DNA of 64,000 nt from Prevotella sp. (GTDB lineage Bacteria > Bacteroidota > Bacteroidia > Bacteroidales > Dysgonomonadaceae), in assembly GCA_031285625.1 (NCBI GenBank), contig JAITVV010000070.1, positions 1 through 64,000 of the forward strand. The letters are read 5' to 3'. The position numbers were made by a program, and so were the translations under genes. The notes under the pieces were generated by a model that had not been told where the DNA came from, searched no databases, and saw only the letters and a list, made by a program, of their open reading frames with translations. Shown piece after piece: positions 1 to 64,000 of the stretch (its first letter is position 1; the number at the start of each line of letters is the position of its first letter).

Positions 1-881
1 AATTTTGAGCCATCGACTTTATATAAAATACCATTATTCTCTAAAAACCACAGGAAAAGGAAGGCTGCAATCCGCTTGTTTCCATCACTGAACGAATGGT
101 TTTTAATAACCAGATATAACAACATTGCTGCTTTTTCCTCAATGCTCGGATATAAATCATCCCCTCCAAAAGTCTGGTAAATAGTATTGATAGAACTTTT
201 GAACGACTGGTCTTTTTCGTTACCGAATAATTCGCCGCTACTAAATTTTTGACGCAACGTCTCAATCGCTTCCGTTGCATTCTCATAAGTAGCCTGAAAT
301 GGTTCTTCCCTTGTCGTATTATCTATATCAAGGGATTGGTAATCGTATTTGTCCAGTGTATCAAGAGCATAGGTATAATCTTTAATTACCTGCAATATAT
401 CATTGGCCTGTCCTGTTGTACTTTCACTTCTGGCTGCTATTCCTGTGAGTACTTTTATTGAATCCAATGCTTCCTGTAACTGCTTTACTTTAGCCTGTTG
501 ATTAACAACGAACCCTTTGACAAGGTATTCTTTCAGGATTTTATTAGCCCAGATACGGAATTGAGTACCTTGATTCGATTTCACCCTGTATCCCACAGAG
601 ATAACCATGTCAATATTGTAATATTCAACTTGATAAGTTTTACCATCGGTGGCAGTTGTCGCAAATTTTGCGACAACTGGAATATTATCCAACTCCTCTT
701 TTAGAGCATTGTTAATGTGCTTGCCAATGGTTTTAACATCTCTATCAAACAGTTCTGACATCTGCTGACGGTTTATCCAAACATTCTCGCTGTCTAATTT
801 AACTGCAAGCTGGGTATTTCCATCAGCTGTTTGATATATTATGATTTGGCTATCGCCGATTTTCAATTCCCCTTTGTTCAT
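1..881 (-). CDS. RhuM-family/Fic (DOC) fusion protein, runs off left edge (not in the ORF track)
   Basis: Manual translation from ATG at 881: MNKGELKIGDSQIIIYQTADGNTQLAVKLDSENVW...YYNIDMVISVGYRVKSNQGTQFRIWA (RhuM-like), later KNHSFSDGNKRIAAFLFLWFL (Fic motif). No stop before position 1. Confidence 0.85.
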   Translation of the reverse strand, partial: MNKGELKIGDSQIIIYQTADGNTQLAVKLDSENVWINRQQMSELFDRDVKTIGKHINNALKEELDNIPVVAKFATTATDGKTYQVEYYNIDMVISVGYRVKSNQGTQFRIWANKILKEYLVKGFVVNQQAKVKQLQEALDSIKVLTGIAARSESTTGQANDILQVIKDYTYALDTLDKYDYQSLDIDNTTREEPFQATYENATEAIETLRQKFSSGELFGNEKDQSFKSSINTIYQTFGGDDLYPSIEEKAAMLLYLVIKNHSFSDGNKRIAAFLFLWFLENNGILYKVDGSK

Positions 882-894
882 ATATATAATATTT

Positions 895-2016
895 TTAAAG
901 TTTTATTTCCGGCAATGAATTTACAGCTCTTTCTTTCAGTGAATCCACCGCACGCGTATATTTCTCCGTATGTTTCAATCCGCTATGGCCCAACAATGAA
1001 GCTACAGTCTTTATATCCGTCTGGCATTCGCCTAAAAGATTAACGGCAAACGAGTGCCGGGCACAATGCCACGTAATGTGTTTGTCTATTCCGGCACGTT
1101 TCACCCATATACGAAGTGCTTTCAAACATCCCGTATGGCTCGGTAGCTTGAATATATAATCATCTTTCTCTGGCTTTTCCCCAATAAGGCTTAACAATGT
1201 TTGGCTGAGAGGAATAATAACAATAGAATTTTTGGAATGTCCTTTTGTTTTCGCCTGTTCGAATTTTATTCTTTTACCTGAATAATCGACATTCCCATAT
1301 TTCAAATCTACCACATCACAATATCGCAATCCTGCATACAGGCAAAAGAGAAATGCTCTTTTTATATCCATATTTTGGTACGGCGTTTTCGCAAGCTGCT
1401 GTATTTCGTCTATTGTTAGCACATCTTTTGTGAGGGCTGTGTCATCCACAACACAACTAACTCCGTTACATGGATTTTTCAGGAATATGTCTTTCTCTGT
1501 GGCATATTTGACAACTTTCTTAAAACGCTGGAAATAGCCTCTTGCGCCTTCTCCAATAGAACGGCTTTGAAGATATTCTACAAAACTGATCATCATTTCT
1601 TTATCTATTTGTTCGGGTTTGACATAGTTTTTTATAGCCGGATATGATTCGACTAGAAAATCTCTGAAACGTTGCAGGCTGCCTTGCATCATCCTCAAAT
1701 CTTTCTTTGTGTATGTGTCCACATAGTTTTGATAAAACTCAAGAAAATTAATCTTCTTTTTTACAGGGCTGACCAATCCAAAAGCAGAATGATTTAACTC
1801 ACTTTCACGTGCTGTTCTTATTTCTTCTGCTAATTGTAGAGTTTCTTTGTTTTGCTGTCTTTCCATTGTGTCTTTCGGTTTATTTACAATATACAGTTTT
1901 AAGTATTCTTTTACTCTCACACCATCTCTGTAAATATCCAGATAAAGGGATATATTGCCATTAGACAAAGGTTTCTCCCTTAATGTGACATTGTTCTTTT
2001 TTGTCCCTTTTCTCAT
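895..2016 (-). CDS. Tyrosine recombinase/integrase (Bacteroidetes integrative-element type)
   Basis: N-terminal arm-binding region SLYLDIYRDGVRVKEYL; catalytic GLRYCD, HCARHSFA, LLGH, KYTRA. Confidence 0.95.
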   Translation of the reverse strand: MRKGTKKNNVTLREKPLSNGNISLYLDIYRDGVRVKEYLKLYIVNKPKDTMERQQNKETLQLAEEIRTARESELNHSAFGLVSPVKKKINFLEFYQNYVDTYTKKDLRMMQGSLQRFRDFLVESYPAIKNYVKPEQIDKEMMISFVEYLQSRSIGEGARGYFQRFKKVVKYATEKDIFLKNPCNGVSCVVDDTALTKDVLTIDEIQQLAKTPYQNMDIKRAFLFCLYAGLRYCDVVDLKYGNVDYSGKRIKFEQAKTKGHSKNSIVIIPLSQTLLSLIGEKPEKDDYIFKLPSHTGCLKALRIWVKRAGIDKHITWHCARHSFAVNLLGECQTDIKTVASLLGHSGLKHTEKYTRAVDSLKERAVNSLPEIKL

Positions 2017-2119
2017 ATTCTTTGTTTTTATTGTGTTTTTCTGTGTTTCATATAATTTATTACTATCTGATTACAAATGTAATAAAAGAATTAAGATGAG
2101 GGACAAAATAGGGACAAAA
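1999..2119. repeat. AGGGACAAAA repeats, putative integrase arm-binding sites
   Basis: Direct copies at 2099-2108 and 2110-2119; inverted copy TTTTGTCCCT at 1999-2008. Confidence 0.5.
2074..2081 (-). promoter_or_regulatory. Bacteroidetes -7 promoter element (TAnnTTTG) for integrase
   Basis: TACATTTG on minus strand ~60 nt upstream of int ATG. Confidence 0.5.
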
Positions 2120-2232
2120 AGTTGAGAAAAATAAGAAAATAGGTATAATTAGCTTAAGTATTAATAAATATAAACTATTGATAATATGCCATTTATTTAT
2201 TTTTAGTTTGCTTTGTTTGATAGGTTGCGTAT

Positions 2233-2245
2233 CGGCTCTGGGTAC
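2233..2245 (+). other. Putative att core: 3' end fragment of tRNA-Leu
   Basis: CGGCTCTGGGTAC matches the recalled 3' end of Bacteroidales tRNA-Leu genes; a terminator follows immediately; it lies next to the integrase. Confidence 0.6.
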
Positions 2246-2260
2246 TTGGACAAAAAAGCT

Positions 2261-2294
2261 AAAGGCTGTAATTCAATAAATTGCAGCCTTTTTT
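2261..2294 (+). terminator. Rho-independent terminator (likely the tRNA terminator)
   Basis: AAAGGCTGTAAT...ATTGCAGCCTTT followed by a T run. Confidence 0.7.
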
Positions 2295-2370
2295 ATTTAG
2301 ACTGCATAAATATTGCATAACTTTTCTCAATTTCAGTATTCCGAAGAACCATTCTACTGATAATTATATC

Positions 2371-2538
2371 TTATCTGTATTTCCTACTGATGGAGCCATC
2401 TATGCCATCTGCTACTTTGAAACTGGCGTATCCACTATTCGCATCTCCCCAAGTTGCTTCCAATCCGAATTGCTCAGTGTAAAACTTAAAACATTTCGCA
2501 AAATCTCTAACTAATAACCTTATATTACTAAACTTCAT
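2371..2538 (-). pseudogene. VOC/glyoxalase-family remnant
   Basis: MKFSNIRLLVRDFAKCFKFYTEQFGLEATWGDANSGYASFKVADGID, then apparent internal deletion/frameshift and a stop after 55 aa. Confidence 0.65.
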
Positions 2539-2596
2539 TGTTATTAATTTTTATGGTTATTCTTTTTCTGTAATCTTCATCTTTCTTTTTCCTGAA

Positions 2597-3496
2597 TTAT
2601 CTGACTTTAAACTTAAACCTTTTTCTAACGCTGTTGAATGTAAAAACAGTAAGACCAGCCCAAATTAATCCGAAACATATCCAATGCGAAGATGTAAACC
2701 TCTCATGAAAAATAAGAACAGCAATTATAAGTTGTAAAGTGGGCCCGATATACTGTAAAAATCCAACAGTTATATAAGAAATTGACTTTACTGCCTTGGC
2801 AAACATCAGTAACGGAATAGCCGTTACAAGCCCTCCGGCAGCAAGAAGTATAGCTTCGGTCAGAGTCAAATTAAAAACTGTTTCAGGAGTGTCTACAAAA
2901 GTCCATGTAAAGTAAATTAATACAATAGGCAATATCATAATATTTTCAAGAGCCAAAGCCGGCACAACTGGCAATCCTGCTTTCTTTTTCACGACGCCAT
3001 ACAAACTAAAAGTGAGAGCCAAAATAAGACTAATGACGGGCAGAGAACCGTAGCTGAATGTCATATATGCAACTCCCGAAAAAGCTAATGCTGCTGATAT
3101 TTTTTCATAAATATTCAATCGCTCTTTAAAGAATGCCATCCCCATCACAATATTTACAAGTGGATTGATGTAATACCCCAGACTCGATTCTATCAGGTAT
3201 CCGTTGTTAACAGCATAAATAAATGTACCCCAATTCATTGTAATCAATATGCCGGAAAGCGACATGTATTTTACATTTGTTTTATTCGAAATAATATGGA
3301 TAAATGTTTTTCGATTCCATATAACACAAAATATAGTCAAGAATATAGCTGACCACAATGCACGGTTAGCCAATATGAAAAGCGATGGTACATGGTCTAA
3401 TAGTTTCCAATATAGCGGAAAAATGCCCCACAGCACATAACAAGCTGCACATAGAGCTAAACCTCTGTTGTATTCGGATGTCTGGGATTTAGTCAT
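2597..3496 (-). CDS. rarD: RarD/EamA family DMT permease
   Basis: YVLWGIFPLYWKLL, ESSLGYYINPLVN, GFLQYIGPTLQ; ~10 hydrophobic segments. Confidence 0.9.
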   Translation of the reverse strand: MTKSQTSEYNRGLALCAACYVLWGIFPLYWKLLDHVPSLFILANRALWSAIFLTIFCVIWNRKTFIHIISNKTNVKYMSLSGILITMNWGTFIYAVNNGYLIESSLGYYINPLVNIVMGMAFFKERLNIYEKISAALAFSGVAYMTFSYGSLPVISLILALTFSLYGVVKKKAGLPVVPALALENIMILPIVLIYFTWTFVDTPETVFNLTLTEAILLAAGGLVTAIPLLMFAKAVKSISYITVGFLQYIGPTLQLIIAVLIFHERFTSSHWICFGLIWAGLTVFTFNSVRKRFKFKVR

Positions 3497-3519
3497 TTTT
3501 ATATAAGACCTAATTGTTC

Positions 3520-3965
3520 TATAATTTTATAGTTGTTTTTTTTTTCTATAATCTTCGTCTTTCTTCTTCTTAAAGTCATTGCTCAATAATGCTTTTATGG
3601 AGAAGATATTTTCTTCAGAAGGGTCTGCCGACATTTCACACCTGCCCGATTCTACAATCTTTTCCTCTAATTCCTGAATGATAATTTTACTGATGCCTTA
3701 TTCAGATATTCCTCTTCACCAATCAGATATCCTATTTCAAATGTTTGATTTCCTTCTGTCACATCGTCATATAGACTCACGAAATCGTGTCCCTTCTCGT
3801 TCAAATCTTTCAAAAAGAAGCAATCAGCATAAAGACAATATCCAATCTTACGGTTATTGTGGAAAACAATAAAATGCGTTAGAAAATTATATTCACCATC
3901 CTTATTGTTTACTTCATCCAACCAAGCCTTTAGATTCAACCATTTATAGATATATTCTTTATTTA
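3520..3965 (-). pseudogene. GNAT acetyltransferase pseudogene
   Basis: N-terminus missing; KIGYCLYADC...EIGYLIGEEEYLNK, then a frameshift to ...ADPSEENIFSIKALLSNDFKKKKDEDYRK. Confidence 0.7.
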
Positions 3966-3976
3966 TGGTTATATGT

Positions 3977-4210
3977 TTATTCTAAGCTAATTTCCGGCAA
4001 TGAATTTACAGCTTTTTCTTTTAATGAATCGACTGCACGAGTATATTTCTCAGTATATTTCAACCCACTATGTCCTAACAATGAGGCTACAGTTTTAATA
4101 TCCGTTTGACATTCCCCTAATAAATTGACTGCAAAAGAGTGTCATGAACAATGCCAAGTGTGCTTATCTATTCCCGTACGCTCTACCCATGTTCTCAATG
4201 CTTTTAAATA
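3977..4210 (-). pseudogene. C-terminal integrase remnant, close paralogue of 895..2016
   Basis: Translates YLKALRTWVERTGIDKH-TWHCS*HSFAVNLLGECQTDIKTVASLLGHSGLKYTEKYTRAVDSLKEKAVNSLPEISLE; stop at the catalytic Arg position. Confidence 0.9.
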
Positions 4211-4212
4211 CA

Positions 4213-4877
4213 ACGGCGTAATAATAAAAATTCGGGAATATAATGACTATGAACGGTTATTCTTTTTATTTGGAATTCCTTTCAGGAATCTATTCAGATT
4301 TTTTTATTATAAATGGGTACATCATACGACAGATGTTACATTCGACTTTAGTCTCTCTGATGTTAAACTTCCTCACCGTGTAATAGACTTGTGTAATAAA
4401 ATAGAAGAATACCTGCCTCAGGTAAGCAATAATACATATATCCTGGATCCTAATATATTGTATAATTCGTTAGTAGACATACAATATTATTACAGAAGAA
4501 AGCTTATTCGCAATGATGAAATATCTGATATAAAAGGGGAACTGAAAGCTATGATAGATATGACTGAAAAGATAATCAGAAAAGGCATGTACATGAATAC
4601 AGGTTCTACATTTGACTACTATATATCATTACTACCAATAGAATCGAATAGTGTTTATACTAATTCGGTAGGGCATACTATATCTTATTTCTATCCTTAT
4701 TCAGTAAATCCTATGATAATCCGAAATACGGAAATCTGCTCGGTACACAAACGATGGCTCGAATCACTAAAGAAATATTCTATATTGATAACACAGTCGA
4801 ATGAAGAACTTTATCGGAATTTTTTAGTCATCAGTTTGAGTATGTCGACAATATGGACAAGCTTATGTATTGATTGA
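4213..4877 (+). pseudogene. N-terminally truncated conserved Bacteroidetes hypothetical (putative regulator-like family)
   Basis: LFRFFYYKW...DIQYYYRRKLI...WLESLKKYSILITQSNE; 5' end is fused to the antisense integrase remnant; apparent 3' frameshift. Confidence 0.55.
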
Positions 4878-5005
4878 AAGAGAGGTACGTTTCTATTGGA
4901 ATGGTTATTTTTGTATAAGGAAAATAAAGATTTGAATTTTTCAAAAAACAGCGGGAATATTTAGATGAAATATTTAAATAGTTTTAATGCTGAATGTAAT
5001 ACAGG

Positions 5006-5042
5006 AAAGAGGCTACTCCCATCAGGGAAATAACCTCTTTTC
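5006..5042. terminator. Hairpin between convergent genes
   Basis: AAAGAGGCTACTCCC...GGGAAATAACCTCTTT. Confidence 0.55.
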
Positions 5043-5067
5043 GGGGAATATATAAATGTAAAGTCTT

Positions 5068-5295
5068 TTAACTCTTTGGCTCGTTATTCATGCGATATGT
5101 TAATGCTCCTGAAGGACATTTGCTTATTTGAGCTATAAGTTGCTCTGTTGTTGCATTTTCCGGTTTCACCCAAGGCCTGTCTTTGGGATGATAAACTTCG
5201 GGCAACATTTTCACACAGATACCCGCATGTTGACATTTTTCGGGCTTCCATATTACAGTTAGTTCACCATTAGTATATTCTACAATCTTTTCCAT
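5068..5295 (-). CDS. Divergent 4Fe-4S mono-cluster protein (YjdI-like)
   Basis: CQHAGICV...CPSGAL. Confidence 0.85.
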   Translation of the reverse strand: MEKIVEYTNGELTVIWKPEKCQHAGICVKMLPEVYHPKDRPWVKPENATTEQLIAQISKCPSGALTYRMNNEPKS

Positions 5296-5341
5296 TTTCT
5301 TAACTTTGATAATTAGTTGATCTCTTAATATATTAAAGGTA

Positions 5342-5638
5342 TTATATATTTATACCTCTCATTACAATGCGCCTCCAGTCCTGATGTTTTTTTATATATC
5401 CGGCGATAAAAGGACATAAAGGTACTAATCTTAATCCTTGTTTTTCTATATCTGCAAGAACTTTTTCAGCTAGTTGGCTACCTATGCCCTGCCCCTCCAA
5501 TACAACAGGCACTTCAGTGTGAGTCAGGTAAATTTCGCCATTGTTTGTTTTAATGTATTCTATCTTAGGAATGTACTTCCCAACATGAAATTCATACTGA
5601 TTTTCATCTGTGTTATCGATCAATTCATAATTTTCCAT
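5342..5638 (-). CDS. Small GNAT-family protein (YjdJ-like)
   Basis: HTEVP..EGQGIGS...VPLCPFI; usual partner of YjdI. Confidence 0.85.
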   Translation of the reverse strand: MENYELIDNTDENQYEFHVGKYIPKIEYIKTNNGEIYLTHTEVPVVLEGQGIGSQLAEKVLADIEKQGLRLVPLCPFIAGYIKKHQDWRRIVMRGINI

Positions 5639-5689
5639 ATCTTAAAATTATTATGTTTATTAATAAAACATCGCATTAATCGCTTTTGT

Positions 5690-6865
5690 TTACTCTGGTA
5701 TGTGTTTCTTCTTTATAGAACCTACAACTTCGTAAATACTGATAAAAACAAAAACAGATACTGATAATAGATTAATTATAAGCAGATTCAGGTAGGGTGT
5801 AAACGGAATTATCAATATGAGGGTAGCAATACCAATAAGATGCGACTTGGCTACAATATGACATGTAAACCATTTGTAGATCATATTGGCTATAAGATAA
5901 ATGACAGGTCCGACAATAATAACGAAGACGGCTTCAGCACTGATATGCCCGAAGGGGTGATTTACGACCAGTTCATCACCCACAGCACTCATTATAAGCG
6001 CTCCAACCAGTACCACATGTATAGAATGATATTTTAATCCCAACTTGCCCGGATCAGTCACTTCCCGTATTTTTTCTGCTCCCGCCTCACTGCTTGTGTC
6101 AAAATAAATCCACCACATAGCCAAACTATTAACCGCAGAGATAAGAGCTGCCGATATTACAGGGAATGACCACACTTCTATTTCACTAAGGGAGGCTCCG
6201 GTCATTAATATTGTTTCTCCAAATGCAATGATAACAAAAAGCTGACTTCGCTCTGTTAGATGGTGTCCCTCAATTGTCCATTCTTTTTCTGAATCGGATC
6301 GCCCTAAAAAAGGAAGATAAAAGCCGTGCATAGGCGCTGTATAGTCGCTCAGTACTGCTATTGCCCACATAAGGATGCGTGCTTCACCTTCCATATATGC
6401 ACCTATAATCCAAAAGAAAGAAGATATAATAAACCATCCCAGTATACGCCTGAAATTAGCTGTCAATGCATGCTTCTTTCCCAGAATAAACAAAACGCAA
6501 ATGGTCCGGCCTACCTGAGTCGCAATATAGCTGCCAACAAATATCCATGCCCTGTCTCCGAATGCGTCGGGTATAGCTGCTGCAGTAATAAGACCTATGA
6601 GCATCAGAGCAAACAGAAGAACCCGTATAGAACGGATATTAGGATTGAACCAGTTGGTAACCCAGGTCGTATGCTGCCATCCCATCCATACTGCAAACCA
6701 GAGTATGGTACTATGCACAAAGCCCAACCAATTGAGGTTGTGTAGCAGATAATGGGAGATTTGTGTAACAGCAAACACATAAATGAGGTCGAATAGCAGT
6801 TCTGAAAAAGAAACAGAAGCTATGCCTTCTTCTCTGCGACGAAGGAGTGAATGCGGATGAGACAT
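5690..6865 (-). CDS. Low temperature requirement protein A family membrane protein
   Basis: ELLFDLIYVFAVTQ and HLTERSQLFVIIAFGE motifs. Confidence 0.85.
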   Translation of the reverse strand: MSHPHSLLRRREEGIASVSFSELLFDLIYVFAVTQISHYLLHNLNWLGFVHSTILWFAVWMGWQHTTWVTNWFNPNIRSIRVLLFALMLIGLITAAAIPDAFGDRAWIFVGSYIATQVGRTICVLFILGKKHALTANFRRILGWFIISSFFWIIGAYMEGEARILMWAIAVLSDYTAPMHGFYLPFLGRSDSEKEWTIEGHHLTERSQLFVIIAFGETILMTGASLSEIEVWSFPVISAALISAVNSLAMWWIYFDTSSEAGAEKIREVTDPGKLGLKYHSIHVVLVGALIMSAVGDELVVNHPFGHISAEAVFVIIVGPVIYLIANMIYKWFTCHIVAKSHLIGIATLILIIPFTPYLNLLIINLLSVSVFVFISIYEVVGSIKKKHIPE

Positions 6866-7062
6866 TATTTGTTAATTTAATTTTTTAATGATAACAAGCT
6901 GTACAATCTTTTGTTCAGTATATATCAGCGGAATGGTTACCAAATGAAAAATTTCAATAAATTATGTTTAGTTTTCTTATCCGGTGCAATTTTTTTGAGA
7001 TAAAAAAGACTTATAATCAGGGATAAATTAAGAGACGAATCCTAAAGAAATAAGTTTTTATG

Positions 7063-7070
7063 TATATTTG
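7063..7070 (+). promoter_or_regulatory. -7 promoter element for dapB operon
   Basis: TATATTTG ~33 nt upstream of dapB. Confidence 0.55.
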
Positions 7071-7102
7071 TAGGCTTTAGTCACTTATTAACAACAATCA
7101 GA

Positions 7103-7819
7103 ATGAATATAGCACTTATAGGATATGGAAAAATGGGGCATGAAATTGAAAAAATAGCCCTGGACAGAGGTCATAAAATTGTAGCAATAATCGATGTAAA
7201 TAATGTAGCTGATTTTGATTCACCTGCATTTAAAAGTGCAGATGTGGCGATTGAATTTTCCACACCGGACAGTGCAATAAACAATTATCGTAAATGTTTT
7301 GAAGCAAATGTTCCGGTTGTAGCTGGAACTACAGGTTGGCTTGAACATATGGACGAAGTAAAGAAAGCTTGTGCTAAACAGGGTAAAACCTTCTTTTATG
7401 CATCGAATTATAGCTTAGGGGTCAATATATTTTTTACAATGAACAAATATCTTGCTAAAATAATGAATAATTATTCCGACTATGATGTAAAAATGGAAGA
7501 GATACATCATATTCACAAACTTGATGCACCAAGTGGAACAGCCATTACTTTAGCCGAAGATTTGATAAAAGAGGTTGACCGGAAAGAACGTTGGAATCTG
7601 GAAGTGGAAGAGAAGAAAACAGATGTAGCTATTCACTGTATACGTGAAGGAGAGGTTCCCGGGATACATGAGGTAATATACGAATCGGAAGTAGACGTAA
7701 TTAGCATAAAGCACGAATCTAAAAACCGTAAAGGACTAGCCTTAGGTGCAGTTATAGCAGCTGAATTTACAAATGGCAAGAAAGGCTTTTTAGGAATGAA
7801 CGATATGCTAAATTTTTAA
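7103..7819 (+). CDS. dapB: 4-hydroxy-tetrahydrodipicolinate reductase
   Basis: GYGKMG, GTTGW, EIHHIHKLDAPSGTA. Confidence 0.97.
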   Translation: MNIALIGYGKMGHEIEKIALDRGHKIVAIIDVNNVADFDSPAFKSADVAIEFSTPDSAINNYRKCFEANVPVVAGTTGWLEHMDEVKKACAKQGKTFFYASNYSLGVNIFFTMNKYLAKIMNNYSDYDVKMEEIHHIHKLDAPSGTAITLAEDLIKEVDRKERWNLEVEEKKTDVAIHCIREGEVPGIHEVIYESEVDVISIKHESKNRKGLALGAVIAAEFTNGKKGFLGMNDMLNF

Positions 7820-7826
7820 ATAGAAT

Positions 7827-9458
7827 ATGGGAAAGACATCGAATCAAGACGATAGCAAAGGGTGGATTGGTAACATTATTGTAGGAATACTTGGACTTTT
7901 TACCGGAGTTAGTGCTACAGGCGACAGTGAGCCTCGAAAGCGAAAGAAACCGGGTGTAAGACAATGGATATATGCTATTATAGCCTGTATATGTTGTATT
8001 TTATTTGTAATATGGACAGGGTATTGGGCAGTACTTATACTTATCCCTGTATTCATCGATATATACATCACCAAATTTATACCCTGGGGTGCATGGCGTA
8101 ATGCAAAGAATAAGAATGTAAAAACTGTGCTTGACTGGGTAGATGCCATCCTGTTTGCTTTGGTTGGTGTATATTTTATAAATACATTCTTTTTCCAGAA
8201 CTATCAGATACCATCTTCTTCTCTCGAGAAATCGTTACTCGTAGGAGATTTCCTTTGTGTAAGCAAAGTCAGTTACGGAGCCCGTTCACCAATGACTCCA
8301 TTCTCTTTACCTTTGATGCAACATACATTTCCTTTTTTCGGGTTTAAATCATATCTGGATAAGCCACAACTTGAATACAAGCGTTTTACCGGTACCGGGC
8401 ATATTGAACGCAATGATATTGTTGTTTTCAATTATCCGTCGGGTGATACGGTAGCTTCCAAGGTGCAAGAAGTGGACTATTATGTATTGTGCAAAGATGC
8501 AGGGAAAGATGTAATCGAAAAATCGGGACTAAAAGCAGGGTTAGAATCAGGTCGAAGCCAGGTATGGGCCGATAAACGTACATACGGAGATATTTTATAC
8601 CGCCCTGTCGACAGGCGCGAAAACTATGTAAAACGCTGTATCGGGCTTCCTGGAGAAACAATTTCGATAAAAGGTGACACCGTATATATTAACGGAAACC
8701 CGATTGAAAGACCTGAAAAGATGCAACTGTTATATTGTGTTCAGACAGATGGTACTGAAATATCTTCTGCCACATTTGACGATTTAGGCTTAAGCCAGGA
8801 AGACAAGAGGCGTATAGGTGCACAGGATTTGAGTAGTATTGACAGTCTCTCCCTTTCTACTTATAATTTATTCTATATGAGAAGAATTTTCCCAAATGCA
8901 AAAAATGGGAATCCGGGCATTTTATATATGGATGTAAATATGACTCAGGAGATGGTGGAAAAAATGAAAGAGAAGCCATTTGTAGAAAAAGTTATGCCTC
9001 AAAATCAATTTTATAAGCAAGCAAACAAGATCGGGCAGAGATTTATTCAGCCTACTACTTATCCGATTACATATAATACCCAAACTGAACCGGGTGACTA
9101 CCATGCCTTATGGATACCTAAAAAAGGAGAGACCATCAAATTTGATACGGATGTTGATTTCAAAGTAGCAGCATATATACGCTGTATTAAAAACTATGAG
9201 CTCAACGATTTTGATTATCGTGATGGTAAAGTATATATCAATGGCCAACAAGCCGATTCGTATACGTTTAAACTGGACTACTATTTTATGATGGGAGATA
9301 ACCGGGATAATTCCGCAGACTCACGTGTTTGGGGATTTGTTCCTGAAGATCATATCGTTGGTAAGCCATTATTTATATGGCTGTCTCTTGATCCGGACAA
9401 GAGCTTCTTTAGCGGAATACGCTGGAGCAGATTGTTCACAACGGGTAATAAGAAATAA
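7827..9458 (+). CDS. lepB: Signal peptidase I
   Basis: IPSSSLEKSLLVGD (Ser), YVKRCIGLPG (Lys), MGDNRDNSADSR. Confidence 0.95.
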   Translation: MGKTSNQDDSKGWIGNIIVGILGLFTGVSATGDSEPRKRKKPGVRQWIYAIIACICCILFVIWTGYWAVLILIPVFIDIYITKFIPWGAWRNAKNKNVKTVLDWVDAILFALVGVYFINTFFFQNYQIPSSSLEKSLLVGDFLCVSKVSYGARSPMTPFSLPLMQHTFPFFGFKSYLDKPQLEYKRFTGTGHIERNDIVVFNYPSGDTVASKVQEVDYYVLCKDAGKDVIEKSGLKAGLESGRSQVWADKRTYGDILYRPVDRRENYVKRCIGLPGETISIKGDTVYINGNPIERPEKMQLLYCVQTDGTEISSATFDDLGLSQEDKRRIGAQDLSSIDSLSLSTYNLFYMRRIFPNAKNGNPGILYMDVNMTQEMVEKMKEKPFVEKVMPQNQFYKQANKIGQRFIQPTTYPITYNTQTEPGDYHALWIPKKGETIKFDTDVDFKVAAYIRCIKNYELNDFDYRDGKVYINGQQADSYTFKLDYYFMMGDNRDNSADSRVWGFVPEDHIVGKPLFIWLSLDPDKSFFSGIRWSRLFTTGNKK

Positions 9459-9505
9459 AGCTTTCTTACGGGAAGGTAATTAAGTAAAGTATTAATGACA
9501 GGTCT

Positions 9506-10498
9506 GTGACCTTAACTTTTTCTATGCCTTCAAAGAAAAAAAATATTTACATATTCCTGAGCAAAGTAACGATAATTACTTTGCTCATTGTGTTATGTGT
9601 ACGCACTTTTTGGGTAGAGCCATACACTGTATCTTCCGTGCAGATGGAAACCTATCTTACAGAGGGTGATAAAATACTCATAGATAAAACAGCATACGGT
9701 ATACGCCTGCCTATCACAATTCTCAGCATACCGTTTACTTTTGATAATATCTTTGGACTAAAAGCCTATTCATCAGCTATTGAATTCCCTTATAAACGTA
9801 TTTTTGAGAAAGAAATATTACGAAATGATGTTGTGCTCTTCAATAATCCGACAGAAATAGAAAAACCTCTAGATAAAAGAAGCCTTTTGCTTAGCAGGTG
9901 TATAGCTATACCCGGTGATTCGGTTCTGGTGCAAAATGGAATTTTCCTGATAAATGGAAAACAATATGCTGTATCTCCTGATGTTATAGGGGAATATATT
10001 ATAAAACCGGAGAATATAGATAATATCTTAGGCATTATAGAAGATCAGGATATAACTCCCCGTAGTATTATGCAGCAATCAGACACACTCTCCATACAGT
10101 TGAGTAAACTGGAAGCATTTATAATCAATCAGTATCTTCCTGACTCATTATCTCTTATAAATAAGATAGATACAACACAAAGTTATCAGTTTTCGATACC
10201 GTCCAGAGGTAATATCGTAAATATCGATGCCAGAAGCCTTATCTTATACAAACAGATTATAGTGCAAGAACAAGGCGAGAAGGCTAAATTTACAGATGGT
10301 AAACTATTTATAAATGGCAAAGAGCAAGCAAAGTACAGTTTTGAAGATGACTACTACTGGATGCTTTCAGATAATACATTAAATTCTACTGATTCACGTA
10401 CATTAGGTTTTATCCCGCTCAAGAGCGTGATAGGGAAAGCCCGTTTTATATGGTACAATTCACTTAAAAACAGTTTTTGTTTCTCATCATTAGATTAA
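9506..10498 (+). CDS. Signal peptidase I-like paralogue (catalytic Lys apparently absent)
   Basis: VSSVQMETYLTEGD, LLSRCIAIPGD, MLSDNTLNSTDSR. Confidence 0.8.
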   Translation: MTLTFSMPSKKKNIYIFLSKVTIITLLIVLCVRTFWVEPYTVSSVQMETYLTEGDKILIDKTAYGIRLPITILSIPFTFDNIFGLKAYSSAIEFPYKRIFEKEILRNDVVLFNNPTEIEKPLDKRSLLLSRCIAIPGDSVLVQNGIFLINGKQYAVSPDVIGEYIIKPENIDNILGIIEDQDITPRSIMQQSDTLSIQLSKLEAFIINQYLPDSLSLINKIDTTQSYQFSIPSRGNIVNIDARSLILYKQIIVQEQGEKAKFTDGKLFINGKEQAKYSFEDDYYWMLSDNTLNSTDSRTLGFIPLKSVIGKARFIWYNSLKNSFCFSSLD

Positions 10499-10499
10499 T

Positions 10500-11129
10500 A
10501 TGGATATATATCTATCCTCAGCTTATTTAGCTCCTATACAATATTATTCCAAGTTTGTTACAGGTAACCGAATCGTAATAGAGAAGAATGATAGCTACCT
10601 GAAACAAACATATCGTAGCCGCTGTACGATAGCATCAGCCAACGGACTCATATCTCTGTCTATACCAGTTGTTCATTCTTCTTCGGAGAAAACGTTAATG
10701 AAAGATATACGGATTGCAGAACACGGAAACTGGCAGCATATGCACTGGAATGCAATTGTGTCAGCGTACAATTCCACTCCTTTCTTCGAATATTATCAGG
10801 ATGATTTTTATCCTTTTTATCATAAAAAACAAAATTTTTTATTCGATTTCAACGAGGAATTACAATATTTAATTTTTAGCCTTTTGAACATCGATTTACC
10901 CAAAATTTCATATACAGATGAATATGAAACAGAAACAAGAGGTCAGGACATGCGTGATGTGATCCATCCTAAAAAAGATTGGAAAGCCGACCCTGATTTT
11001 ATTCCTCTACCATACTATCAGGTCTTTGCTCAGAAATTTGGTTTCTTGGAGAACCTGAGTATTATAGACCTCCTTTTCAATATGGGTAATGAGAGTCTGC
11101 TGATTTTAAATAGCTCAATAAGAAAGTAG
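10500..11129 (+). CDS. WbqC-like family protein
   Basis: KQTYRSRC, AYNSTPFFEYY, NLSIIDLLFNMG. Confidence 0.85.
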   Translation: MDIYLSSAYLAPIQYYSKFVTGNRIVIEKNDSYLKQTYRSRCTIASANGLISLSIPVVHSSSEKTLMKDIRIAEHGNWQHMHWNAIVSAYNSTPFFEYYQDDFYPFYHKKQNFLFDFNEELQYLIFSLLNIDLPKISYTDEYETETRGQDMRDVIHPKKDWKADPDFIPLPYYQVFAQKFGFLENLSIIDLLFNMGNESLLILNSSIRK

Positions 11130-11388
11130 CTATTAAAGTATTTTATAGACTCACTTGCGCTTTTATCTATAAAACGTTGTATTTTTGCGTTGATTAAACA
11201 ATCAGTAGCTAAAGAATGACTGTTACTTTCTTTTTTGTAATTTTATCTATATAATGCAGAGAACAAGCACATTATTGAATAAAAAGTTACAGTGAAATAC
11301 TCTCGAAAGTTGTTACCTTTGTCACTTTTTAACAATAGTATTGTCCAACTTATATAATAATAAATAGGTCGCAGACCTTTGAATAAAG

Positions 11389-13470
11389 ATGATACAACTT
11401 ATAAAGAAATACATTGCCTTATCCCTGGTCTTAGTTTTTATAACCTTGATTGCTGTCGCGTGTGCAAATATGGCTACGCCTTCGGGTGGAGCGATAGATC
11501 TGGAACCACCAAAAGTTGTAAGAACATCTCCGGGCTTTAATGCTACACAGGTTGAGAAAGGAAAGATTACAATAGAGTTTGACGAGAATGTAACGATAAA
11601 AAATCCATCGGAAAATGTAATCATTACCCCTCCTCAAAAAGCTTTCCCCATTATACGCGGTGAAAACCGGAAGGTAACTGTAGAGCTGAGAGACACACTT
11701 ATTCCCAATACCACTTATACTATCGATTTTACAAACTCTATAGTAGATAACAACGAAGAAAACCCACTGGAGAATTTCTCTTATTCATTTTCTACAGGCG
11801 ATGTGGTAGACTCGTTGGCAATATCAGGAAAAGTGCTTACCGCCGACAACCTGGAACCTGTAAAAGGTATTTATGTGGGGCTGCATTCCAATCTGGAAGA
11901 TTCTGCTTTTACTAAAATTAAGTTTGACCGCATATCCCGTACAAATGATGCAGGTACTTTTACCATCAGGGGAGTAGCTCCCGGCAAATATAAGTTATAT
12001 GCATTAGATGATGCCAACAGAGATTATATGTATGATAATCCGGCCGAAGCTATTGCCTTTATGGAAACTATTATAGAACCGACTACCGAAAGGGCGGTAA
12101 GAAATGATACGATATTTGTTGAACATGATCACGACCATGACCATGAAGCAGAAACGACTAATACAAACCAAAATCAACCTCCTAAGAAAGAGATAGATAC
12201 AATTAAAGCTGTGGAATATACCCGTTTCTTGCCTGATAATATCGTTCTGCGGTCATTCAAATCCGGATTTCAACGTCAGTTTTTACAAAAACATGAACGG
12301 TCAGAACATCAGTTGTCTATATTCTTTGGAGCACCTACCGGGATGCCGGAAGTAGAACCTTTGAGTTTCGAAAAAGATAAAGACTGGTATATTCTGGAAA
12401 AAACACCTAAGAATGATACGCTGATCTATTGGGTAAAAGATCCGTCTATTTTGTCAATAGATACTATTGCTTTTCGTGTAACCTACATGAAAACAGACTC
12501 TCTTAATCAGTCTGTACCGCAAACAGATACTCTCAAATTTATAGACAGAATCCGTAAAAAAGATAAGGAAAAGGAGGAAAAGGAAAAGAAGAAAAAAATT
12601 AAAGAGGGAGAAGAACCTGAAATTACGTTCCTTACAATTAATAATAATCTAAGCTCAGCATGGGATACCTATAAGAATATATATCTGGAATTTGGTGAGC
12701 CGATAAAAGATTCATTGAGAAGTAAAATAGTATTGCAGCAGAAGAAAGATAGTACATATAGCGATATACCGTTTCAGTTATTGCAAGATTCTGTAAATCC
12801 GCGTAAATATACAATAAAAAACAGATGGGCTTATGGGGCTGAATATCAAATAAAATTGGATTCGGCATCTATATACAGTATTTATGGATTATGGAATAAT
12901 AAGCTGGAACAAAAATTTAAAGTAAAGAATGAAGACCAGTATGGACAGCTAGCTGTATGGGTAGAGGGGATAGACAGTATACCTGCTTTTATGGAAATTT
13001 TAGATAAGTCGGATAAACCAATTCGAAAATCGCGAGTCATAGATAATGTTGCTGTATTTAAAGACCTTGATCCGGGAACATATTACTTCCGTGTAGTGTT
13101 AGATAGAAACAACAATGGAGTTTGGGATACAGGTGACTATAACAATAAACAGCAGCCTGAAATGGTGTATTATATGGGGAAAGCCCTGGAAGTAAAGGCA
13201 AACTTTGAAGTAGAAGAGAATAATCCTGCGTGGAGGATAGATCCTACAAGTATGGATAGCCAGAAGCCATTGGATATAACAAAACAGAAGCCGGAGGATA
13301 AAGAGGCCAGAAGAAAGAAACTGGAAGAAAAAGACGAAAAGAATCAGAGTAGGAACCGTAATAACAGAGATGGTAATTCTCAACAAGGAAATAATAGAAA
13401 CAATAATAGTCAATATAACAACAGTTATAATACCAATAATTATAACAATACCAATTATAACCAATATTAG
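11389..13470 (+). CDS. Ig-like domain lipoprotein with Asn-rich tail
   Basis: Lipobox AVAC, CANMATPSGG..D.EPP, FDE, YTIDF...DNNE; low-complexity N/Y C-terminus. Confidence 0.75.
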   Translation: MIQLIKKYIALSLVLVFITLIAVACANMATPSGGAIDLEPPKVVRTSPGFNATQVEKGKITIEFDENVTIKNPSENVIITPPQKAFPIIRGENRKVTVELRDTLIPNTTYTIDFTNSIVDNNEENPLENFSYSFSTGDVVDSLAISGKVLTADNLEPVKGIYVGLHSNLEDSAFTKIKFDRISRTNDAGTFTIRGVAPGKYKLYALDDANRDYMYDNPAEAIAFMETIIEPTTERAVRNDTIFVEHDHDHDHEAETTNTNQNQPPKKEIDTIKAVEYTRFLPDNIVLRSFKSGFQRQFLQKHERSEHQLSIFFGAPTGMPEVEPLSFEKDKDWYILEKTPKNDTLIYWVKDPSILSIDTIAFRVTYMKTDSLNQSVPQTDTLKFIDRIRKKDKEKEEKEKKKKIKEGEEPEITFLTINNNLSSAWDTYKNIYLEFGEPIKDSLRSKIVLQQKKDSTYSDIPFQLLQDSVNPRKYTIKNRWAYGAEYQIKLDSASIYSIYGLWNNKLEQKFKVKNEDQYGQLAVWVEGIDSIPAFMEILDKSDKPIRKSRVIDNVAVFKDLDPGTYYFRVVLDRNNNGVWDTGDYNNKQQPEMVYYMGKALEVKANFEVEENNPAWRIDPTSMDSQKPLDITKQKPEDKEARRKKLEEKDEKNQSRNRNNRDGNSQQGNNRNNNSQYNNSYNTNNYNNTNYNQY

Positions 13471-13496
13471 ATTTAACTGACTTAAACGAAAAGATT

Positions 13497-14309
13497 ATGA
13501 TAAAAAAGATTACAGGAATCATATTTATGCTTTCAGTCGTATTCTGTCTGACAGCAAATGCTCAATGTAAATTAAATAATACTTTCTTTCAGGCAGGTGA
13601 AGAAATGACATATGATCTCTACTTTAAATATGGGATCATTTACACTAAAGCCGGAACATCTTCGCTGAAGACTGTTGCTGAAAAATACAATGGTACAGAT
13701 GCATATAAAATGACATTGCTTGCACAATCTACAGGCACAGTCCGTAAATTATTCTCATTGAATGATACATTGTCCTGTTATACAACTAAGGACCTTGTTC
13801 CTTTGGCTTATATAAAAGATGCTTTTGAGGGGAAAGATTATACGCAGGAACATGTACGTTATACTTATACCGGTCAGGGAGTAAGTATAAATACTAAACG
13901 GCATAAAAACGGGAATTTCAGATTTGATGAAACTATTACATCCAACTCCTGTATGTATGATATGATGAGTGTGGTATTTTATGCACGTACACTCAATTAT
14001 ACTACAATGAAAAAAGGTGATACTTCAAAAGTGGATTTCATATCAGGAAAGAAGAAAGTTAGCATGATTATAGAATATGACGGGATTGAAACTGTTGAAG
14101 CCAATGATGATAAAAAATACAGTTGCATAAAACTTGTATTAAGTATTATGGACGATGCATTCAGCGATAAAAAGGAAGCAATGAAAGTATATATTACAAA
14201 TGATAATAACCGTATGCCTGTACGTCTTGACTCAAAATTAAATATCGGTTCAACACGTGCTATCCTGAAAACCTATAAGGGGAATAAACATCCGGTAGTA
14301 ACGAAATAA
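13497..14309 (+). CDS. DUF3108-like secreted protein
   Basis: Signal peptide; FQAGEEMTY, YITNDNNRMPV. Confidence 0.7.
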   Translation: MIKKITGIIFMLSVVFCLTANAQCKLNNTFFQAGEEMTYDLYFKYGIIYTKAGTSSLKTVAEKYNGTDAYKMTLLAQSTGTVRKLFSLNDTLSCYTTKDLVPLAYIKDAFEGKDYTQEHVRYTYTGQGVSINTKRHKNGNFRFDETITSNSCMYDMMSVVFYARTLNYTTMKKGDTSKVDFISGKKKVSMIIEYDGIETVEANDDKKYSCIKLVLSIMDDAFSDKKEAMKVYITNDNNRMPVRLDSKLNIGSTRAILKTYKGNKHPVVTK

Positions 14310-14319
14310 TAGTAAAAGT

Positions 14320-14348
14320 AAAGGCGATGAAATTCCATCGCTTTTTTT
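14320..14348. terminator. Bidirectional terminator
   Basis: AAAGGCGATG...CATCGCTTTTTTT between convergent genes. Confidence 0.7.
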
Positions 14349-15486
14349 ATTTAAACGCCAAATACGTCCATACCGGATAGTGATCTGAATACTTTACTTT
14401 ATCTATTGTACAATTATAAGATTGTAATGCCAAAGAGTGCATTATAAAATCGATACGAAACCAGAATTTATTTTCATGGTAAGTTATTCCATATCCCAGA
14501 CCACTGTTAGCATATGAATCCACCAAGTCACCTTTTATAGTGTAATAGGCGTATGAGATTGGCGAATCGTTGAAATCACCACAGACAATAGTAGCATCAG
14601 ACTCCTGTTCATCGATAAGCTTTCGTATTGTCTCTGCCTGAACCTCTCTTATCTGATATGCTGCTCCCAGTCTATTTTGTATATTCATCGCAACCTCTCC
14701 GAAAGTTTCTTTATCCCTTGTCTTAAAGAACTCTTTATATAGCTGCTTATCTTCGGCAGTAATACGATTCGATTCTAAATGATTATTGACCAGGGTTACC
14801 CTCTTTTTATTTATAACAACTTCAAACATCGCAGAACCATTATATGAACTCTCCAACGGAAGCCGGCTCGCCTTTTCTATTGGAAACTTTGAGTAGCAGG
14901 CTAATCCATACATTAAGTTTCCACGGGATGTCCCCAACATAATAATCTTATGGTATGGATAATCTTTTAATATGTCATTTAGCTCACTCTCTGATATAAT
15001 TCCTTTGTTATTCTTTTTAGATGATACAGCAAACTCCTGTAGGCAGATGATATCAGCTTTGCTATCTACCAAATATTTAAATATAGGATTCTCCCGGGCT
15101 TCTTTACCTCTTTTCCAATTAAAGGCCCTTACGTTATAAGTAAGCACTTTAAATTTATTTTCAGGTAGTTTTTGCTCTTCCGTTTTAAGGTGGATAGGGA
15201 AGCATGTCATTATTGGTTGCCAACATGCCAGAATAACAATAAGTTGGACTAATGCATATTTCCATCTGAAAGTTATTACCCAAAGGATCAGATATAATGT
15301 ATTAAGAAATAGGATTACAGGGAATCCAAGCCCTAAATATGCAATGATAGATACTTTTGAGGGCACTACATACCAGGCAAGAATAGACATCAAAAGAATA
15401 ATGATGGCTATAATGTTTGTTGCAAAAATAGTGTACTTTAAGATTCTCCCAACCTTTATTTTTGATAGCTTATTTTTTACTTGCAT
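14347..15486 (-). CDS. Endonuclease/exonuclease/phosphatase family membrane protein
   Basis: TYNV, DIICLQE, HLESN, GDFND, RIDFI, SDHYPV; start codon uncertain. Confidence 0.9.
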   Translation of the reverse strand: MQVKNKLSKIKVGRILKYTIFATNIIAIIILLMSILAWYVVPSKVSIIAYLGLGFPVILFLNTLYLILWVITFRWKYALVQLIVILACWQPIMTCFPIHLKTEEQKLPENKFKVLTYNVRAFNWKRGKEARENPIFKYLVDSKADIICLQEFAVSSKKNNKGIISESELNDILKDYPYHKIIMLGTSRGNLMYGLACYSKFPIEKASRLPLESSYNGSAMFEVVINKKRVTLVNNHLESNRITAEDKQLYKEFFKTRDKETFGEVAMNIQNRLGAAYQIREVQAETIRKLIDEQESDATIVCGDFNDSPISYAYYTIKGDLVDSYANSGLGYGITYHENKFWFRIDFIMHSLALQSYNCTIDKVKYSDHYPVWTYLAFK

Positions 15487-16378
15487 CGAATAATCGTTTT
15501 TTTTCATCAGAACTCAGGCTGTTGTAGCCTGAAGCCTTTATTTTATCAAGAATACGATCTATATCTTCTGTCTCATTTTTGCGACGTTCATTATATTGAT
15601 AATCGTCTTCCCGTTTTTTGTACTTTACCTTCATCTTTTTCGGAGATTTAGGCTTCGTTAAATTAACAAACCAATCTATGATCTTGTTGATCCATCGTGT
15701 AATATCTTTCCCTCTGAGATATTGTTTCGCATAAATATATCCCATTATAGCCCCGCCTATGTGGGCTACATGCCCACCTGGATTCGTTTTGCTATCTAAG
15801 GATATAAAGTCGATAATAAACAGGAATATAGCGATATAAATTATCTTTAGGCGAAATACCATGAATAGATTAACCTCTGCATTGGGTCTGTAAAACGCAG
15901 CAGCAAAGATAATGGCCATAACCGAGGCGGATGCTCCAATCATTGCAAGAGGATGCCCTAACTCTGTCTGAGTTGTATTTATATCTACATAGTAGGGAAT
16001 GAGGTTAAAAGCAATAATATAAATAACTGCACCAGCCAATCCACCTAAAACATACAAACTTCCCAGATTTTTCGGACTGAAATAGGATAGAAACAATTGC
16101 CCAAACCAGAATAGCATAAGCATATTAAACAGAATGTGAAAAAATGCCTGATGCGCAAACATATAGGTAAATAACGTCCATGGACGCTTAATTAACAAAT
16201 GCAGGTCTGCAGGTACACCGATGTATTCGACCAGTTCTATATTATTTAGCTTAAACAAGGTACAGAAAAGCCCTACCAATGCAAAAATAAGAAATACAGC
16301 TATATTTATTATAATAAGCTGGATAAGTATGTCTTTTTGTTTGAATCGTCGTTTAATATTGTCTAAAATCGTGCCCAT
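15470..16378 (-). CDS. Rhomboid family intramembrane serine protease
   Basis: HILFNM, GASAS, AHIGG. Confidence 0.9.
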   Translation of the reverse strand: MGTILDNIKRRFKQKDILIQLIIINIAVFLIFALVGLFCTLFKLNNIELVEYIGVPADLHLLIKRPWTLFTYMFAHQAFFHILFNMLMLFWFGQLFLSYFSPKNLGSLYVLGGLAGAVIYIIAFNLIPYYVDINTTQTELGHPLAMIGASASVMAIIFAAAFYRPNAEVNLFMVFRLKIIYIAIFLFIIDFISLDSKTNPGGHVAHIGGAIMGYIYAKQYLRGKDITRWINKIIDWFVNLTKPKSPKKMKVKYKKREDDYQYNERRKNETEDIDRILDKIKASGYNSLSSDEKKRLFDASKK

Positions 16379-17114
16379 GTGCTTTTCCTTTCTTTTTCCA
16401 ATAAAGAACAATCAGAAATCCTGTAATCAATCCTCCCAGATGGGCGAAGTGAGCTACATTGTCTCCTGCACCATCCCACACTCCAAGGACAAGCTCCATT
16501 ACACCGTAACCTATTACAAACCATTTGGCTTTGATAGGAACCGGGAAGAATAACATCATTAATTCTACATTAGGGAACAACATACCAAATGCAACTAAAA
16601 CGCCAAATACAGCTCCGGAAGCTCCTACCATTGGGGTGTTGATCAGTACATTCAATGTTCCCATACCCGAATCTATATAATTCTTTCCACTCATGAGTAC
16701 AGCTAAACCTTCACTATGTACCATGGATATAGCCTCAGAAGTCATATTTGCTTCTATGGAATGTATTCTGATATATGTAATTAACAACTGAAGAGCGGCA
16801 GCACCAATTCCCGTTAACATATAGTAGACGAGAAATCTCTTTGGCCCCCAGACCATCTCCAGTGTACGTCCAAACATATATACAGCAAACATATTGAAAA
16901 ACACATGCCCCAGACTTCCATGCATAAACATGTATGTAATGATCTGATGAGGCATGAAATAGTCCGATGAAAAATAATGTAGTGCCAGATATCTACCCAT
17001 ATCAAACTGATTGGATAACAAAGTGTCGGCAATCCACACTAAGAAGTTGATGATGATTAGGTTTCTCGTTACGACTGGAATCGAGCTCATAAAACCTGCA
17101 TTATTTTGATTCAT
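16353..17114 (-). CDS. Rhomboid family intramembrane serine protease
   Basis: HVFFNM, GASGA, AHFAHLGG; start chosen at MNQNN. Confidence 0.9.
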   Translation of the reverse strand: MNQNNAGFMSSIPVVTRNLIIINFLVWIADTLLSNQFDMGRYLALHYFSSDYFMPHQIITYMFMHGSLGHVFFNMFAVYMFGRTLEMVWGPKRFLVYYMLTGIGAAALQLLITYIRIHSIEANMTSEAISMVHSEGLAVLMSGKNYIDSGMGTLNVLINTPMVGASGAVFGVLVAFGMLFPNVELMMLFFPVPIKAKWFVIGYGVMELVLGVWDGAGDNVAHFAHLGGLITGFLIVLYWKKKGKAHGHDFRQY

Positions 17115-17337
17115 TTTATTTCCTCTGTGAATTTGTTTTAAAGCCCCAAAAATACAGATATTTTTTGTTTTACAGGTGAAATAGGGTGTGATGTTTAGAT
17201 ATTTTCTCATTTCAAGCGAGTTTTTCCATTTTTTTTTTATGATTATTAAATAAAACACTTATATTTGAATGCCAGAACTGGGAATGAACATAAACAATTC
17301 AGTTATATAATGTTTAATTAAATCATTACATTCAATT

Positions 17338-17604
17338 ATGAACAAAACAGAACTTATCAATGCAATTGCTGAAAAATCAGGCTTGAGCAAAGTTGATTCT
17401 AAAAAAGCGCTTGAAGCGTTTATCGAATCGGTAACAGGAGAAGTGAAAAATGGTGGTAAAGTAGCACTAGTAGGCTTTGGTACATTTTCTGTAACTCAAA
17501 AAGCTGCAAGAAAAGGTATTAACCCTAGAACTAAAGCTGTTATCAATATCCCGGCTAAGAAAACTGTTAAATTCAAAGCAGGCTCTGATTTAGCTGCATT
17601 ATAA
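17338..17604 (+). CDS. hup: DNA-binding protein HU
   Basis: MNKTELINAIA, GFGTF, RKGINPRT. Confidence 0.95.
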   Translation: MNKTELINAIAEKSGLSKVDSKKALEAFIESVTGEVKNGGKVALVGFGTFSVTQKAARKGINPRTKAVINIPAKKTVKFKAGSDLAAL

Positions 17605-17625
17605 TCAGCAGAACTAAAGAAAAAC

Positions 17626-17659
17626 GAAGGCGGGGAAGAAAATCTTTCCTGCTTTTTTT
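17626..17659 (+). terminator. Terminator after hup
   Basis: GAAGGCGGGGAAGA...TCTTTCCTGCTTTTTTT. Confidence 0.65.
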
Positions 17660-17759
17660 ATATACCTGTAACTCATTATTTCTACCAAGTATCAGATATA
17701 TAGCCACTTTTTTCTTAATTTTGCAGGCTAATTATTGAATGTAATTTTCGACATATAAT

Positions 17760-19553
17760 ATGAAACTAGAAATTAAATTGCAAGATGCTGTAATAAAGTC
17801 AATAGAAGCTCTTTATGGCCAAACAGTAACCAGAGAACAGCTCTCTTTGCAGAAAACTAAAAAAGAATTTGAAGGACATTATACATTGGTTGTTTTCCCT
17901 TTTCTAAAGATGTCTAGAAAAAATCCGGAGCAAACAGCTCAGGAAATAGGAGAATGGCTGGTAAGCAACACATCTGAAGTAGAACGTTTCAATGTCATCA
18001 AAGGATTTCTCAATTTATCTGTTTCTACAGTTTGCTGGCTAGAATTGCTAAATGAGGTTCACTCTACCGGTAACTATGGTATAAGAAAAGCTGATGGTAA
18101 TTCTCCTTTGGTTATGGTGGAATATTCATCCCCTAACACAAATAAGCCATTGCATCTGGGACATATTAGAAATAACCTGTTAGGTTTCGCATTATCTGAA
18201 GTGTTAAAAGCCAATGGTAATAAAGTTGTAAAAACGAATATTGTGAATGATAGGGGGATCCACATTTGCAAATCAATGCTGGCCTGGAAAAAATGGGGCA
18301 ATGGAGAAACTCCTGAGTCAAGTGGCAAAAAAGGAGATCATCTGGTAGGAGACTATTATGTGTTGTTTGATAAACATTACAAAGCAGAATTAGCAGAATT
18401 ACAGGCTAAAGGCTTATCCAAGGAAGAAGCAGAAGCACAATCGGCATTGATGGCAGAAGCGCGCAATATGCTTCGTTTGTGGGAAGCCGGTGATATGGAG
18501 GTTGTATCTATGTGGGAGATGATGAACTCGTGGGTATATGCCGGATTTGATGAAACATATAAACGTCTTGGAGTAGACTTTGATAAAATATACTACGAGT
18601 CCCAGACATATCTGGATGGAAAAGAGACTGTGCTAGACGGTTTGCAGAAAAATATCTTTTATAAAAAAGAAGATGGTTCGGTATGGGCTGATCTAACGAA
18701 TGACGGACTCGATCATAAATTATTGCTTCGTAGTGATGGTACTTCTGTATATATGACCCAGGATATAGGTACAGCTAAGCTTCGTTTTGACGACTACCCG
18801 ATCAATACGATGGTTTACGTTGTGGGCAATGAGCAAAATTACCACTTTCAGGTTTTATCAATACTATTAGATAAACTTGGGTTTGAGTTTGGTAAAGGCC
18901 TTGTTCATTTTTCTTATGGAATGGTAGAACTTCCTGAAGGTAAGATGAAATCACGTGAAGGTACTGTGGTTGATGCCGATGATATGATAGACGAAATGAT
19001 ATCTACAGCCAAAGAAACATCTGAAGAATTAGGGAAACTGGACGGAGTAAGTGAAGAAGAAGCAAATAATATTGCGCGTATAGTGGGAATGGGTGCTTTA
19101 AAGTATTTTATACTGAAAGTAGATCCTAAAAAGAATATGACTTTCAATCCGAAAGAGTCCATCGATTTTAATGGGAATACCGGACCGTTTATACAATATA
19201 CTCATGCGCGTATACAATCTGTGCTGCGTAAAGCTGCTGAACAAAGTCTGATAATCCCGGAAGCTTTAAATACGGATATTCCACTTAGTGTGAAAGAAGA
19301 AAACCTTATTCAGCAAGTGGCTGATTACGCAACTATAGTAAAACAGGCTGGTGATGAATATAATCCTGCTCTGATAGCTAATTACATATATGACCTGACA
19401 AAAGAGTATAACCAGTTTTATCACGATTATACAATTCTCAAAGAAGAAAATACTGAATTGAAAAATTTCAGATTAGTACTTTCAGAGAATGTAGCCCGTA
19501 TTATAAAAAGTGGAATGGGGCTGCTAGGTATTGAAGTACCAGACAGAATGTAA
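17760..19553 (+). CDS. argS: Arginine--tRNA ligase
   Basis: EYSSPNTNKPLHLGH, KMKSREG, GNTGPFIQYTHAR, C-terminal PDRM. Confidence 0.98.
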   Translation: MKLEIKLQDAVIKSIEALYGQTVTREQLSLQKTKKEFEGHYTLVVFPFLKMSRKNPEQTAQEIGEWLVSNTSEVERFNVIKGFLNLSVSTVCWLELLNEVHSTGNYGIRKADGNSPLVMVEYSSPNTNKPLHLGHIRNNLLGFALSEVLKANGNKVVKTNIVNDRGIHICKSMLAWKKWGNGETPESSGKKGDHLVGDYYVLFDKHYKAELAELQAKGLSKEEAEAQSALMAEARNMLRLWEAGDMEVVSMWEMMNSWVYAGFDETYKRLGVDFDKIYYESQTYLDGKETVLDGLQKNIFYKKEDGSVWADLTNDGLDHKLLLRSDGTSVYMTQDIGTAKLRFDDYPINTMVYVVGNEQNYHFQVLSILLDKLGFEFGKGLVHFSYGMVELPEGKMKSREGTVVDADDMIDEMISTAKETSEELGKLDGVSEEEANNIARIVGMGALKYFILKVDPKKNMTFNPKESIDFNGNTGPFIQYTHARIQSVLRKAAEQSLIIPEALNTDIPLSVKEENLIQQVADYATIVKQAGDEYNPALIANYIYDLTKEYNQFYHDYTILKEENTELKNFRLVLSENVARIIKSGMGLLGIEVPDRM

Positions 19554-19649
19554 GGATAGAATTAAGCACCAGTAAGAATTTAATGATATAATTACATCAT
19601 AACAACTTATTGTTGTCTTACTAGCAAAGTAATGAATAGGTCTGAGACC

Positions 19650-20699
19650 TTATTCTACAATATCTTCCTCTATTGGAGGTTCAATCCCAAGTTGTTGATA
19701 TAATTTGGGATTATTATTTGCCCTTCGTGTAAGAATCTCTTTATACCTGATAATTTCAGCAGTTAGATCGGATTTACTACTATCTGGTAATAAATCAAAG
19801 GCTATATCTATCCAGCTGACTGCATTATCTACATCGTCGAGACTTTCATTTGCCAAAGCAATATTAGAAGCCAGACGTATTTTTTTGTTTCTATTTGTCT
19901 CTTTTTCAAATAGCTCCCCCCATATATTAGCAGCTTCCTGCCATTTCCCGTTTTTTACAAAAGTGAGAGCATTTTTTTGTTCTTTAGAATTATCTGAATA
20001 AAACCATCTGTCCTGTGTTTTCCAGGATGGAATAAAAACGCTTGTTATATCATCAGCAGCTTTTACCGAGATGTCATTTACTAATTTATTAATCTCGGGA
20101 ATACTATTGCTTAGTTTACTCCAATCATTAAATCCTTCCATAAAAAGACTGTCTACATGAGCTATCGGTGGGGATAATTGGCTCCCATCTATATTGTAAA
20201 CTCTCATCATAGTACCGATTTTTGCTTTCAGAACATTATAGACACTAAAATATTCAGTACTTACAGATTCCAGTTCTGCAGTAACAAGAAATAGATCTAG
20301 GGCGATAAGTGCATCTGCTTTTCTCTCATGGCATATTGTCTGTACATTTCGTGCTGATAAAGGTTTAACATCGTTCCTTTCACCGCTATTTGTTGCGTAT
20401 GGATATATGTCGACTTTGTCAAAATATTTTTCTTCATTCATAAACTGTTGTAATGAACTTGTAAATAATATTTTTGCACTATCAGTGGAGATTACAGAAA
20501 GGTCGCTCTTTTTTTCTCCATTAGCTTGTATTTCCTCATCAGCCTGTGATGCGCTGTTATTGACAATCACAATATTTTTTATTTCGGGCTCAAATGAAAC
20601 CACAGCAGGCTCACGTACATCAATTGTAATGTAATTAGTTGTTACGCAGGATGAGAAATGGAGCATTAACAAAAATACCGGAATTATATATTTTGCCAT
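19650..20699 (-). CDS. Lipoprotein with C-terminal TPR-like helices (DUF6340-like)
   Basis: Lipobox FSSC; WQEAANIW...NIALANE. Confidence 0.6.
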   Translation of the reverse strand: MAKYIIPVFLLMLHFSSCVTTNYITIDVREPAVVSFEPEIKNIVIVNNSASQADEEIQANGEKKSDLSVISTDSAKILFTSSLQQFMNEEKYFDKVDIYPYATNSGERNDVKPLSARNVQTICHERKADALIALDLFLVTAELESVSTEYFSVYNVLKAKIGTMMRVYNIDGSQLSPPIAHVDSLFMEGFNDWSKLSNSIPEINKLVNDISVKAADDITSVFIPSWKTQDRWFYSDNSKEQKNALTFVKNGKWQEAANIWGELFEKETNRNKKIRLASNIALANESLDDVDNAVSWIDIAFDLLPDSSKSDLTAEIIRYKEILTRRANNNPKLYQQLGIEPPIEEDIVE

Positions 20700-20810
20700 A
20701 GCAGGTTTTTAAGTAATAGTAAGTTTAAAAAGCACTTATAAAAGTAATAAATAGGTGCGAGACCTAAACATCTTATGATACAAAAATAAGAGTTATATTT
20801 GTAAATTGAG

Positions 20811-22985
20811 TTGAAAAATGATCAAATAATGGATGCATCTACAAACAGTATTTTCGAGTTAGCTACCGATATAGTTTTACACACTTCGCAATCAGTATTT
20901 CTAACAGGGAAGGCAGGGACAGGAAAGACTACTTTTCTTCATCATATACGCGAGAGAGCTGATAAGAATATAATTGTAGCTGCACCCACCGGAGTTGCTG
21001 CTATTAATGCGGGCGGCGTTACATTGCATTCTTTACTCCAGCTTCCTTTCGAGCCGTTTATTCCTAACTTTGAAGGGAAGAAGAAGCTTGATTATCATTT
21101 CAAACTACGCAAGTCGAAAATAGAAATGCTACGTGAACTCGACTTACTTATTATAGATGAAGTAAGTATGCTCCGTGCCGATATGCTGGATGCAATAGAT
21201 TATATGCTTCGCAGATACCGTAACAATCAACAGCCATTTGGAGGAGTTCAGATACTTTTTATCGGAGATATGTTCCAATTACCTCCTGTGGTTCAAAATG
21301 CAGAGTGGGAACAGTTGAAGCATTATTACCCTTCCCCGTTCTTTTTTCATGCACAGGTATTGGAGAATTTTCCATTACTATATGTCGAATTAAAAACAAT
21401 ATATCGCCAGCAAGACCAGCACTTTATAAGTATATTGAACAATGTGCGTAATAACTGTACTACAACGCAAGATCTGCAATTATTAAACGGACGGTATAAC
21501 CCTTCTTTTAAGTTGACTAAAAAGAACAACTATATTGTTTTGTGTACTCATAATTATAAGGCTGACAGGATTAATAATGAAGAGCTTGCTCAACTTGGTG
21601 GAAAGGAATATATTTTCAAAGGAAAGATACAAGGAGATTTTTCGGAAAATGCTTTGCCTACCGAACATGATCTGATCCTAAAAGAAGGAGCCCAGATAAT
21701 GTTTGTGAAAAATGATATGGGTGAGAGCCGCCGTTATTATAATGGTAAGCTCGGTATTATAAAGCAATTGAAAGAGGATAAAATTCTTGTAAGCTTCGAA
21801 AATGGCGATGAAATGGAACTGGAACTCGATTCCTGGAAAAATGTTCGCTATACCTTGAATGAAGAATCGGGAGAAATAGAGGAAGAAGAACTAGGATCAT
21901 TCACTCAGTATCCAATACGGCTTGCGTGGGCGATAACTATTCATAAAAGCCAGGGACTTACTTTCGATCGTGTAGTGATTGATGCTGGACAGGCTTTTGC
22001 AGCAGGGCAGGTGTATGTAGCGCTTAGCCGTTGTACAACTCTGGATGGTATTATTTTATTTTCCCGCATTACCCCACAGAGCATTAGTACCGATCCGTAT
22101 GCAATAGAATTTGCGCGTAACGAGCAGGATGTTTCCTTCCTTAATGATATTTTAAAAAAGGAAAAGCCAAATTATTGCGCTACTCAGCTAGTAAAAAATT
22201 TTGACTGGAATCCTTTTATCCGTAGTTTACATTCATTGCATGAAATTGCAGCAGAAAAGAAAATCCCAGATAAGGAGGAGGTTCAGGCTATGATTGCACA
22301 AATGTGCAGTAAAGCAATCGAACAACAGGAGATTGCACAGAATTTTATAAAAGAACTCCGGCGTTTACTGTCAACTCCAACTCCGGATATAGACAGGCTG
22401 AAAGACCGTGTGCAAAAGGCTGCCTTATATTTTCATAAAGATGTACTGGAAAATATAGTTCTCCCAATAGAGTTGCATATGGAAAGATTTAAACATAAAT
22501 CGAAAGTAAAAGCATATCTGAAAAAGGCAAACGAGATACATGCGACTTTACTTAGGCTGCTCTCGCGAATAGAGCATATCAGATATGGGAATATTGACCT
22601 GACATCAGATCTAACCTTTACAAAAGCGACAATGTCTAAGGTTGAAGTTCAAAAAGAAGAAAAGAATAAGCCTCAAAAGGGAGATAGTCACCGGCTATCA
22701 TTAACCTTATTCAACGAAGGAAAATCTGTAAAGGAGATTGCCGCAGAACGTAATTTAACTCCGACAACAATAGAAGGACATTTAGCTAGCTTTATTCTTA
22801 CAGGGGAATTGGATGTAATAAAACTTGTACCGGATAATAAAATCCAATACTTGTTACCTGTACTTAAAAATATAGATCCGAAAACATCCCTCTCTATAAT
22901 AAAAGAAAAACTACCGAAAGAATGTACCTATATGGATATAAAAGCTGTTTTAAATTACATAAAATATATGGAAGATACTAAATAA
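20811..22985 (+). CDS. Pif1/RecD-like SF1 helicase with C-terminal HTH
   Basis: GKAGTGKT, DEVSM, GDMFQLPPV, WAITIHKSQGLT, YVALSR; KEIAAERNLTPTTIEGHL (start may be ATG 20829). Confidence 0.9.
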   Translation: MKNDQIMDASTNSIFELATDIVLHTSQSVFLTGKAGTGKTTFLHHIRERADKNIIVAAPTGVAAINAGGVTLHSLLQLPFEPFIPNFEGKKKLDYHFKLRKSKIEMLRELDLLIIDEVSMLRADMLDAIDYMLRRYRNNQQPFGGVQILFIGDMFQLPPVVQNAEWEQLKHYYPSPFFFHAQVLENFPLLYVELKTIYRQQDQHFISILNNVRNNCTTTQDLQLLNGRYNPSFKLTKKNNYIVLCTHNYKADRINNEELAQLGGKEYIFKGKIQGDFSENALPTEHDLILKEGAQIMFVKNDMGESRRYYNGKLGIIKQLKEDKILVSFENGDEMELELDSWKNVRYTLNEESGEIEEEELGSFTQYPIRLAWAITIHKSQGLTFDRVVIDAGQAFAAGQVYVALSRCTTLDGIILFSRITPQSISTDPYAIEFARNEQDVSFLNDILKKEKPNYCATQLVKNFDWNPFIRSLHSLHEIAAEKKIPDKEEVQAMIAQMCSKAIEQQEIAQNFIKELRRLLSTPTPDIDRLKDRVQKAALYFHKDVLENIVLPIELHMERFKHKSKVKAYLKKANEIHATLLRLLSRIEHIRYGNIDLTSDLTFTKATMSKVEVQKEEKNKPQKGDSHRLSLTLFNEGKSVKEIAAERNLTPTTIEGHLASFILTGELDVIKLVPDNKIQYLLPVLKNIDPKTSLSIIKEKLPKECTYMDIKAVLNYIKYMEDTK

Positions 22986-23023
22986 AAAAACGAATAGATA
23001 TCAAATGATATCTATTCGTTTTT
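22984..23023. terminator. Bidirectional terminator
   Basis: AAAAACGAATAGATATCA-AA-TGATATCTATTCGTTTTT perfect stem. Confidence 0.85.
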
Positions 23024-23036
23024 GGTTAGTTCCATA

Positions 23037-25415
23037 TTACAATAAATTTCCGATCTTAAATCCGAGAAACACTGTACGTGGTAAGCTTGGCCCGTAAATA
23101 TAAGACGGATCACGGTCAATGCCTTTATCAAAATCGTCTTGGTACGAATTGAAAATATTTTTCATTCCGGCAAACCATTCTATAGTCACATTTCCTGTTA
23201 ACCTCATATCATAATGCAATTTCAATCCTGCATCAAAAAAACTTTTCGATTTATATAATTTTCCTTCTTCAGGATTCGCTATCTCAGGTCCAAAATATGG
23301 TACAAGCATTTTTCCTGTATAGTTCCCTGTTACTGATACACCCAGATTGCGGACAAACTCCCAATCCATAGCAAAGAATCCATAGTTGTCAGGTGTTCTG
23401 AAGAATTTCTTTTCTCCAAATGTTTCTTCAGCCACATTGTATTTACTTGATTGTACTGTAAATCCGGCACTGAAATTTAGCTTATCAGATGGTATCAATT
23501 TCAATTCGAGATTTACACCTTGTACTACAGCTCCGTCTTTGGAGTTTATACGAGTATATATTACAGTCCCGTTTTCGTCCGGTTCTCCTATCTCGTTCCG
23601 GAAGGGATTGTGTAACTTATTATAAAAACCTTCAACTAAGATATTCGTGTTTACTCCTCCTATCTTTTTATTAAAATCGAAAGATAACGTGAAGCTTGTG
23701 CTATTCTCTTGTTTCAGATCCGGATCATTCTTATTAATAACCTGACGTGAACCGGATGTTTCGATATGTAAATCCTCATCGAAGATCTGAGGGGCGCGAT
23801 AACCTCTCGAGAATCCTAAACGCGTTTGCAAATATGGCATAACATCATACATAACGCTTGCACGCGGAACAAAAACAGTTCCCGATTTATCACTATCTGT
23901 TTGTTTATCGTTTATTGAATAATGCTCTACCCGTGCTCCTGCCAGAAACTTAGCTTTACCAACTTTTATCTCATACTGGGCAAAGCCTCCGGTGGTTGAT
24001 AAAGATTGATCAGAGACAATGCGGTTTGGAACGTGATTAACAATTATCTCTGTTCCCGTTTCATCTATTTCATATTCCGGATAACCAAGCTTCTTATCTA
24101 TCAGGTGCGAACCTGTATGTTCGATTCCTCCAATCAATGAAGAATTATCATTGATTGAGATTTTATACTGAGCCCCTACATTATAGGTTTTATCTTTTGT
24201 ATTTCCATAATCGCTCAACGATTGGTTTGCTCCATAATAAGAATCACGATCAAGATACTGTCCCGAGCCGAATACTGTCAGCAGATCGCTTTCGCGAAGA
24301 TATTGCTCATAGGTTAAAGCTCCTGTTATCATGTCATGTTTTACAGATTCGGATATATCCCTTTCATGATCAGGATAGTCTTGTTTGTTTCCACCTTTAC
24401 GTTGTTCGCGTATATTGAAGAAATCGAGACTTAGTTTGCTCCTGTATGCCGGACGATAGAATATGCGTGTGCCAATAACAGTATTCTTCATTGGTGCTAT
24501 CTCTGAAAAACTGTCGTCATTTGCATCAAACATTTTTCGGTCACGCATATTACCAAAAACAGAAATACCTGCTTTATGGTCATCTGTAACCAGTGTTGCA
24601 TTAAAAGTGGCGTTGTAATCAGCTGCAGGACCATTAGATCCGTTTACTCCGGTACCAATGAGTGAAGTGTTGAATCCAGCCTCGAAACTATTTGTCTTAG
24701 GGTCTTTAAGTATGAGGTTGATAGTTCCGGCAATAGCATTGGAACCATAAAGAACAGATCCACCTCCTCTGACAACCTCAATGCGTTCGAGCATATTTGC
24801 CGGGATCAATTCCAGACCATACACTCCGGCTAATCCGCTGAATATAGGACGGCTATTAATCAATATCTGAGAGTAAGGCCCTTCCATACCATTCATCCTG
24901 ATTTGAGAAAAGCCACAATTCTGACAATCATTTTCGTAACGTAGTCCGGTGCAATAATTTAATCCTTCGCCTAAAACTACAGATTGCGTGGTCTCAAGCA
25001 TTTTTGCACTGATTGTATTTACTATAACCGGAGCCTCATTGCGCTTTTGGGATGTACGGCCGGCAGTAACAACTACTTCGTTCAGCTTCAAAGCATCTTC
25101 TTCTATTTCGAAGTTGACTTCTACCGATTTTCCTCTTTTAAGCTCTATCTCTTTTTCTTGAGGTTTAAACCCAATACCTTCAGCAACTACAATAAACTTG
25201 CCTTCAGGAAGGTTTTTAAGGGCATAATGTCCTGTTGCATCGGTTGATATTCCTATTGTCGTATTTTTTAATACTACATTGATAAAAGGAACATGTTCTC
25301 CAGTTTGACGATTTATTACATGTCCGAATATATTCGCATCGGTACGGACAAGGCTTGCCTGTACATCAATTAATGTAAAGATGAATAGTGATAATATTAG
25401 TATATGTTTTTTCAT
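23037..25415 (-). CDS. TonB-dependent receptor, probably metal uptake
   Basis: Signal peptide, carboxypeptidase-regulatory-like domain, plug with CQNC, IEVVRGGGS..YG. Confidence 0.9.
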   Translation of the reverse strand: MKKHILILSLFIFTLIDVQASLVRTDANIFGHVINRQTGEHVPFINVVLKNTTIGISTDATGHYALKNLPEGKFIVVAEGIGFKPQEKEIELKRGKSVEVNFEIEEDALKLNEVVVTAGRTSQKRNEAPVIVNTISAKMLETTQSVVLGEGLNYCTGLRYENDCQNCGFSQIRMNGMEGPYSQILINSRPIFSGLAGVYGLELIPANMLERIEVVRGGGSVLYGSNAIAGTINLILKDPKTNSFEAGFNTSLIGTGVNGSNGPAADYNATFNATLVTDDHKAGISVFGNMRDRKMFDANDDSFSEIAPMKNTVIGTRIFYRPAYRSKLSLDFFNIREQRKGGNKQDYPDHERDISESVKHDMITGALTYEQYLRESDLLTVFGSGQYLDRDSYYGANQSLSDYGNTKDKTYNVGAQYKISINDNSSLIGGIEHTGSHLIDKKLGYPEYEIDETGTEIIVNHVPNRIVSDQSLSTTGGFAQYEIKVGKAKFLAGARVEHYSINDKQTDSDKSGTVFVPRASVMYDVMPYLQTRLGFSRGYRAPQIFDEDLHIETSGSRQVINKNDPDLKQENSTSFTLSFDFNKKIGGVNTNILVEGFYNKLHNPFRNEIGEPDENGTVIYTRINSKDGAVVQGVNLELKLIPSDKLNFSAGFTVQSSKYNVAEETFGEKKFFRTPDNYGFFAMDWEFVRNLGVSVTGNYTGKMLVPYFGPEIANPEEGKLYKSKSFFDAGLKLHYDMRLTGNVTIEWFAGMKNIFNSYQDDFDKGIDRDPSYIYGPSLPRTVFLGFKIGNLL

Positions 25416-25484
25416 TGTTTTATAATGATATGATGATCAATGTCAAAATTTCGCAATTCTGACGTTAATTAGTTCAATATTTCA

Positions 25485-25850
25485 TTATAAAACAGGAGGA
25501 GGGCGTAAGAAGAAACTGTCCTTCAGAATATTCTTCTTCTCGAATGAGTAGAATTTCAGAACAAGAATAGTGACTTCATTCCGGAATTTTGTAAAAGAAA
25601 AGGTAGGTGGAGCGAATTCTGATACTTCAACGGTCATAAGATGTTGTATCATCTTCAGTTCGGCACTGGAATGTGAGTGTGCTGATTTTTTCTCTCCTGA
25701 ATAAAGATGAGAGTGTAATATAACTTCACCATCTACAATATGAACATGGTGAAACAGATTAACAGAGGTGAGATATAATATTAAAACAAGTAATAGGCCA
25801 GCTTTGAGGGTGGCTATTGTAATCTTGTTATATTTAGTATCTCTATACAA
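25485..25850 (-). CDS. His-rich leader-type protein ending LRPPPVL, upstream of TonB receptor
   Basis: Hydrophobic N-terminus, HHVH..HSH..HSH, C-terminal RPPP. Confidence 0.7.
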   Translation of the reverse strand: MYRDTKYNKITIATLKAGLLLVLILYLTSVNLFHHVHIVDGEVILHSHLYSGEKKSAHSHSSAELKMIQHLMTVEVSEFAPPTFSFTKFRNEVTILVLKFYSFEKKNILKDSFFLRPPPVL

Positions 25851-25874
25851 GGTATGATATAATTAAATAAGCTG

Positions 25875-25882
25875 CAAAAGTA
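25875..25882 (-). promoter_or_regulatory. -7 promoter element for leader/TonB receptor unit
   Basis: TACTTTTG on minus strand 25 nt before TTG start. Confidence 0.5.
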
Positions 25883-25962
25883 TACAATTTGTATTCTTTT
25901 AACAATCCCTATTGTTAGGTATTTTTTATAAGTTTAATACCTAATTCTTTCGAGTTACAAAA

Positions 25963-25990
25963 TAAAAAAAATCCGTGGTTTCCACGGATT
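25963..25990 (-). terminator. Terminator of outer-membrane protein gene
   Basis: AATCCGTGG-TTT-CCACGGATT with a T run on the minus strand. Confidence 0.7.
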
Positions 25991-25998
25991 ATCATTTA

Positions 25999-28821
25999 TT
26001 ACATCATTGGACCACCAGGACCACCCGGAGGAGGTCCACCATGACCTCTGCCTCCCCAACCTCTGTTACCTGTGTCCAGGTCACTGCTTTTGGTTCCTTT
26101 ACCAAATATCTGGAATTTATATATGAGGTGAACCATAAAGTAGCTGTTGATCGTATTGGAAATACTTTCTTGTATATATTGTGCTGTCTGTTGATTGCTG
26201 ATATTGCTTCTCTCTTGTAAAATATCATATATCTTAAAGATACCCTTCATCAAACGATCCATGTCATAGGTCAATGAAGCATTCCATAACCATTCGTCCA
26301 GTTTATAGCCTGTAGAATACCCGGAGTTTGTCGAATACTGAATGTCAGACTGTAAGGTCAAACCATAAGGTAGATAAAAAGAGAAATCTCCTTTGCCTCC
26401 ATAAGTAAACACTTCCTGGTCTGATTGTGTGGATATCGTATTTTTTATATTATTATAAGAAAAATTCCCACTGACATTGAATAATACACGCGTATCCCTT
26501 AATGTTTTTATTTCATCACCTAATGCTCCTGTACGGAATTGTAAACCTATATTTTCACGAACGCTATATATATCTGCTTTGTTTTTGGATGTAATGTCAT
26601 TTGTATTTACATAGGTATTTTCTCGCTGATATCCTCCCATTGTCATCGTATTAAACGTGAACTTTTTATTCCGAAGTGGTGTATTGAATATGAAACGTAA
26701 GTTTCCATTCATATTTCCGTTCACATTTTTATATGTAGTCTCTCTGGATTGCCCCTGATACCTTGTAGTATTAACTATTGCATTATTGGTATAATTGAAA
26801 TTACCAAAAAGCATCATATTTGAAGCTGTCTCAGTATTAAATTTCTGATAACGTAGTCGTAGTCTATGAACAAAACTAGGCTTCAGATTGGGATTACCAT
26901 AAGTGATATTAAAACCGTTCTGAGAAATAATACCATCGTATAATTGGGTCGTAGTCGGCTGAGTAGTTCTTCCACTATAGTCCAATCTTATACTATGTCT
27001 TTTATCCCATCTATAATTGAATTGCCCGTTAGGAGCAAAACTAAGAAAATTTCGAGGCTTAATATCTTTTTCGGCCTCTCCCGGCTGAACGATACTGGTC
27101 TTTGAGCGGGATGGTTCTAAGCCAACACCTAATGTATAATCGAATTTTTCTCTTATGGATTTAAAATTTAATGATATATTCTGATTCAGGAAATCATTCT
27201 TTACGTTCCGGGTATATTCCTGAGCTACAGCATCATAATTACCTCCTGCATCTTTGTCATATGTGCGTCTGTCTGTCTCAGAATGGTTATTGCGTATATT
27301 ATATGTCAATTGCAGGAAATTATCCCTGCCTAATGGTTCAACATATGAAATAAAGGCACGCCAGTTATAGCTTTTATCATCCTGCAAAGATTTTTGGTCA
27401 CGGATGGAATCCTTTTTCAAAGGATCGGCATATGTAGAATGTGAGAAATCATAACCTTCACTATCCGAATTATCCAATCCGCCAGAAAAGCTAAAGCTTA
27501 GTACACGGCCCTCATTGTTTAGTTTTCGACTAATGTCGAGATCTCCATTTAGCGATAAACCTTTTCCTTCGGTATTATTACGCGATGATTCAGAATAGTT
27601 TTCTGTATTATTTTCCGAAAATGTAGTTTCACTCTCAGCGACCTGCTCATTTCTGTTTTTATTATATTGTATATTCGGTCTGAAAATTATTTTAGTCATT
27701 TCGTCTGGCGTCCACTCAAAGCGGAAATTTGCTCCGAAATTATTACTCCTGTTATTTCCAAAAGAATTTGTTTCCTCAGTTTGGTCTGTACCTGTATATC
27801 GCCTGGTAGAAGTCGTGGAGACATCATTATCAACCGATCCGTAACGGATATTACCTCCATATTTTAGCTTATCGGAATACTCTGTTGCGAAGTTAAATCC
27901 ACCATTGATTGTCTTTGCGACACCATTATTCGATCCAAATCTCATTCGACCGCCACCTCGACCGCCAAATGTATTAGATGCGAAATCTGTAAATCCGGCA
28001 TTATTTGTATTGTTTACACCTCCCAGTAATGTATATTGGCTATTATTCCGCATATAATTAACCATACCGTTTACCTCGTATCTGTCTTTGTTTCCCAATC
28101 CTGCGAAGGCATTGCCGAATACACCTTGTTTCATGCCTTTTTTTATTGTAAGGTTTATGACTGTTTCGTCATCTCCATCATCAAATCCGGTCATCTGGGA
28201 CATATCCGATTTCCGGTCGAGGACCTGCAGTTTATCTACCATGCTAGCCGGAAGATTTTTAGAAGCGACTTTAGGGTCGTCACTGAAAAATTCCTTACCA
28301 TCAACAAGGAATTTCTTCACCTCTTTCCCATTGATTGTAATCTTCCCGTTTTCATCGATTTCGGCTCCAGGCATCCGCTTTATCATATCTTCTATCACAT
28401 CGCTTTCTTGTGCTTTGTATGAATCTGCATTATATTCCAGTGTATCGCCTTTTACCTGTATTTCTATAGCCTTGGCTTCTACAACAGCTTCTCCTAACAT
28501 AATGGCATCTTCTTTCATATACACATCTCCTACAGATGTTTTTTGTGGACTTACATTGACAAAGTGATCAGAATATCCAATAAAAGAAATTTGAGTAATA
28601 TACCTTCCGGATTTTACGCTCACATTGAATTTACCATCTAGGTTGGTTACAGTTCCGGTTACATAAGAGCTGTCCTTTGCATTCAGAATCCTGATACTGG
28701 CCATTTCTATGGGTTCTTTCAGATCATCAAAAACAGTTCCGGTTATTTTTATATTTTGTGACTGTGCATTCACTCCCAAAAACATGCACAACAATAGAAT
28801 TAGCGGAGTATTCCTTTTCAT
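25999..28821 (-). CDS. Outer-membrane beta-barrel family protein (TonB-receptor-like)
   Basis: Signal peptide, KGDTLEYNA, RMPG, VDGKEFF..DPK, Gly/Pro-rich tail. Confidence 0.8.
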   Translation of the reverse strand: MKRNTPLILLLCMFLGVNAQSQNIKITGTVFDDLKEPIEMASIRILNAKDSSYVTGTVTNLDGKFNVSVKSGRYITQISFIGYSDHFVNVSPQKTSVGDVYMKEDAIMLGEAVVEAKAIEIQVKGDTLEYNADSYKAQESDVIEDMIKRMPGAEIDENGKITINGKEVKKFLVDGKEFFSDDPKVASKNLPASMVDKLQVLDRKSDMSQMTGFDDGDDETVINLTIKKGMKQGVFGNAFAGLGNKDRYEVNGMVNYMRNNSQYTLLGGVNNTNNAGFTDFASNTFGGRGGGRMRFGSNNGVAKTINGGFNFATEYSDKLKYGGNIRYGSVDNDVSTTSTRRYTGTDQTEETNSFGNNRSNNFGANFRFEWTPDEMTKIIFRPNIQYNKNRNEQVAESETTFSENNTENYSESSRNNTEGKGLSLNGDLDISRKLNNEGRVLSFSFSGGLDNSDSEGYDFSHSTYADPLKKDSIRDQKSLQDDKSYNWRAFISYVEPLGRDNFLQLTYNIRNNHSETDRRTYDKDAGGNYDAVAQEYTRNVKNDFLNQNISLNFKSIREKFDYTLGVGLEPSRSKTSIVQPGEAEKDIKPRNFLSFAPNGQFNYRWDKRHSIRLDYSGRTTQPTTTQLYDGIISQNGFNITYGNPNLKPSFVHRLRLRYQKFNTETASNMMLFGNFNYTNNAIVNTTRYQGQSRETTYKNVNGNMNGNLRFIFNTPLRNKKFTFNTMTMGGYQRENTYVNTNDITSKNKADIYSVRENIGLQFRTGALGDEIKTLRDTRVLFNVSGNFSYNNIKNTISTQSDQEVFTYGGKGDFSFYLPYGLTLQSDIQYSTNSGYSTGYKLDEWLWNASLTYDMDRLMKGIFKIYDILQERSNISNQQTAQYIQESISNTINSYFMVHLIYKFQIFGKGTKSSDLDTGNRGWGGRGHGGPPPGGPGGPMM

Positions 28822-29294
28822 CGTTTCCTTATAATGAGATTATATAACAGTTATGTTCTGACTAATAAAATTGAAAAAGGTTTAATTAGACATCTTTTTT
28901 TATCAAAAATTTAATATTTATTTGCCTTTCTGTCAAACCATGTGTAATAATATCTGATACAGAGCAATAATGTAAGTTTATATATGTGTTATGATAAAAG
29001 ATAACTTCTTATTACGATAATATAGTTACAGCTTTTATAAACTTTTTTATAATATTAAAGTCAAATATCCTCAAAAATATGGATATCAATTATATCCGGC
29101 AATTATAATCGACAAAGGGTACTATTCTCTCGACAAAATGTCGAATGCATTCTGATTTAATGAAATATGTAATCTTATTTCCTGTCGCGTTGTTCATAAA
29201 AGATAAAAAAGACAAAGATATTCTTGATGAAAAAGCGTTATATTTGTGCTTAATTATTTTGTAAAATCGGGATAGGATATCCTTACTTCACTAT

Positions 29295-31775
29295 ATGGCA
29301 AAAAAAACAGTTCAAAAAAAGAAAACTCAAAATAAAGGTTCTTCATTTATAGAATTTATAAAAAGAGAACGTACCCGGTTTTTACTGGGTGTGTGCCTTG
29401 CATTTGTTGGGGCATATATTTTACTTGGTGAAATATCGTTTTTCTTTACAGGCGCGGCAGATCAAAGTAAAGTGACAAACAAATTCTTCTTTGACCTTAT
29501 TTCTCACAAACAGGAAATAAGTAACTGGACGGGCGTATTAGGCGCTTTTGTAGCAGAGAAGTTAATCAATAGTTGGTTTGGTATTTTCTCTTTACTCATC
29601 CCTGTATATTTTATTTTAATGGGATTGAAGTTGATGCGTGTATTGAAAGTTTCGGCTATACGTTCCTTCCTTCTCTCGGCATATGCTATTGTATGGGGCT
29701 CTCTCACTTGTGCATTTATTTCCAGATTGATAAATGATGGCAGTAACATTTCCTGGGGAGGGGATCATGGTACAGAAGTAGAGAGAATACTGGAAGCTGC
29801 TTTAGGTATTCCGGGAGTTATAATGGTTATTATACTATTACTAATTATTTTCCTGATCATAACTAAAAAGGCATCTATGGAATTTTTCAGAGGATTATTT
29901 AAGAATCCGCTGAGAAGTAATTCTGCAAATACGGAAGAAGAATATGAAGAAGAAGTGATAATCGAACCTGAAAAGGAAAAGAAAAGTTGGTTTAGTTTTC
30001 TAAAACGAAAGAAGGATGCTGTTGAACCAGAGATCATTTCCGATGATGTATTAATTCCAGATCCTTTACCTGTTGAGAAATTCGTTAAGCCTAAGAATAC
30101 TTCAACATTAAAAGTAGATAACGATTTTGAGATAGTTATTCCCAAAGATGAAGAATTTGTAGAGCCTATAAGAAGAACTATAGAACCTAAATCCAATACA
30201 ATATCAGATCCCGAGATACTTGATCCGGAAATCCTCACGGATATTATGCCGGAAGGTGAAGAGATGGAAGAATATGATCCTACAAAAGACCTCTCTAATT
30301 TTCATTTTCCATCCACAGAGCTTTTGAAAATATATGATACTACCGGAAAGGGGGTGGACATGGAGGAACAGAATGCCAATAAGAGTAAGATTATTACTAC
30401 TCTTCAGAATTATGGAATTGAAATCACCTCTATAAAAGCAACTGTTGGGCCTACCATCACATTGTATGAGATAGTGCCGAAAGCTGGAGTACGTATTTCA
30501 AAGATCCGGAATCTGGAAGATGATATTGCCCTCAGTTTATCAGCTTTAGGTATCCGTATTATTGCACCAATGCCAGGTAAAGGTACTATTGGTATAGAAG
30601 TGCCGAATAAAGATCCCCAAATTGTATCTATGCAGTCGGTGATTGCATCCCGTAAGTTTCAGGAATGCGCATTTGACCTGCCTGTTGCATTAGGAAAGAC
30701 AATCACCAATGAGATTTTTATGTTTGACCTGTGTAAAATGCCCCATCTATTGGTTGCAGGAGCAACAGGACAAGGTAAATCGGTAGGTTTAAATGCTATT
30801 ATTACGTCATTGCTTTATAAAAAGCATCCTGCAGAAATGAAGATGGTGCTTGTGGACCCTAAGATGGTGGAGTTCAATATCTATTCGCGTATAGAAAAGC
30901 ATTATCTGGCGAAATTACCTGATGCTGAAAAAGCTATTATAACGGATGTGTCTAAAGTAACTCAAACGCTGAATTCCTTGACAAAAGAGATGGATGACCG
31001 TTATGAACTATTGATGAATGCCGGGGTGCGTAATATAAAAGAATATAACGAAAAATTCCGAAAACGCCGCCTGAATCCACTTAAGGGACATCGATTCCTT
31101 CCTTATCTGGTTATTATCATCGATGAGTTTGGCGACCTGATTATGACAGCCGGAAAGGAAATTGAAATGCCGATTGCCCGTATTGCCCAAAAGGCGCGTG
31201 CTGTGGGTATGCATATGGTGATAGCAACACAACGTCCAACAACAAATATTATAACAGGAACAATCAAGGCAAATTTCCCTGCCCGCATGGCTTTCCGCGT
31301 AACTTCACAGATAGACTCGCGTACTATTCTGGATATGTCGGGAGCAAATCAGCTAATAGGACGTGGAGATATGCTTTTCTCTCAGGGAAGTGATCTGGTA
31401 CGTATCCAATGCGCATTTGTAGATACGCCTGAGGTCGAAGGAATTGCACAATATATCGGTAGCCAACAGGGGTATGCGAATGCATTTGAGCTGCCTGAAT
31501 ATGTGGGAGAAGGTAGTGATGATAAGATTGGAAATATTGATCTCAATGATCGTGACCCTCTCTTTGATGAGGCTGCAAGGTTAATTGTAGTTCATCAGCA
31601 AGGTTCGACATCCCTTATACAACGGAAGTTTTCAATCGGATATAATCGCGCAGGCCGCTTGATGGATCAGTTGGAGGCAGCAGGCATTGTTGGTCCTACG
31701 CAAGGTAGCAAAGCTCGTGACGTACTCATTGCAGATGAATACAGTCTGGAGCAAAAATTAAATTCATTTGGCTGA
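29295..31775 (+). CDS. ftsK: DNA translocase FtsK
   Basis: N-terminal TMs, GATGQGKS, IIDEF, ATQRP, gamma domain SLIQRKFSIGYNRAGR. Confidence 0.97.
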   Translation: MAKKTVQKKKTQNKGSSFIEFIKRERTRFLLGVCLAFVGAYILLGEISFFFTGAADQSKVTNKFFFDLISHKQEISNWTGVLGAFVAEKLINSWFGIFSLLIPVYFILMGLKLMRVLKVSAIRSFLLSAYAIVWGSLTCAFISRLINDGSNISWGGDHGTEVERILEAALGIPGVIMVIILLLIIFLIITKKASMEFFRGLFKNPLRSNSANTEEEYEEEVIIEPEKEKKSWFSFLKRKKDAVEPEIISDDVLIPDPLPVEKFVKPKNTSTLKVDNDFEIVIPKDEEFVEPIRRTIEPKSNTISDPEILDPEILTDIMPEGEEMEEYDPTKDLSNFHFPSTELLKIYDTTGKGVDMEEQNANKSKIITTLQNYGIEITSIKATVGPTITLYEIVPKAGVRISKIRNLEDDIALSLSALGIRIIAPMPGKGTIGIEVPNKDPQIVSMQSVIASRKFQECAFDLPVALGKTITNEIFMFDLCKMPHLLVAGATGQGKSVGLNAIITSLLYKKHPAEMKMVLVDPKMVEFNIYSRIEKHYLAKLPDAEKAIITDVSKVTQTLNSLTKEMDDRYELLMNAGVRNIKEYNEKFRKRRLNPLKGHRFLPYLVIIIDEFGDLIMTAGKEIEMPIARIAQKARAVGMHMVIATQRPTTNIITGTIKANFPARMAFRVTSQIDSRTILDMSGANQLIGRGDMLFSQGSDLVRIQCAFVDTPEVEGIAQYIGSQQGYANAFELPEYVGEGSDDKIGNIDLNDRDPLFDEAARLIVVHQQGSTSLIQRKFSIGYNRAGRLMDQLEAAGIVGPTQGSKARDVLIADEYSLEQKLNSFG

Positions 31776-31911
31776 CAAACTTAGTAATTTTGTTGGAAAC
31801 CATTCCTTTTTGTAAAAAAAATACAAAGCTATGCAACATCTGTTAATTGATTGCATCTACTTATAAGTAACATAAACTATAAATACACAAATTATTAATT
31901 TAGAAATTACT

Positions 31912-32517
31912 ATGTTTAAAACAAGATCTTATTTGTTAGTGGCCATCATGGCCTTATCTCTGGGCTTCATTAGTTGTAGTGATGATGACGATGATGATGT
32001 GAAATACCCTAAAAAACTTAGCTACAAAAGGACAGAAATTGTAGGATTCAGATTGTATGTCGGCTCCGAAAATGGAGGAAAAGAAGTATCTACCGTAGGG
32101 TTAAATCCTACAGAATACTGGTCGTTAGAATGGCTTTCCGAAGATCAGGACTGGGCAAAAGGCTTTTCGGTAGAATTTGTCGACGGTGATAATTTAACAG
32201 TAAATAATGAATTCGATTCTGAAAAATTTTCTACAAAATATAAATTTGAAGGAGATAAATTATTCTTGTTTGATAAGGAAGAAAATGAGTGGACTTCTTT
32301 TATTGATGGAAATAGAAATACACTTGCCCTTAAATCCGGATTTGCAAAATATAATCAGGTAAGAGCCGATGGTGCAAGTAGCGGAAGTAATTCCGATGAA
32401 ACTCATTTTAGTCTGGAAGACATGATTGGTGAGAATAAGATATTTAATTCTTTAAGTGAAATGAAGCATATTGAAGACACAGTAATGTGGTATAATATAA
32501 ACTATATATACGAATAA
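31912..32517 (+). CDS. Surface lipoprotein, unknown function
   Basis: Lipobox FISC followed by acidic SDDDDDD (surface export signal-like). Confidence 0.7.
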   Translation: MFKTRSYLLVAIMALSLGFISCSDDDDDDVKYPKKLSYKRTEIVGFRLYVGSENGGKEVSTVGLNPTEYWSLEWLSEDQDWAKGFSVEFVDGDNLTVNNEFDSEKFSTKYKFEGDKLFLFDKEENEWTSFIDGNRNTLALKSGFAKYNQVRADGASSGSNSDETHFSLEDMIGENKIFNSLSEMKHIEDTVMWYNINYIYE

Positions 32518-32533
32518 TAGTATATTGTATAAG

Positions 32534-32569
32534 AAAGGAGGGCTATTATTATAATAATAGCCCTCCTTT
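32534..32569 (+). terminator. Perfect 36-bp palindrome / terminator
   Basis: AAAGGAGGGCTATTATTA|TAATAATAGCCCTCCTTT. Confidence 0.8.
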
Positions 32570-32816
32570 TTGTTTTTATTCCGCTTTGCCAATAATCATT
32601 GGAAGGGTAATTTATCTATATATAAGTTCGCTGTTGAAAAGAAAGTAACAGATAAATCAATCAAATACCTGTTACTTTTGTCACTTTTGTCACTTTTTTA
32701 ATTAAACTCTGCTATGCATACAAAACGATCATTTTCTTATTAGGTTAATTAAATAAATATCATATTTTTGTATATTACATGATAAAACTGGATATTTAAT
32801 TACATTAACCTATCTA

Positions 32817-33395
32817 ATGAAAACAAATAAAAGAATTGGCGAGCGAATTAAAGAAATTCGCGAATCGAAATCCATTAGTGTTTCAGAAATGGTAGAACGT
32901 TCTGGATTAGAAGAGACACAAGTATTAGCTATTGAGAAAACCGGTGGTATACCATCCTTGGCTCCACTGATCAAAATAGCACGTGTGCTAGGTGTACGTC
33001 TGGGCACTTTTCTTGACGATTATGATGAATCAGGACCTGTAATATCCAGAAAAGGACAACATGAAAAAGGAGTCAGCTTTTCTACAAAAAATACTACATC
33101 TCATAAACATATGGATTACTACTCGTTATCCTCTACTAAATCGGGTAGGCATATGGAACCTTTTATCATACAAATAGAACCTGTTGTGAGAGGAGTAGAT
33201 TTTGTATTGTCAACTCATGAAGGTGAGGAATTTATTTATTGCCTGGAAGGTTTTGTTGAGATTAAATATGGTAATGAAACCTATTGGCTTGAAGAAGGGG
33301 ATAGCATTTATTATGACTCTATTGTTGCCCATCATGTACATGCAGGAGGAGAACAAGGCGCTAAAATTCTGGCTGTAGTTTATACTCCTATGTAA
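32817..33395 (+). CDS. XRE-family HTH + cupin transcriptional regulator
   Basis: [10 protein letters not shown]...[15 protein letters not shown]; HEGEEFIY...GDSIYYDS..H. Confidence 0.9.
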
Positions 33396-33412
33396 TTATA
33401 ATATCTTTTACC

Positions 33413-35065
33413 ATGCAACTTTCTGATAAAACACTTGGACAATGGCTTGAATATTGGGCCGAGAAAACTCCGGATAAAGAATATATAGTATATTCGGACA
33501 GGGATCTTCGGTTTACCTGGAAGCAATTTAACGAACGTGTAGACAATATGGCGAAAGGCTTATTGGCTATTGGAGTGAAACCCGGCTCACATTTGGGCAT
33601 CTGGGCTACAAACGTTCCCGACTGGCTTACGTTTCTGTATGCCGGGGCTAAAATCGGGGCTGTCCTTGTAACCATAAATACAAATTACAAGCAGCATGAG
33701 TTGGAATACATCGTTGATAATGCTGATATTGATACAATCTGTATTACAGAGGGGGTTTTTGATGGCAGTTATATAGATATGGTTTATGAAATGGCTCCCG
33801 AGCTAAAGACGATGCAACGGGGCTATCTGAATGTTTCGCGTTTTCCAAAACTTAAAAATGTAGTTTTTATAGGACAGGAGAAGTATAGGGGCATGTATAA
33901 TACTGCTGAAATACTGTTGCTTGGTAAAAACGTTCCGTGTAATGTTTTAGATAAGGCGAAAGCAACTGTGAAGTGTCATGATGTAGTAAATATGCAATAT
34001 ACTTCCGGAACAACAGGTTTCCCAAAAGGAGTAATGCTTACTCATCATAATATTACGAATAATGGCTTTTTTACCGGTGAGGCTATGGCTTTCACCCCTG
34101 ATGATAAACTTTGCATATGTGTGCCTTTATTCCATTGTTTTGGCATCACCCTCGCCACTATGAATTGTTTAACACATGGCTCGACACAAGTCATGGTCGA
34201 ACGGTTTGATCCTCTTATTGTATTGGCCTCTGTACATAAAGAAAGATGTACAGCCCTTTATGGAGTTCCTACTATGTTTATAGCAGAGCTAAATCATCCT
34301 ATGTTCAATTTGTTTGATGTAAGTTCACTACGGACTGGCATTATGGCCGGTGCGCTATGCCCTATAGAACTGATGAGGCAGGTTACAGAAAAACTGCATA
34401 TAACACATATTACCAGTGTATATGGACTTACTGAGTCTTCTCCGGGGATGACCCACTCTACGATAGAAGACTCGTTTGAGGCGCGTTGCACCACAGTAGG
34501 AAAAGAATATCCTTTGACCGAGGTGAAGATTTTGAACCCTGAAACAGGAGAGGAGTGTCCTTCCGGGGAACAGGGCGAAGTTTGCTGTCGCGGATATTTA
34601 GTAATGAAAGGCTATTATAAAAATCCGGAGGCAACAGCTGAGGTTATTGATAAAGATGGATGGTTACATTCTGGAGATCTGGGTGTAAAAGATGAGAATG
34701 GTTATTATCGTATTACGGGGCGCATAAAGGATATGATAATACGTGGTGGTGAAAATATTTATCCACGCGAAATAGAAGAATATTTATACCATCTCAAAGG
34801 TATAAAGGACATTCAGGTCGTTGGCATTCCTTCTGCAAAATACGGAGAAGTTGTCGGGGCTTTTATTATCTTACAAGACGGAGCCACTCTTCTCTCCGAA
34901 GATGTAAAAGACTTTTGCCGAGGACAAATAGCACGTCATAAAATACCAAAATATATTTTCTTTGTGGACTCTTTTCCTCTAACGGGAAGCGGAAAGATAC
35001 AGAAATTCAAACTAAAGGATATTGGTTTGGAAACATTGAAAAAACAAGGAGTGGAAGTAATTTAA
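33413..35065 (+). CDS. AMP-binding acyl-CoA synthetase
   Basis: [46 protein letters not shown]. Confidence 0.92.
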
Positions 35066-35170
35066 TAAAACTTAAATTACGACAATAGCATTTATTAGGA
35101 AACATAAAAGGTTTATAATAAATTTGCCCCTCAAATAAAATTATGTTAACACTTTAGATTTCTAATAAAC

Positions 35171-36358
35171 ATGCACTCATCAACTACACTAACTAATAAC
35201 AATCGCATAGAGATTGCAGATGTATTACGTGGTTTTGCTGTAATGGGAATTACCCTTATCCATTTTATCGAACGGTTCAGTCTCAATAGCCACCCGGAAG
35301 AAACCTGCAACTTTCTGATGTTTACAGATAAGATAATCTGGGACAGCGTATTCTTTGCTTTTTCCGGTAAAGCGTATTGCATTTTTGCCTTACTTTTTGG
35401 TTTCAGTTTTTTTATTCAGGATAATAATCAACTTAAGAAAGAAAAAGATTTTCGAGGACGATTTGCCTGGCGGTTAGTATTACTTTTTTTTATCGCCTGC
35501 ATCAATTCCACTTTATTTCCCGGTGAAATATTGGTTCTCTATGCATTGGTTGGTTATGTACTTATTGTAGTTTGCCGTCTTTCCACCCGCACAGTTGCGG
35601 TCATTGCGATTGTTCTTTTGTTACAACCTTTGGAATGGGGACAAATAATTTATGCACTCTTTAATCCTGAGTATGTAGCAAATGCAGCGTTTGATGCTCC
35701 ATACTGGGAAATAGTCAATACAGCCCAGAAAGAAGGCTCCTTCCTCGAAATGAGTAAAACTGCTATATGGACAGGCAACATTGCTAATATGGGATGGATG
35801 TTATTGCATGGAAGGGTTACCCAAACGGCAGCGTTGTTTATGACAGGTATGCTAATAGGACGTGGTAATCTGTTTCCTTATTCAGAAGATAATATAAAAT
35901 TATGGGTTAAAGTATTTATAATAACCACCATTGCCTTTTTCCCGATTTATGGTCTGATAGCTATACTCCCCGATTTTATAAGCCGGGAGGCCTTACTTGT
36001 GCCTTCTGTCCTTATACTTAAATCTCTTTCTAATATTGCATTTACAGGAATCCTGTTTGCCGGGGTAATACTTGTTTATTATCTGACAAGGTTTAAACGT
36101 GTTCTCCATCAATTAGCTCCTTATGGACGCATGAGTTTGACAAATTATTTATCTCAGTCTTTGATAGGAGCATTCCTTTTTTATCATTGGGGACTGGAGC
36201 TCTATAAATACACTGGTATTACAGCCTGTTTCTTAATGGGTATCGGAATGTTTCTTATGCAGTTCTTCTTCTGTCGTTGGTGGCTTCGTTCACATCGTCA
36301 GGGTCCATTAGAATGGTTGTGGAAAAAGGCAACATGGATTAAAATAGGAAAAGGATAA
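35171..36358 (+). CDS. DUF418 family membrane protein
   Basis: RIEIADVLRGFA, GRMSLTNYLSQS, QGPLEWLW. Confidence 0.88.
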   Translation: MHSSTTLTNNNRIEIADVLRGFAVMGITLIHFIERFSLNSHPEETCNFLMFTDKIIWDSVFFAFSGKAYCIFALLFGFSFFIQDNNQLKKEKDFRGRFAWRLVLLFFIACINSTLFPGEILVLYALVGYVLIVVCRLSTRTVAVIAIVLLLQPLEWGQIIYALFNPEYVANAAFDAPYWEIVNTAQKEGSFLEMSKTAIWTGNIANMGWMLLHGRVTQTAALFMTGMLIGRGNLFPYSEDNIKLWVKVFIITTIAFFPIYGLIAILPDFISREALLVPSVLILKSLSNIAFTGILFAGVILVYYLTRFKRVLHQLAPYGRMSLTNYLSQSLIGAFLFYHWGLELYKYTGITACFLMGIGMFLMQFFFCRWWLRSHRQGPLEWLWKKATWIKIGKG

Positions 36359-36380
36359 TTATTGTTTGATTAGATATGTA

Positions 36381-36537
36381 ATAGAAGCTGTGTCAAAAGT
36401 AATTTTCACTTTCTTTTTGTCGTGTTGAACGGAGTGAAACATCTCGTGTATGGAGAGTCGAGATCCTTCGTTACACTCAGGATGACAAAGAGGCTAACAC
36501 TTTGATAGTGCTGTTTTACTTTTGACACACCTTCTAT
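36381..36537. repeat. MITE-like element: 22-bp terminal inverted repeats enclosing a REP-like palindrome
   Basis: ATAGAAGCTGTGTCAAAAGTAA ... TTACTTTTGACACACCTTCTAT (1 mismatch); inner TTTGTCGTGTTGAAC...CAGGATGACAAA. Confidence 0.75.
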
Positions 36538-36541
36538 ATTG

Positions 36542-38086
36542 TTATTCCGGATGTATTAGCAAATTCGGCTGATCCGAATATACTATATAATCCCATGATC
36601 GTAAGAAGTAATCATTATGAGCATCAACTTCAACTTTTATTTTATGCTTACCCTTAGGTAACTGATATTTCCAAAATAAATCATGCCTCCTGTATTTGAA
36701 ATCCGTTGGAAAAACGGATGTTTCGACTTTTTCCCCATCAATATACAATGAAGCTGTCAATTCTCCCTGTTCAGCACCGTTTCTTTTAATACCGGCATCG
36801 CCTCTCAAAGCAAAACCTGTACCATCTATCTCGAACTCGATAGTCCTGATATCATAATTGTGATAATTTATCCTACTTATAGGGAACATACCTTCAAAAC
36901 TTTGCTCATATTTTACAGTCTGAGGTTTTTGTACCTGAATGATAACGTTATCCCCATCAATCCTACCATTATTTCTTTCTATCATTTTCAGGGCATGTTC
37001 AAAACTAATGTCATATACCTTGTTTAATGACATATTGGTATATTTGAAGTTAATATCTTCTGCTCCGGTCAGTCCTTTTTTCCAATATTCAGGAATGTTA
37101 TCATAACCATACATCACTCCAAGAATACCACCGGCTGATGCCGGATTGCAATCTGAGTCCTGTCCGGCACGGGTTGATATTTCCAATGTGCGGGTATAGT
37201 TTCCTTTTCCGTAGAGTAGGCCTAGCACTACATAGGCCGCATTTATCCGGGCATCGATATTAAGGGCAGTAAAAACTCCCTCCGGGCATCCTATATCATC
37301 ACTATGGCCTTTTTGTAATAAGAGCCATGCCTGATGCCAATCGTCAGGATATTCTTTGTGCCATTTAATCACATCGGCAATACATTTATAAAATTTACTT
37401 TCTGTCGGAATAGTTTTTAAAGCCTCATTAACAATGAATTCAATATCATCCGATATAAAAGCCAGTGTATACATAGCTCCTATGTAAACTCCACCATACC
37501 AACCATCACCATAATTCATGATATGTCCTACTCTGTCACTTATCTCGGAGGCTGAATTTGTCATCCCGGGATTCATAAGTCCTGCAAAATCTGCTTCGAT
37601 CTGATAATCAATGTCATCAGCATGCGGATTGTTTAGCCAATGTCCAGGATCTTTAACACCATGCATTATATTATATCTTGCTGCCTGATTAGCATGCCAT
37701 AAATTGTAATCGGCATATGCAAAAGAATGTGCAAAAGAATCTACCGGAGCATCCATCCCTACTCTATCCAAGACCTCGACAAAGGTCAGGTCCATATAAA
37801 TATCATCAAAAAGATCGGGCCAACTATCCATAAGTTCTTTTACGTAACCTTCATGATAAGGTATAGGTTGAAAATCCTGAATAAATGTCCCATTATATTT
37901 AAACTCGGTATGACTGCCAAATGACACACCTATGGCTTGTCCTGCCCATCCACCTTTTATTTTATCATATAGCTGATTTTTTGAAAACGTTATTTTTTCA
38001 GGTAACAGTATCTCTTTTTTATCTGAATTACACGAATACTGGATAATACAAAACAAGACAATAAATATATTGAGATAATATTTCAT
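36542..38086 (-). CDS. ADP-ribosylglycohydrolase-family lipoprotein
   Basis: DKIKGGWAGQAIG, DDIYMD, DDIDYQIEAD, GQDSDCN; lipobox QYSC after Met at 38086. Confidence 0.85.
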   Translation of the reverse strand: MKYYLNIFIVLFCIIQYSCNSDKKEILLPEKITFSKNQLYDKIKGGWAGQAIGVSFGSHTEFKYNGTFIQDFQPIPYHEGYVKELMDSWPDLFDDIYMDLTFVEVLDRVGMDAPVDSFAHSFAYADYNLWHANQAARYNIMHGVKDPGHWLNNPHADDIDYQIEADFAGLMNPGMTNSASEISDRVGHIMNYGDGWYGGVYIGAMYTLAFISDDIEFIVNEALKTIPTESKFYKCIADVIKWHKEYPDDWHQAWLLLQKGHSDDIGCPEGVFTALNIDARINAAYVVLGLLYGKGNYTRTLEISTRAGQDSDCNPASAGGILGVMYGYDNIPEYWKKGLTGAEDINFKYTNMSLNKVYDISFEHALKMIERNNGRIDGDNVIIQVQKPQTVKYEQSFEGMFPISRINYHNYDIRTIEFEIDGTGFALRGDAGIKRNGAEQGELTASLYIDGEKVETSVFPTDFKYRRHDLFWKYQLPKGKHKIKVEVDAHNDYFLRSWDYIVYSDQPNLLIHPE

Positions 38087-38171
38087 TTTATATTCTTTAA
38101 TAAATGGTATACAAAGCATTATGTATTGGCCTGCCCCATATACAGACCAATACATAAAAAATTACAATAAA

Positions 38172-39965
38172 TCAATTTTTAGCACCAGACCATCCCGGGT
38201 TTTGAACAAAGGTGTCTGGGTTTTTATTTACTTCTTCTTGATGGAAAGGCCACAAATAGTGCTTAGGAGCATCAAAAACACGGTTTTCTACCCAAGTCCG
38301 TTTAAAGAAATTATCATCACGTGCATTAATATCCATACCATGAACTGCCTTTACCTGATCGCTTATCTTCCAGCGGTTGCAGTCGAAATAGCGATGTGTT
38401 TCAAGAGCTAATTCTACCTGGCGTTCGTGTCTTATTCTCTCTCTCATTTGATCCTTCGTCAGTCCTGTTTTCAAATTAGGCAAGCCGGCCCGTGTACGGA
38501 TCATATTCATATATTTGTATACATCACTAACCGGCCCCGAAGCCTCGTTCAGTGCTTCCGCATAGTTTAGATATATTTCAGCCATACGGAAATAATTCCA
38601 TGTTTTTTTAACAAATATACCCTTTGGCAGATCTACACCATTCTCATCTAAAAACTTACGCATCAGATAACCGGTGGTTGAGTAGTCCGGGCCGCCCCCA
38701 CGTCCGTCAGGTGCTCCCATGCGGAAGTCGATTTGACGACCACGCCAATGAGAGCCTGTATATGTAACCGTTGCATAAAAGCGCGGCTCGCGTTCAACAA
38801 ACATATTAAATGTATTTTCAGGATAATATCCCTTCGGGTGTGCCTCAGCTTTAAAGCCTTCTTCCAAATATCCTGATTCAGGATTAATGATTGGGCTACC
38901 ATCGGCATTATATCCCAAAATCGGAGTTTTCCCATTAGCCATTTCATATGCATCCACGAGCTCCTGAGTAGGACATAAGCCTGACCAACCGCCTAGGCTG
39001 AGAGGTCCTGCTGCGCGCTCCATTTGATCGTAGAATTCCATATTCTTAGCAAAAATTATTTCCTTATTCCAGTGTTCTGTAAATAAGTAGCGATAGTTAT
39101 CCAATGGGTCGCCCGATTCGGCATAGTATAATCCATAACCGCCAGCCTCCATTTCTTCAATACATTTTTTTGTATAGTCGGCAGCTATTTTCCAACGTTC
39201 GGCATCATAAGCTGTTGGGAACAGGTGATTGCCCTCCTTATCGGTAAAATTTGCATAGTCTGGGTTACCATTCCACAAAGGGCTTGCCCTGTATAGCAAT
39301 AGTCTTGACTTCAGCGCCATAGCGGCAGCCTTAGTTGCACGTCCGTACCTGTCGGATCCCTCTTTCATATTTAGGTAAGTTGTAGCTCTGTCGCACTCAT
39401 TGGCTATAAAATCCACACATTGATCCAGCGGCATACGGATAGTTGTTTCCGCAAAATTGTCGTTGGTCTCGAATACCCTTTCATAGATATGCGTCGGTCC
39501 ATAGATGCGTATCAGTTGGAAGTGAAAAAAAGCGCGTAAAAAAATGGCTTCACCAATCCAACCCTGACGTTTTTGTTCGTCCATTGGTACTTTATCTACA
39601 TTGGCGAGAAATATATTGGTCTTTCTGATTCCCTGATAGGCCATATTAGAAACATCTCTTAATACATTATCCGGAGTCCACGAGCCATTATTCATGAAAT
39701 AGGCAAAACAGTTGGTGTAGGGATAATCCAGTTCATCGGCCGCGCCTACAAATGGGTTTTGACCCCAGTCGTTTGTAAAATTAAGTTCCCACGGAGTGTT
39801 CCAGTAGGTGGATGATAAAAATTGCTCCGCATAATATTCATTTGAAAATACGGCATCAAGATCCAGATCCTCATCGGGTGCTTTCTCCAGATAATCCTCA
39901 CAGGAAGTGCCCATTCCCAGTAATATCATCAGCAAAATGCTGTATAGTATACTATTACGTTTCAT
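38172..39965 (-). CDS. SusD/RagB family lipoprotein
   Basis: SCEDYLEK, GEAIFLRAFFHF, RMAEIYLNYAEA, ERQVELALE, QNPGW. Confidence 0.95.
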   Translation of the reverse strand: MKRNSILYSILLMILLGMGTSCEDYLEKAPDEDLDLDAVFSNEYYAEQFLSSTYWNTPWELNFTNDWGQNPFVGAADELDYPYTNCFAYFMNNGSWTPDNVLRDVSNMAYQGIRKTNIFLANVDKVPMDEQKRQGWIGEAIFLRAFFHFQLIRIYGPTHIYERVFETNDNFAETTIRMPLDQCVDFIANECDRATTYLNMKEGSDRYGRATKAAAMALKSRLLLYRASPLWNGNPDYANFTDKEGNHLFPTAYDAERWKIAADYTKKCIEEMEAGGYGLYYAESGDPLDNYRYLFTEHWNKEIIFAKNMEFYDQMERAAGPLSLGGWSGLCPTQELVDAYEMANGKTPILGYNADGSPIINPESGYLEEGFKAEAHPKGYYPENTFNMFVEREPRFYATVTYTGSHWRGRQIDFRMGAPDGRGGGPDYSTTGYLMRKFLDENGVDLPKGIFVKKTWNYFRMAEIYLNYAEALNEASGPVSDVYKYMNMIRTRAGLPNLKTGLTKDQMRERIRHERQVELALETHRYFDCNRWKISDQVKAVHGMDINARDDNFFKRTWVENRVFDAPKHYLWPFHQEEVNKNPDTFVQNPGWSGAKN

Positions 39966-39997
39966 ATCTATTATAAGTTTAGTTATTTTTGTTTTTC

Positions 39998-42900
39998 TTA
40001 AAAATCTACTGAAAGCCCGAAGTTGATTGCCCGTTGGATAGGATACCAGTTATCTGATTCCGGATCAATTGTGTTATTTATCTTATCCCAGGTAATAAGG
40101 TTAGTACCATTGGCAAATACCCTGATATTCTTCATTTTCAGTTTGCTCATCACTTTCTTTGGCAGGGTATAGCCTATCTCCATATTTTTCAGGCGAATAA
40201 AGCTGGCATCTTTTTGCCATACAGTCGAACGTCTCATGCTCTGTGGGTTATTTCCGTCTGTAACCACCGGGTACTTAGCCGAAGCAGCCGTTTCAGGTGT
40301 CCATCGGTTGTCGTAAACTTCATTAAATACGTTGAAGAATCCCATCCCCATTTCGAATGGATAAAAAGTGCGGCCTTCAAACCACAAACTTGTACGGGCA
40401 GATCCTGTAAAGAAAACACTGAAGTCGAATCCTTTATACTCAATAGTACCACCAAATCCAAAAACTAATTCCGGGTCACGGGTGTAACCGATCGCTGTCT
40501 GGTCATTACTATCGATAATACCATCACCATTCACATCCTTGTATTTCACATCACCCGGTATAGGACGTCCACCAAGCAAGGTCTGGTCGTACCAGTTGTC
40601 AATATCTTCTTCGGACTGGAAAAATCCTTCAGCTACAAGCCCGAACGGTTGGCCGATAGAATGGCCTATTTCGGATAAATTATCCCAAAGTGGTTTTGCC
40701 TTATCATTCTCTATTACCTCGTTGTGTGCATAGGTTATATTACCTCGGAAAGAATAGAAAAATCCGGAAGACGTACGATCTTTAAATTCCAACTGAGCAT
40801 CAAAACCACTGTTTTTGGCCTCACCCAAGTTACCCCATAAGGAACTTGCAGAAATGAAACCCGCACCAGTTGGCACTGACGAACGCTGCATTAGAATACC
40901 TTTTCTTCTTTCGTGGAAGAAATCGGTCTGCAAAGAGATACGATCTTTCCAAAGCCCGAGATCAAACCCAGCATTTGTTTTGACTGCTGTTTCCCAAGTC
41001 ACATCATTATATCCAATCTTAGTCTCTATTATGCCGGGCCACAAGACTTGCGACTCACCAAAATAAGCTCTCTGATCCGATCCACCATCCAGTTTTGTCA
41101 GATACAAGAAGCGGTCTCCACCAATCTGATCGTTACCAACTTCACCATGTGAAAATCTGAGTTTCAGATTGCTTACCACTTTATCGTTCCAAAACGATTC
41201 GCCGGAAACTAACCAGCCGACAGATATAGCAGGGAAAAAGCCCATCTGTTTTCCTTTCGGAAAGTTTTCAGAACCATTATAGCCAGCATTAAACTCGACG
41301 AAATATTTCAGTCCATAATCATAGGTAGCACGCATCGCAAGTCCCTGGCTACGATATGGCAAATTCAAAAGAGAGGTTCCGGCCGATAAGTCATCATACT
41401 GCCTGCGATTGAAGAGCAACATACCCGAAACGGTATGCATCTTGTTGAACGTGCGTTGGTAATTAGCCGATACATCCCAATAGACAGACTGATTTGTATT
41501 TCGTGTTGCATTGTTGAATCCCATGGCCTGAGCTTCGCGAACAATATTGTACTGGTCTTCACCAGATTCATCTTTTCCCAGATATTGTTTTATTCCGAAC
41601 GTTTTATATCGTAATGCTTTATTTGCATGATAATAATCGAACGAAAAATGTCCTTTTACCGACAAGCCTTTTGTTATCAGGCGCGACAAATCCCATGTAA
41701 GTCCGGCTGTAGACTGTATAGTCGTCAAACGTTCGTCGGAATACCCGGTCTCGGTAGACTGCCCCCATGGATTGGAACCGATATAGGTAGGTATGCCTGC
41801 TATACTGCCGTCGGGATTGGTTTTAGGGAAAATGATAGGGCCTGTATCGCGCAAACCGTCGAAGATACCGGCAGCACCAGCACCAGGATAAGTACGGTCG
41901 TCAATAATACCGCCAACACCTAATTCTACGATTAAATCTCTGCTCAGGTTTATATCCACATTGGAACGATAATTGTATCGCGCTACCCCTGCATTCGTAT
42001 TATGTTCATTAGCGGGATTAGTCCTATATATACCTGTTTGATTAGAATATCCAAGGTTTACATAGTAACGTACGATTTCACTACCGCCGGTTACACTCAG
42101 GTTATTTATCGTTTGAAATGAATTCGGTTTCAGAACTTCGTCTATCCAATCCACATTGGGATAGAGGTAAGGGTCGGATCCTGTGCGGAATTTCTCCAGC
42201 TCTTCGGATGTCCAGCGGGCAGGTTTGCCCACATTTGCCAATCCCTCGTTCATTAATGAGGCATATTGGTAACCGTCTATATAATTCCTTTGAGACAAGC
42301 TAGTAAGAATAGCCATCTCTGTACGGAACGAAACCTGAGGTTTTCCTTGTTTACCTCTCTTGGTGGTAATCAAGATAACCCCATTGGCCCCTTTTACCCC
42401 ATACACAGCTGTCGCTGAGGCATCTTTAAGCACTGATAAGCTTTCTACCTCGTCCGGGTTGACAGTACCTATAGAACGTTCTATACCATCTACCAATACC
42501 AACGGATTTTTTGCACCCCATGTTGCCATACCGCGGATATATATATTTGCAGCATCAAATCCCGGTTCACCGGATGTTTGTCGGGTAATAATCCCCGGCA
42601 TACGCCCCGACAGGGCATTGGGTAATGAAGTAGTTGCAGTTCGTTTAATTTCGGCGGGCGCAATATTCGAAATCGAGCCAACAACACTCACTTTCTTTTG
42701 GGTACCATAACCCACTACAACCACCTCATCCATCAGATTCTGGTCGCTGCTCATTGTTATGTTTATTTCTGTTCTTCCTCTTAATGGTTCTTCCGTCGTT
42801 ACCAATCCGACATAGCTGTAAACTATTATTGCATCGGTAGGCACATCAAACGAATATCGTCCTTCAGCATCGGTAAAAGTACCTACAACGGTACCTTTCA

Positions 42901-43117
42901 CCGTTACGGTCACTCCAGGTAGAATGTCTCCTAAGTCATCCTTTACAATCCCGGATACTTTTATTTTACCTCCATCATTATTCTGAGCATTTACCATTAC
43001 AGGCAATAATGCCAACGAAAATATGATGCAGAATATCACTTTATGCAGATCGTGCATCTTCCATCTTCCAATAAGTACATTGGTTCCGGACTTTCTGTGA
43101 GTAGTTCGTTTTTTCAT
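39998..43117 (-). CDS. SusC/RagA TonB-dependent transporter
   Basis: DEVVVVGYGTQKK, VLKDASATAVYG, GANGVILITTKRG, C-terminal GLSVDF. Confidence 0.97.
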   Translation of the reverse strand: MKKRTTHRKSGTNVLIGRWKMHDLHKVIFCIIFSLALLPVMVNAQNNDGGKIKVSGIVKDDLGDILPGVTVTVKGTVVGTFTDAEGRYSFDVPTDAIIVYSYVGLVTTEEPLRGRTEINITMSSDQNLMDEVVVVGYGTQKKVSVVGSISNIAPAEIKRTATTSLPNALSGRMPGIITRQTSGEPGFDAANIYIRGMATWGAKNPLVLVDGIERSIGTVNPDEVESLSVLKDASATAVYGVKGANGVILITTKRGKQGKPQVSFRTEMAILTSLSQRNYIDGYQYASLMNEGLANVGKPARWTSEELEKFRTGSDPYLYPNVDWIDEVLKPNSFQTINNLSVTGGSEIVRYYVNLGYSNQTGIYRTNPANEHNTNAGVARYNYRSNVDINLSRDLIVELGVGGIIDDRTYPGAGAAGIFDGLRDTGPIIFPKTNPDGSIAGIPTYIGSNPWGQSTETGYSDERLTTIQSTAGLTWDLSRLITKGLSVKGHFSFDYYHANKALRYKTFGIKQYLGKDESGEDQYNIVREAQAMGFNNATRNTNQSVYWDVSANYQRTFNKMHTVSGMLLFNRRQYDDLSAGTSLLNLPYRSQGLAMRATYDYGLKYFVEFNAGYNGSENFPKGKQMGFFPAISVGWLVSGESFWNDKVVSNLKLRFSHGEVGNDQIGGDRFLYLTKLDGGSDQRAYFGESQVLWPGIIETKIGYNDVTWETAVKTNAGFDLGLWKDRISLQTDFFHERRKGILMQRSSVPTGAGFISASSLWGNLGEAKNSGFDAQLEFKDRTSSGFFYSFRGNITYAHNEVIENDKAKPLWDNLSEIGHSIGQPFGLVAEGFFQSEEDIDNWYDQTLLGGRPIPGDVKYKDVNGDGIIDSNDQTAIGYTRDPELVFGFGGTIEYKGFDFSVFFTGSARTSLWFEGRTFYPFEMGMGFFNVFNEVYDNRWTPETAASAKYPVVTDGNNPQSMRRSTVWQKDASFIRLKNMEIGYTLPKKVMSKLKMKNIRVFANGTNLITWDKINNTIDPESDNWYPIQRAINFGLSVDF

Positions 43118-43700
43118 AGATTTTGGTTTTTATACAATGTATTTTTTAATAGATTATAGTTTATTAATTTCTAAACGCAGAGTTGAGTATATCGGATAAC
43201 TTATCTGGGCTTCATTGTATTACTTTAAATCAGGGGTAGGATTTGGGTAAAACAATTGTGAATTCCATGTATAATAGATTATGTAAATCAAAAATAAAAA
43301 CTATCTGATAGTCCTATTTCTCAATTTTATATGGTTTTTATATTTTCAAATAATTATATATAAAGTTCGTTCGTGTTTAAAAATTTGAATAACAGACATT
43401 TATTCAAATATTATTATCATGCTTTTATATAAATCAGATAGGAAAACACAAGCTTGGAAATATGCCTAATGAGTAGATCTTTAAAAAAATTAGAATAATT
43501 TTTTGATTCAAAAAATATATGAAGGGAATCAACTTGTTAAAAAAGGGCTTTAATTTGCAACAATATTAAAAACACAAAAAATAGTATCACAGATTTTTTT
43601 AATTAAGAATATTATTCCTTATATTTAGATGTAATCCCAGATAATCTATTAGAGTTTAATAGATATTCTTATAATGAAGACACGTATATCTAACAGTACT

Positions 43701-44609
43701 ATGAAAGCACCAAAAATTGTCGTAATCGGTAGTTCCAACACCGATATGATTGTAAAAGCAAAGCAGCTGCCTGTTCCCGGAGAAACTATTTTAGGGGAGA
43801 ATTTCATTATAAACCCCGGAGGTAAAGGTGCCAATCAGGCTATAGCTGCCAAAAGATTGGGGGGAGATATTACCTTTATAACTAAAGTGGGCAATGATCT
43901 TTTTGGGATGCAGGCGTTTGAAATTTATCGTTCAGAATATATAAATACCGGTTATGTATTTAAGGACCCGGATAATCCATCAGGTGTTGCACTTATCTCT
44001 GTAGATTCGATGGGCGAAAATTGTATAATCGTTGCCGGGGGATCAAACATGCGACTTTCACCGGAAGATATAGATAAAGCTGAAGAAGCTATTAAAGAAT
44101 GTGACTTGGTTCTGATACAACTGGAGATTCCATTGGAAACTGTGGAATACGCTGTAGATCTGGCTCATCGCCATGGTAAAAAGGTTATATTGAACCCTGC
44201 ACCTGCAACATCTTTAAGTAATGACCTATTAAAAAAGTTGTATGCCATTCTTCCTAATAGAATAGAGGCACAGATGCTTTCGGGAATCCAGGTTACAGAT
44301 GAAAAATCAGCTTATGAAGCCTCTCATGCTATAAGCAAAAAAGGAATTGATAATGTAGTGATTACACTCGGTAAAGCAGGTGCGTTTGTGAAAGAGGATG
44401 ATAACTATCGGATGATACCTGCAAAAGAAGTTGAAACAATTGATACAACCGGGGCAGGAGATGTTTTCTGTGGCGCTATCAGCGTATATTTATCTGAAGG
44501 ATATTCATTAATGGATTCTGTAGCATTTGCAAATATGGCTGCATCAATATCTGTAACCAGAATAGGTGCGCAAAGTGCGATTCCTTTCAGACGGGAAGTA
44601 TTTTTATAA
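43701..44609 (+). CDS. rbsK: Ribokinase (PfkB family), copy 1
   Basis: GSSNTDM, PGGKGANQA, LNPAP, DTTGAGD. Confidence 0.88.
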   Translation: MKAPKIVVIGSSNTDMIVKAKQLPVPGETILGENFIINPGGKGANQAIAAKRLGGDITFITKVGNDLFGMQAFEIYRSEYINTGYVFKDPDNPSGVALISVDSMGENCIIVAGGSNMRLSPEDIDKAEEAIKECDLVLIQLEIPLETVEYAVDLAHRHGKKVILNPAPATSLSNDLLKKLYAILPNRIEAQMLSGIQVTDEKSAYEASHAISKKGIDNVVITLGKAGAFVKEDDNYRMIPAKEVETIDTTGAGDVFCGAISVYLSEGYSLMDSVAFANMAASISVTRIGAQSAIPFRREVFL

Positions 44610-44613
44610 AAGT

Positions 44614-45768
44614 CTATGCTGTGGGCTTTTTTATCATAAATCCGCAAAAACATAGATATAAAGCACAAATAGCAATTATAATTACCGAACCTGTTTGGCT
44701 ACCTATCAGTCCGGTACATTTAGCCATCAAAGGAGAGGTAACTGCTCCTCCTGCAACACCAGTAAGTAATAATCCTGAAATCTCATTGTTTTTTTGCGGT
44801 TCGGTTTGTAATGCAATTGAAAAAAGAATGGAAAAGACACAAGAACATGTAAAGGCAATAATGACTACCAAGGCTATTATAGAAAAATAAGAATCAGCAA
44901 ATAGTAAACCGGTAACAGCCAATATAGCGATGATTATATTGATACGGTAATATTTTATTTCGGATACCCGGACTAACAAAAACATACCTAAAAACGATCC
45001 GAGACTTCTTGCTCCAAAATACCAACTGGTACCATACCCTGCCACCTCTTTATTTAGCCCAACTCTTTCCATCAAAATTTTAGGCGTTGCAATGTTCATT
45101 CCTACATCCAGCCCTACGATGCATAATATTCCCAGAAAGAGAAGTATGATTTTTTTATTCTTTAATAATTGCAATGATGGACCGATAGAGGTAACTTGTT
45201 CTTGAACAACTTCTTTATCAATCTGTGTGAAATAGAGCCAGACAAAAGAGATTAAAGAAATAACAGCATATACAGGGAATAATATTTCCCAAGTGCCGAA
45301 CTTTAAAGAAAAAAATCCGGCTAGCAAAGGTCCCATAAATGCTGAAAGTGCTTTTATCAACTGACCCGCTGTTAGTGTACTTGTAAGCATCTTACCCTGA
45401 ACAATATTCGATAGCAAAGGATTTAATGATACCTGCATAAAAGTATTTCCGATACCCAGCATAGCAAAGGCTATATAACATGTAACTGGTGTAAAACGGA
45501 CAAAGGGAATCACCATACCAATAAAAGTAACTACCATACTGATAAGTACAATGTTCTTACGTCCTATTTTATTCATAAATATGGCTGTTGGAATAGAAAA
45601 AATCAGGAACCAGAAGAAAACCATGGTTGGTAAAAATCCGGCCTGTGTCTCTGTCCAATCAAACTGTACTTTTGCATACGTAACCGATATTCCAATGATG
45701 TCGGCAAAGCCCATTACAAAAAAGCCAAAAAGCAACGGTATAAGTTTTACAGTAGTCTTGCTATCCAT
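44614..45768 (-). CDS. MFS sugar permease (FucP/GluP-like)
   Basis: ~12 TMs; FFVMGFADIIG, MNKIGRK, QVSLNPLL. Confidence 0.85.
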   Translation of the reverse strand: MDSKTTVKLIPLLFGFFVMGFADIIGISVTYAKVQFDWTETQAGFLPTMVFFWFLIFSIPTAIFMNKIGRKNIVLISMVVTFIGMVIPFVRFTPVTCYIAFAMLGIGNTFMQVSLNPLLSNIVQGKMLTSTLTAGQLIKALSAFMGPLLAGFFSLKFGTWEILFPVYAVISLISFVWLYFTQIDKEVVQEQVTSIGPSLQLLKNKKIILLFLGILCIVGLDVGMNIATPKILMERVGLNKEVAGYGTSWYFGARSLGSFLGMFLLVRVSEIKYYRINIIIAILAVTGLLFADSYFSIIALVVIIAFTCSCVFSILFSIALQTEPQKNNEISGLLLTGVAGGAVTSPLMAKCTGLIGSQTGSVIIIAICALYLCFCGFMIKKPTA

Positions 45769-45782
45769 TATAATTAAAGGTA

Positions 45783-46487
45783 TTATTTCCGTTTTTTTCT
45801 ATATATGCACATCTCCAATTCGCAAAGCTGACATCCATATGCAGTATATTTTACATTTTTTCCACAACCAATGACTCCACTGATCGACTTCGATGGAATC
45901 ATTAACGATGATGGTGTTAATTTTACACCGCAAGGATTGTCTGGAAGCATAGAAAATACCTTAGCTTGTTCGTTTGTATTCCAATTACAATAACCCGGGC
46001 TATAGCGATTTGTTATGTTCATTCCTCTTGTTTTCATTTCTTCAGAAATATGTTCCTGTATGATATCCATTGCTTTTTCTACAATAATATTTCCGAGTAT
46101 ATCTACGAAGTAAGCTTTAACAAGTTCATTGGTGTTGATATATTCCTTATACTGTTGGGTAATGCCATGGCCCGATGTACAGACGAAAACAATAAGTTGT
46201 TCCGCATTTCTTAATTGACGGGCAATTTTACTTCCACAATTAAATTCTAAGCTATCCGCAGAAAATTCTTTTTTTCCGATGGATACTGTATCTAAGATTC
46301 TGTACAGAGCACTGGCTTTTGAAATGTTTTTCCCGATAGAAATTACTTCTTCCATTTCGGAAAGGAATGGTTCATAAGAAGGCACGGAAGCGTCTGACGT
46401 CTCAAAAAAATCTTCGGGATTTATTTGAAGGCGTTCATATGAAATCTCACTTTCATAAATTTCTATGCTACTAATGTTTCCAGCCAT
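45783..46487 (-). CDS. Stand-alone B12-dependent methionine synthase reactivation (AdoMet-binding) domain protein
   Basis: FVCTSG, RYSPGYCNW, LMIPSKSISG, C-terminal CQLCELEMC. Confidence 0.85.
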   Translation of the reverse strand: MAGNISSIEIYESEISYERLQINPEDFFETSDASVPSYEPFLSEMEEVISIGKNISKASALYRILDTVSIGKKEFSADSLEFNCGSKIARQLRNAEQLIVFVCTSGHGITQQYKEYINTNELVKAYFVDILGNIIVEKAMDIIQEHISEEMKTRGMNITNRYSPGYCNWNTNEQAKVFSMLPDNPCGVKLTPSSLMIPSKSISGVIGCGKNVKYTAYGCQLCELEMCIYRKKRK

Positions 46488-47134
46488 TTTACAGATTCTT
46501 GCGGATCACGGCCAAAGCCATCTGCCCCGATCGAGGATGCATATTCGGCGCTTACGGGAGCTCCTCCTACTATGACTTTTGTTTGAGGTGATATTTCTTT
46601 GATTTTCTGAATAGCAGGGCCCATATTACTCATAGTGGTTGTTAACAGAGCAGAGATTCCAATAACGGCATCAGGATATTTTTGCAGTGTATCAATAAAC
46701 TTCTCACTGGAAACATCTACACCAAGGTCGATAACTTCCCATCCTGCACCCTCAATCATCATTCCGCATAAGTTTTTACCAATGTCGTGAAGGTCTCCCA
46801 GGATTGTCCCTAGAATGAAAGTTCCTTTACGCTTCACCTCTCCTGATACGAAATAAGGTTTAAGATGTGCCATAGAGGCATTCATCGCTCTTGCAGATAT
46901 TAGCATCTGAGGAACGAAAATTTTATTCTCAGTGAAACGTTGTCCTACAATATCCATTCCCGGCACTAAGGCCTCATTCATAATATCAGACGGACTGATT
47001 CCTGTATCTAAAGCCTCTTTTGTCAGTTCGTCGGCACCAGGCATCCCTTTCATTTCGGGAGGAAAAGGAGTTGCTGCATTGATCTTTCCGGCTACAATGC
47101 AACTTTTCAATTGGTTTAATATTTCATTATTCAT
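46463..47134 (-). CDS. Corrinoid (cobalamin-binding) methyl-carrier protein, MtaC/MttC-like
   Basis: Cap domain PGMDIVG..F....IFVPQML; GDLHDIGKNL (DxHxxG); SALLTTT; VGGAP. Confidence 0.95.
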   Translation of the reverse strand: MNNEILNQLKSCIVAGKINAATPFPPEMKGMPGADELTKEALDTGISPSDIMNEALVPGMDIVGQRFTENKIFVPQMLISARAMNASMAHLKPYFVSGEVKRKGTFILGTILGDLHDIGKNLCGMMIEGAGWEVIDLGVDVSSEKFIDTLQKYPDAVIGISALLTTTMSNMGPAIQKIKEISPQTKVIVGGAPVSAEYASSIGADGFGRDPQESVKWLETLVA

Positions 47135-47156
47135 ATCATTCTGTTTTTGTTAGTTC

Positions 47157-48218
47157 TTATTGTCTTTCTCTTCTTCTTATTTCTTTTACAGCATCGGTCA
47201 TTGCTTTAAAACCTTCAATACTCATATAGTCAGGAATCGAATTGCCGGATCCCAACCCATATCCATTTGCGTTTTTCCTGAAGCGTACACCGTCCTCTAA
47301 TACTTTCTCGAAAACAACATCATAAGGATTAAGAATCAGGTAATTCATATCGAATCCACCAAAGAGGCCTATTTGATCAGAATATTTTTCAATCCATGTA
47401 TCAAAAGGACAAATCTGATCTTCATTAGAATGTTTGGCATCGATACCAAGTGCAAGGATATCGGGCATAATTTCGAAAATATTACCACAACAATGCAGGA
47501 GAAACTTTTTATTCACACTGTGGGCAACATCAACTACCCGTTTGTGTTGGGGCAGAACGAACTTCCTGAATGTATCAGGTTCGAGCATAGTAGCAGTTTT
47601 ATGCCCCATATCGTCACCCATTCTGTAAAAGACAAAAATGTCATCATACTCTTTTACCATCTTAGACCATAGTTCAACAAACAAATCTCCGATCCGAATA
47701 AAAAGATCGGCAAATAAGTCCGGATCGATATATTGCATTACACATAAATTCTCGTACCCTACCAGATCCTGTGATGTTTCAAATATACCATAACCACAAC
47801 CACCGTACGCTTTCATCCCTTTTGGCATAACTTTTCGTATAGCCTCTAAACGGGGAGTGTATGTCTCCCAGAATATGCGGGGGATATCTCCGAATGGATA
47901 CTTATTGAAATCGTCGCGCGTTTGAATAGGTCCAAGCATTCCACCCAGAATAGCTCCATGCCCCGGTAAAATCTCGCATATAGCTGCTTCATAGCTGAAA
48001 GCATCATATCCGTGATCTTTCCAAAAACCGATATATTTCCTGAAATAATCTTCAAGTTCAGAAGAGTTATTTGAACTGATTTCTATTTTTTCACCTAAGT
48101 ATTTTGAAACAAAGGGAGCATCAATGTTGTGTTCGTACAATGGCAGATAATCTGGTCTTTGGTTGTACATCACTTTCAGTATATTTGTATAGTCCGGCTG
48201 GAATTTTTGCTGACTCAT
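47157..48218 (-). CDS. URO-D/MtaA-CmuA family protein
   Basis: GDDMGHK, LLHCCGN, FGGFD, GSGNSIP. Confidence 0.85.
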   Translation of the reverse strand: MSQQKFQPDYTNILKVMYNQRPDYLPLYEHNIDAPFVSKYLGEKIEISSNNSSELEDYFRKYIGFWKDHGYDAFSYEAAICEILPGHGAILGGMLGPIQTRDDFNKYPFGDIPRIFWETYTPRLEAIRKVMPKGMKAYGGCGYGIFETSQDLVGYENLCVMQYIDPDLFADLFIRIGDLFVELWSKMVKEYDDIFVFYRMGDDMGHKTATMLEPDTFRKFVLPQHKRVVDVAHSVNKKFLLHCCGNIFEIMPDILALGIDAKHSNEDQICPFDTWIEKYSDQIGLFGGFDMNYLILNPYDVVFEKVLEDGVRFRKNANGYGLGSGNSIPDYMSIEGFKAMTDAVKEIRRRERQ

Positions 48219-48269
48219 TATGATAAAATATTAGTGTATTAATTAAGGTCACAGACCTATTTATTACTT

Positions 48270-49274
48270 TTACCTACTATGTGATTGGTTGTACTTCTTC
48301 ACTGCATCAAAAAAAGCCAAAATATTTTCTTCAGGAATAAAAGGTGGAATGTCACACCCCGATGAAATAACAAAGTTTTTGTATAAGGATGTTTTCTCCA
48401 GTAATTCACTTGTGATACTTTGTACCTGCTCTCTGGAACCTTGTTTGAAAGTTACTACCGGGTCGATATTACCCATAACCAAAATATCGGAAGGACATTC
48501 TTTCAGCACCTGTAATATGTCTATTTTATTACCAAAATGAAGTGCCTTCGCTCCACTTTTTATCATAGCATCCGTACATTGGCCTGTATTTCCGCAATTA
48601 TGCAGAATAACCATGAAGTCTTCGTCTTGTACCGCTTCTACGATTTTTTTTACAAATTCGGTGGAATAAGCCTGACAATCGTCATTTTGTAAAAGACCGG
48701 CTGCCGGTTCGGCTATTATTACCCCTGCTGTACCTGTATCTTTCAGTGTCTGGCAATATTGAATAAGGAAAGATGTGCATTTTTCCAAAAGTAACAGTAT
48801 TGTTTCAGGTTCGAGATAAATTGCCATCATTATTTCCGACATATCGAATAACCTTCCTGCAAGCGAGTATGGCCCTATACAGCCCGACAAAACAGGTTTG
48901 TCCTTTATGTTTTCGGCGGCTAGCTTATTTGCCGAGAGATATGCAGGGATCCTGGCTGCTGAAAGTCCGGGTACCTGAAGATTCTCTACATCATTCATAT
49001 TTGCCACTAAGCGGCCTATGACAGATGGAACGTCGTCCTCAGGAAAAATAATTTCGGCACCGAATGCCTCTGCTTCAACAGTCAGATCCATTATAACTGT
49101 ACATGCCGATGAATCATATTTCTCCGAAAGTGCTTTTATGGCTTTGTAATGTACGGTTCCATCCGTTACTGCATTCTTTACACTTTCTCCGATTATTTCC
49201 ATCCCGGGATTTGTCATTATGGGTATAGCTAACCGTGCCGTACTTTCTATTATATCATTTACGGATAATTTCAT
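48270..49274 (-). CDS. Methylcobamide:thiol methyltransferase-like (MtaA/MtbA type, URO-D family)
   Basis: MDLTVEAEAFG, GPYSLAGRL, AEPAAG, LHNCG, MGNIDP, SSGCDIP (H-x-C...C Zn triad). Confidence 0.88.
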   Translation of the reverse strand: MKLSVNDIIESTARLAIPIMTNPGMEIIGESVKNAVTDGTVHYKAIKALSEKYDSSACTVIMDLTVEAEAFGAEIIFPEDDVPSVIGRLVANMNDVENLQVPGLSAARIPAYLSANKLAAENIKDKPVLSGCIGPYSLAGRLFDMSEIMMAIYLEPETILLLLEKCTSFLIQYCQTLKDTGTAGVIIAEPAAGLLQNDDCQAYSTEFVKKIVEAVQDEDFMVILHNCGNTGQCTDAMIKSGAKALHFGNKIDILQVLKECPSDILVMGNIDPVVTFKQGSREQVQSITSELLEKTSLYKNFVISSGCDIPPFIPEENILAFFDAVKKYNQSHSR

Positions 49275-49309
49275 ATATAATCTATTTTATTATGGTTTCA
49301 GGTTGTTTA

Positions 49310-49351
49310 AAGAAGTTTTGCAATTTATTGCGGTTCATTGCAAAACTTCTT
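49310..49351. other. Intra-operon 15-bp stem-loop
   Basis: AAGAAGTTTTGCAAT...ATTGCAAAACTTCTT between GH and mtaA-like genes. Confidence 0.7.
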
Positions 49352-49359
49352 ATGGTCAA

Positions 49360-51912
49360 TTAATAACTACCTGTTAACCTCTGAGGAGTATTCAAATATT
49401 TATTTACAATAGCATCTTCCCTTGCTTTAGGATTATTCATAATTGGCATAGGGATGTAATATGAATCGGTAATATCCCTTACTTTTTCTACCGATGGTTT
49501 TCCTTTGTCGAAGGTCAGGTCAAATTCAAAAGTCATTTCACCTGGTGAGTCTACACAGAAGTTAACCACCCATAAATTATTATATAACATGCCGAATAAT
49601 TCATTCACATTTTCAGGTGCATTTTGCAATTTTTTACCCATGCTATGTCCGCCAAAGTTGACTATTGGAATATCACCCGACGACCAGATACGTGTACCGT
49701 CCTGTGAGTCATATTTTACCCAGCTATCTATTACAAAGAAGTCTTTACATGAGTTCGGAATCTGGTCTTTATATAATTCGTAAGGCATACCACCATTTGT
49801 TGCAACAGGTTGCTTGCATCCTTTTGGGAAAGGGAACCTGGCATAAAATACTTCCGGTGCGATAGAAGAAATCCTGTCAAAGAAAACATTTACTTTTGCC
49901 CGTGGTATTTCCTTAAATATTTCAACTTCCCTGCGCATGCTTTTCAGTCGTGGATGTTCCATATCCTGAGAAATAATCCATGAATACGGTGTTTCCCTTA
50001 CCTTGGCTTTATTTTGGGGTTTAGCCCAATTGATTTCTGTTATATCTTCCCATTTTTTGAGCCGCTTCTCGTCTTCCCAATGCATATAAACATCACCTTG
50101 CGAGTAGCGATCCATATCATTTACATTGACTACCATAAAGTCTGCCAGTCCTTCTGTAAAGAGAGGTTCGTCCATACCTTTCCATTTCGCAGAAGTTATC
50201 CAGTTGTTCTTATCGAATGTAAGTTCAGGCAAATCAGTTTTTACTTCTGTTGCTTTTACTTCAGATGTTTCCAGCATAAAGTGGGTATATGAATTAGCAG
50301 GCATATTATTTATCCAGAACCATGCCTGAGTGCCGCCCGGAACGGCTTCGCGGCTTGTATTTAAGTTCTCATCCACTACCCAACGCCAAACATAATCGCC
50401 TTCTTTGAATAAAGGATATGTTTCATTGGTTTTTACATCTCGTACCGATTTGTAGTCCACTTCCCTGAAACCAACTACATCCAGTTTTACCCAGCCTGTA
50501 TAAGAAGCATTGGATACATTTGAAACATACAGGCCTTCGTCCATATCGGTAAATTTATTACGAACTAACTGGCCCAGTAAGTATTTACTCCTTTCCCATG
50601 GACGATAGGCAAAACTGCCTTTTTCGTTCAATTGTCCCAGGGTATATAAACTGTAAGGGTAATCAGATGTTTCGTTAGAACCATATGTATGTTCAAAATA
50701 ACGGCATAATAAACGGTTGATATCTTTCAATTCTGTTTTAGCTCCATCATTCAATGTGCCCCATAACGGCGATTTTATGGCTTTGGTATTATATACTCCA
50801 CGACGGGCCACTTGCATTTCGCGTGGCATGGATGCACCTCCAAACGCCCACCAGTCCTGCCATTCACCTTCATAGGTTTCCAATTTGTCTCCAACTTCTT
50901 TTTCGATATTCTTCATGGCTTCGCCTGCTGTTTTCATTCTAAGCACCGGCTTAAGTCCCATTTCATTCCATTTGTTGATAAATGTAAGTAGCTGAGGCAT
51001 AGGGCCATCATTATCGCATCGCCATTCGTTAGTAAATGTCAGCGTAAGGAATGGATAGTCATAACCTTTATCACGCAAATCCTTCAGCCTTTTGATACAT
51101 ACTTCGTGCGATTCACGCATCGATGCTTCGTCGGTAAGAAGTATATTTCCGTTTCGTGGCCATGTTGTTTGTGTATTGGCATATTCACGTTGCTGTAAAC
51201 GCCACTCACGTTCGGCAAAAAAGAGGTAACCTTGCCAGTATGGATATCCAGACCAAACCAATAGTTTACGGCTATCAGGCATTTTCCACCAGAATGCGCC
51301 TGGCTGCTCTACCGGAGAACCTCCCCAATGCTGATTGATTCCCATCCACACATAGTTTATATCCCTGTCCAGCAGTTTTGTTGCTGCTATGCGGGGAAAA
51401 CCATTTACATCATGTTGCATTCCCACTTTTATATCCAGCTGGGTACGTATTTCTTCAGGTATCCAGTTCAGCATCTCATCCCATTGCTCCGAACTGGCAT
51501 AAGGATGTATATGGAAAGGCATGGCATTGATACCGATCTGCTTATTTTTTATCATTTTCAGCATATCATTTCTACGCTTTTCAGTAGTCTCTACCCACCA
51601 AGAATAAAATGGGTCGAGTGCTTCAACTGTCCATACAAAACGACTTTCAGGTTTTTCGTTTTGTGACTGTAAGGCTAAATCCAAAGCTACATCTATAAAC
51701 CTTTTATGCAAGTCGATATCAACAAGCGCATGATCGGTATAACCATAGTCGGTATGTGTTACATGCACAATATCTATGTATTTAAAATCCAGAGTATCTT
51801 TTCCTTCAATGCTGCTATCGCTTTCGGCTATATTCTCAGTTTTAGTGTTACAACTGAAGAATAGAAATAGAAATAATAAGCCGCTCAGCAGTTTACTAAT
51901 AGTAGATTTCAT
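49360..51912 (-). CDS. GH38-N-like (unclassified) glycoside hydrolase lipoprotein
   Basis: Lipobox FFSC; HVTHTDYGYTD, WTVEA, QHDVNG, DNDGP, GEWQDWW, EHTYG. Confidence 0.65.
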   Translation of the reverse strand: MKSTISKLLSGLLFLFLFFSCNTKTENIAESDSSIEGKDTLDFKYIDIVHVTHTDYGYTDHALVDIDLHKRFIDVALDLALQSQNEKPESRFVWTVEALDPFYSWWVETTEKRRNDMLKMIKNKQIGINAMPFHIHPYASSEQWDEMLNWIPEEIRTQLDIKVGMQHDVNGFPRIAATKLLDRDINYVWMGINQHWGGSPVEQPGAFWWKMPDSRKLLVWSGYPYWQGYLFFAEREWRLQQREYANTQTTWPRNGNILLTDEASMRESHEVCIKRLKDLRDKGYDYPFLTLTFTNEWRCDNDGPMPQLLTFINKWNEMGLKPVLRMKTAGEAMKNIEKEVGDKLETYEGEWQDWWAFGGASMPREMQVARRGVYNTKAIKSPLWGTLNDGAKTELKDINRLLCRYFEHTYGSNETSDYPYSLYTLGQLNEKGSFAYRPWERSKYLLGQLVRNKFTDMDEGLYVSNVSNASYTGWVKLDVVGFREVDYKSVRDVKTNETYPLFKEGDYVWRWVVDENLNTSREAVPGGTQAWFWINNMPANSYTHFMLETSEVKATEVKTDLPELTFDKNNWITSAKWKGMDEPLFTEGLADFMVVNVNDMDRYSQGDVYMHWEDEKRLKKWEDITEINWAKPQNKAKVRETPYSWIISQDMEHPRLKSMRREVEIFKEIPRAKVNVFFDRISSIAPEVFYARFPFPKGCKQPVATNGGMPYELYKDQIPNSCKDFFVIDSWVKYDSQDGTRIWSSGDIPIVNFGGHSMGKKLQNAPENVNELFGMLYNNLWVVNFCVDSPGEMTFEFDLTFDKGKPSVEKVRDITDSYYIPMPIMNNPKAREDAIVNKYLNTPQRLTGSY

Positions 51913-51955
51913 CGTATTTTAATTTAAGTTATTATTAAGCTAAAATTTTCAAAAT

Positions 51956-53011
51956 TCAGTACACGCCATATTGCTTGACAGTTTCAATAAGGCAAAGCAC
52001 ATTTTCAGTCGGAATATTATCGTGGATACTGTGATCGGTGGAAATGATATATCCGCCACCGGATGCAGCCTCATTCAGACATTCCAAAACTTCATTCTTC
52101 ACATCATCGCTGTTAGCCGATTCCATTGTCACCTTGTTGTTCACATTCCCTATCGGGGTGATTCTTCCTTTGTATGTATCTTTCACTTTCTTCAAATCCA
52201 TACCTGCAGCCCTTTCTACAGGGTGTAAGGCATTAATGCCGCAATCAGCCAGATCGTCGATCACGTCCCATATCTGTCCGTCGTTATGCATAATAAAAGG
52301 TAATCCATATGCTTTTACAGCTTGTACCAGACGTTTGAAATAAGGTATGAAAAATTCCCTGAATTGTTCGGGTGCTATCAATAATCCATTTGTCCCACCC
52401 CAATCGTCAGATATCTGTACACAATCTACACCGCCTTCTTTGACAGCCAGTTCTAAAGCCTCCAGTGCCCATTTCAGGTATGCTTCATTGATTTCGTGAA
52501 TAAGGTCAGGATCGGTAAACATGTTTATTGAAAAAGTTTCCATATCCATAATATACCATGAAAGCATTGTAAAAGGTCCTAATAAACCAAGAACAACAGC
52601 TAAATCTGATTCGTTAGCAGCCAGTACATCTTTCAAGATACGTGTCCGGTATGGTGTATCTACTTCAGGTAATTTGTAATTTTCCCAATCTTCGCGGCAT
52701 TTTACCGGGGCACCGATCTGAGCAATAATAGGCCAGCCGTTTTTCCGGTATGTTACTTCCCATTCATCCTTATAGATCTCATCCTTTTCGTGCGGAGTTT
52801 CTTCTATTCCACAAAAACCGTTTATAGGAGTCCATATAGTATCGATACCCAATTTTGCAGCCAGTTCTACCTGAGCTTTTCCATCATACAATATGGTATT
52901 ATATCCCAATAATTCTTTTTGTAGTTTCAGGCTAAATAAATGTTCGTGAATAGGAACCCTGTCTGGTGTTCCCCCGGTGAGGGCAGTTAAAAATCTTTCA
53001 CGTGATGTCAT
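51956..53011 (-). CDS. URO-D/MtaA-CmuA family protein
   Basis: MTSRERF..AL..GTPDRVP, SDDWG, MHNDG, GNVN, STDHSI. Confidence 0.88.
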   Translation of the reverse strand: MTSRERFLTALTGGTPDRVPIHEHLFSLKLQKELLGYNTILYDGKAQVELAAKLGIDTIWTPINGFCGIEETPHEKDEIYKDEWEVTYRKNGWPIIAQIGAPVKCREDWENYKLPEVDTPYRTRILKDVLAANESDLAVVLGLLGPFTMLSWYIMDMETFSINMFTDPDLIHEINEAYLKWALEALELAVKEGGVDCVQISDDWGGTNGLLIAPEQFREFFIPYFKRLVQAVKAYGLPFIMHNDGQIWDVIDDLADCGINALHPVERAAGMDLKKVKDTYKGRITPIGNVNNKVTMESANSDDVKNEVLECLNEAASGGGYIISTDHSIHDNIPTENVLCLIETVKQYGVY

Positions 53012-53127
53012 GGTGTTCCGATTAATTTGGTTACAATTTATAGGTATCAAATCTTAAGTTCAGCTAGCATTTTTATAAGATTTTCCGGTAGTGTATTTCA
53101 TTAGCTAGCCAGCAAAAAAACTCTAAG

Positions 53128-53135
53128 CAAATATA
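53128..53135 (-). promoter_or_regulatory. -7 promoter element for corrinoid operon
   Basis: TATATTTG on minus strand upstream of 53011. Confidence 0.5.
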
Positions 53136-53372
53136 AATTCTTTACTACCCTTAAATTCACCAAATATTACCTAAAACAATAATCTCAAACTATTAAAAAA
53201 TCATATATAATGTTTTTAATACCTAATTATCAATTAGTTATATTTTGTTTTTTTATTCATTATTATAATTATTAAGAAAATGGCCAGTAGATAAGTAATT
53301 ATTTTATTTTCTACTTTTACAAAAAGCAAAGAACGCTCCCCATCATTTTTTCCAACAATAAATTTTTATAAA

Positions 53373-54926
53373 ATGAAAAAGATAGATTCTGTTATTTCAT
53401 TGTTGCATTCGTTATCCAAATCGGAGAAGAAGCATATTACTTTACATGTCTTGAGTGGAAATGAAAACAAAGATTATTTGATTATTTACGATCTTATAAT
53501 CAATCAGAAAATATATGATACACAGAGTATCAAAATGGAATTTACGAAATCAAAACCAACCGGTTCTTTTGAGATTGCAGTTCATTATTTATATGATAAA
53601 ATACTCAATTCTCTATTGATGCTTCGTAAAAAGAAGGACATAGTGTATGATTTGTTTCAAATAATAAGTAAAGTGAGGATGTTGTACGAGCGTTCCTTAT
53701 TTCATGAATGCTTCGAGCTGCTTTCCGAAGCGATTGAAATGGCCCGGAAATACCAATATTACGAAATATTGATAATTGCCTTAAGGCTTGAGTTGGAATA
53801 TTTGTTCCGCCTCAATTTTCCGGACATATCGGAACAGGAACTATATCATAGGCATTATGAGCTGGGTGATGCTATAAAAAACATTCGAAATATCACGGAA
53901 CAATCTTCTCTTCATGATACATTGAAATACCGGTTGATATATAAAGGAAGCATTCGTACAGATAAACAAAAGCGAGAAATGAATGACCTGATGGTTAGCG
54001 AATTTTATATTGCCGCATCTACAGAAAGTAAAAACAATTTTGAAATAAAAAAGAACCACCAGTTGTTTCAATCAAGCTATTTGATGGGTGTCGGTGATTT
54101 CAATTCAGCTTTAGAAACTCTGAAAGAACTAAATAGGGTCTTCGAAAATAATCCGGAGCACTGGGCAAATCCTCCAATCTACTATATGTCGGTATTGGAA
54201 GGTATATTGAGTAGCTTACGCTTCTATGGCAACTATGAAGAAATGGGATATTATGTCGAAAAACTGAAAATTTTAGCTGAATCGTCATCGGTAGAATTTA
54301 AAGTAAATACCTTATGTCTGGTTTTCCAATATGAATTGTTTCCTTGGCTAGATAAAGGTGATTATGAGAAATGTAAGGAGATTATAGAAGAGTATGATGA
54401 ACGTTTGTTCAGTAAAGAAAGCTGGTTAAATCCTATCCGGCTCAGTGAATTAATATTGTATACCTCGATAGTACATATTGGAATGAAAGAATTTTCTAAG
54501 GCAAAGAAACGTTTGAATAGTCTTTTATTTGATCGGTTTATGGATTATTTACCTATTAAAAAGATAATCCGCCTCATGCGTCTGATTGTTTATTATGAAT
54601 TGGGTGATTTTGATTTGATCAGATTTGAAACACGTTCTATCAAAAGAGGGATGACCAATAAAAAAGAGCCACATTACAGAACAGAGCATATGTTGCTTTG
54701 GTTTCTTAATAATGAAAATCTGCCTGTCTTTAACAAAGACAAAGATGATTTGTGGAAAAAAATTTCTAATCAACTTACCGAATGGCAGGATAACCGTTAT
54801 GAGCGCCAGATATTATATTTATTTGATTTTACTGCATGGATAGAAGCTAAAATCTTTAAGAAGCCACTTTCTACAATAATGGAAAAAAATTTTGAAGAAA
54901 AAATGAAAAATAATACACAGCATTAA
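53373..54926 (+). CDS. Cytoplasmic alpha-helical protein, putative PUL regulator (RusR-like)
   Basis: No signal peptide; SLLHSLSKSEKK N-terminus; TPR-like helices; divergent from the corrinoid operon and upstream of ribokinase. Confidence 0.5.
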   Translation: MKKIDSVISLLHSLSKSEKKHITLHVLSGNENKDYLIIYDLIINQKIYDTQSIKMEFTKSKPTGSFEIAVHYLYDKILNSLLMLRKKKDIVYDLFQIISKVRMLYERSLFHECFELLSEAIEMARKYQYYEILIIALRLELEYLFRLNFPDISEQELYHRHYELGDAIKNIRNITEQSSLHDTLKYRLIYKGSIRTDKQKREMNDLMVSEFYIAASTESKNNFEIKKNHQLFQSSYLMGVGDFNSALETLKELNRVFENNPEHWANPPIYYMSVLEGILSSLRFYGNYEEMGYYVEKLKILAESSSVEFKVNTLCLVFQYELFPWLDKGDYEKCKEIIEEYDERLFSKESWLNPIRLSELILYTSIVHIGMKEFSKAKKRLNSLLFDRFMDYLPIKKIIRLMRLIVYYELGDFDLIRFETRSIKRGMTNKKEPHYRTEHMLLWFLNNENLPVFNKDKDDLWKKISNQLTEWQDNRYERQILYLFDFTAWIEAKIFKKPLSTIMEKNFEEKMKNNTQH

Positions 54927-55095
54927 TTCTCATCTTTTTAGTTGAATTTACAAAATGTAGATTTATATAAAAATGCAGATCAACGTATATATATAAAATT
55001 AATATTCAATTAATTACAAATAATTTTTATAATAAAACCAAATTTGAATTATATAAATAGCAATTTTTTAGTCATTATCTAGTAAATACTCACTA

Positions 55096-55103
55096 TATAT
55101 TTG
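55096..55103 (+). promoter_or_regulatory. -7 promoter element for rbsK2 operon
   Basis: TATATTTG ~93 nt upstream of ATG. Confidence 0.45.
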
Positions 55104-55195
55104 ATATTAATTAAATCAATATATGAAAATGCGATGAAAAATCCACATAAAAATCGCAATACTCATCATTAAGAAACATAATTATTTACTAATAC

Positions 55196-56092
55196 ATGAA
55201 AAAAATAGTTGTTATAGGAAGTAGTAATACAGATATGGTAATAAAGTCTGATAAATTGCCAAACCCGGGCGAAACAATCCTGGGTGGAGAATTTTTGCTA
55301 AATCCCGGAGGTAAAGGGGCTAATCAGGCAGTAACTGCTGCAAGACTTGGTGGAAAAGTCACATTTATTGCAAAAATAGGCAGTGATGCATTTGGCAAAA
55401 ATTCAATAAATCTATATTCGTCCGAAGGTATAAATACCGAATTTATTTTTTCTGATCCGGAAAAGCCGTCAGGTGTAGCATTAATAAATGTAAATGAAAG
55501 TGGTGAGAATTGTATTGTAGTAGCTCCGGGTGCTAATGGCTTATTATCGGTAGAAGATATAGAAAAAGCGAAATATGAGATTGAATCTGCCGATATCTTA
55601 TTAATGCAACTGGAAATCCCTCTATCTGTGGTTGAGTATTCCGCTAAGCTGGCATACGAAAAAGGTATAAAGGTTATTCTGAATCCGGCTCCGGCCAATG
55701 AACTTTCTAACTCCTTACTAAAATGTCTGTATATTATAACACCAAATAAGAATGAAGCGGAGGCACTCTCGGGAATAAAAATAACTGATATCGAAAGTGC
55801 AAAAAGTGCAGCTGCAGTAATAAGAGAAAAAGGAGTTGACACAGTAATAATTACGATGGGCGAATTAGGCGCTATCATTTGTGATGACCAACTTCATCAA
55901 ATCCCTGCCGTAAACGTAAAAACAGTGGATACAACAGCTGCGGGTGATGTATTTAATGGAGCTTTATCAGTGGCGCTGGCTGAAGATAAAAGCATAGTGG
56001 ATGCAGTAATATTTGCCTGTAAATGTGCTGCGCTGTCGGTGACCAAACTAGGTGCCCAGTCATCTATTCCCTACCGGAACAATATTGTTTGA
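55196..56092 (+). CDS. rbsK: Ribokinase, copy 2
   Basis: GSSNTDM, PGGKGANQA, TPNKNEA, DTTAAGDVFNG. Confidence 0.92.
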   Translation: MKKIVVIGSSNTDMVIKSDKLPNPGETILGGEFLLNPGGKGANQAVTAARLGGKVTFIAKIGSDAFGKNSINLYSSEGINTEFIFSDPEKPSGVALINVNESGENCIVVAPGANGLLSVEDIEKAKYEIESADILLMQLEIPLSVVEYSAKLAYEKGIKVILNPAPANELSNSLLKCLYIITPNKNEAEALSGIKITDIESAKSAAAVIREKGVDTVIITMGELGAIICDDQLHQIPAVNVKTVDTTAAGDVFNGALSVALAEDKSIVDAVIFACKCAALSVTKLGAQSSIPYRNNIV

Positions 56093-56127
56093 AATAATAT
56101 AAACCTATAAATCAAATACAAAATTAT

Positions 56128-58764
56128 ATGCGTAGTTTTTTATTTTTTATTTTAGTCATACTGGTTTCAATGAAGCCATTTGCTGTATTCCCAGGAGAGC
56201 AAAACCAAAATCTGTCTCTGTCCGGAATGGTAACGGCATCATCTAATGCCGGAAAGCAATATCATGAGAAGAATGTTGCCGATAATAACATGGAAACTTT
56301 ATGGAAGGCAAAAAAGTCAAATGCAGAACAATGGTTGCTTATCGATCTGAAGAGTAATTATGCATTAAATAAGATAAGCCAGACTTTTGGAAATACGGCT
56401 GTCTGGAAATTCAAGATTGAAGGTTCTGTAGATAAACAGAATTGGACAATGCTGGTTGATAAAACAAAGGGCGCCTCAGGAATATCATTTGCCGAAAGTG
56501 TGTCCGGGGTTTACCGTTATGTACGGTTAACAATATCCGGATCCGGTAACAATGATATTGCTTCATCAGCCGAATTTGCAATCTATGGAACCGATAAGGG
56601 TACTAATATTGCCTTGGGTAAATATTTTAACACTCATGTGCGACAAGAAGGCTTCGAACCGGAAAAAGCACTTGATGGCGATATTGCGACATATTGGAGA
56701 GCATCGAATACCTATCCGCAGACGTTGACTTTAGATTTGAGAAGAATGTGCATGATTACCGGGGTAAGACAGGTGTTTAAGCAGCATGACATATGGAAAT
56801 TTAAAATAGAAGGATCAAAGGACAACCAGCAATGGGATAGCCTGTTAGATAACTCACAAGGCGATAGGGGATTCGATTTCTCTACTTCTGTTTCGGGTGA
56901 CTACCATTTTATCCGGTTAACCATTCTGGAATCTTCATCAGGGTATATTGCCAATAGTTGCGAATTTTGTGTCTACGGATTCGAATCGGACAATAATGAA
57001 GTAAAGCCGCTCCGTAAGAATCTGGCTTATAATACAGCAGCATCTACTTCTTCATTCGACCGGAACGACTATTCGCAATATAAAGCTTTGGATGGTAATG
57101 AGCATACATTCTGGCGCGCCGACGATACATCAATGCCGCAATGGCTATTGGTTGATTTAGGAAACTCATGCCAAATCGATGAAATAAGCCAGGTATTTAC
57201 AAATGAGGATACATGGAAGTTTAAAATTGAGGCTTCGAACGATAAAGATAACTGGACAGAAATAGCTGATGAAACGGCCGGTTATACAGGTTCCCGTTAC
57301 TCAAAGGCTATGAATGGCTATTATCGTTACGTAAAGATTACTATAACAGATGCTGAAAATAAAAACCGGGCCGGAAGTAAGGAATTAGCTATATATGGTA
57401 CGGGATCTCCCAAGACAGCAAAATGGTGGGAAGATAAGTCCGGAATGTCACGCTATTATCCAAAATTCTATAAGCAGACTTTTCCATCCATTATCGACAG
57501 TTTAGATATTATTCAGGCACAGGGATATAATATTCTCGAATTCTCAGCTCCTTACGAGGGCGATCCTGAAGTATGGGGAGGTTTGGGAGCTACCAACAAT
57601 TATGCTATCGATCCTTCGATAGGCACAATGGAAGATTTTGAACGCTTACTCAGGGAAGCTCACGCCCGTGACATGAAGGTTATCTTCTTCGGAAATGTAG
57701 GTTATTGCTGGCATGAAGCTCCTTTTTTCCAAAAAGCATGTGACGATGAGAGGAATAAAGTAAACAGCAAAGAACGCAAATGGTTCCATTTTAGCCAGAC
57801 AAAACATAGCGACAGTTGGTTCTGGAGCGAGAGAGCCCAGGCATATTACTATTCATTCTGGGGTAATTCTGATGGTGCAGAAGGGCGTATACCTAATTAT
57901 AATTTCAACAATCAGGAATGGCGCGATGAATGTGTGAACTATCTTAATTTTTGGTCGAATAAAGGTGTTGACGGACTATTGCTTGATGCTCCCGGAGCCT
58001 ATGATGGTATCAATGATGCCATTATAGAAGAAAATATAGTGAAGGTTCTTAACCGTCATGGTATAGTTACTAATGCTGAAGGTTCAGGGGATGTATATCA
58101 TTGGATGCACCGTTTCGGATTCAACAGTATACAGGGATTTGATGTATATGGCTGGGGTGGAGGTAAGCGAAGTGATATACTTGCCGGGCGAAAGACAAAT
58201 ACCCCTCAGGGACTGGATAAAAAACTAAAGGAGTACAGAGACATGGCAAATGCTTTTAATGGTGTTACCATAACTCCTCCGATGTGGGAAATACCTGCTA
58301 CTGAAGATGAACGGATATTTGAAGTTGCTTATCTGACAACTTTAGGAACCATCTTTGTAAATCATTACGGGGATCATCACCGTGACTATATCGCACAATT
58401 TATTATGAGCAAATGGCCTCTTGAAAAGCAAAAAGAATTCTATGATCTTGTTCGCACCCAGAATAGCTATATTGGACTGGCTCCTTACGGACAACGCATG
58501 TGTTTGCCTACAAATGACGATGAAAAATATACGGCATTCAAGAGAACCAATAAGGATGGAAAAGTTTCGGCACTCGTTATCTTCAACTTTCAGGATGCAG
58601 AAAGTACTATATCTGTCGATCTTAGAAACTCTGGGATAGACCATTCACACACACCTATCGATTTGTTGACAGGGAAAGCGGCCAAACCGATCACTTCCGA
58701 TAAATATGCAGTTTCTGTACCTGCCTATGGATATCTGATTTTGGGTGTGGAAAACGAAATGTAA
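56128..58764 (+). CDS. Secreted protein: three discoidin (F5/8, CBM32-like) domains + GH13-like TIM barrel
   Basis: Three repeats of A.D.N..T.W...QWL..DL...WKFKIE.S.D...W...YRYV; YAIDPSIGTMEDFERLLREAHARDMKVI, GVDGLLLDAP. Confidence 0.75.
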   Translation: MRSFLFFILVILVSMKPFAVFPGEQNQNLSLSGMVTASSNAGKQYHEKNVADNNMETLWKAKKSNAEQWLLIDLKSNYALNKISQTFGNTAVWKFKIEGSVDKQNWTMLVDKTKGASGISFAESVSGVYRYVRLTISGSGNNDIASSAEFAIYGTDKGTNIALGKYFNTHVRQEGFEPEKALDGDIATYWRASNTYPQTLTLDLRRMCMITGVRQVFKQHDIWKFKIEGSKDNQQWDSLLDNSQGDRGFDFSTSVSGDYHFIRLTILESSSGYIANSCEFCVYGFESDNNEVKPLRKNLAYNTAASTSSFDRNDYSQYKALDGNEHTFWRADDTSMPQWLLVDLGNSCQIDEISQVFTNEDTWKFKIEASNDKDNWTEIADETAGYTGSRYSKAMNGYYRYVKITITDAENKNRAGSKELAIYGTGSPKTAKWWEDKSGMSRYYPKFYKQTFPSIIDSLDIIQAQGYNILEFSAPYEGDPEVWGGLGATNNYAIDPSIGTMEDFERLLREAHARDMKVIFFGNVGYCWHEAPFFQKACDDERNKVNSKERKWFHFSQTKHSDSWFWSERAQAYYYSFWGNSDGAEGRIPNYNFNNQEWRDECVNYLNFWSNKGVDGLLLDAPGAYDGINDAIIEENIVKVLNRHGIVTNAEGSGDVYHWMHRFGFNSIQGFDVYGWGGGKRSDILAGRKTNTPQGLDKKLKEYRDMANAFNGVTITPPMWEIPATEDERIFEVAYLTTLGTIFVNHYGDHHRDYIAQFIMSKWPLEKQKEFYDLVRTQNSYIGLAPYGQRMCLPTNDDEKYTAFKRTNKDGKVSALVIFNFQDAESTISVDLRNSGIDHSHTPIDLLTGKAAKPITSDKYAVSVPAYGYLILGVENEM

Positions 58765-58776
58765 AGACTTTAATAA

Positions 58777-58952
58777 TGAAGTCGTCTCGACTTTTTAAAC
58801 ACAGAGTAAAAGGAGTAACACGGAGTTTTTAGACTTTATAGCAGGAAACAGATGTATTTTAAAGATAAATATTCACTTTTTTGTCATGTAGTGTACATTT
58901 TTTACTCCGTGGAACTCTGTGAGACTCCGTGTTAAAAGTCAAGATGAATTCA
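58777..58952. repeat. ~50-bp imperfect inverted repeat element (CACRGAG-type)
   Basis: TGAAGTCGTCTCGACTTTTTAAACACAGAG..CACGGAGT ... ACTCCGTG..CTCTGTG..CTCCGTGTTAAAAGTCAAGATGAATTCA. Confidence 0.7.
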
Positions 58953-59013
58953 ATAGAATATCTAATTGAAGTAAAACACTATCTATATTGTTAACAATTA
59001 AATAGAATAGAAT

Positions 59014-60024
59014 ATGTTTATTGTAGAAAGCTACCCTTTAGCAATATTATTTTGTGTAATAACAATGCTGTGTTGGGGTTCATGGGGAAATACACAAAAG
59101 TTAGCCGCTAAAACATGGCGATACGAGCTGTTTTATTGGGACTACGTGATTGGCATTGTAATTTTATCCGTAATACTTGGCTTCACACTTGGAAGTTTTG
59201 GTGAAGAGGGTAGAAGCTTTATCGAAGACCTGAAGCAAGTAAGCGGATCTATGGTTTTAAGTGCCATTATCGGAGGTATTGTGTTCAATGCTGCTAATAT
59301 ATTATTGTCTGCGTCTATTTCGCTGGCAGGTATGTCTGTCGCATTCCCATTAGGAGTAGGGCTGGCTTTGGTTTTGGGCGTATTCATTAATTATTTAAAT
59401 ACACCAAAAGGAGATCCGGTTATTTTATTTCTGGGTGTAGCTCTGATTGTAATTGCCATAATATTTAACGGCATTGCTTCCGGGAAAATGACTAAAAGCA
59501 GCGAAGAGATGAAAACTAGGAAAAAAGGAATAATCATCGCTGTTTGTGCAGGTATCCTTATGTCATTCTTCTACAGATTTGTGGCACGTGCTATGGATTT
59601 GGATAATTTCGAAAATCCTACTCCGGGCATGATGACTCCTTATTCTGCATTTTTTGTATTCTCGCTTGGAATATTAGCAAGTAACTTCCTGTTTAATACA
59701 TTGGTTATGAAGAAACCATTTGTTGGTGGCCCTGTCACTTATTCCGAATATTTCAAAGGTAATGCTAAAACACACATGGTAGGAATATTGGGCGGTTTGA
59801 TATGGGGGTTGGGTACCGCTTTCAGTTATATAGCAGCAGGCAAGGCCGGAGCTCCCATATCATATGCATTAGGTCAGGGAGCACCTATGATCGCCGCACT
59901 GTGGGGAGTCTTTGTCTGGAACGAATTTAAAGGAGCTAATAAGACAGTTAATATATTACTTACATGCATGTTTATTCTGTTTATATCGGGACTGGGACTT
60001 ATTGTGGTTTCAGGAGGAAATTAG
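59014..60024 (+). CDS. DMT-superfamily sugar/ureide permease (GRP family, RusT-like)
   Basis: MLCWGSWGNTQKL, WRYELFYWDY, YALGQGAPMIAALWGVFVWNEF. Confidence 0.85.
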   Translation: MFIVESYPLAILFCVITMLCWGSWGNTQKLAAKTWRYELFYWDYVIGIVILSVILGFTLGSFGEEGRSFIEDLKQVSGSMVLSAIIGGIVFNAANILLSASISLAGMSVAFPLGVGLALVLGVFINYLNTPKGDPVILFLGVALIVIAIIFNGIASGKMTKSSEEMKTRKKGIIIAVCAGILMSFFYRFVARAMDLDNFENPTPGMMTPYSAFFVFSLGILASNFLFNTLVMKKPFVGGPVTYSEYFKGNAKTHMVGILGGLIWGLGTAFSYIAAGKAGAPISYALGQGAPMIAALWGVFVWNEFKGANKTVNILLTCMFILFISGLGLIVVSGGN

Positions 60025-60163
60025 TTAATCTATAGGATTAGGATTTGAATTAGGTGTTTAAAGTAAAAGGTGACAAAGTGAAAATGCAAAGAGGGGTTAA
60101 AGCTGTAACTTTTGTCACCTTTTCGATTATCGATCGAAGTCTAATATTTTAAAAATATTAATT

Positions 60164-61342
60164 ATGAAAAGAAAAATTCTTACGCATCTCTTTCTTATCA
60201 TATTTTTATTGGTAGGCAACTCTGTTTTTTCTCAAGATTTTGCTGGGGATCTCAGTAGCCTGATCACTATAAAAAAAGATATGAAAAGCCGCCGTATCAG
60301 CACGGCAGACCCAACAGGTAACAATCATGACAATACAGGGTTAATCAAGATTGGAGATAAGAAGGTAATCGAGATTGAAGGATCTGGAATCATCAATCAT
60401 ATCTGGATGACGATTGCTCCCTGGGATATGAGGCGAAATGATATTATTTTACGCATATATTGGGATGGAAATGACTATCCTTCAGTTGAATCACCGCTGG
60501 CTGCATTCTTTGGAAACGGCTGGGACGAAAAATATAATTATGCATCTTTGCCGCTGGCAGTAGGACCTGCCGACGGAACAGGTATGGTATCTTATTTTCA
60601 GATGCCATTTAAAAACGGAGCTAAAATAGAAATTGAAAATCAGGCAGATCGAAATATCGACTGTATATATTTCTATATAGATTATGTGGAAATGAATGAG
60701 CTACCTGATTATATAGGTCGTTTCCATGCATGGTACAATCATAAATTAACAGAAGCATTGCCAGAAGGCGAGACCGAATGGGGGGTTGTCGGCACAATGG
60801 AAAACAATGTAGATGGTGCCAGAAATTATGTTTTCATCGATACTAAGGGAAAAGGACATTTTGTAGGTATCAACTATTATGTACATTGCCCTTCTCCGAT
60901 GTGGTATGGCGAAGGAGACGATATGTTTTTTATAGATGGTGAAAAACGGGCATCGATTTTAGGTACGGGAACCGAAGACTTTTTCAATACCTCGTGGTGT
61001 CCCAAAACACTTTTCGCTCATCCTTATTACGGGTATGCCAGAGTAAATAATGAGATTGGCTGGCTGGGAAGGACACATGTATACAGGTTTTTTGTTTCAG
61101 ATCCAATATATTTTGACAAATCGCTAAAAGGTACTATCGAGCATGGTCATAACAATAATCTGACACTCGATATCGGTACTGTAGCATACTGGTACCAAAG
61201 TGAAGCGGGCATATTACCTCCGGCACCAACGAAAGAACAACGTGCTCCTAAAGCATTCATTATCGATCGTGATATACATAAGTGGCGTCATGAATGGAGA
61301 AAGAGTAAAGGAAATAGTTCTACATTGTGGGGTAATGAATAA
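60164..61342 (+). CDS. GH172 (DUF2961) furanosidase
   Basis: Signal peptide; GSGIINHIW, RFHAWY, WYGEGDDMFFIDG, GTGTEDFFN. Confidence 0.9.
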   Translation: MKRKILTHLFLIIFLLVGNSVFSQDFAGDLSSLITIKKDMKSRRISTADPTGNNHDNTGLIKIGDKKVIEIEGSGIINHIWMTIAPWDMRRNDIILRIYWDGNDYPSVESPLAAFFGNGWDEKYNYASLPLAVGPADGTGMVSYFQMPFKNGAKIEIENQADRNIDCIYFYIDYVEMNELPDYIGRFHAWYNHKLTEALPEGETEWGVVGTMENNVDGARNYVFIDTKGKGHFVGINYYVHCPSPMWYGEGDDMFFIDGEKRASILGTGTEDFFNTSWCPKTLFAHPYYGYARVNNEIGWLGRTHVYRFFVSDPIYFDKSLKGTIEHGHNNNLTLDIGTVAYWYQSEAGILPPAPTKEQRAPKAFIIDRDIHKWRHEWRKSKGNSSTLWGNE

Positions 61343-61382
61343 TTAAAGCTAATCATTAGTATAACTTAGATATTGGTTACTT

Positions 61383-61470
61383 CTTGTCATTCTGAACATA
61401 GTGAAGAATCTCTTCTCTTCTATCTATGAAAAATGGGTTGGGATGTTTCACTCCGTTCAACATGACAAAG
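61383..61470. repeat. REP-like palindromic repeat, same family as 36413-36490 (inverted)
   Basis: CTTGTCATTCTGAAC...GATGTTTCACTCCGTTCAACATGACAAAG; 28-nt arm matches the 36416-36443 copy with 1 mismatch. Confidence 0.8.
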
Positions 61471-61507
61471 AGAATTGAACGTAAAATAACTATATCAAAT
61501 TTTAAAG

Positions 61508-63598
61508 ATGAAATATCGGTTTGCAGTCAGTCTGTCTATTGTCTTAATCACTTTATTTTCATTATCCTGTGATAATGAAAATAAAGAAATAACCTTTCTT
61601 TCCTTATTGCATGAGATGACTGATAGAGAGTCTACCAGCAAATATCCCGATCCGTACTATACAGCTAAGCAGTTTAGCAGCTATGATCGTGCTTCGGATA
61701 CTGCCAGAATAGGATCTTTCTACTGGTTTGCAAACTGGGATTTTAGCCAGTTTTTACGTACGGAAGAAAATAATGGACGAAGGGAATTTGTATTGTTCGA
61801 TGCGGAGGGTCCGGGAGCTGTTGTAAGATTCTGGATAACTGTAGCCCATTATAATGACAATGGTATACTACGGTTCTATCTGGATAAGTCGGAAAAACCT
61901 GTGATAGAAGGTGAAGTACTATCTCTTATTAGTGGTGGAAAACTGGTAGGTGATCCTTTGTCGGTATCTGTTTCCGAAACAACACCCTACAAACAGAGAG
62001 GGCATAATTTGTACCTGCCCATTCCTTATTCACGACATTGTAAGATAACATATGAAACGCCCGGAATTATTGAAGCAGGAAGAAAACCTCCAGGTGAAAA
62101 TTTTTTCTATAGTGTTGCATATAGGACTTATGAAGAAGGTACTGACGTAAAAAGCTTTACAATGGAAGATCTGTTGCTCTATTCCGAAGATATAAAACTA
62201 ACGCAGCAAAAACTTAAATCGGAACCTGATTTTTCCAATTTTACCAAAACAGAATCTGAAACTAAAAATATAAAAAGCAAGGATTCTGAAAATATGGTTT
62301 CTTTAGCAGGTACAAAAGCAATCAAAGGTATCTCTGTTAAACTCACTGCCGAAGATTACGAACAAGCTTTGCGTTCGACAATACTTAAGATATCGTTTGA
62401 TGGAAACCAGTCGGTATGGGCACCGGTAGGTGACTTTTTTGCAACAGGAAACCGTCTTTCTCCTTACCGTTCTTTTTATACTACTGTAACAGGAGATTCG
62501 ATATTAGACTGTTATTGGGTGATGCCATTTAAAGACAAATGTGAAATTTCTCTGGAAAACTTAAACGGTAAACCTGTACAGGCATCACTTACAGTCTATT
62601 CATCGAATACCAAATGGGATAAAAACAGTATGTATTTCGGTGCCGGATGGACAGAATATAACCGTAAGCACACGGGCGAAAAAAGGAGTATAGATGGATC
62701 GTATGGAGCCAGTGATATTAATTTTGTTACACTTAATGGCAAAGGTATTTATGTGGGAGATGCTGTAACCATCTTCAACCCGATAGGTGACTGGTGGGGC
62801 GAAGGTGATGAGAAAGTATATGTGGATGGTGAAAGTTTTCCCTCGTTTTTCGGAACAGGGACAGAAGACTATTATGGTTATGCATGGTGTCTGCCAAACT
62901 TTTTTGAGCATCCGTTTATTGGCCAACCTGATGGGCAGGGTGCATACCAACCCGGCCATGTCTCGAACCTGCGCTATAGGGGATTGGATGGGATCACTTT
63001 TGATAAATCCATTATATTTGATATGGAATTCTGGCATCAGGGTGGTACATATATAAACTATGCTGTGACGACTTATTGGTACATGTTGCCCGGAGGTAAA
63101 ACCAACCGAAAGGAAGAGACTGCATTAGCTTCCTTGCCTATTGTAAAACATAAAAATGAACTGGTTAGCAATGTTCCTGACGAAAATGGGATCATTGAAG
63201 GCGAATACCTGAATATTAAAGTTCAGGGCGGTATGGAAAGAACCCAAAGCCTTATTGACTTTGAATGGCGCAACGGTACTCAATTCATCTGGCGCGAAGC
63301 TAATACGGGCGATATTGCATGGCTCGGGTTTGTAGCAAAAGATGAAGGTGTATATCAAATTAACTTTGAAATGACAACTGCTACAGACTATGGAAGGTTT
63401 GCACTTTACATTAACGATAAATTGGTAGAACAGTCATTTAATGCATATAGCTCTGTATTGCAGATGAAAACCCTTATTTTGAAAAATATACAGCTTAGAA
63501 AAGGAGAGAATATATTAAAGGTGGTACAATTACAGAGAGATCCGAAGGCTGTAAATACATTATTCGGACTGGATTATATGACTCTTATTAAAAAATAA
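61508..63598 (+). CDS. GH172 (DUF2961) lipoprotein with C-terminal beta-sandwich/CBM-like domain
   Basis: Lipobox SLSC; QFSSYDR, GPGAVVRFW, WWGEGDEKVYVDG, GTGTEDYYG. Confidence 0.88.
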   Translation: MKYRFAVSLSIVLITLFSLSCDNENKEITFLSLLHEMTDRESTSKYPDPYYTAKQFSSYDRASDTARIGSFYWFANWDFSQFLRTEENNGRREFVLFDAEGPGAVVRFWITVAHYNDNGILRFYLDKSEKPVIEGEVLSLISGGKLVGDPLSVSVSETTPYKQRGHNLYLPIPYSRHCKITYETPGIIEAGRKPPGENFFYSVAYRTYEEGTDVKSFTMEDLLLYSEDIKLTQQKLKSEPDFSNFTKTESETKNIKSKDSENMVSLAGTKAIKGISVKLTAEDYEQALRSTILKISFDGNQSVWAPVGDFFATGNRLSPYRSFYTTVTGDSILDCYWVMPFKDKCEISLENLNGKPVQASLTVYSSNTKWDKNSMYFGAGWTEYNRKHTGEKRSIDGSYGASDINFVTLNGKGIYVGDAVTIFNPIGDWWGEGDEKVYVDGESFPSFFGTGTEDYYGYAWCLPNFFEHPFIGQPDGQGAYQPGHVSNLRYRGLDGITFDKSIIFDMEFWHQGGTYINYAVTTYWYMLPGGKTNRKEETALASLPIVKHKNELVSNVPDENGIIEGEYLNIKVQGGMERTQSLIDFEWRNGTQFIWREANTGDIAWLGFVAKDEGVYQINFEMTTATDYGRFALYINDKLVEQSFNAYSSVLQMKTLILKNIQLRKGENILKVVQLQRDPKAVNTLFGLDYMTLIKK

Positions 63599-63786
63599 TA
63601 TCTGTCGAACTGGATGTCTTGCCAAGTAATTATACAGGTTTAGCCTCTGCAACGGAGCAATGAAATAGCAGGTTTTTTATTGTTTTTATCTGTTACTTTC
63701 AATGATGAACTTGTATATAGACAATTTTATCCTGCCAACATTCATTATTGGCAGGATAAATATCATTTTGGGATATTGACGAAATC

Positions 63787-64000
63787 TTACAGTTTCAGAT
63801 CAAAGTGGCTTAATATTATAAAAGCGGCAGCTATAATAACAAGCATTAGTATCAATGCCAAAAACAGACCTAATATTACCTTACTAATGGCGGTTAACCA
63901 TGAAGAAGTCTTAAAAAATTGCACTAATCCCCATATAACATATATTTCAGACAAAACAAATACAAGCTTATATATTAAGATTGACTTTGTAAAATAGATT
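63787..64000 (-). CDS. C-terminus of a membrane protein entering from the right edge
   Basis: Open minus frame IYFTKSILIYKLVFVLSEIYVIWGLVQFF...ILGLFLALILMLVIIAAAFIILSHFDLKL*. Confidence 0.55.
   Translation of the reverse strand, partial: IYFTKSILIYKLVFVLSEIYVIWGLVQFFKTSSWLTAISKVILGLFLALILMLVIIAAAFIILSHFDLKL

Follow-up and report, generated by a model that had tools for sequence, protein, structure and literature searches.

A rus-type SusC/D locus with an embedded corrinoid methyl-transfer operon: a candidate system for B12-dependent sugar demethylation in Bacteroidales

Positions 36542-63598 of the window (the 64,000-nt stretch of contig JAITVV010000070.1, Prevotella sp. assembly GCA_031285625.1, analysed here) hold a rus-type SusC/D locus with an embedded methyl operon. 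Based on predicted gene functions and their occurrence in other genomes, this region is best explained as one outer-membrane-to-cytoplasm nutrient system of two parts, rus and a corrinoid demethylation operon. We propose, with about even confidence, that the locus is best accounted for by import of a methylated sugar and its B12-dependent demethylation, and that a methyl-hexose of the mannose type is a more likely substrate than the methylated pentofuranose of the original prediction. If true, this would be an anoxic, B12-dependent route for stripping methyl groups from methylated sugars in Bacteroidales; the literature searched yielded no described equivalent in these bacteria.

Gene content of the locus

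ORF calls, Pfam and NCBIfam recovered all 17 genes named in the original prediction at their predicted positions. Housekeeping genes lie both upstream (FtsK, HTH-cupin, AMP-binding, DUF418) and downstream (DUF3667, RF-2, S9 peptidase, LolA, pyridine-nucleotide disulphide oxidoreductase), and 36542 and 63598 are therefore the true borders of the locus. Its likeness to rus also held, as the regulator, two ribokinases, SusC/D and permease pass family tests; it is the sole rus-type locus in the genome, and RusR is present in a single copy genome-wide. The assembly matches a termite-gut metagenome run.

The rus-type part begins on the minus strand with an ADP-ribosylglycohydrolase-family lipoprotein (ADPRGH, 36542..38155; PF03747 ADP_ribosyl_GH, 120 bits; lipobox in the N-terminus), which probably starts at an internal Met near 38089, giving MKYYLN...YSC, and is matched at 67-69% identity by rus-locus proteins of congeners G017 and G023. 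On the same strand are a SusD-like outer-membrane glycan-binding lipoprotein (38172..39965; SusD_RagB 199 bits, SusD-like_3 63.6 bits) and a SusC-like TonB-dependent transporter (39998..43117; Plug and CarboxypepD_reg domains). The remaining rus-type genes are on the plus strand. Ribokinase K1 (43674..44609; TIGR02152 381.3 bits, cut-off 299.65), 72-79% identical to K1 of congeners and of the distant locus L024 described below, converges on the methyl operon, with 4 nt between the stop codons. RusR (53373..54926) is divergent from the operon; previously taken for an orphan regulator, it is the BT2802-family ribose-utilisation regulator (NF058569 625.5 bits, cut-off 550). It is followed by ribokinase K2 (55196..56092; TIGR02152 369.3 bits and NF008353 353 bits, both above cut-offs) and by GH13L (56128..58764), a secreted protein which according to Pfam has three F5/8-type-C (CBM32-like) domains and a partial GH13-like catalytic domain, and which matches GH13 structures in the PDB over residues ~430-640 only. 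The next gene, labelled a DMT permease in the original prediction, encodes a RusT-type sugar permease (59014..60024; Ureide_permease and Sugar_transport families; RhaT/GlcU subfamily 60.8 bits) that shares 72-75% identity with its counterparts in four congeneric rus loci. Two GH172 genes complete the locus. Secreted GH172a (60164..61342; DUF2961 271 bits) matches PDB entries 8ah3 (DG02479; 589.8 bits over residues 28-392) and 4kq7 (630.7 bits) and is, judged by these matches, a close homologue of a characterised exo-alpha-D-arabinofuranosidase. The other, a lipoprotein with a long N-terminal extension (61508..63598; DUF2961 212 bits at residues 288-525; lipobox LFSLSC), matches 4kq7, 7v1v and 8ah3. 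Signal peptides are predicted for GH13L, ADPRGH, both GH172 proteins and the GH38L protein of the methyl operon.

A predicted corrinoid methyl-transfer operon

The 8.4-kb methyl operon splits the rus locus between K1 and RusR. It is encoded on the minus strand, opposite to both flanking rus units, has its own transporter, and its genes stand close together, at intergenic distances of -25 to 85 nt. By its predicted functions it is a complete corrinoid methyl-transfer set, in agreement with the original prediction. The first gene, A (51956..53050; URO-D 132 bits), encodes a proposed second substrate:corrinoid methyltransferase (MT1) of the URO-D family and probably starts at the Met near 53011, by comparison with its homologue in locus L041. 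The adjacent gene had been called a hydrolase, which stands in general terms, but its product is a GH38-like lipoprotein (GH38L, 49360..51912; lipobox LFFSC). Its Pfam match is weak and confined to the GH38 N-domain (Glyco_hydro_38N, 36 bits); its BLAST cluster includes a true GH38 of L025 (158 bits) and a protein of L072 with GH38N, GH38C and middle domains. We propose that GH38L is a candidate periplasmic or surface glycosidase releasing the methylated sugar.

Gene C (48270..49274; URO-D 185 bits) encodes an MtaA-like protein proposed to be the methyl-corrinoid:acceptor methyltransferase (MT2). Its best PDB match is 4ay7 (E 1.8e-16; ~300 residues aligned, including H-x-C and the distal Cys), which carries the database title 'methylcobalamin: coenzyme M methyltransferase' and which we take to be the MT2 of a three-component corrinoid O-demethylase system. 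Gene D (47157..48218; URO-D 70.4 bits) encodes the other proposed MT1, in which H242, C244, H263 and E266 show no variation across 42 sequences and the third metal-ligand position is Asn, not Cys. None of A, C and D reached the NCBIfam MtaA/CmuA cut-off (best 139 bits vs 235). Only 22 nt separate D from the gene for the corrinoid protein (CP, 46463..47134; B12-binding 85.8 bits, B12-binding_2 74.5 bits), a putative methyl carrier with a cap domain, a B12-binding domain and the DxHxxG motif as DLHDIG at residue 114; D114, H116 and G119 are invariant across 31 homologues. It is followed by AE (45783..46487; Met_synt_B12 42.5 bits), a stand-alone MetH-type reactivation domain with homologues labelled in 18/20 corrinoid-protein loci of other Bacteroidales (none labelled in L147 and L158). 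A, C, D, CP and AE are without signal peptides. The final gene encodes an inner-membrane MFS importer (44614..45768; MFS_1 106.6 bits), whose best matches are weak and comprise glucose/galactose, TsgA and fucose carriers (gluP 48.7 bits, under the cut-off); orthologues adjoin D or CP in L024, L027, L030 and L042.

The same genome holds a second corrinoid cassette, which also adjoins a SusC/D locus. C is 60% identical to its counterpart there, whereas A is just 23% identical to that cassette's other URO-D protein. Nine of the ten members of the C clade lie at most three genes from a corrinoid protein, and the A clade is rare (n=4: the window, L024, L041 and L052). These comparisons show a modular system, with C, CP and AE as the constant core and A and D as variable substrate-side enzymes. 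Elsewhere in the Bacteroidales, MtaB or MttB and a homocysteine S-methyltransferase accompany the same CP/AE pair, an arrangement suggestive of methionine being made from a variety of methyl donors.

Under the demethylation reading, GH38L, and probably also GH13L, would act outside the cytoplasm to free a mono- or oligosaccharide bearing O-methyl groups, which the hexose-type MFS would take up. The cytoplasmic D and A, each with a variant metal site, would move the methyl group to Co(I) of CP, from which the MtaA-like C could hand it to homocysteine or tetrahydrofolate. AE would re-activate oxidised Co(II) of CP by reductive methylation, and the demethylated sugar would enter ordinary catabolism. 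Several points count against this scheme, namely the few D-CP adjacencies reported below, the MtaA/CmuA scores under the cut-off, the weak GH38L match and the failure to find a shared promoter motif. To our knowledge, moreover, no high-capacity methyl sink is apparent in Bacteroidales.

Genomic context of the D family

D has 387 metagenome relatives, a separate search gave 298 clusters at E<=1e-30, and the family occurs in a further 89 non-redundant loci spread over several phyla, mostly among glycan-degrading genes. Its commonest position is directly downstream of a GH38-like gene (12/62 loci with a visible upstream gene), and a glycosidase, esterase or sulfatase is labelled within three genes of D in 46 of the 74 loci having any neighbour. 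Neighbours in other genomes, named only for clusters of at least three proteins, include GH38, GH2, GH92, GH130, GH29, sulfatase and sugar-transporter genes, which upholds the carbohydrate link drawn originally. Individual loci read MFS, DUF4432, D, CP, C, aldose 1-epimerase (L027) or LacI-like regulator followed by D, CP and A (L041).

D is adjacent to CP in 9/81 non-redundant loci and has no adjacent corrinoid protein in the other 72, counts that are biased by the selection of loci via D or via CP. No corrinoid protein adjoins D in any of eight D-bearing Bacteroidales genomes, and the best 150 representatives included no fusion of D to a corrinoid protein. At the genome level, a close small corrinoid protein is present in 7/8 D-bearing Bacteroidales genomes vs 66/392 without D (Fisher p 3.6e-5, with relatives not independent), and all four genomes behind L023-L026 hold small B12-binding_2 frames elsewhere.

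Linkage of the two parts and alternative explanations

The original prediction envisaged a pentofuranose carrying a methyl group, for example RNA-derived 2-O-methylribose or a methylated cell-wall furanose, that is demethylated to ribose for the ribokinases; the product would switch on RusR and the whole locus would be one methyl-ribose system. The genome's single rus locus does enclose the operon, and K1 and K2 exceed ribokinase equivalog cut-offs. ADP-ribosylglycohydrolase-family lipoprotein genes are found directly upstream of D in L028 and L035, a GH172-like gene adjoins D in L138, and named members of the former family cut ribosyl bonds. However, rus genes accompany D in just 1/89 other non-redundant loci, that of a more distant Bacteroidales MAG (L024), and a 400-genome sample contained 17 Bacteroidales with RusR, none of which has a corrinoid-protein match on its RusR contig. 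Four congeners carry complete rus loci without the methyl module. D is 58-85% identical across loci bearing GH38, GH92, GH130, GH2 and GH29, all of them families for hexoses or deoxyhexoses, its commonest neighbour is GH38-type, and the operon MFS resembles glucose/galactose and fucose carriers while RusT is already there for pentose. We consider this substrate unlikely.

Confinement of the methyl module beside the PUL to a single genome, which the original prediction had named as counting against itself, is nearly what we found, L024 and contigs from other insect-gut runs being the exceptions. The latter show near-identical arrangements, among them a 22-kb contig from another study covering 43600-58823 at about 98.7% identity. 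In our reading, the rus-methyl joining is specific to this termite/insect-gut lineage. Alternatively, the two parts may be unrelated in function, a mobile methyl-transfer and GH38 operon having entered the K1-RusR interval in an ancestral member of the lineage and serving another nutrient than rus, a possibility we take seriously although we rate it well below even. The many unrelated contexts of the D family and of the CP/AE cassette agree with such independence, as do the congeners' loci, the opposite strand and separate transporter of the operon, and the failure to find a promoter motif common to the methyl operon and rus promoters. Against it, the linkage outlived rearrangement: L024 reads A, CP2, GH38L, GH13L-paralogue, C, D, CP, AE, MFS, RusR, K1 on one strand, so that the methyl operon continues directly into RusR and K1 (a point shared with the methyl-ribose proposal), at 54-85% protein identity to the window. 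The L024 genome has GH13L, ADPRGH, RusT and SusC on another contig, and a 52% paralogue of GH13L has moved into its methyl operon while the 67% orthologue stayed beside RusT. RNA library X10 has contigs over both parts at similar word depth (19.8-33.1) with intergenic breaks, a weak hint given possible DNA carry-over.

The methyl donor might instead be an aromatic compound bearing methoxy groups, whether a phenolic derived from lignin or the aglycone of a phenolic glycoside from plants, with glycosidases removing sugars and the methoxy groups passing chiefly to methionine. URO-D-family MT1 and MT2 enzymes also act on aryl methyl ethers, as the known aryl-O-demethylases of acetogens and Desulfitobacterium, and the family therefore does not prove a sugar substrate. 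The match of the assembly to a termite gut, the similarity of C to 4ay7, which we take to come from an aryl-O-demethylase-type system, the rhamnosidase genes (GH78, GH106) flanking some D and CP loci, and the MtaB or MttB combinations of other Bacteroidales would all suit this view. It seems slightly less probable still than the methylated pentofuranose, as the most regular partner of D is GH38-type and others are GH92, GH130, sulfatases, aldose 1-epimerase, sugar transporters and a LacI-type regulator, whereas aromatic-ring catabolism or phenolic-acid genes are absent among the named neighbours. We find it improbable, more so than any of the preceding alternatives, that D and/or A are URO-D/MetE-fold enzymes with some other sugar-directed activity, leaving C, CP and AE as a small methyl-transfer unit. 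Most D loci indeed lack a nearby corrinoid protein, D is paired with a second URO-D protein in 34/74 loci, a tandem URO-D fusion exists (P0010), and D has Asn in place of Cys at its third metal-ligand position; however, the proximity of D and CP here and in the nine adjacent loci, together with their genome-level co-occurrence, argues otherwise, and a set of CP, AE and C lacking an MT1 would be left with no enzyme for the methyl donor.

Comparison with known systems

Demethylation of a methylated sugar, our preferred reading, can be set against several described systems. The rus part resembles rus of Bacteroides thetaiotaomicron (BT2802-2809) in its BT2802-family RusR, two ribokinases, SusC/D and RusT-type permease, but the gene order is broken up in the window and the corrinoid operon stands between K1 and RusR. 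The rus family is described as 'enzyme-diversified', its enzymes varying from locus to locus and counting an ADP-ribosylglycohydrolase among them, as in the window, and the main text of the preprint mentions none of methyltransferase, corrinoid, cobalamin, uroporphyrinogen or B12 (10.1101/574913). GH172a is similar to DgGH172c (HMPREF9455_02479), a GH172 exo-alpha-D-arabinofuranosidase of the Dysgonomonas gadei D-arabinan PUL (PMC10115798), which from the shared number alone we take to be 'DG02479' of PDB 8ah3. That PUL is described as having DUF4185 endo-arabinanases together with a fucose isomerase, rather than corrinoid proteins or rus genes, and 'ribokinase' and 'ribose' are not mentioned in the text (PMC10115798); the window, in contrast, is without a DUF4185 gene.

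The methyl operon shares with the three-component corrinoid O-demethylases the placement of URO-D/MtaA-fold methyltransferases either side of a small DxHxxG corrinoid protein. Those systems of anaerobes, known from Desulfitobacterium hafniense and Acetobacterium, consist of MT1, corrinoid protein, MT2 and activating enzyme, the last being an ATP-dependent reductive activator. The window differs in having a MetH-type activation domain as activator, a secreted GH38-like enzyme, a sugar-type MFS and a SusC/D setting, a presumed alkyl (sugar) rather than aryl methyl ether as substrate, and a Bacteroidales host that is not known to have an acetogenic pathway. The metH model scores CP at 128.6 bits and the AE domain at 18.9 bits, and sister cassettes elsewhere in the Bacteroidales have as their MT2 a separately encoded homocysteine S-methyltransferase domain (PF02574, 231-235 bits); the cassette family thus reads like a dismantled MetH with its methyl-folate module swapped for other donors. 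Unlike in those cassettes, PF02574 occurs in the window's genome only within MetH, and the MT2 candidate is the MtaA-like C. Aerobic marine Bacteroidota demethylate 6-O-methyl-D-galactose oxidatively with a cytochrome P450, which requires O2. The likeness lies in a demethylation step within a polysaccharide-utilisation locus that makes a methylated sugar usable, for which the system described here would be an anoxic, B12-dependent analogue from an unrelated enzyme family.

Organisation of the rus-type locus

The locus (36542-63598) consists of rus-type SusC/D genes split by a methyl-transfer operon of about 8.4 kb, and all 17 genes that the original prediction placed in this 27-kb stretch were found as listed using open reading frames, Pfam and NCBIfam. 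Genes for an ADP-ribosylglycohydrolase-family protein (ADPRGH), SusD and SusC occupy the minus strand (36542-43117), followed by the ribokinase K1 on the plus strand (43674-44609). The tight methyl operon, with intergenic gaps of -25 to 85 nt, runs on the minus strand from 53050 down to 44614 and encodes the URO-D/MtaA-type protein A, a GH38-like protein, two further URO-D/MtaA-type proteins (C and D), a predicted corrinoid protein (CP), a MetH-type reactivation domain (AE) and an MFS importer. The plus strand then carries genes for RusR, a second ribokinase (K2), a GH13-like protein that combines three F5/8-type-C domains with a partial GH13 domain, a permease of the RhaT/GlcU type and the GH172 proteins GH172a and GH172b (53373-63598). 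Since housekeeping genes were annotated on both flanks, the borders of the locus are real. An Rfam scan of the whole window gave no hits, and therefore no cobalamin riboswitch.

RusR, single-copy in this genome, scored 625.5 bits against the BT2802 family (NF058569, cut-off 550), while K1 and K2 scored 381.3 and 369.3 bits against TIGR02152 (cut-off 299.65). The SusC/SusD pair was recognised by the Pfam domains SusD_RagB, Plug and CarboxypepD_reg, and the permease is labelled RusT-type by its likeness (73-75% identity) to the permease in the RusR/K1/K2 loci of four congeners. With this gene complement of regulator, ribokinase, SusC/D and permease, the locus is predicted to be of the rus type. 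RusR matches (E<=1e-30) were detected in 11/34 other genomes of the genus, and the four closest (54-60% identity) lie in ordinary rus layouts, either RusR, K1, K2, SusC/D and RusT, or RusR divergent from K1, RusT, K2 and ADPRGH. No match to the methyl-operon proteins was found in the 20-40 kb fetched around these four loci. The rus preprint (10.1101/574913) describes 70 configurations with many glycosidase families and ADP-ribosylglycohydrolases; its main text mentions none of methyltransferase, corrinoid, cobalamin, uroporphyrinogen or B12.

Both GH172 proteins carry DUF2961 (271.3 and 211.8 bits) and are predicted members of the family by this domain and their closeness to characterised members, with GH172a being a close homologue of PDB 8ah3, 'DG02479' (589.8 bits). 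From the shared number we infer that 8ah3 is HMPREF9455_02479, which is described as an exo-alpha-D-arabinofuranosidase (PMC10115798). The GH38-like protein matches the GH38 N-domain alone (36 bits, cut-off 25) and had no match in a PDB sequence search, and shares a BLAST cluster with proteins bearing all GH38 domains. Matches of the GH13-like protein comprise PF00128 (57.9 bits, only model positions 21-194 of 446) and Malt_amylase_C (29.5 bits), with PDB matches confined to residues ~430-640. Reading of the N-termini revealed lipoprotein signals on the GH38-like protein, GH172b and ADPRGH (the last from an internal Met), ordinary signal peptides on the GH13-like protein and GH172a, and no signal peptide on A, C, D, CP or AE. 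This distribution indicates that the glycosidases act outside the cytoplasm and the methyl-transfer proteins inside, with the MFS importer in between.

K1 (plus) and the MFS gene (minus) converge with their stop codons 4 nt apart (44609-44614), leaving no terminator space between them, and one RNA-library contig spans both. Short intergenic repeats occur between the genes for the GH13-like protein and RusT (58791-58833) and between the GH172 genes (61385-61474). Word depth at both is several-fold higher in the matching runs, and many loose ends begin there; they look like common community repeat elements at which contig joins vary. An inverted-repeat search of these two intergenic spots returned nothing, and imperfect repeats are visible on reading the sequence.

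Components of the methyl operon

CP matches PF02607 (74.5 bits) and PF02310 (85.8 bits) and contains the motif DLHDIG, whose D, H and G residues did not vary among 31 homologues, consistent with a small corrinoid protein composed of a cap and a Rossmann B12-binding domain with DxHxxG. AE is a stand-alone Met_synt_B12 domain (42.5 bits, cut-off 25) and probably serves as a dedicated re-activating component of MetH type; the re-activator of acetogen corrinoid systems is of the ATP-dependent type. Against TIGR01463, the MtaA/CmuA methylcobamide:CoM methyltransferases, C, A and D scored 139.3, 93.6 and 43.5 bits (cut-off 235.4), which classes all three by sequence as relatives of MtaA/CmuA, not members.

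MtaA and MtaB contain zinc, and an H-x-C...C zinc motif is defining for MtaA/CmuA. C has 4ay7 as its best PDB match, with H225, C227 and C307 aligned to the same residues. At the motif positions A has H-x-D...H, and D has H-x-C with Asn as the third residue; H263 and E266 of D are invariant. As a discriminator between thiol and folate acceptors the motif was rejected, because 4ay7, which binds methyl-tetrahydrofolate, keeps the same motif.

A second cassette in the same genome (contig C95, L009:1389-14351) encodes a 416-aa URO-D protein, a 211-aa CP, a Met_synt_B12 domain and a 341-aa C-type URO-D protein, and follows a locus for GH16, SusC, SusD and Exo_endo_phos proteins that has an AraC regulator in divergent orientation. 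A GFO/IDH/MocA oxidoreductase gene comes after it. C is 60% identical over its full length to the 341-aa protein, and A only 23% identical to the 416-aa protein. We also inferred a tree of the 146 URO-D proteins of 300-470 aa encoded in the fetched loci, not counting three duplicated loci and the second cassette. It contained a C clade (n=10), of which 9/10 members lie within three genes of a CP, a D clade (n=77) and an A clade (n=4). From this constancy on one side and variability on the other, C, CP and AE would form a constant core with C as the acceptor-side methyltransferase (MT2), and A and D would be donor-side, substrate:corrinoid methyltransferases (MT1). An ESM Atlas search with D returned generic URO-D names only.

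A putative common corrinoid core in Bacteroidales

A close small CP homologue (frame <300 aa, E<=1e-43) was present in 73 of 400 other, evenly drawn Bacteroidales genomes, by our own count from the match listing. An AE homologue was labelled near CP in 18 of the 20 CP loci that were fetched and read from this draw, with none labelled in L147 and L158. In one locus (L148:8747-12367) CP/AE are accompanied by a stand-alone homocysteine S-methyltransferase domain as well as MtaB (514.8 bits), in another (L164:9773-13493) by an MTTB-family protein, and elsewhere by assorted URO-D types. The first two cassettes look like methionine synthases drawing methyl groups from methanol or methylamines. The partner genes often lie among genes for GH78, GH106, GH2, GH29, GH109-like proteins, sulfatases, SusC/D and SSF transporters. 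For example, a congener (G049, L145:1-19588) encodes GH78, a rhaM-like protein, GH31, a 354-aa URO-D-like protein on which Pfam gave no hit, an SSF transporter, CP (74%), C (68%), AE, GH141 and GH78; L146 was grouped with it for the same cassette order. Rhamnogalacturonan II has a methyl-xylose stub, and the enzyme set of these two loci would presumably suit its 2-O-methyl-xylose-fucose fragment.

The cassettes resemble a MetH split into its parts, with the donor module interchangeable, which makes homocysteine a serious candidate acceptor. As PF02574 occurs in the window's genome only inside MetH, C would have to take the homocysteine role itself or else turn to tetrahydrofolate; the genome also encodes a MetF homologue. 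In three drawn genomes (G197, G057 and G396) a CP-like stretch (41-44% identity) lies within frames of 1006-1024 aa, shorter than MetH, which are possibly fused methyltransferase-corrinoid proteins.

Linkage of the rus arm and the methyl operon

One rival explanation is that the rus arm and the methyl operon are independent neighbours. A Bacteroidales MAG (L024) speaks against this, encoding on one strand A, a second CP, the GH38-like protein, a paralogue of the GH13-like protein (52%), C, D, CP, AE, MFS, RusR and K1, with identities to the window proteins of 54-85%. Another short contig of this MAG carries an orthologue of the GH13-like protein (67%), ADPRGH (66%), RusT (86%) and a SusC-like gene. 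The linkage has therefore outlived rearrangement, and a rus-arm enzyme has been duplicated into the methyl operon. On the side of independence, the expected co-occurrence of the module with rus-like polysaccharide utilisation loci (PULs) was not seen in the drawn Bacteroidales genomes: RusR was found in 17/400 drawn genomes and 0/17 had a CP hit on the RusR contig. Similarly, none of the 24 congeners searched had a D orthologue (two weak matches only, E about 1e-10), and no operator of 9-12-base k-mers in the window's three promoter regions was shared with L024 or the rus promoters of four congeners. In L024 the match to the AE gene (L024:10235-11082) is split in two, with about 100 nt between the parts, which may reflect a frameshift or insertion.

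Sequencing runs holding a small share of the window (0.05-0.10) gave no habitat evidence, and three were used solely for what their contigs bridge. Contigs of other runs share the gene arrangement of the window, in favour of a linkage: a 22-kb contig covers 43600-58823 with about 200 differences, and a 16.6-kb contig covers 43600-52974 at about 93%. In an RNA library the contig breaks are all intergenic (49319/49347, 53232/53360 and 55007/55171), with word depths of 19.8-33.1. This hints, weakly, that both parts of the locus are transcribed, DNA carry-over being possible and contigs giving no expression level.

Distribution and neighbours of D

The family extends beyond this genome, with 298 clusters in a D profile search (E<=1e-30) beside the Bacteroidales genomes that have a close CP homologue. 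A genome-contig scan gave 4 D loci and a metagenome scan 387 relatives, of which the best 80 (58-82% identity) were kept; removal of three duplicates left 81 loci, 74 with any neighbour and 62 with an upstream gene. Within this set (4 plus the best 80 of 387), a GH38-type gene lies directly upstream of D in 12/62 and within two genes in 14, a glycosidase, esterase or sulfatase was labelled within three genes in at least 46/74 (a lower bound, because Pfam named only clusters of three or more), a second URO-D lies within three genes in 34 loci and a CP in 9, and a rus gene is present in 1. Individual arrangements include a true GH38, D and two sulfatases in a Victivallaceae MAG (L025); MFS, DUF4432, D, CP, C and aldose 1-epimerase (L027); and a LacI-like regulator, D, CP and A (L041).

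Among the drawn Bacteroidales genomes, a D orthologue (59-80% identity) occurs in 8/400, and 0/8 have rus genes or CP within about 10 kb of D. A close small CP is encoded elsewhere in the genome in 7/8 with D vs 66/392 without D (Fisher p 3.6e-5; related genomes do not count as independent, and two pairs of the eight share a genus). Small B12-binding_2 frames were likewise present elsewhere in each of the four genomes behind L023-L026. From these counts, D tracks CP at the genome level and glycan breakdown at the locus level, not rus.

No 'Rosetta stone' fusion of D to a corrinoid protein was detected among the best 150 of its profile matches, which included only two long proteins: one with an N-terminal part lacking a match, and one tandem URO-D. 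The latter (P0010, 686 aa) joins an A-like and a D-like unit, with H-S-D-G instead of H-C-C-G, a hint that D works in a pair with the URO-D often encoded beside it. In a Halanaerobiaceae MAG (L026:3315-6419), a D homologue (43%) is located between a sulfatase and a glycyl-radical enzyme, split over two frames, with its activase.

Proposed function and alternative explanations

Based on family membership and gene context, we propose B12-dependent demethylation of an imported methylated sugar as the best-supported function of this locus, a reading that we consider about evenly balanced between right and wrong. Secreted GH38-like and GH13-like enzymes would free the methylated sugar and the MFS importer would bring it in, whereupon D and A would place the methyl group on Co(I)-CP and C would pass it to homocysteine or tetrahydrofolate, with AE repairing oxidised cofactor.

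Judging by the partners of D, the substrate is more likely a mannose-type hexose than a pentofuranose. The original prediction had favoured a methylated ribose or arabinose, and we retain methylated ribose as a minority reading: the methyl operon is embedded in rus, its L024 counterpart is collinear with RusR and K1, and D is adjoined elsewhere by ADPRGH (an ADP-ribosylglycohydrolase lipoprotein directly before D in L028 and L035) or by a GH172-like gene (1/8 D-bearing drawn genomes), but the partners of D argue against it. Methoxy-aromatics are rival candidate methyl donors, and URO-D-type aryl-O-demethylases exist; the surroundings of D are those of glycan breakdown. D and A may alternatively have a role other than methyl transfer, an explanation to be set beside the Asn at the third motif position of D on one side and the genome-level association of D with CP on the other.

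Implications for methylated glycans

Returning to sugar demethylation, we suggest, tentatively and at somewhat less than an even chance, that D/A-type URO-D proteins are the donor-side enzymes of an undescribed class of B12-dependent O-methyl-sugar demethylases. In Bacteroidales these would be plugged into a common core of CP, MetH-type activator and MT2 within PULs of differing specificity, such as the rus/GH172/GH38-like locus, GH92/GH130 loci and the congener's GH141/GH31/GH78 locus, with the methyl group passing to methionine or the C1 pool. It is much less likely that the GH172 D-arabinofuranosidase, GH38-like and GH13-like enzymes and two MT1s of this locus suit actinobacterial envelope glycans, that is, arabinan together with polymethylated mannose and glucose polysaccharides; mycobacteria make polymethylated polysaccharides.

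Full-text literature searches found neither corrinoid-dependent sugar demethylation nor such cassettes in Bacteroidota loci, and no description of anaerobes removing sugar methyl ethers was found in the literature searched. If the proposal is true, the corrinoid system in PULs would be a mechanism for anaerobic removal of sugar methyl groups, would explain B12 dependence in gut Bacteroidales in a new way, would tie glycan breakdown to methionine and C1 supply, and could supply enzymes that demethylate alkyl methyl ethers under mild conditions. Glycans of plants, algae, fungi and bacteria contain sugar methyl ethers, for example 2-O-methyl-xylose, 2-O-methyl-fucose, 4-O-methyl-glucuronate, 3-O-/6-O-methyl-mannose and 6-O-methyl-galactose, and these ethers block ordinary glycosidases and kinases. 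A P450 demethylation route is known for 6-O-methylgalactose, and the class proposed here would be the anoxic counterpart of such oxidative sugar demethylation.
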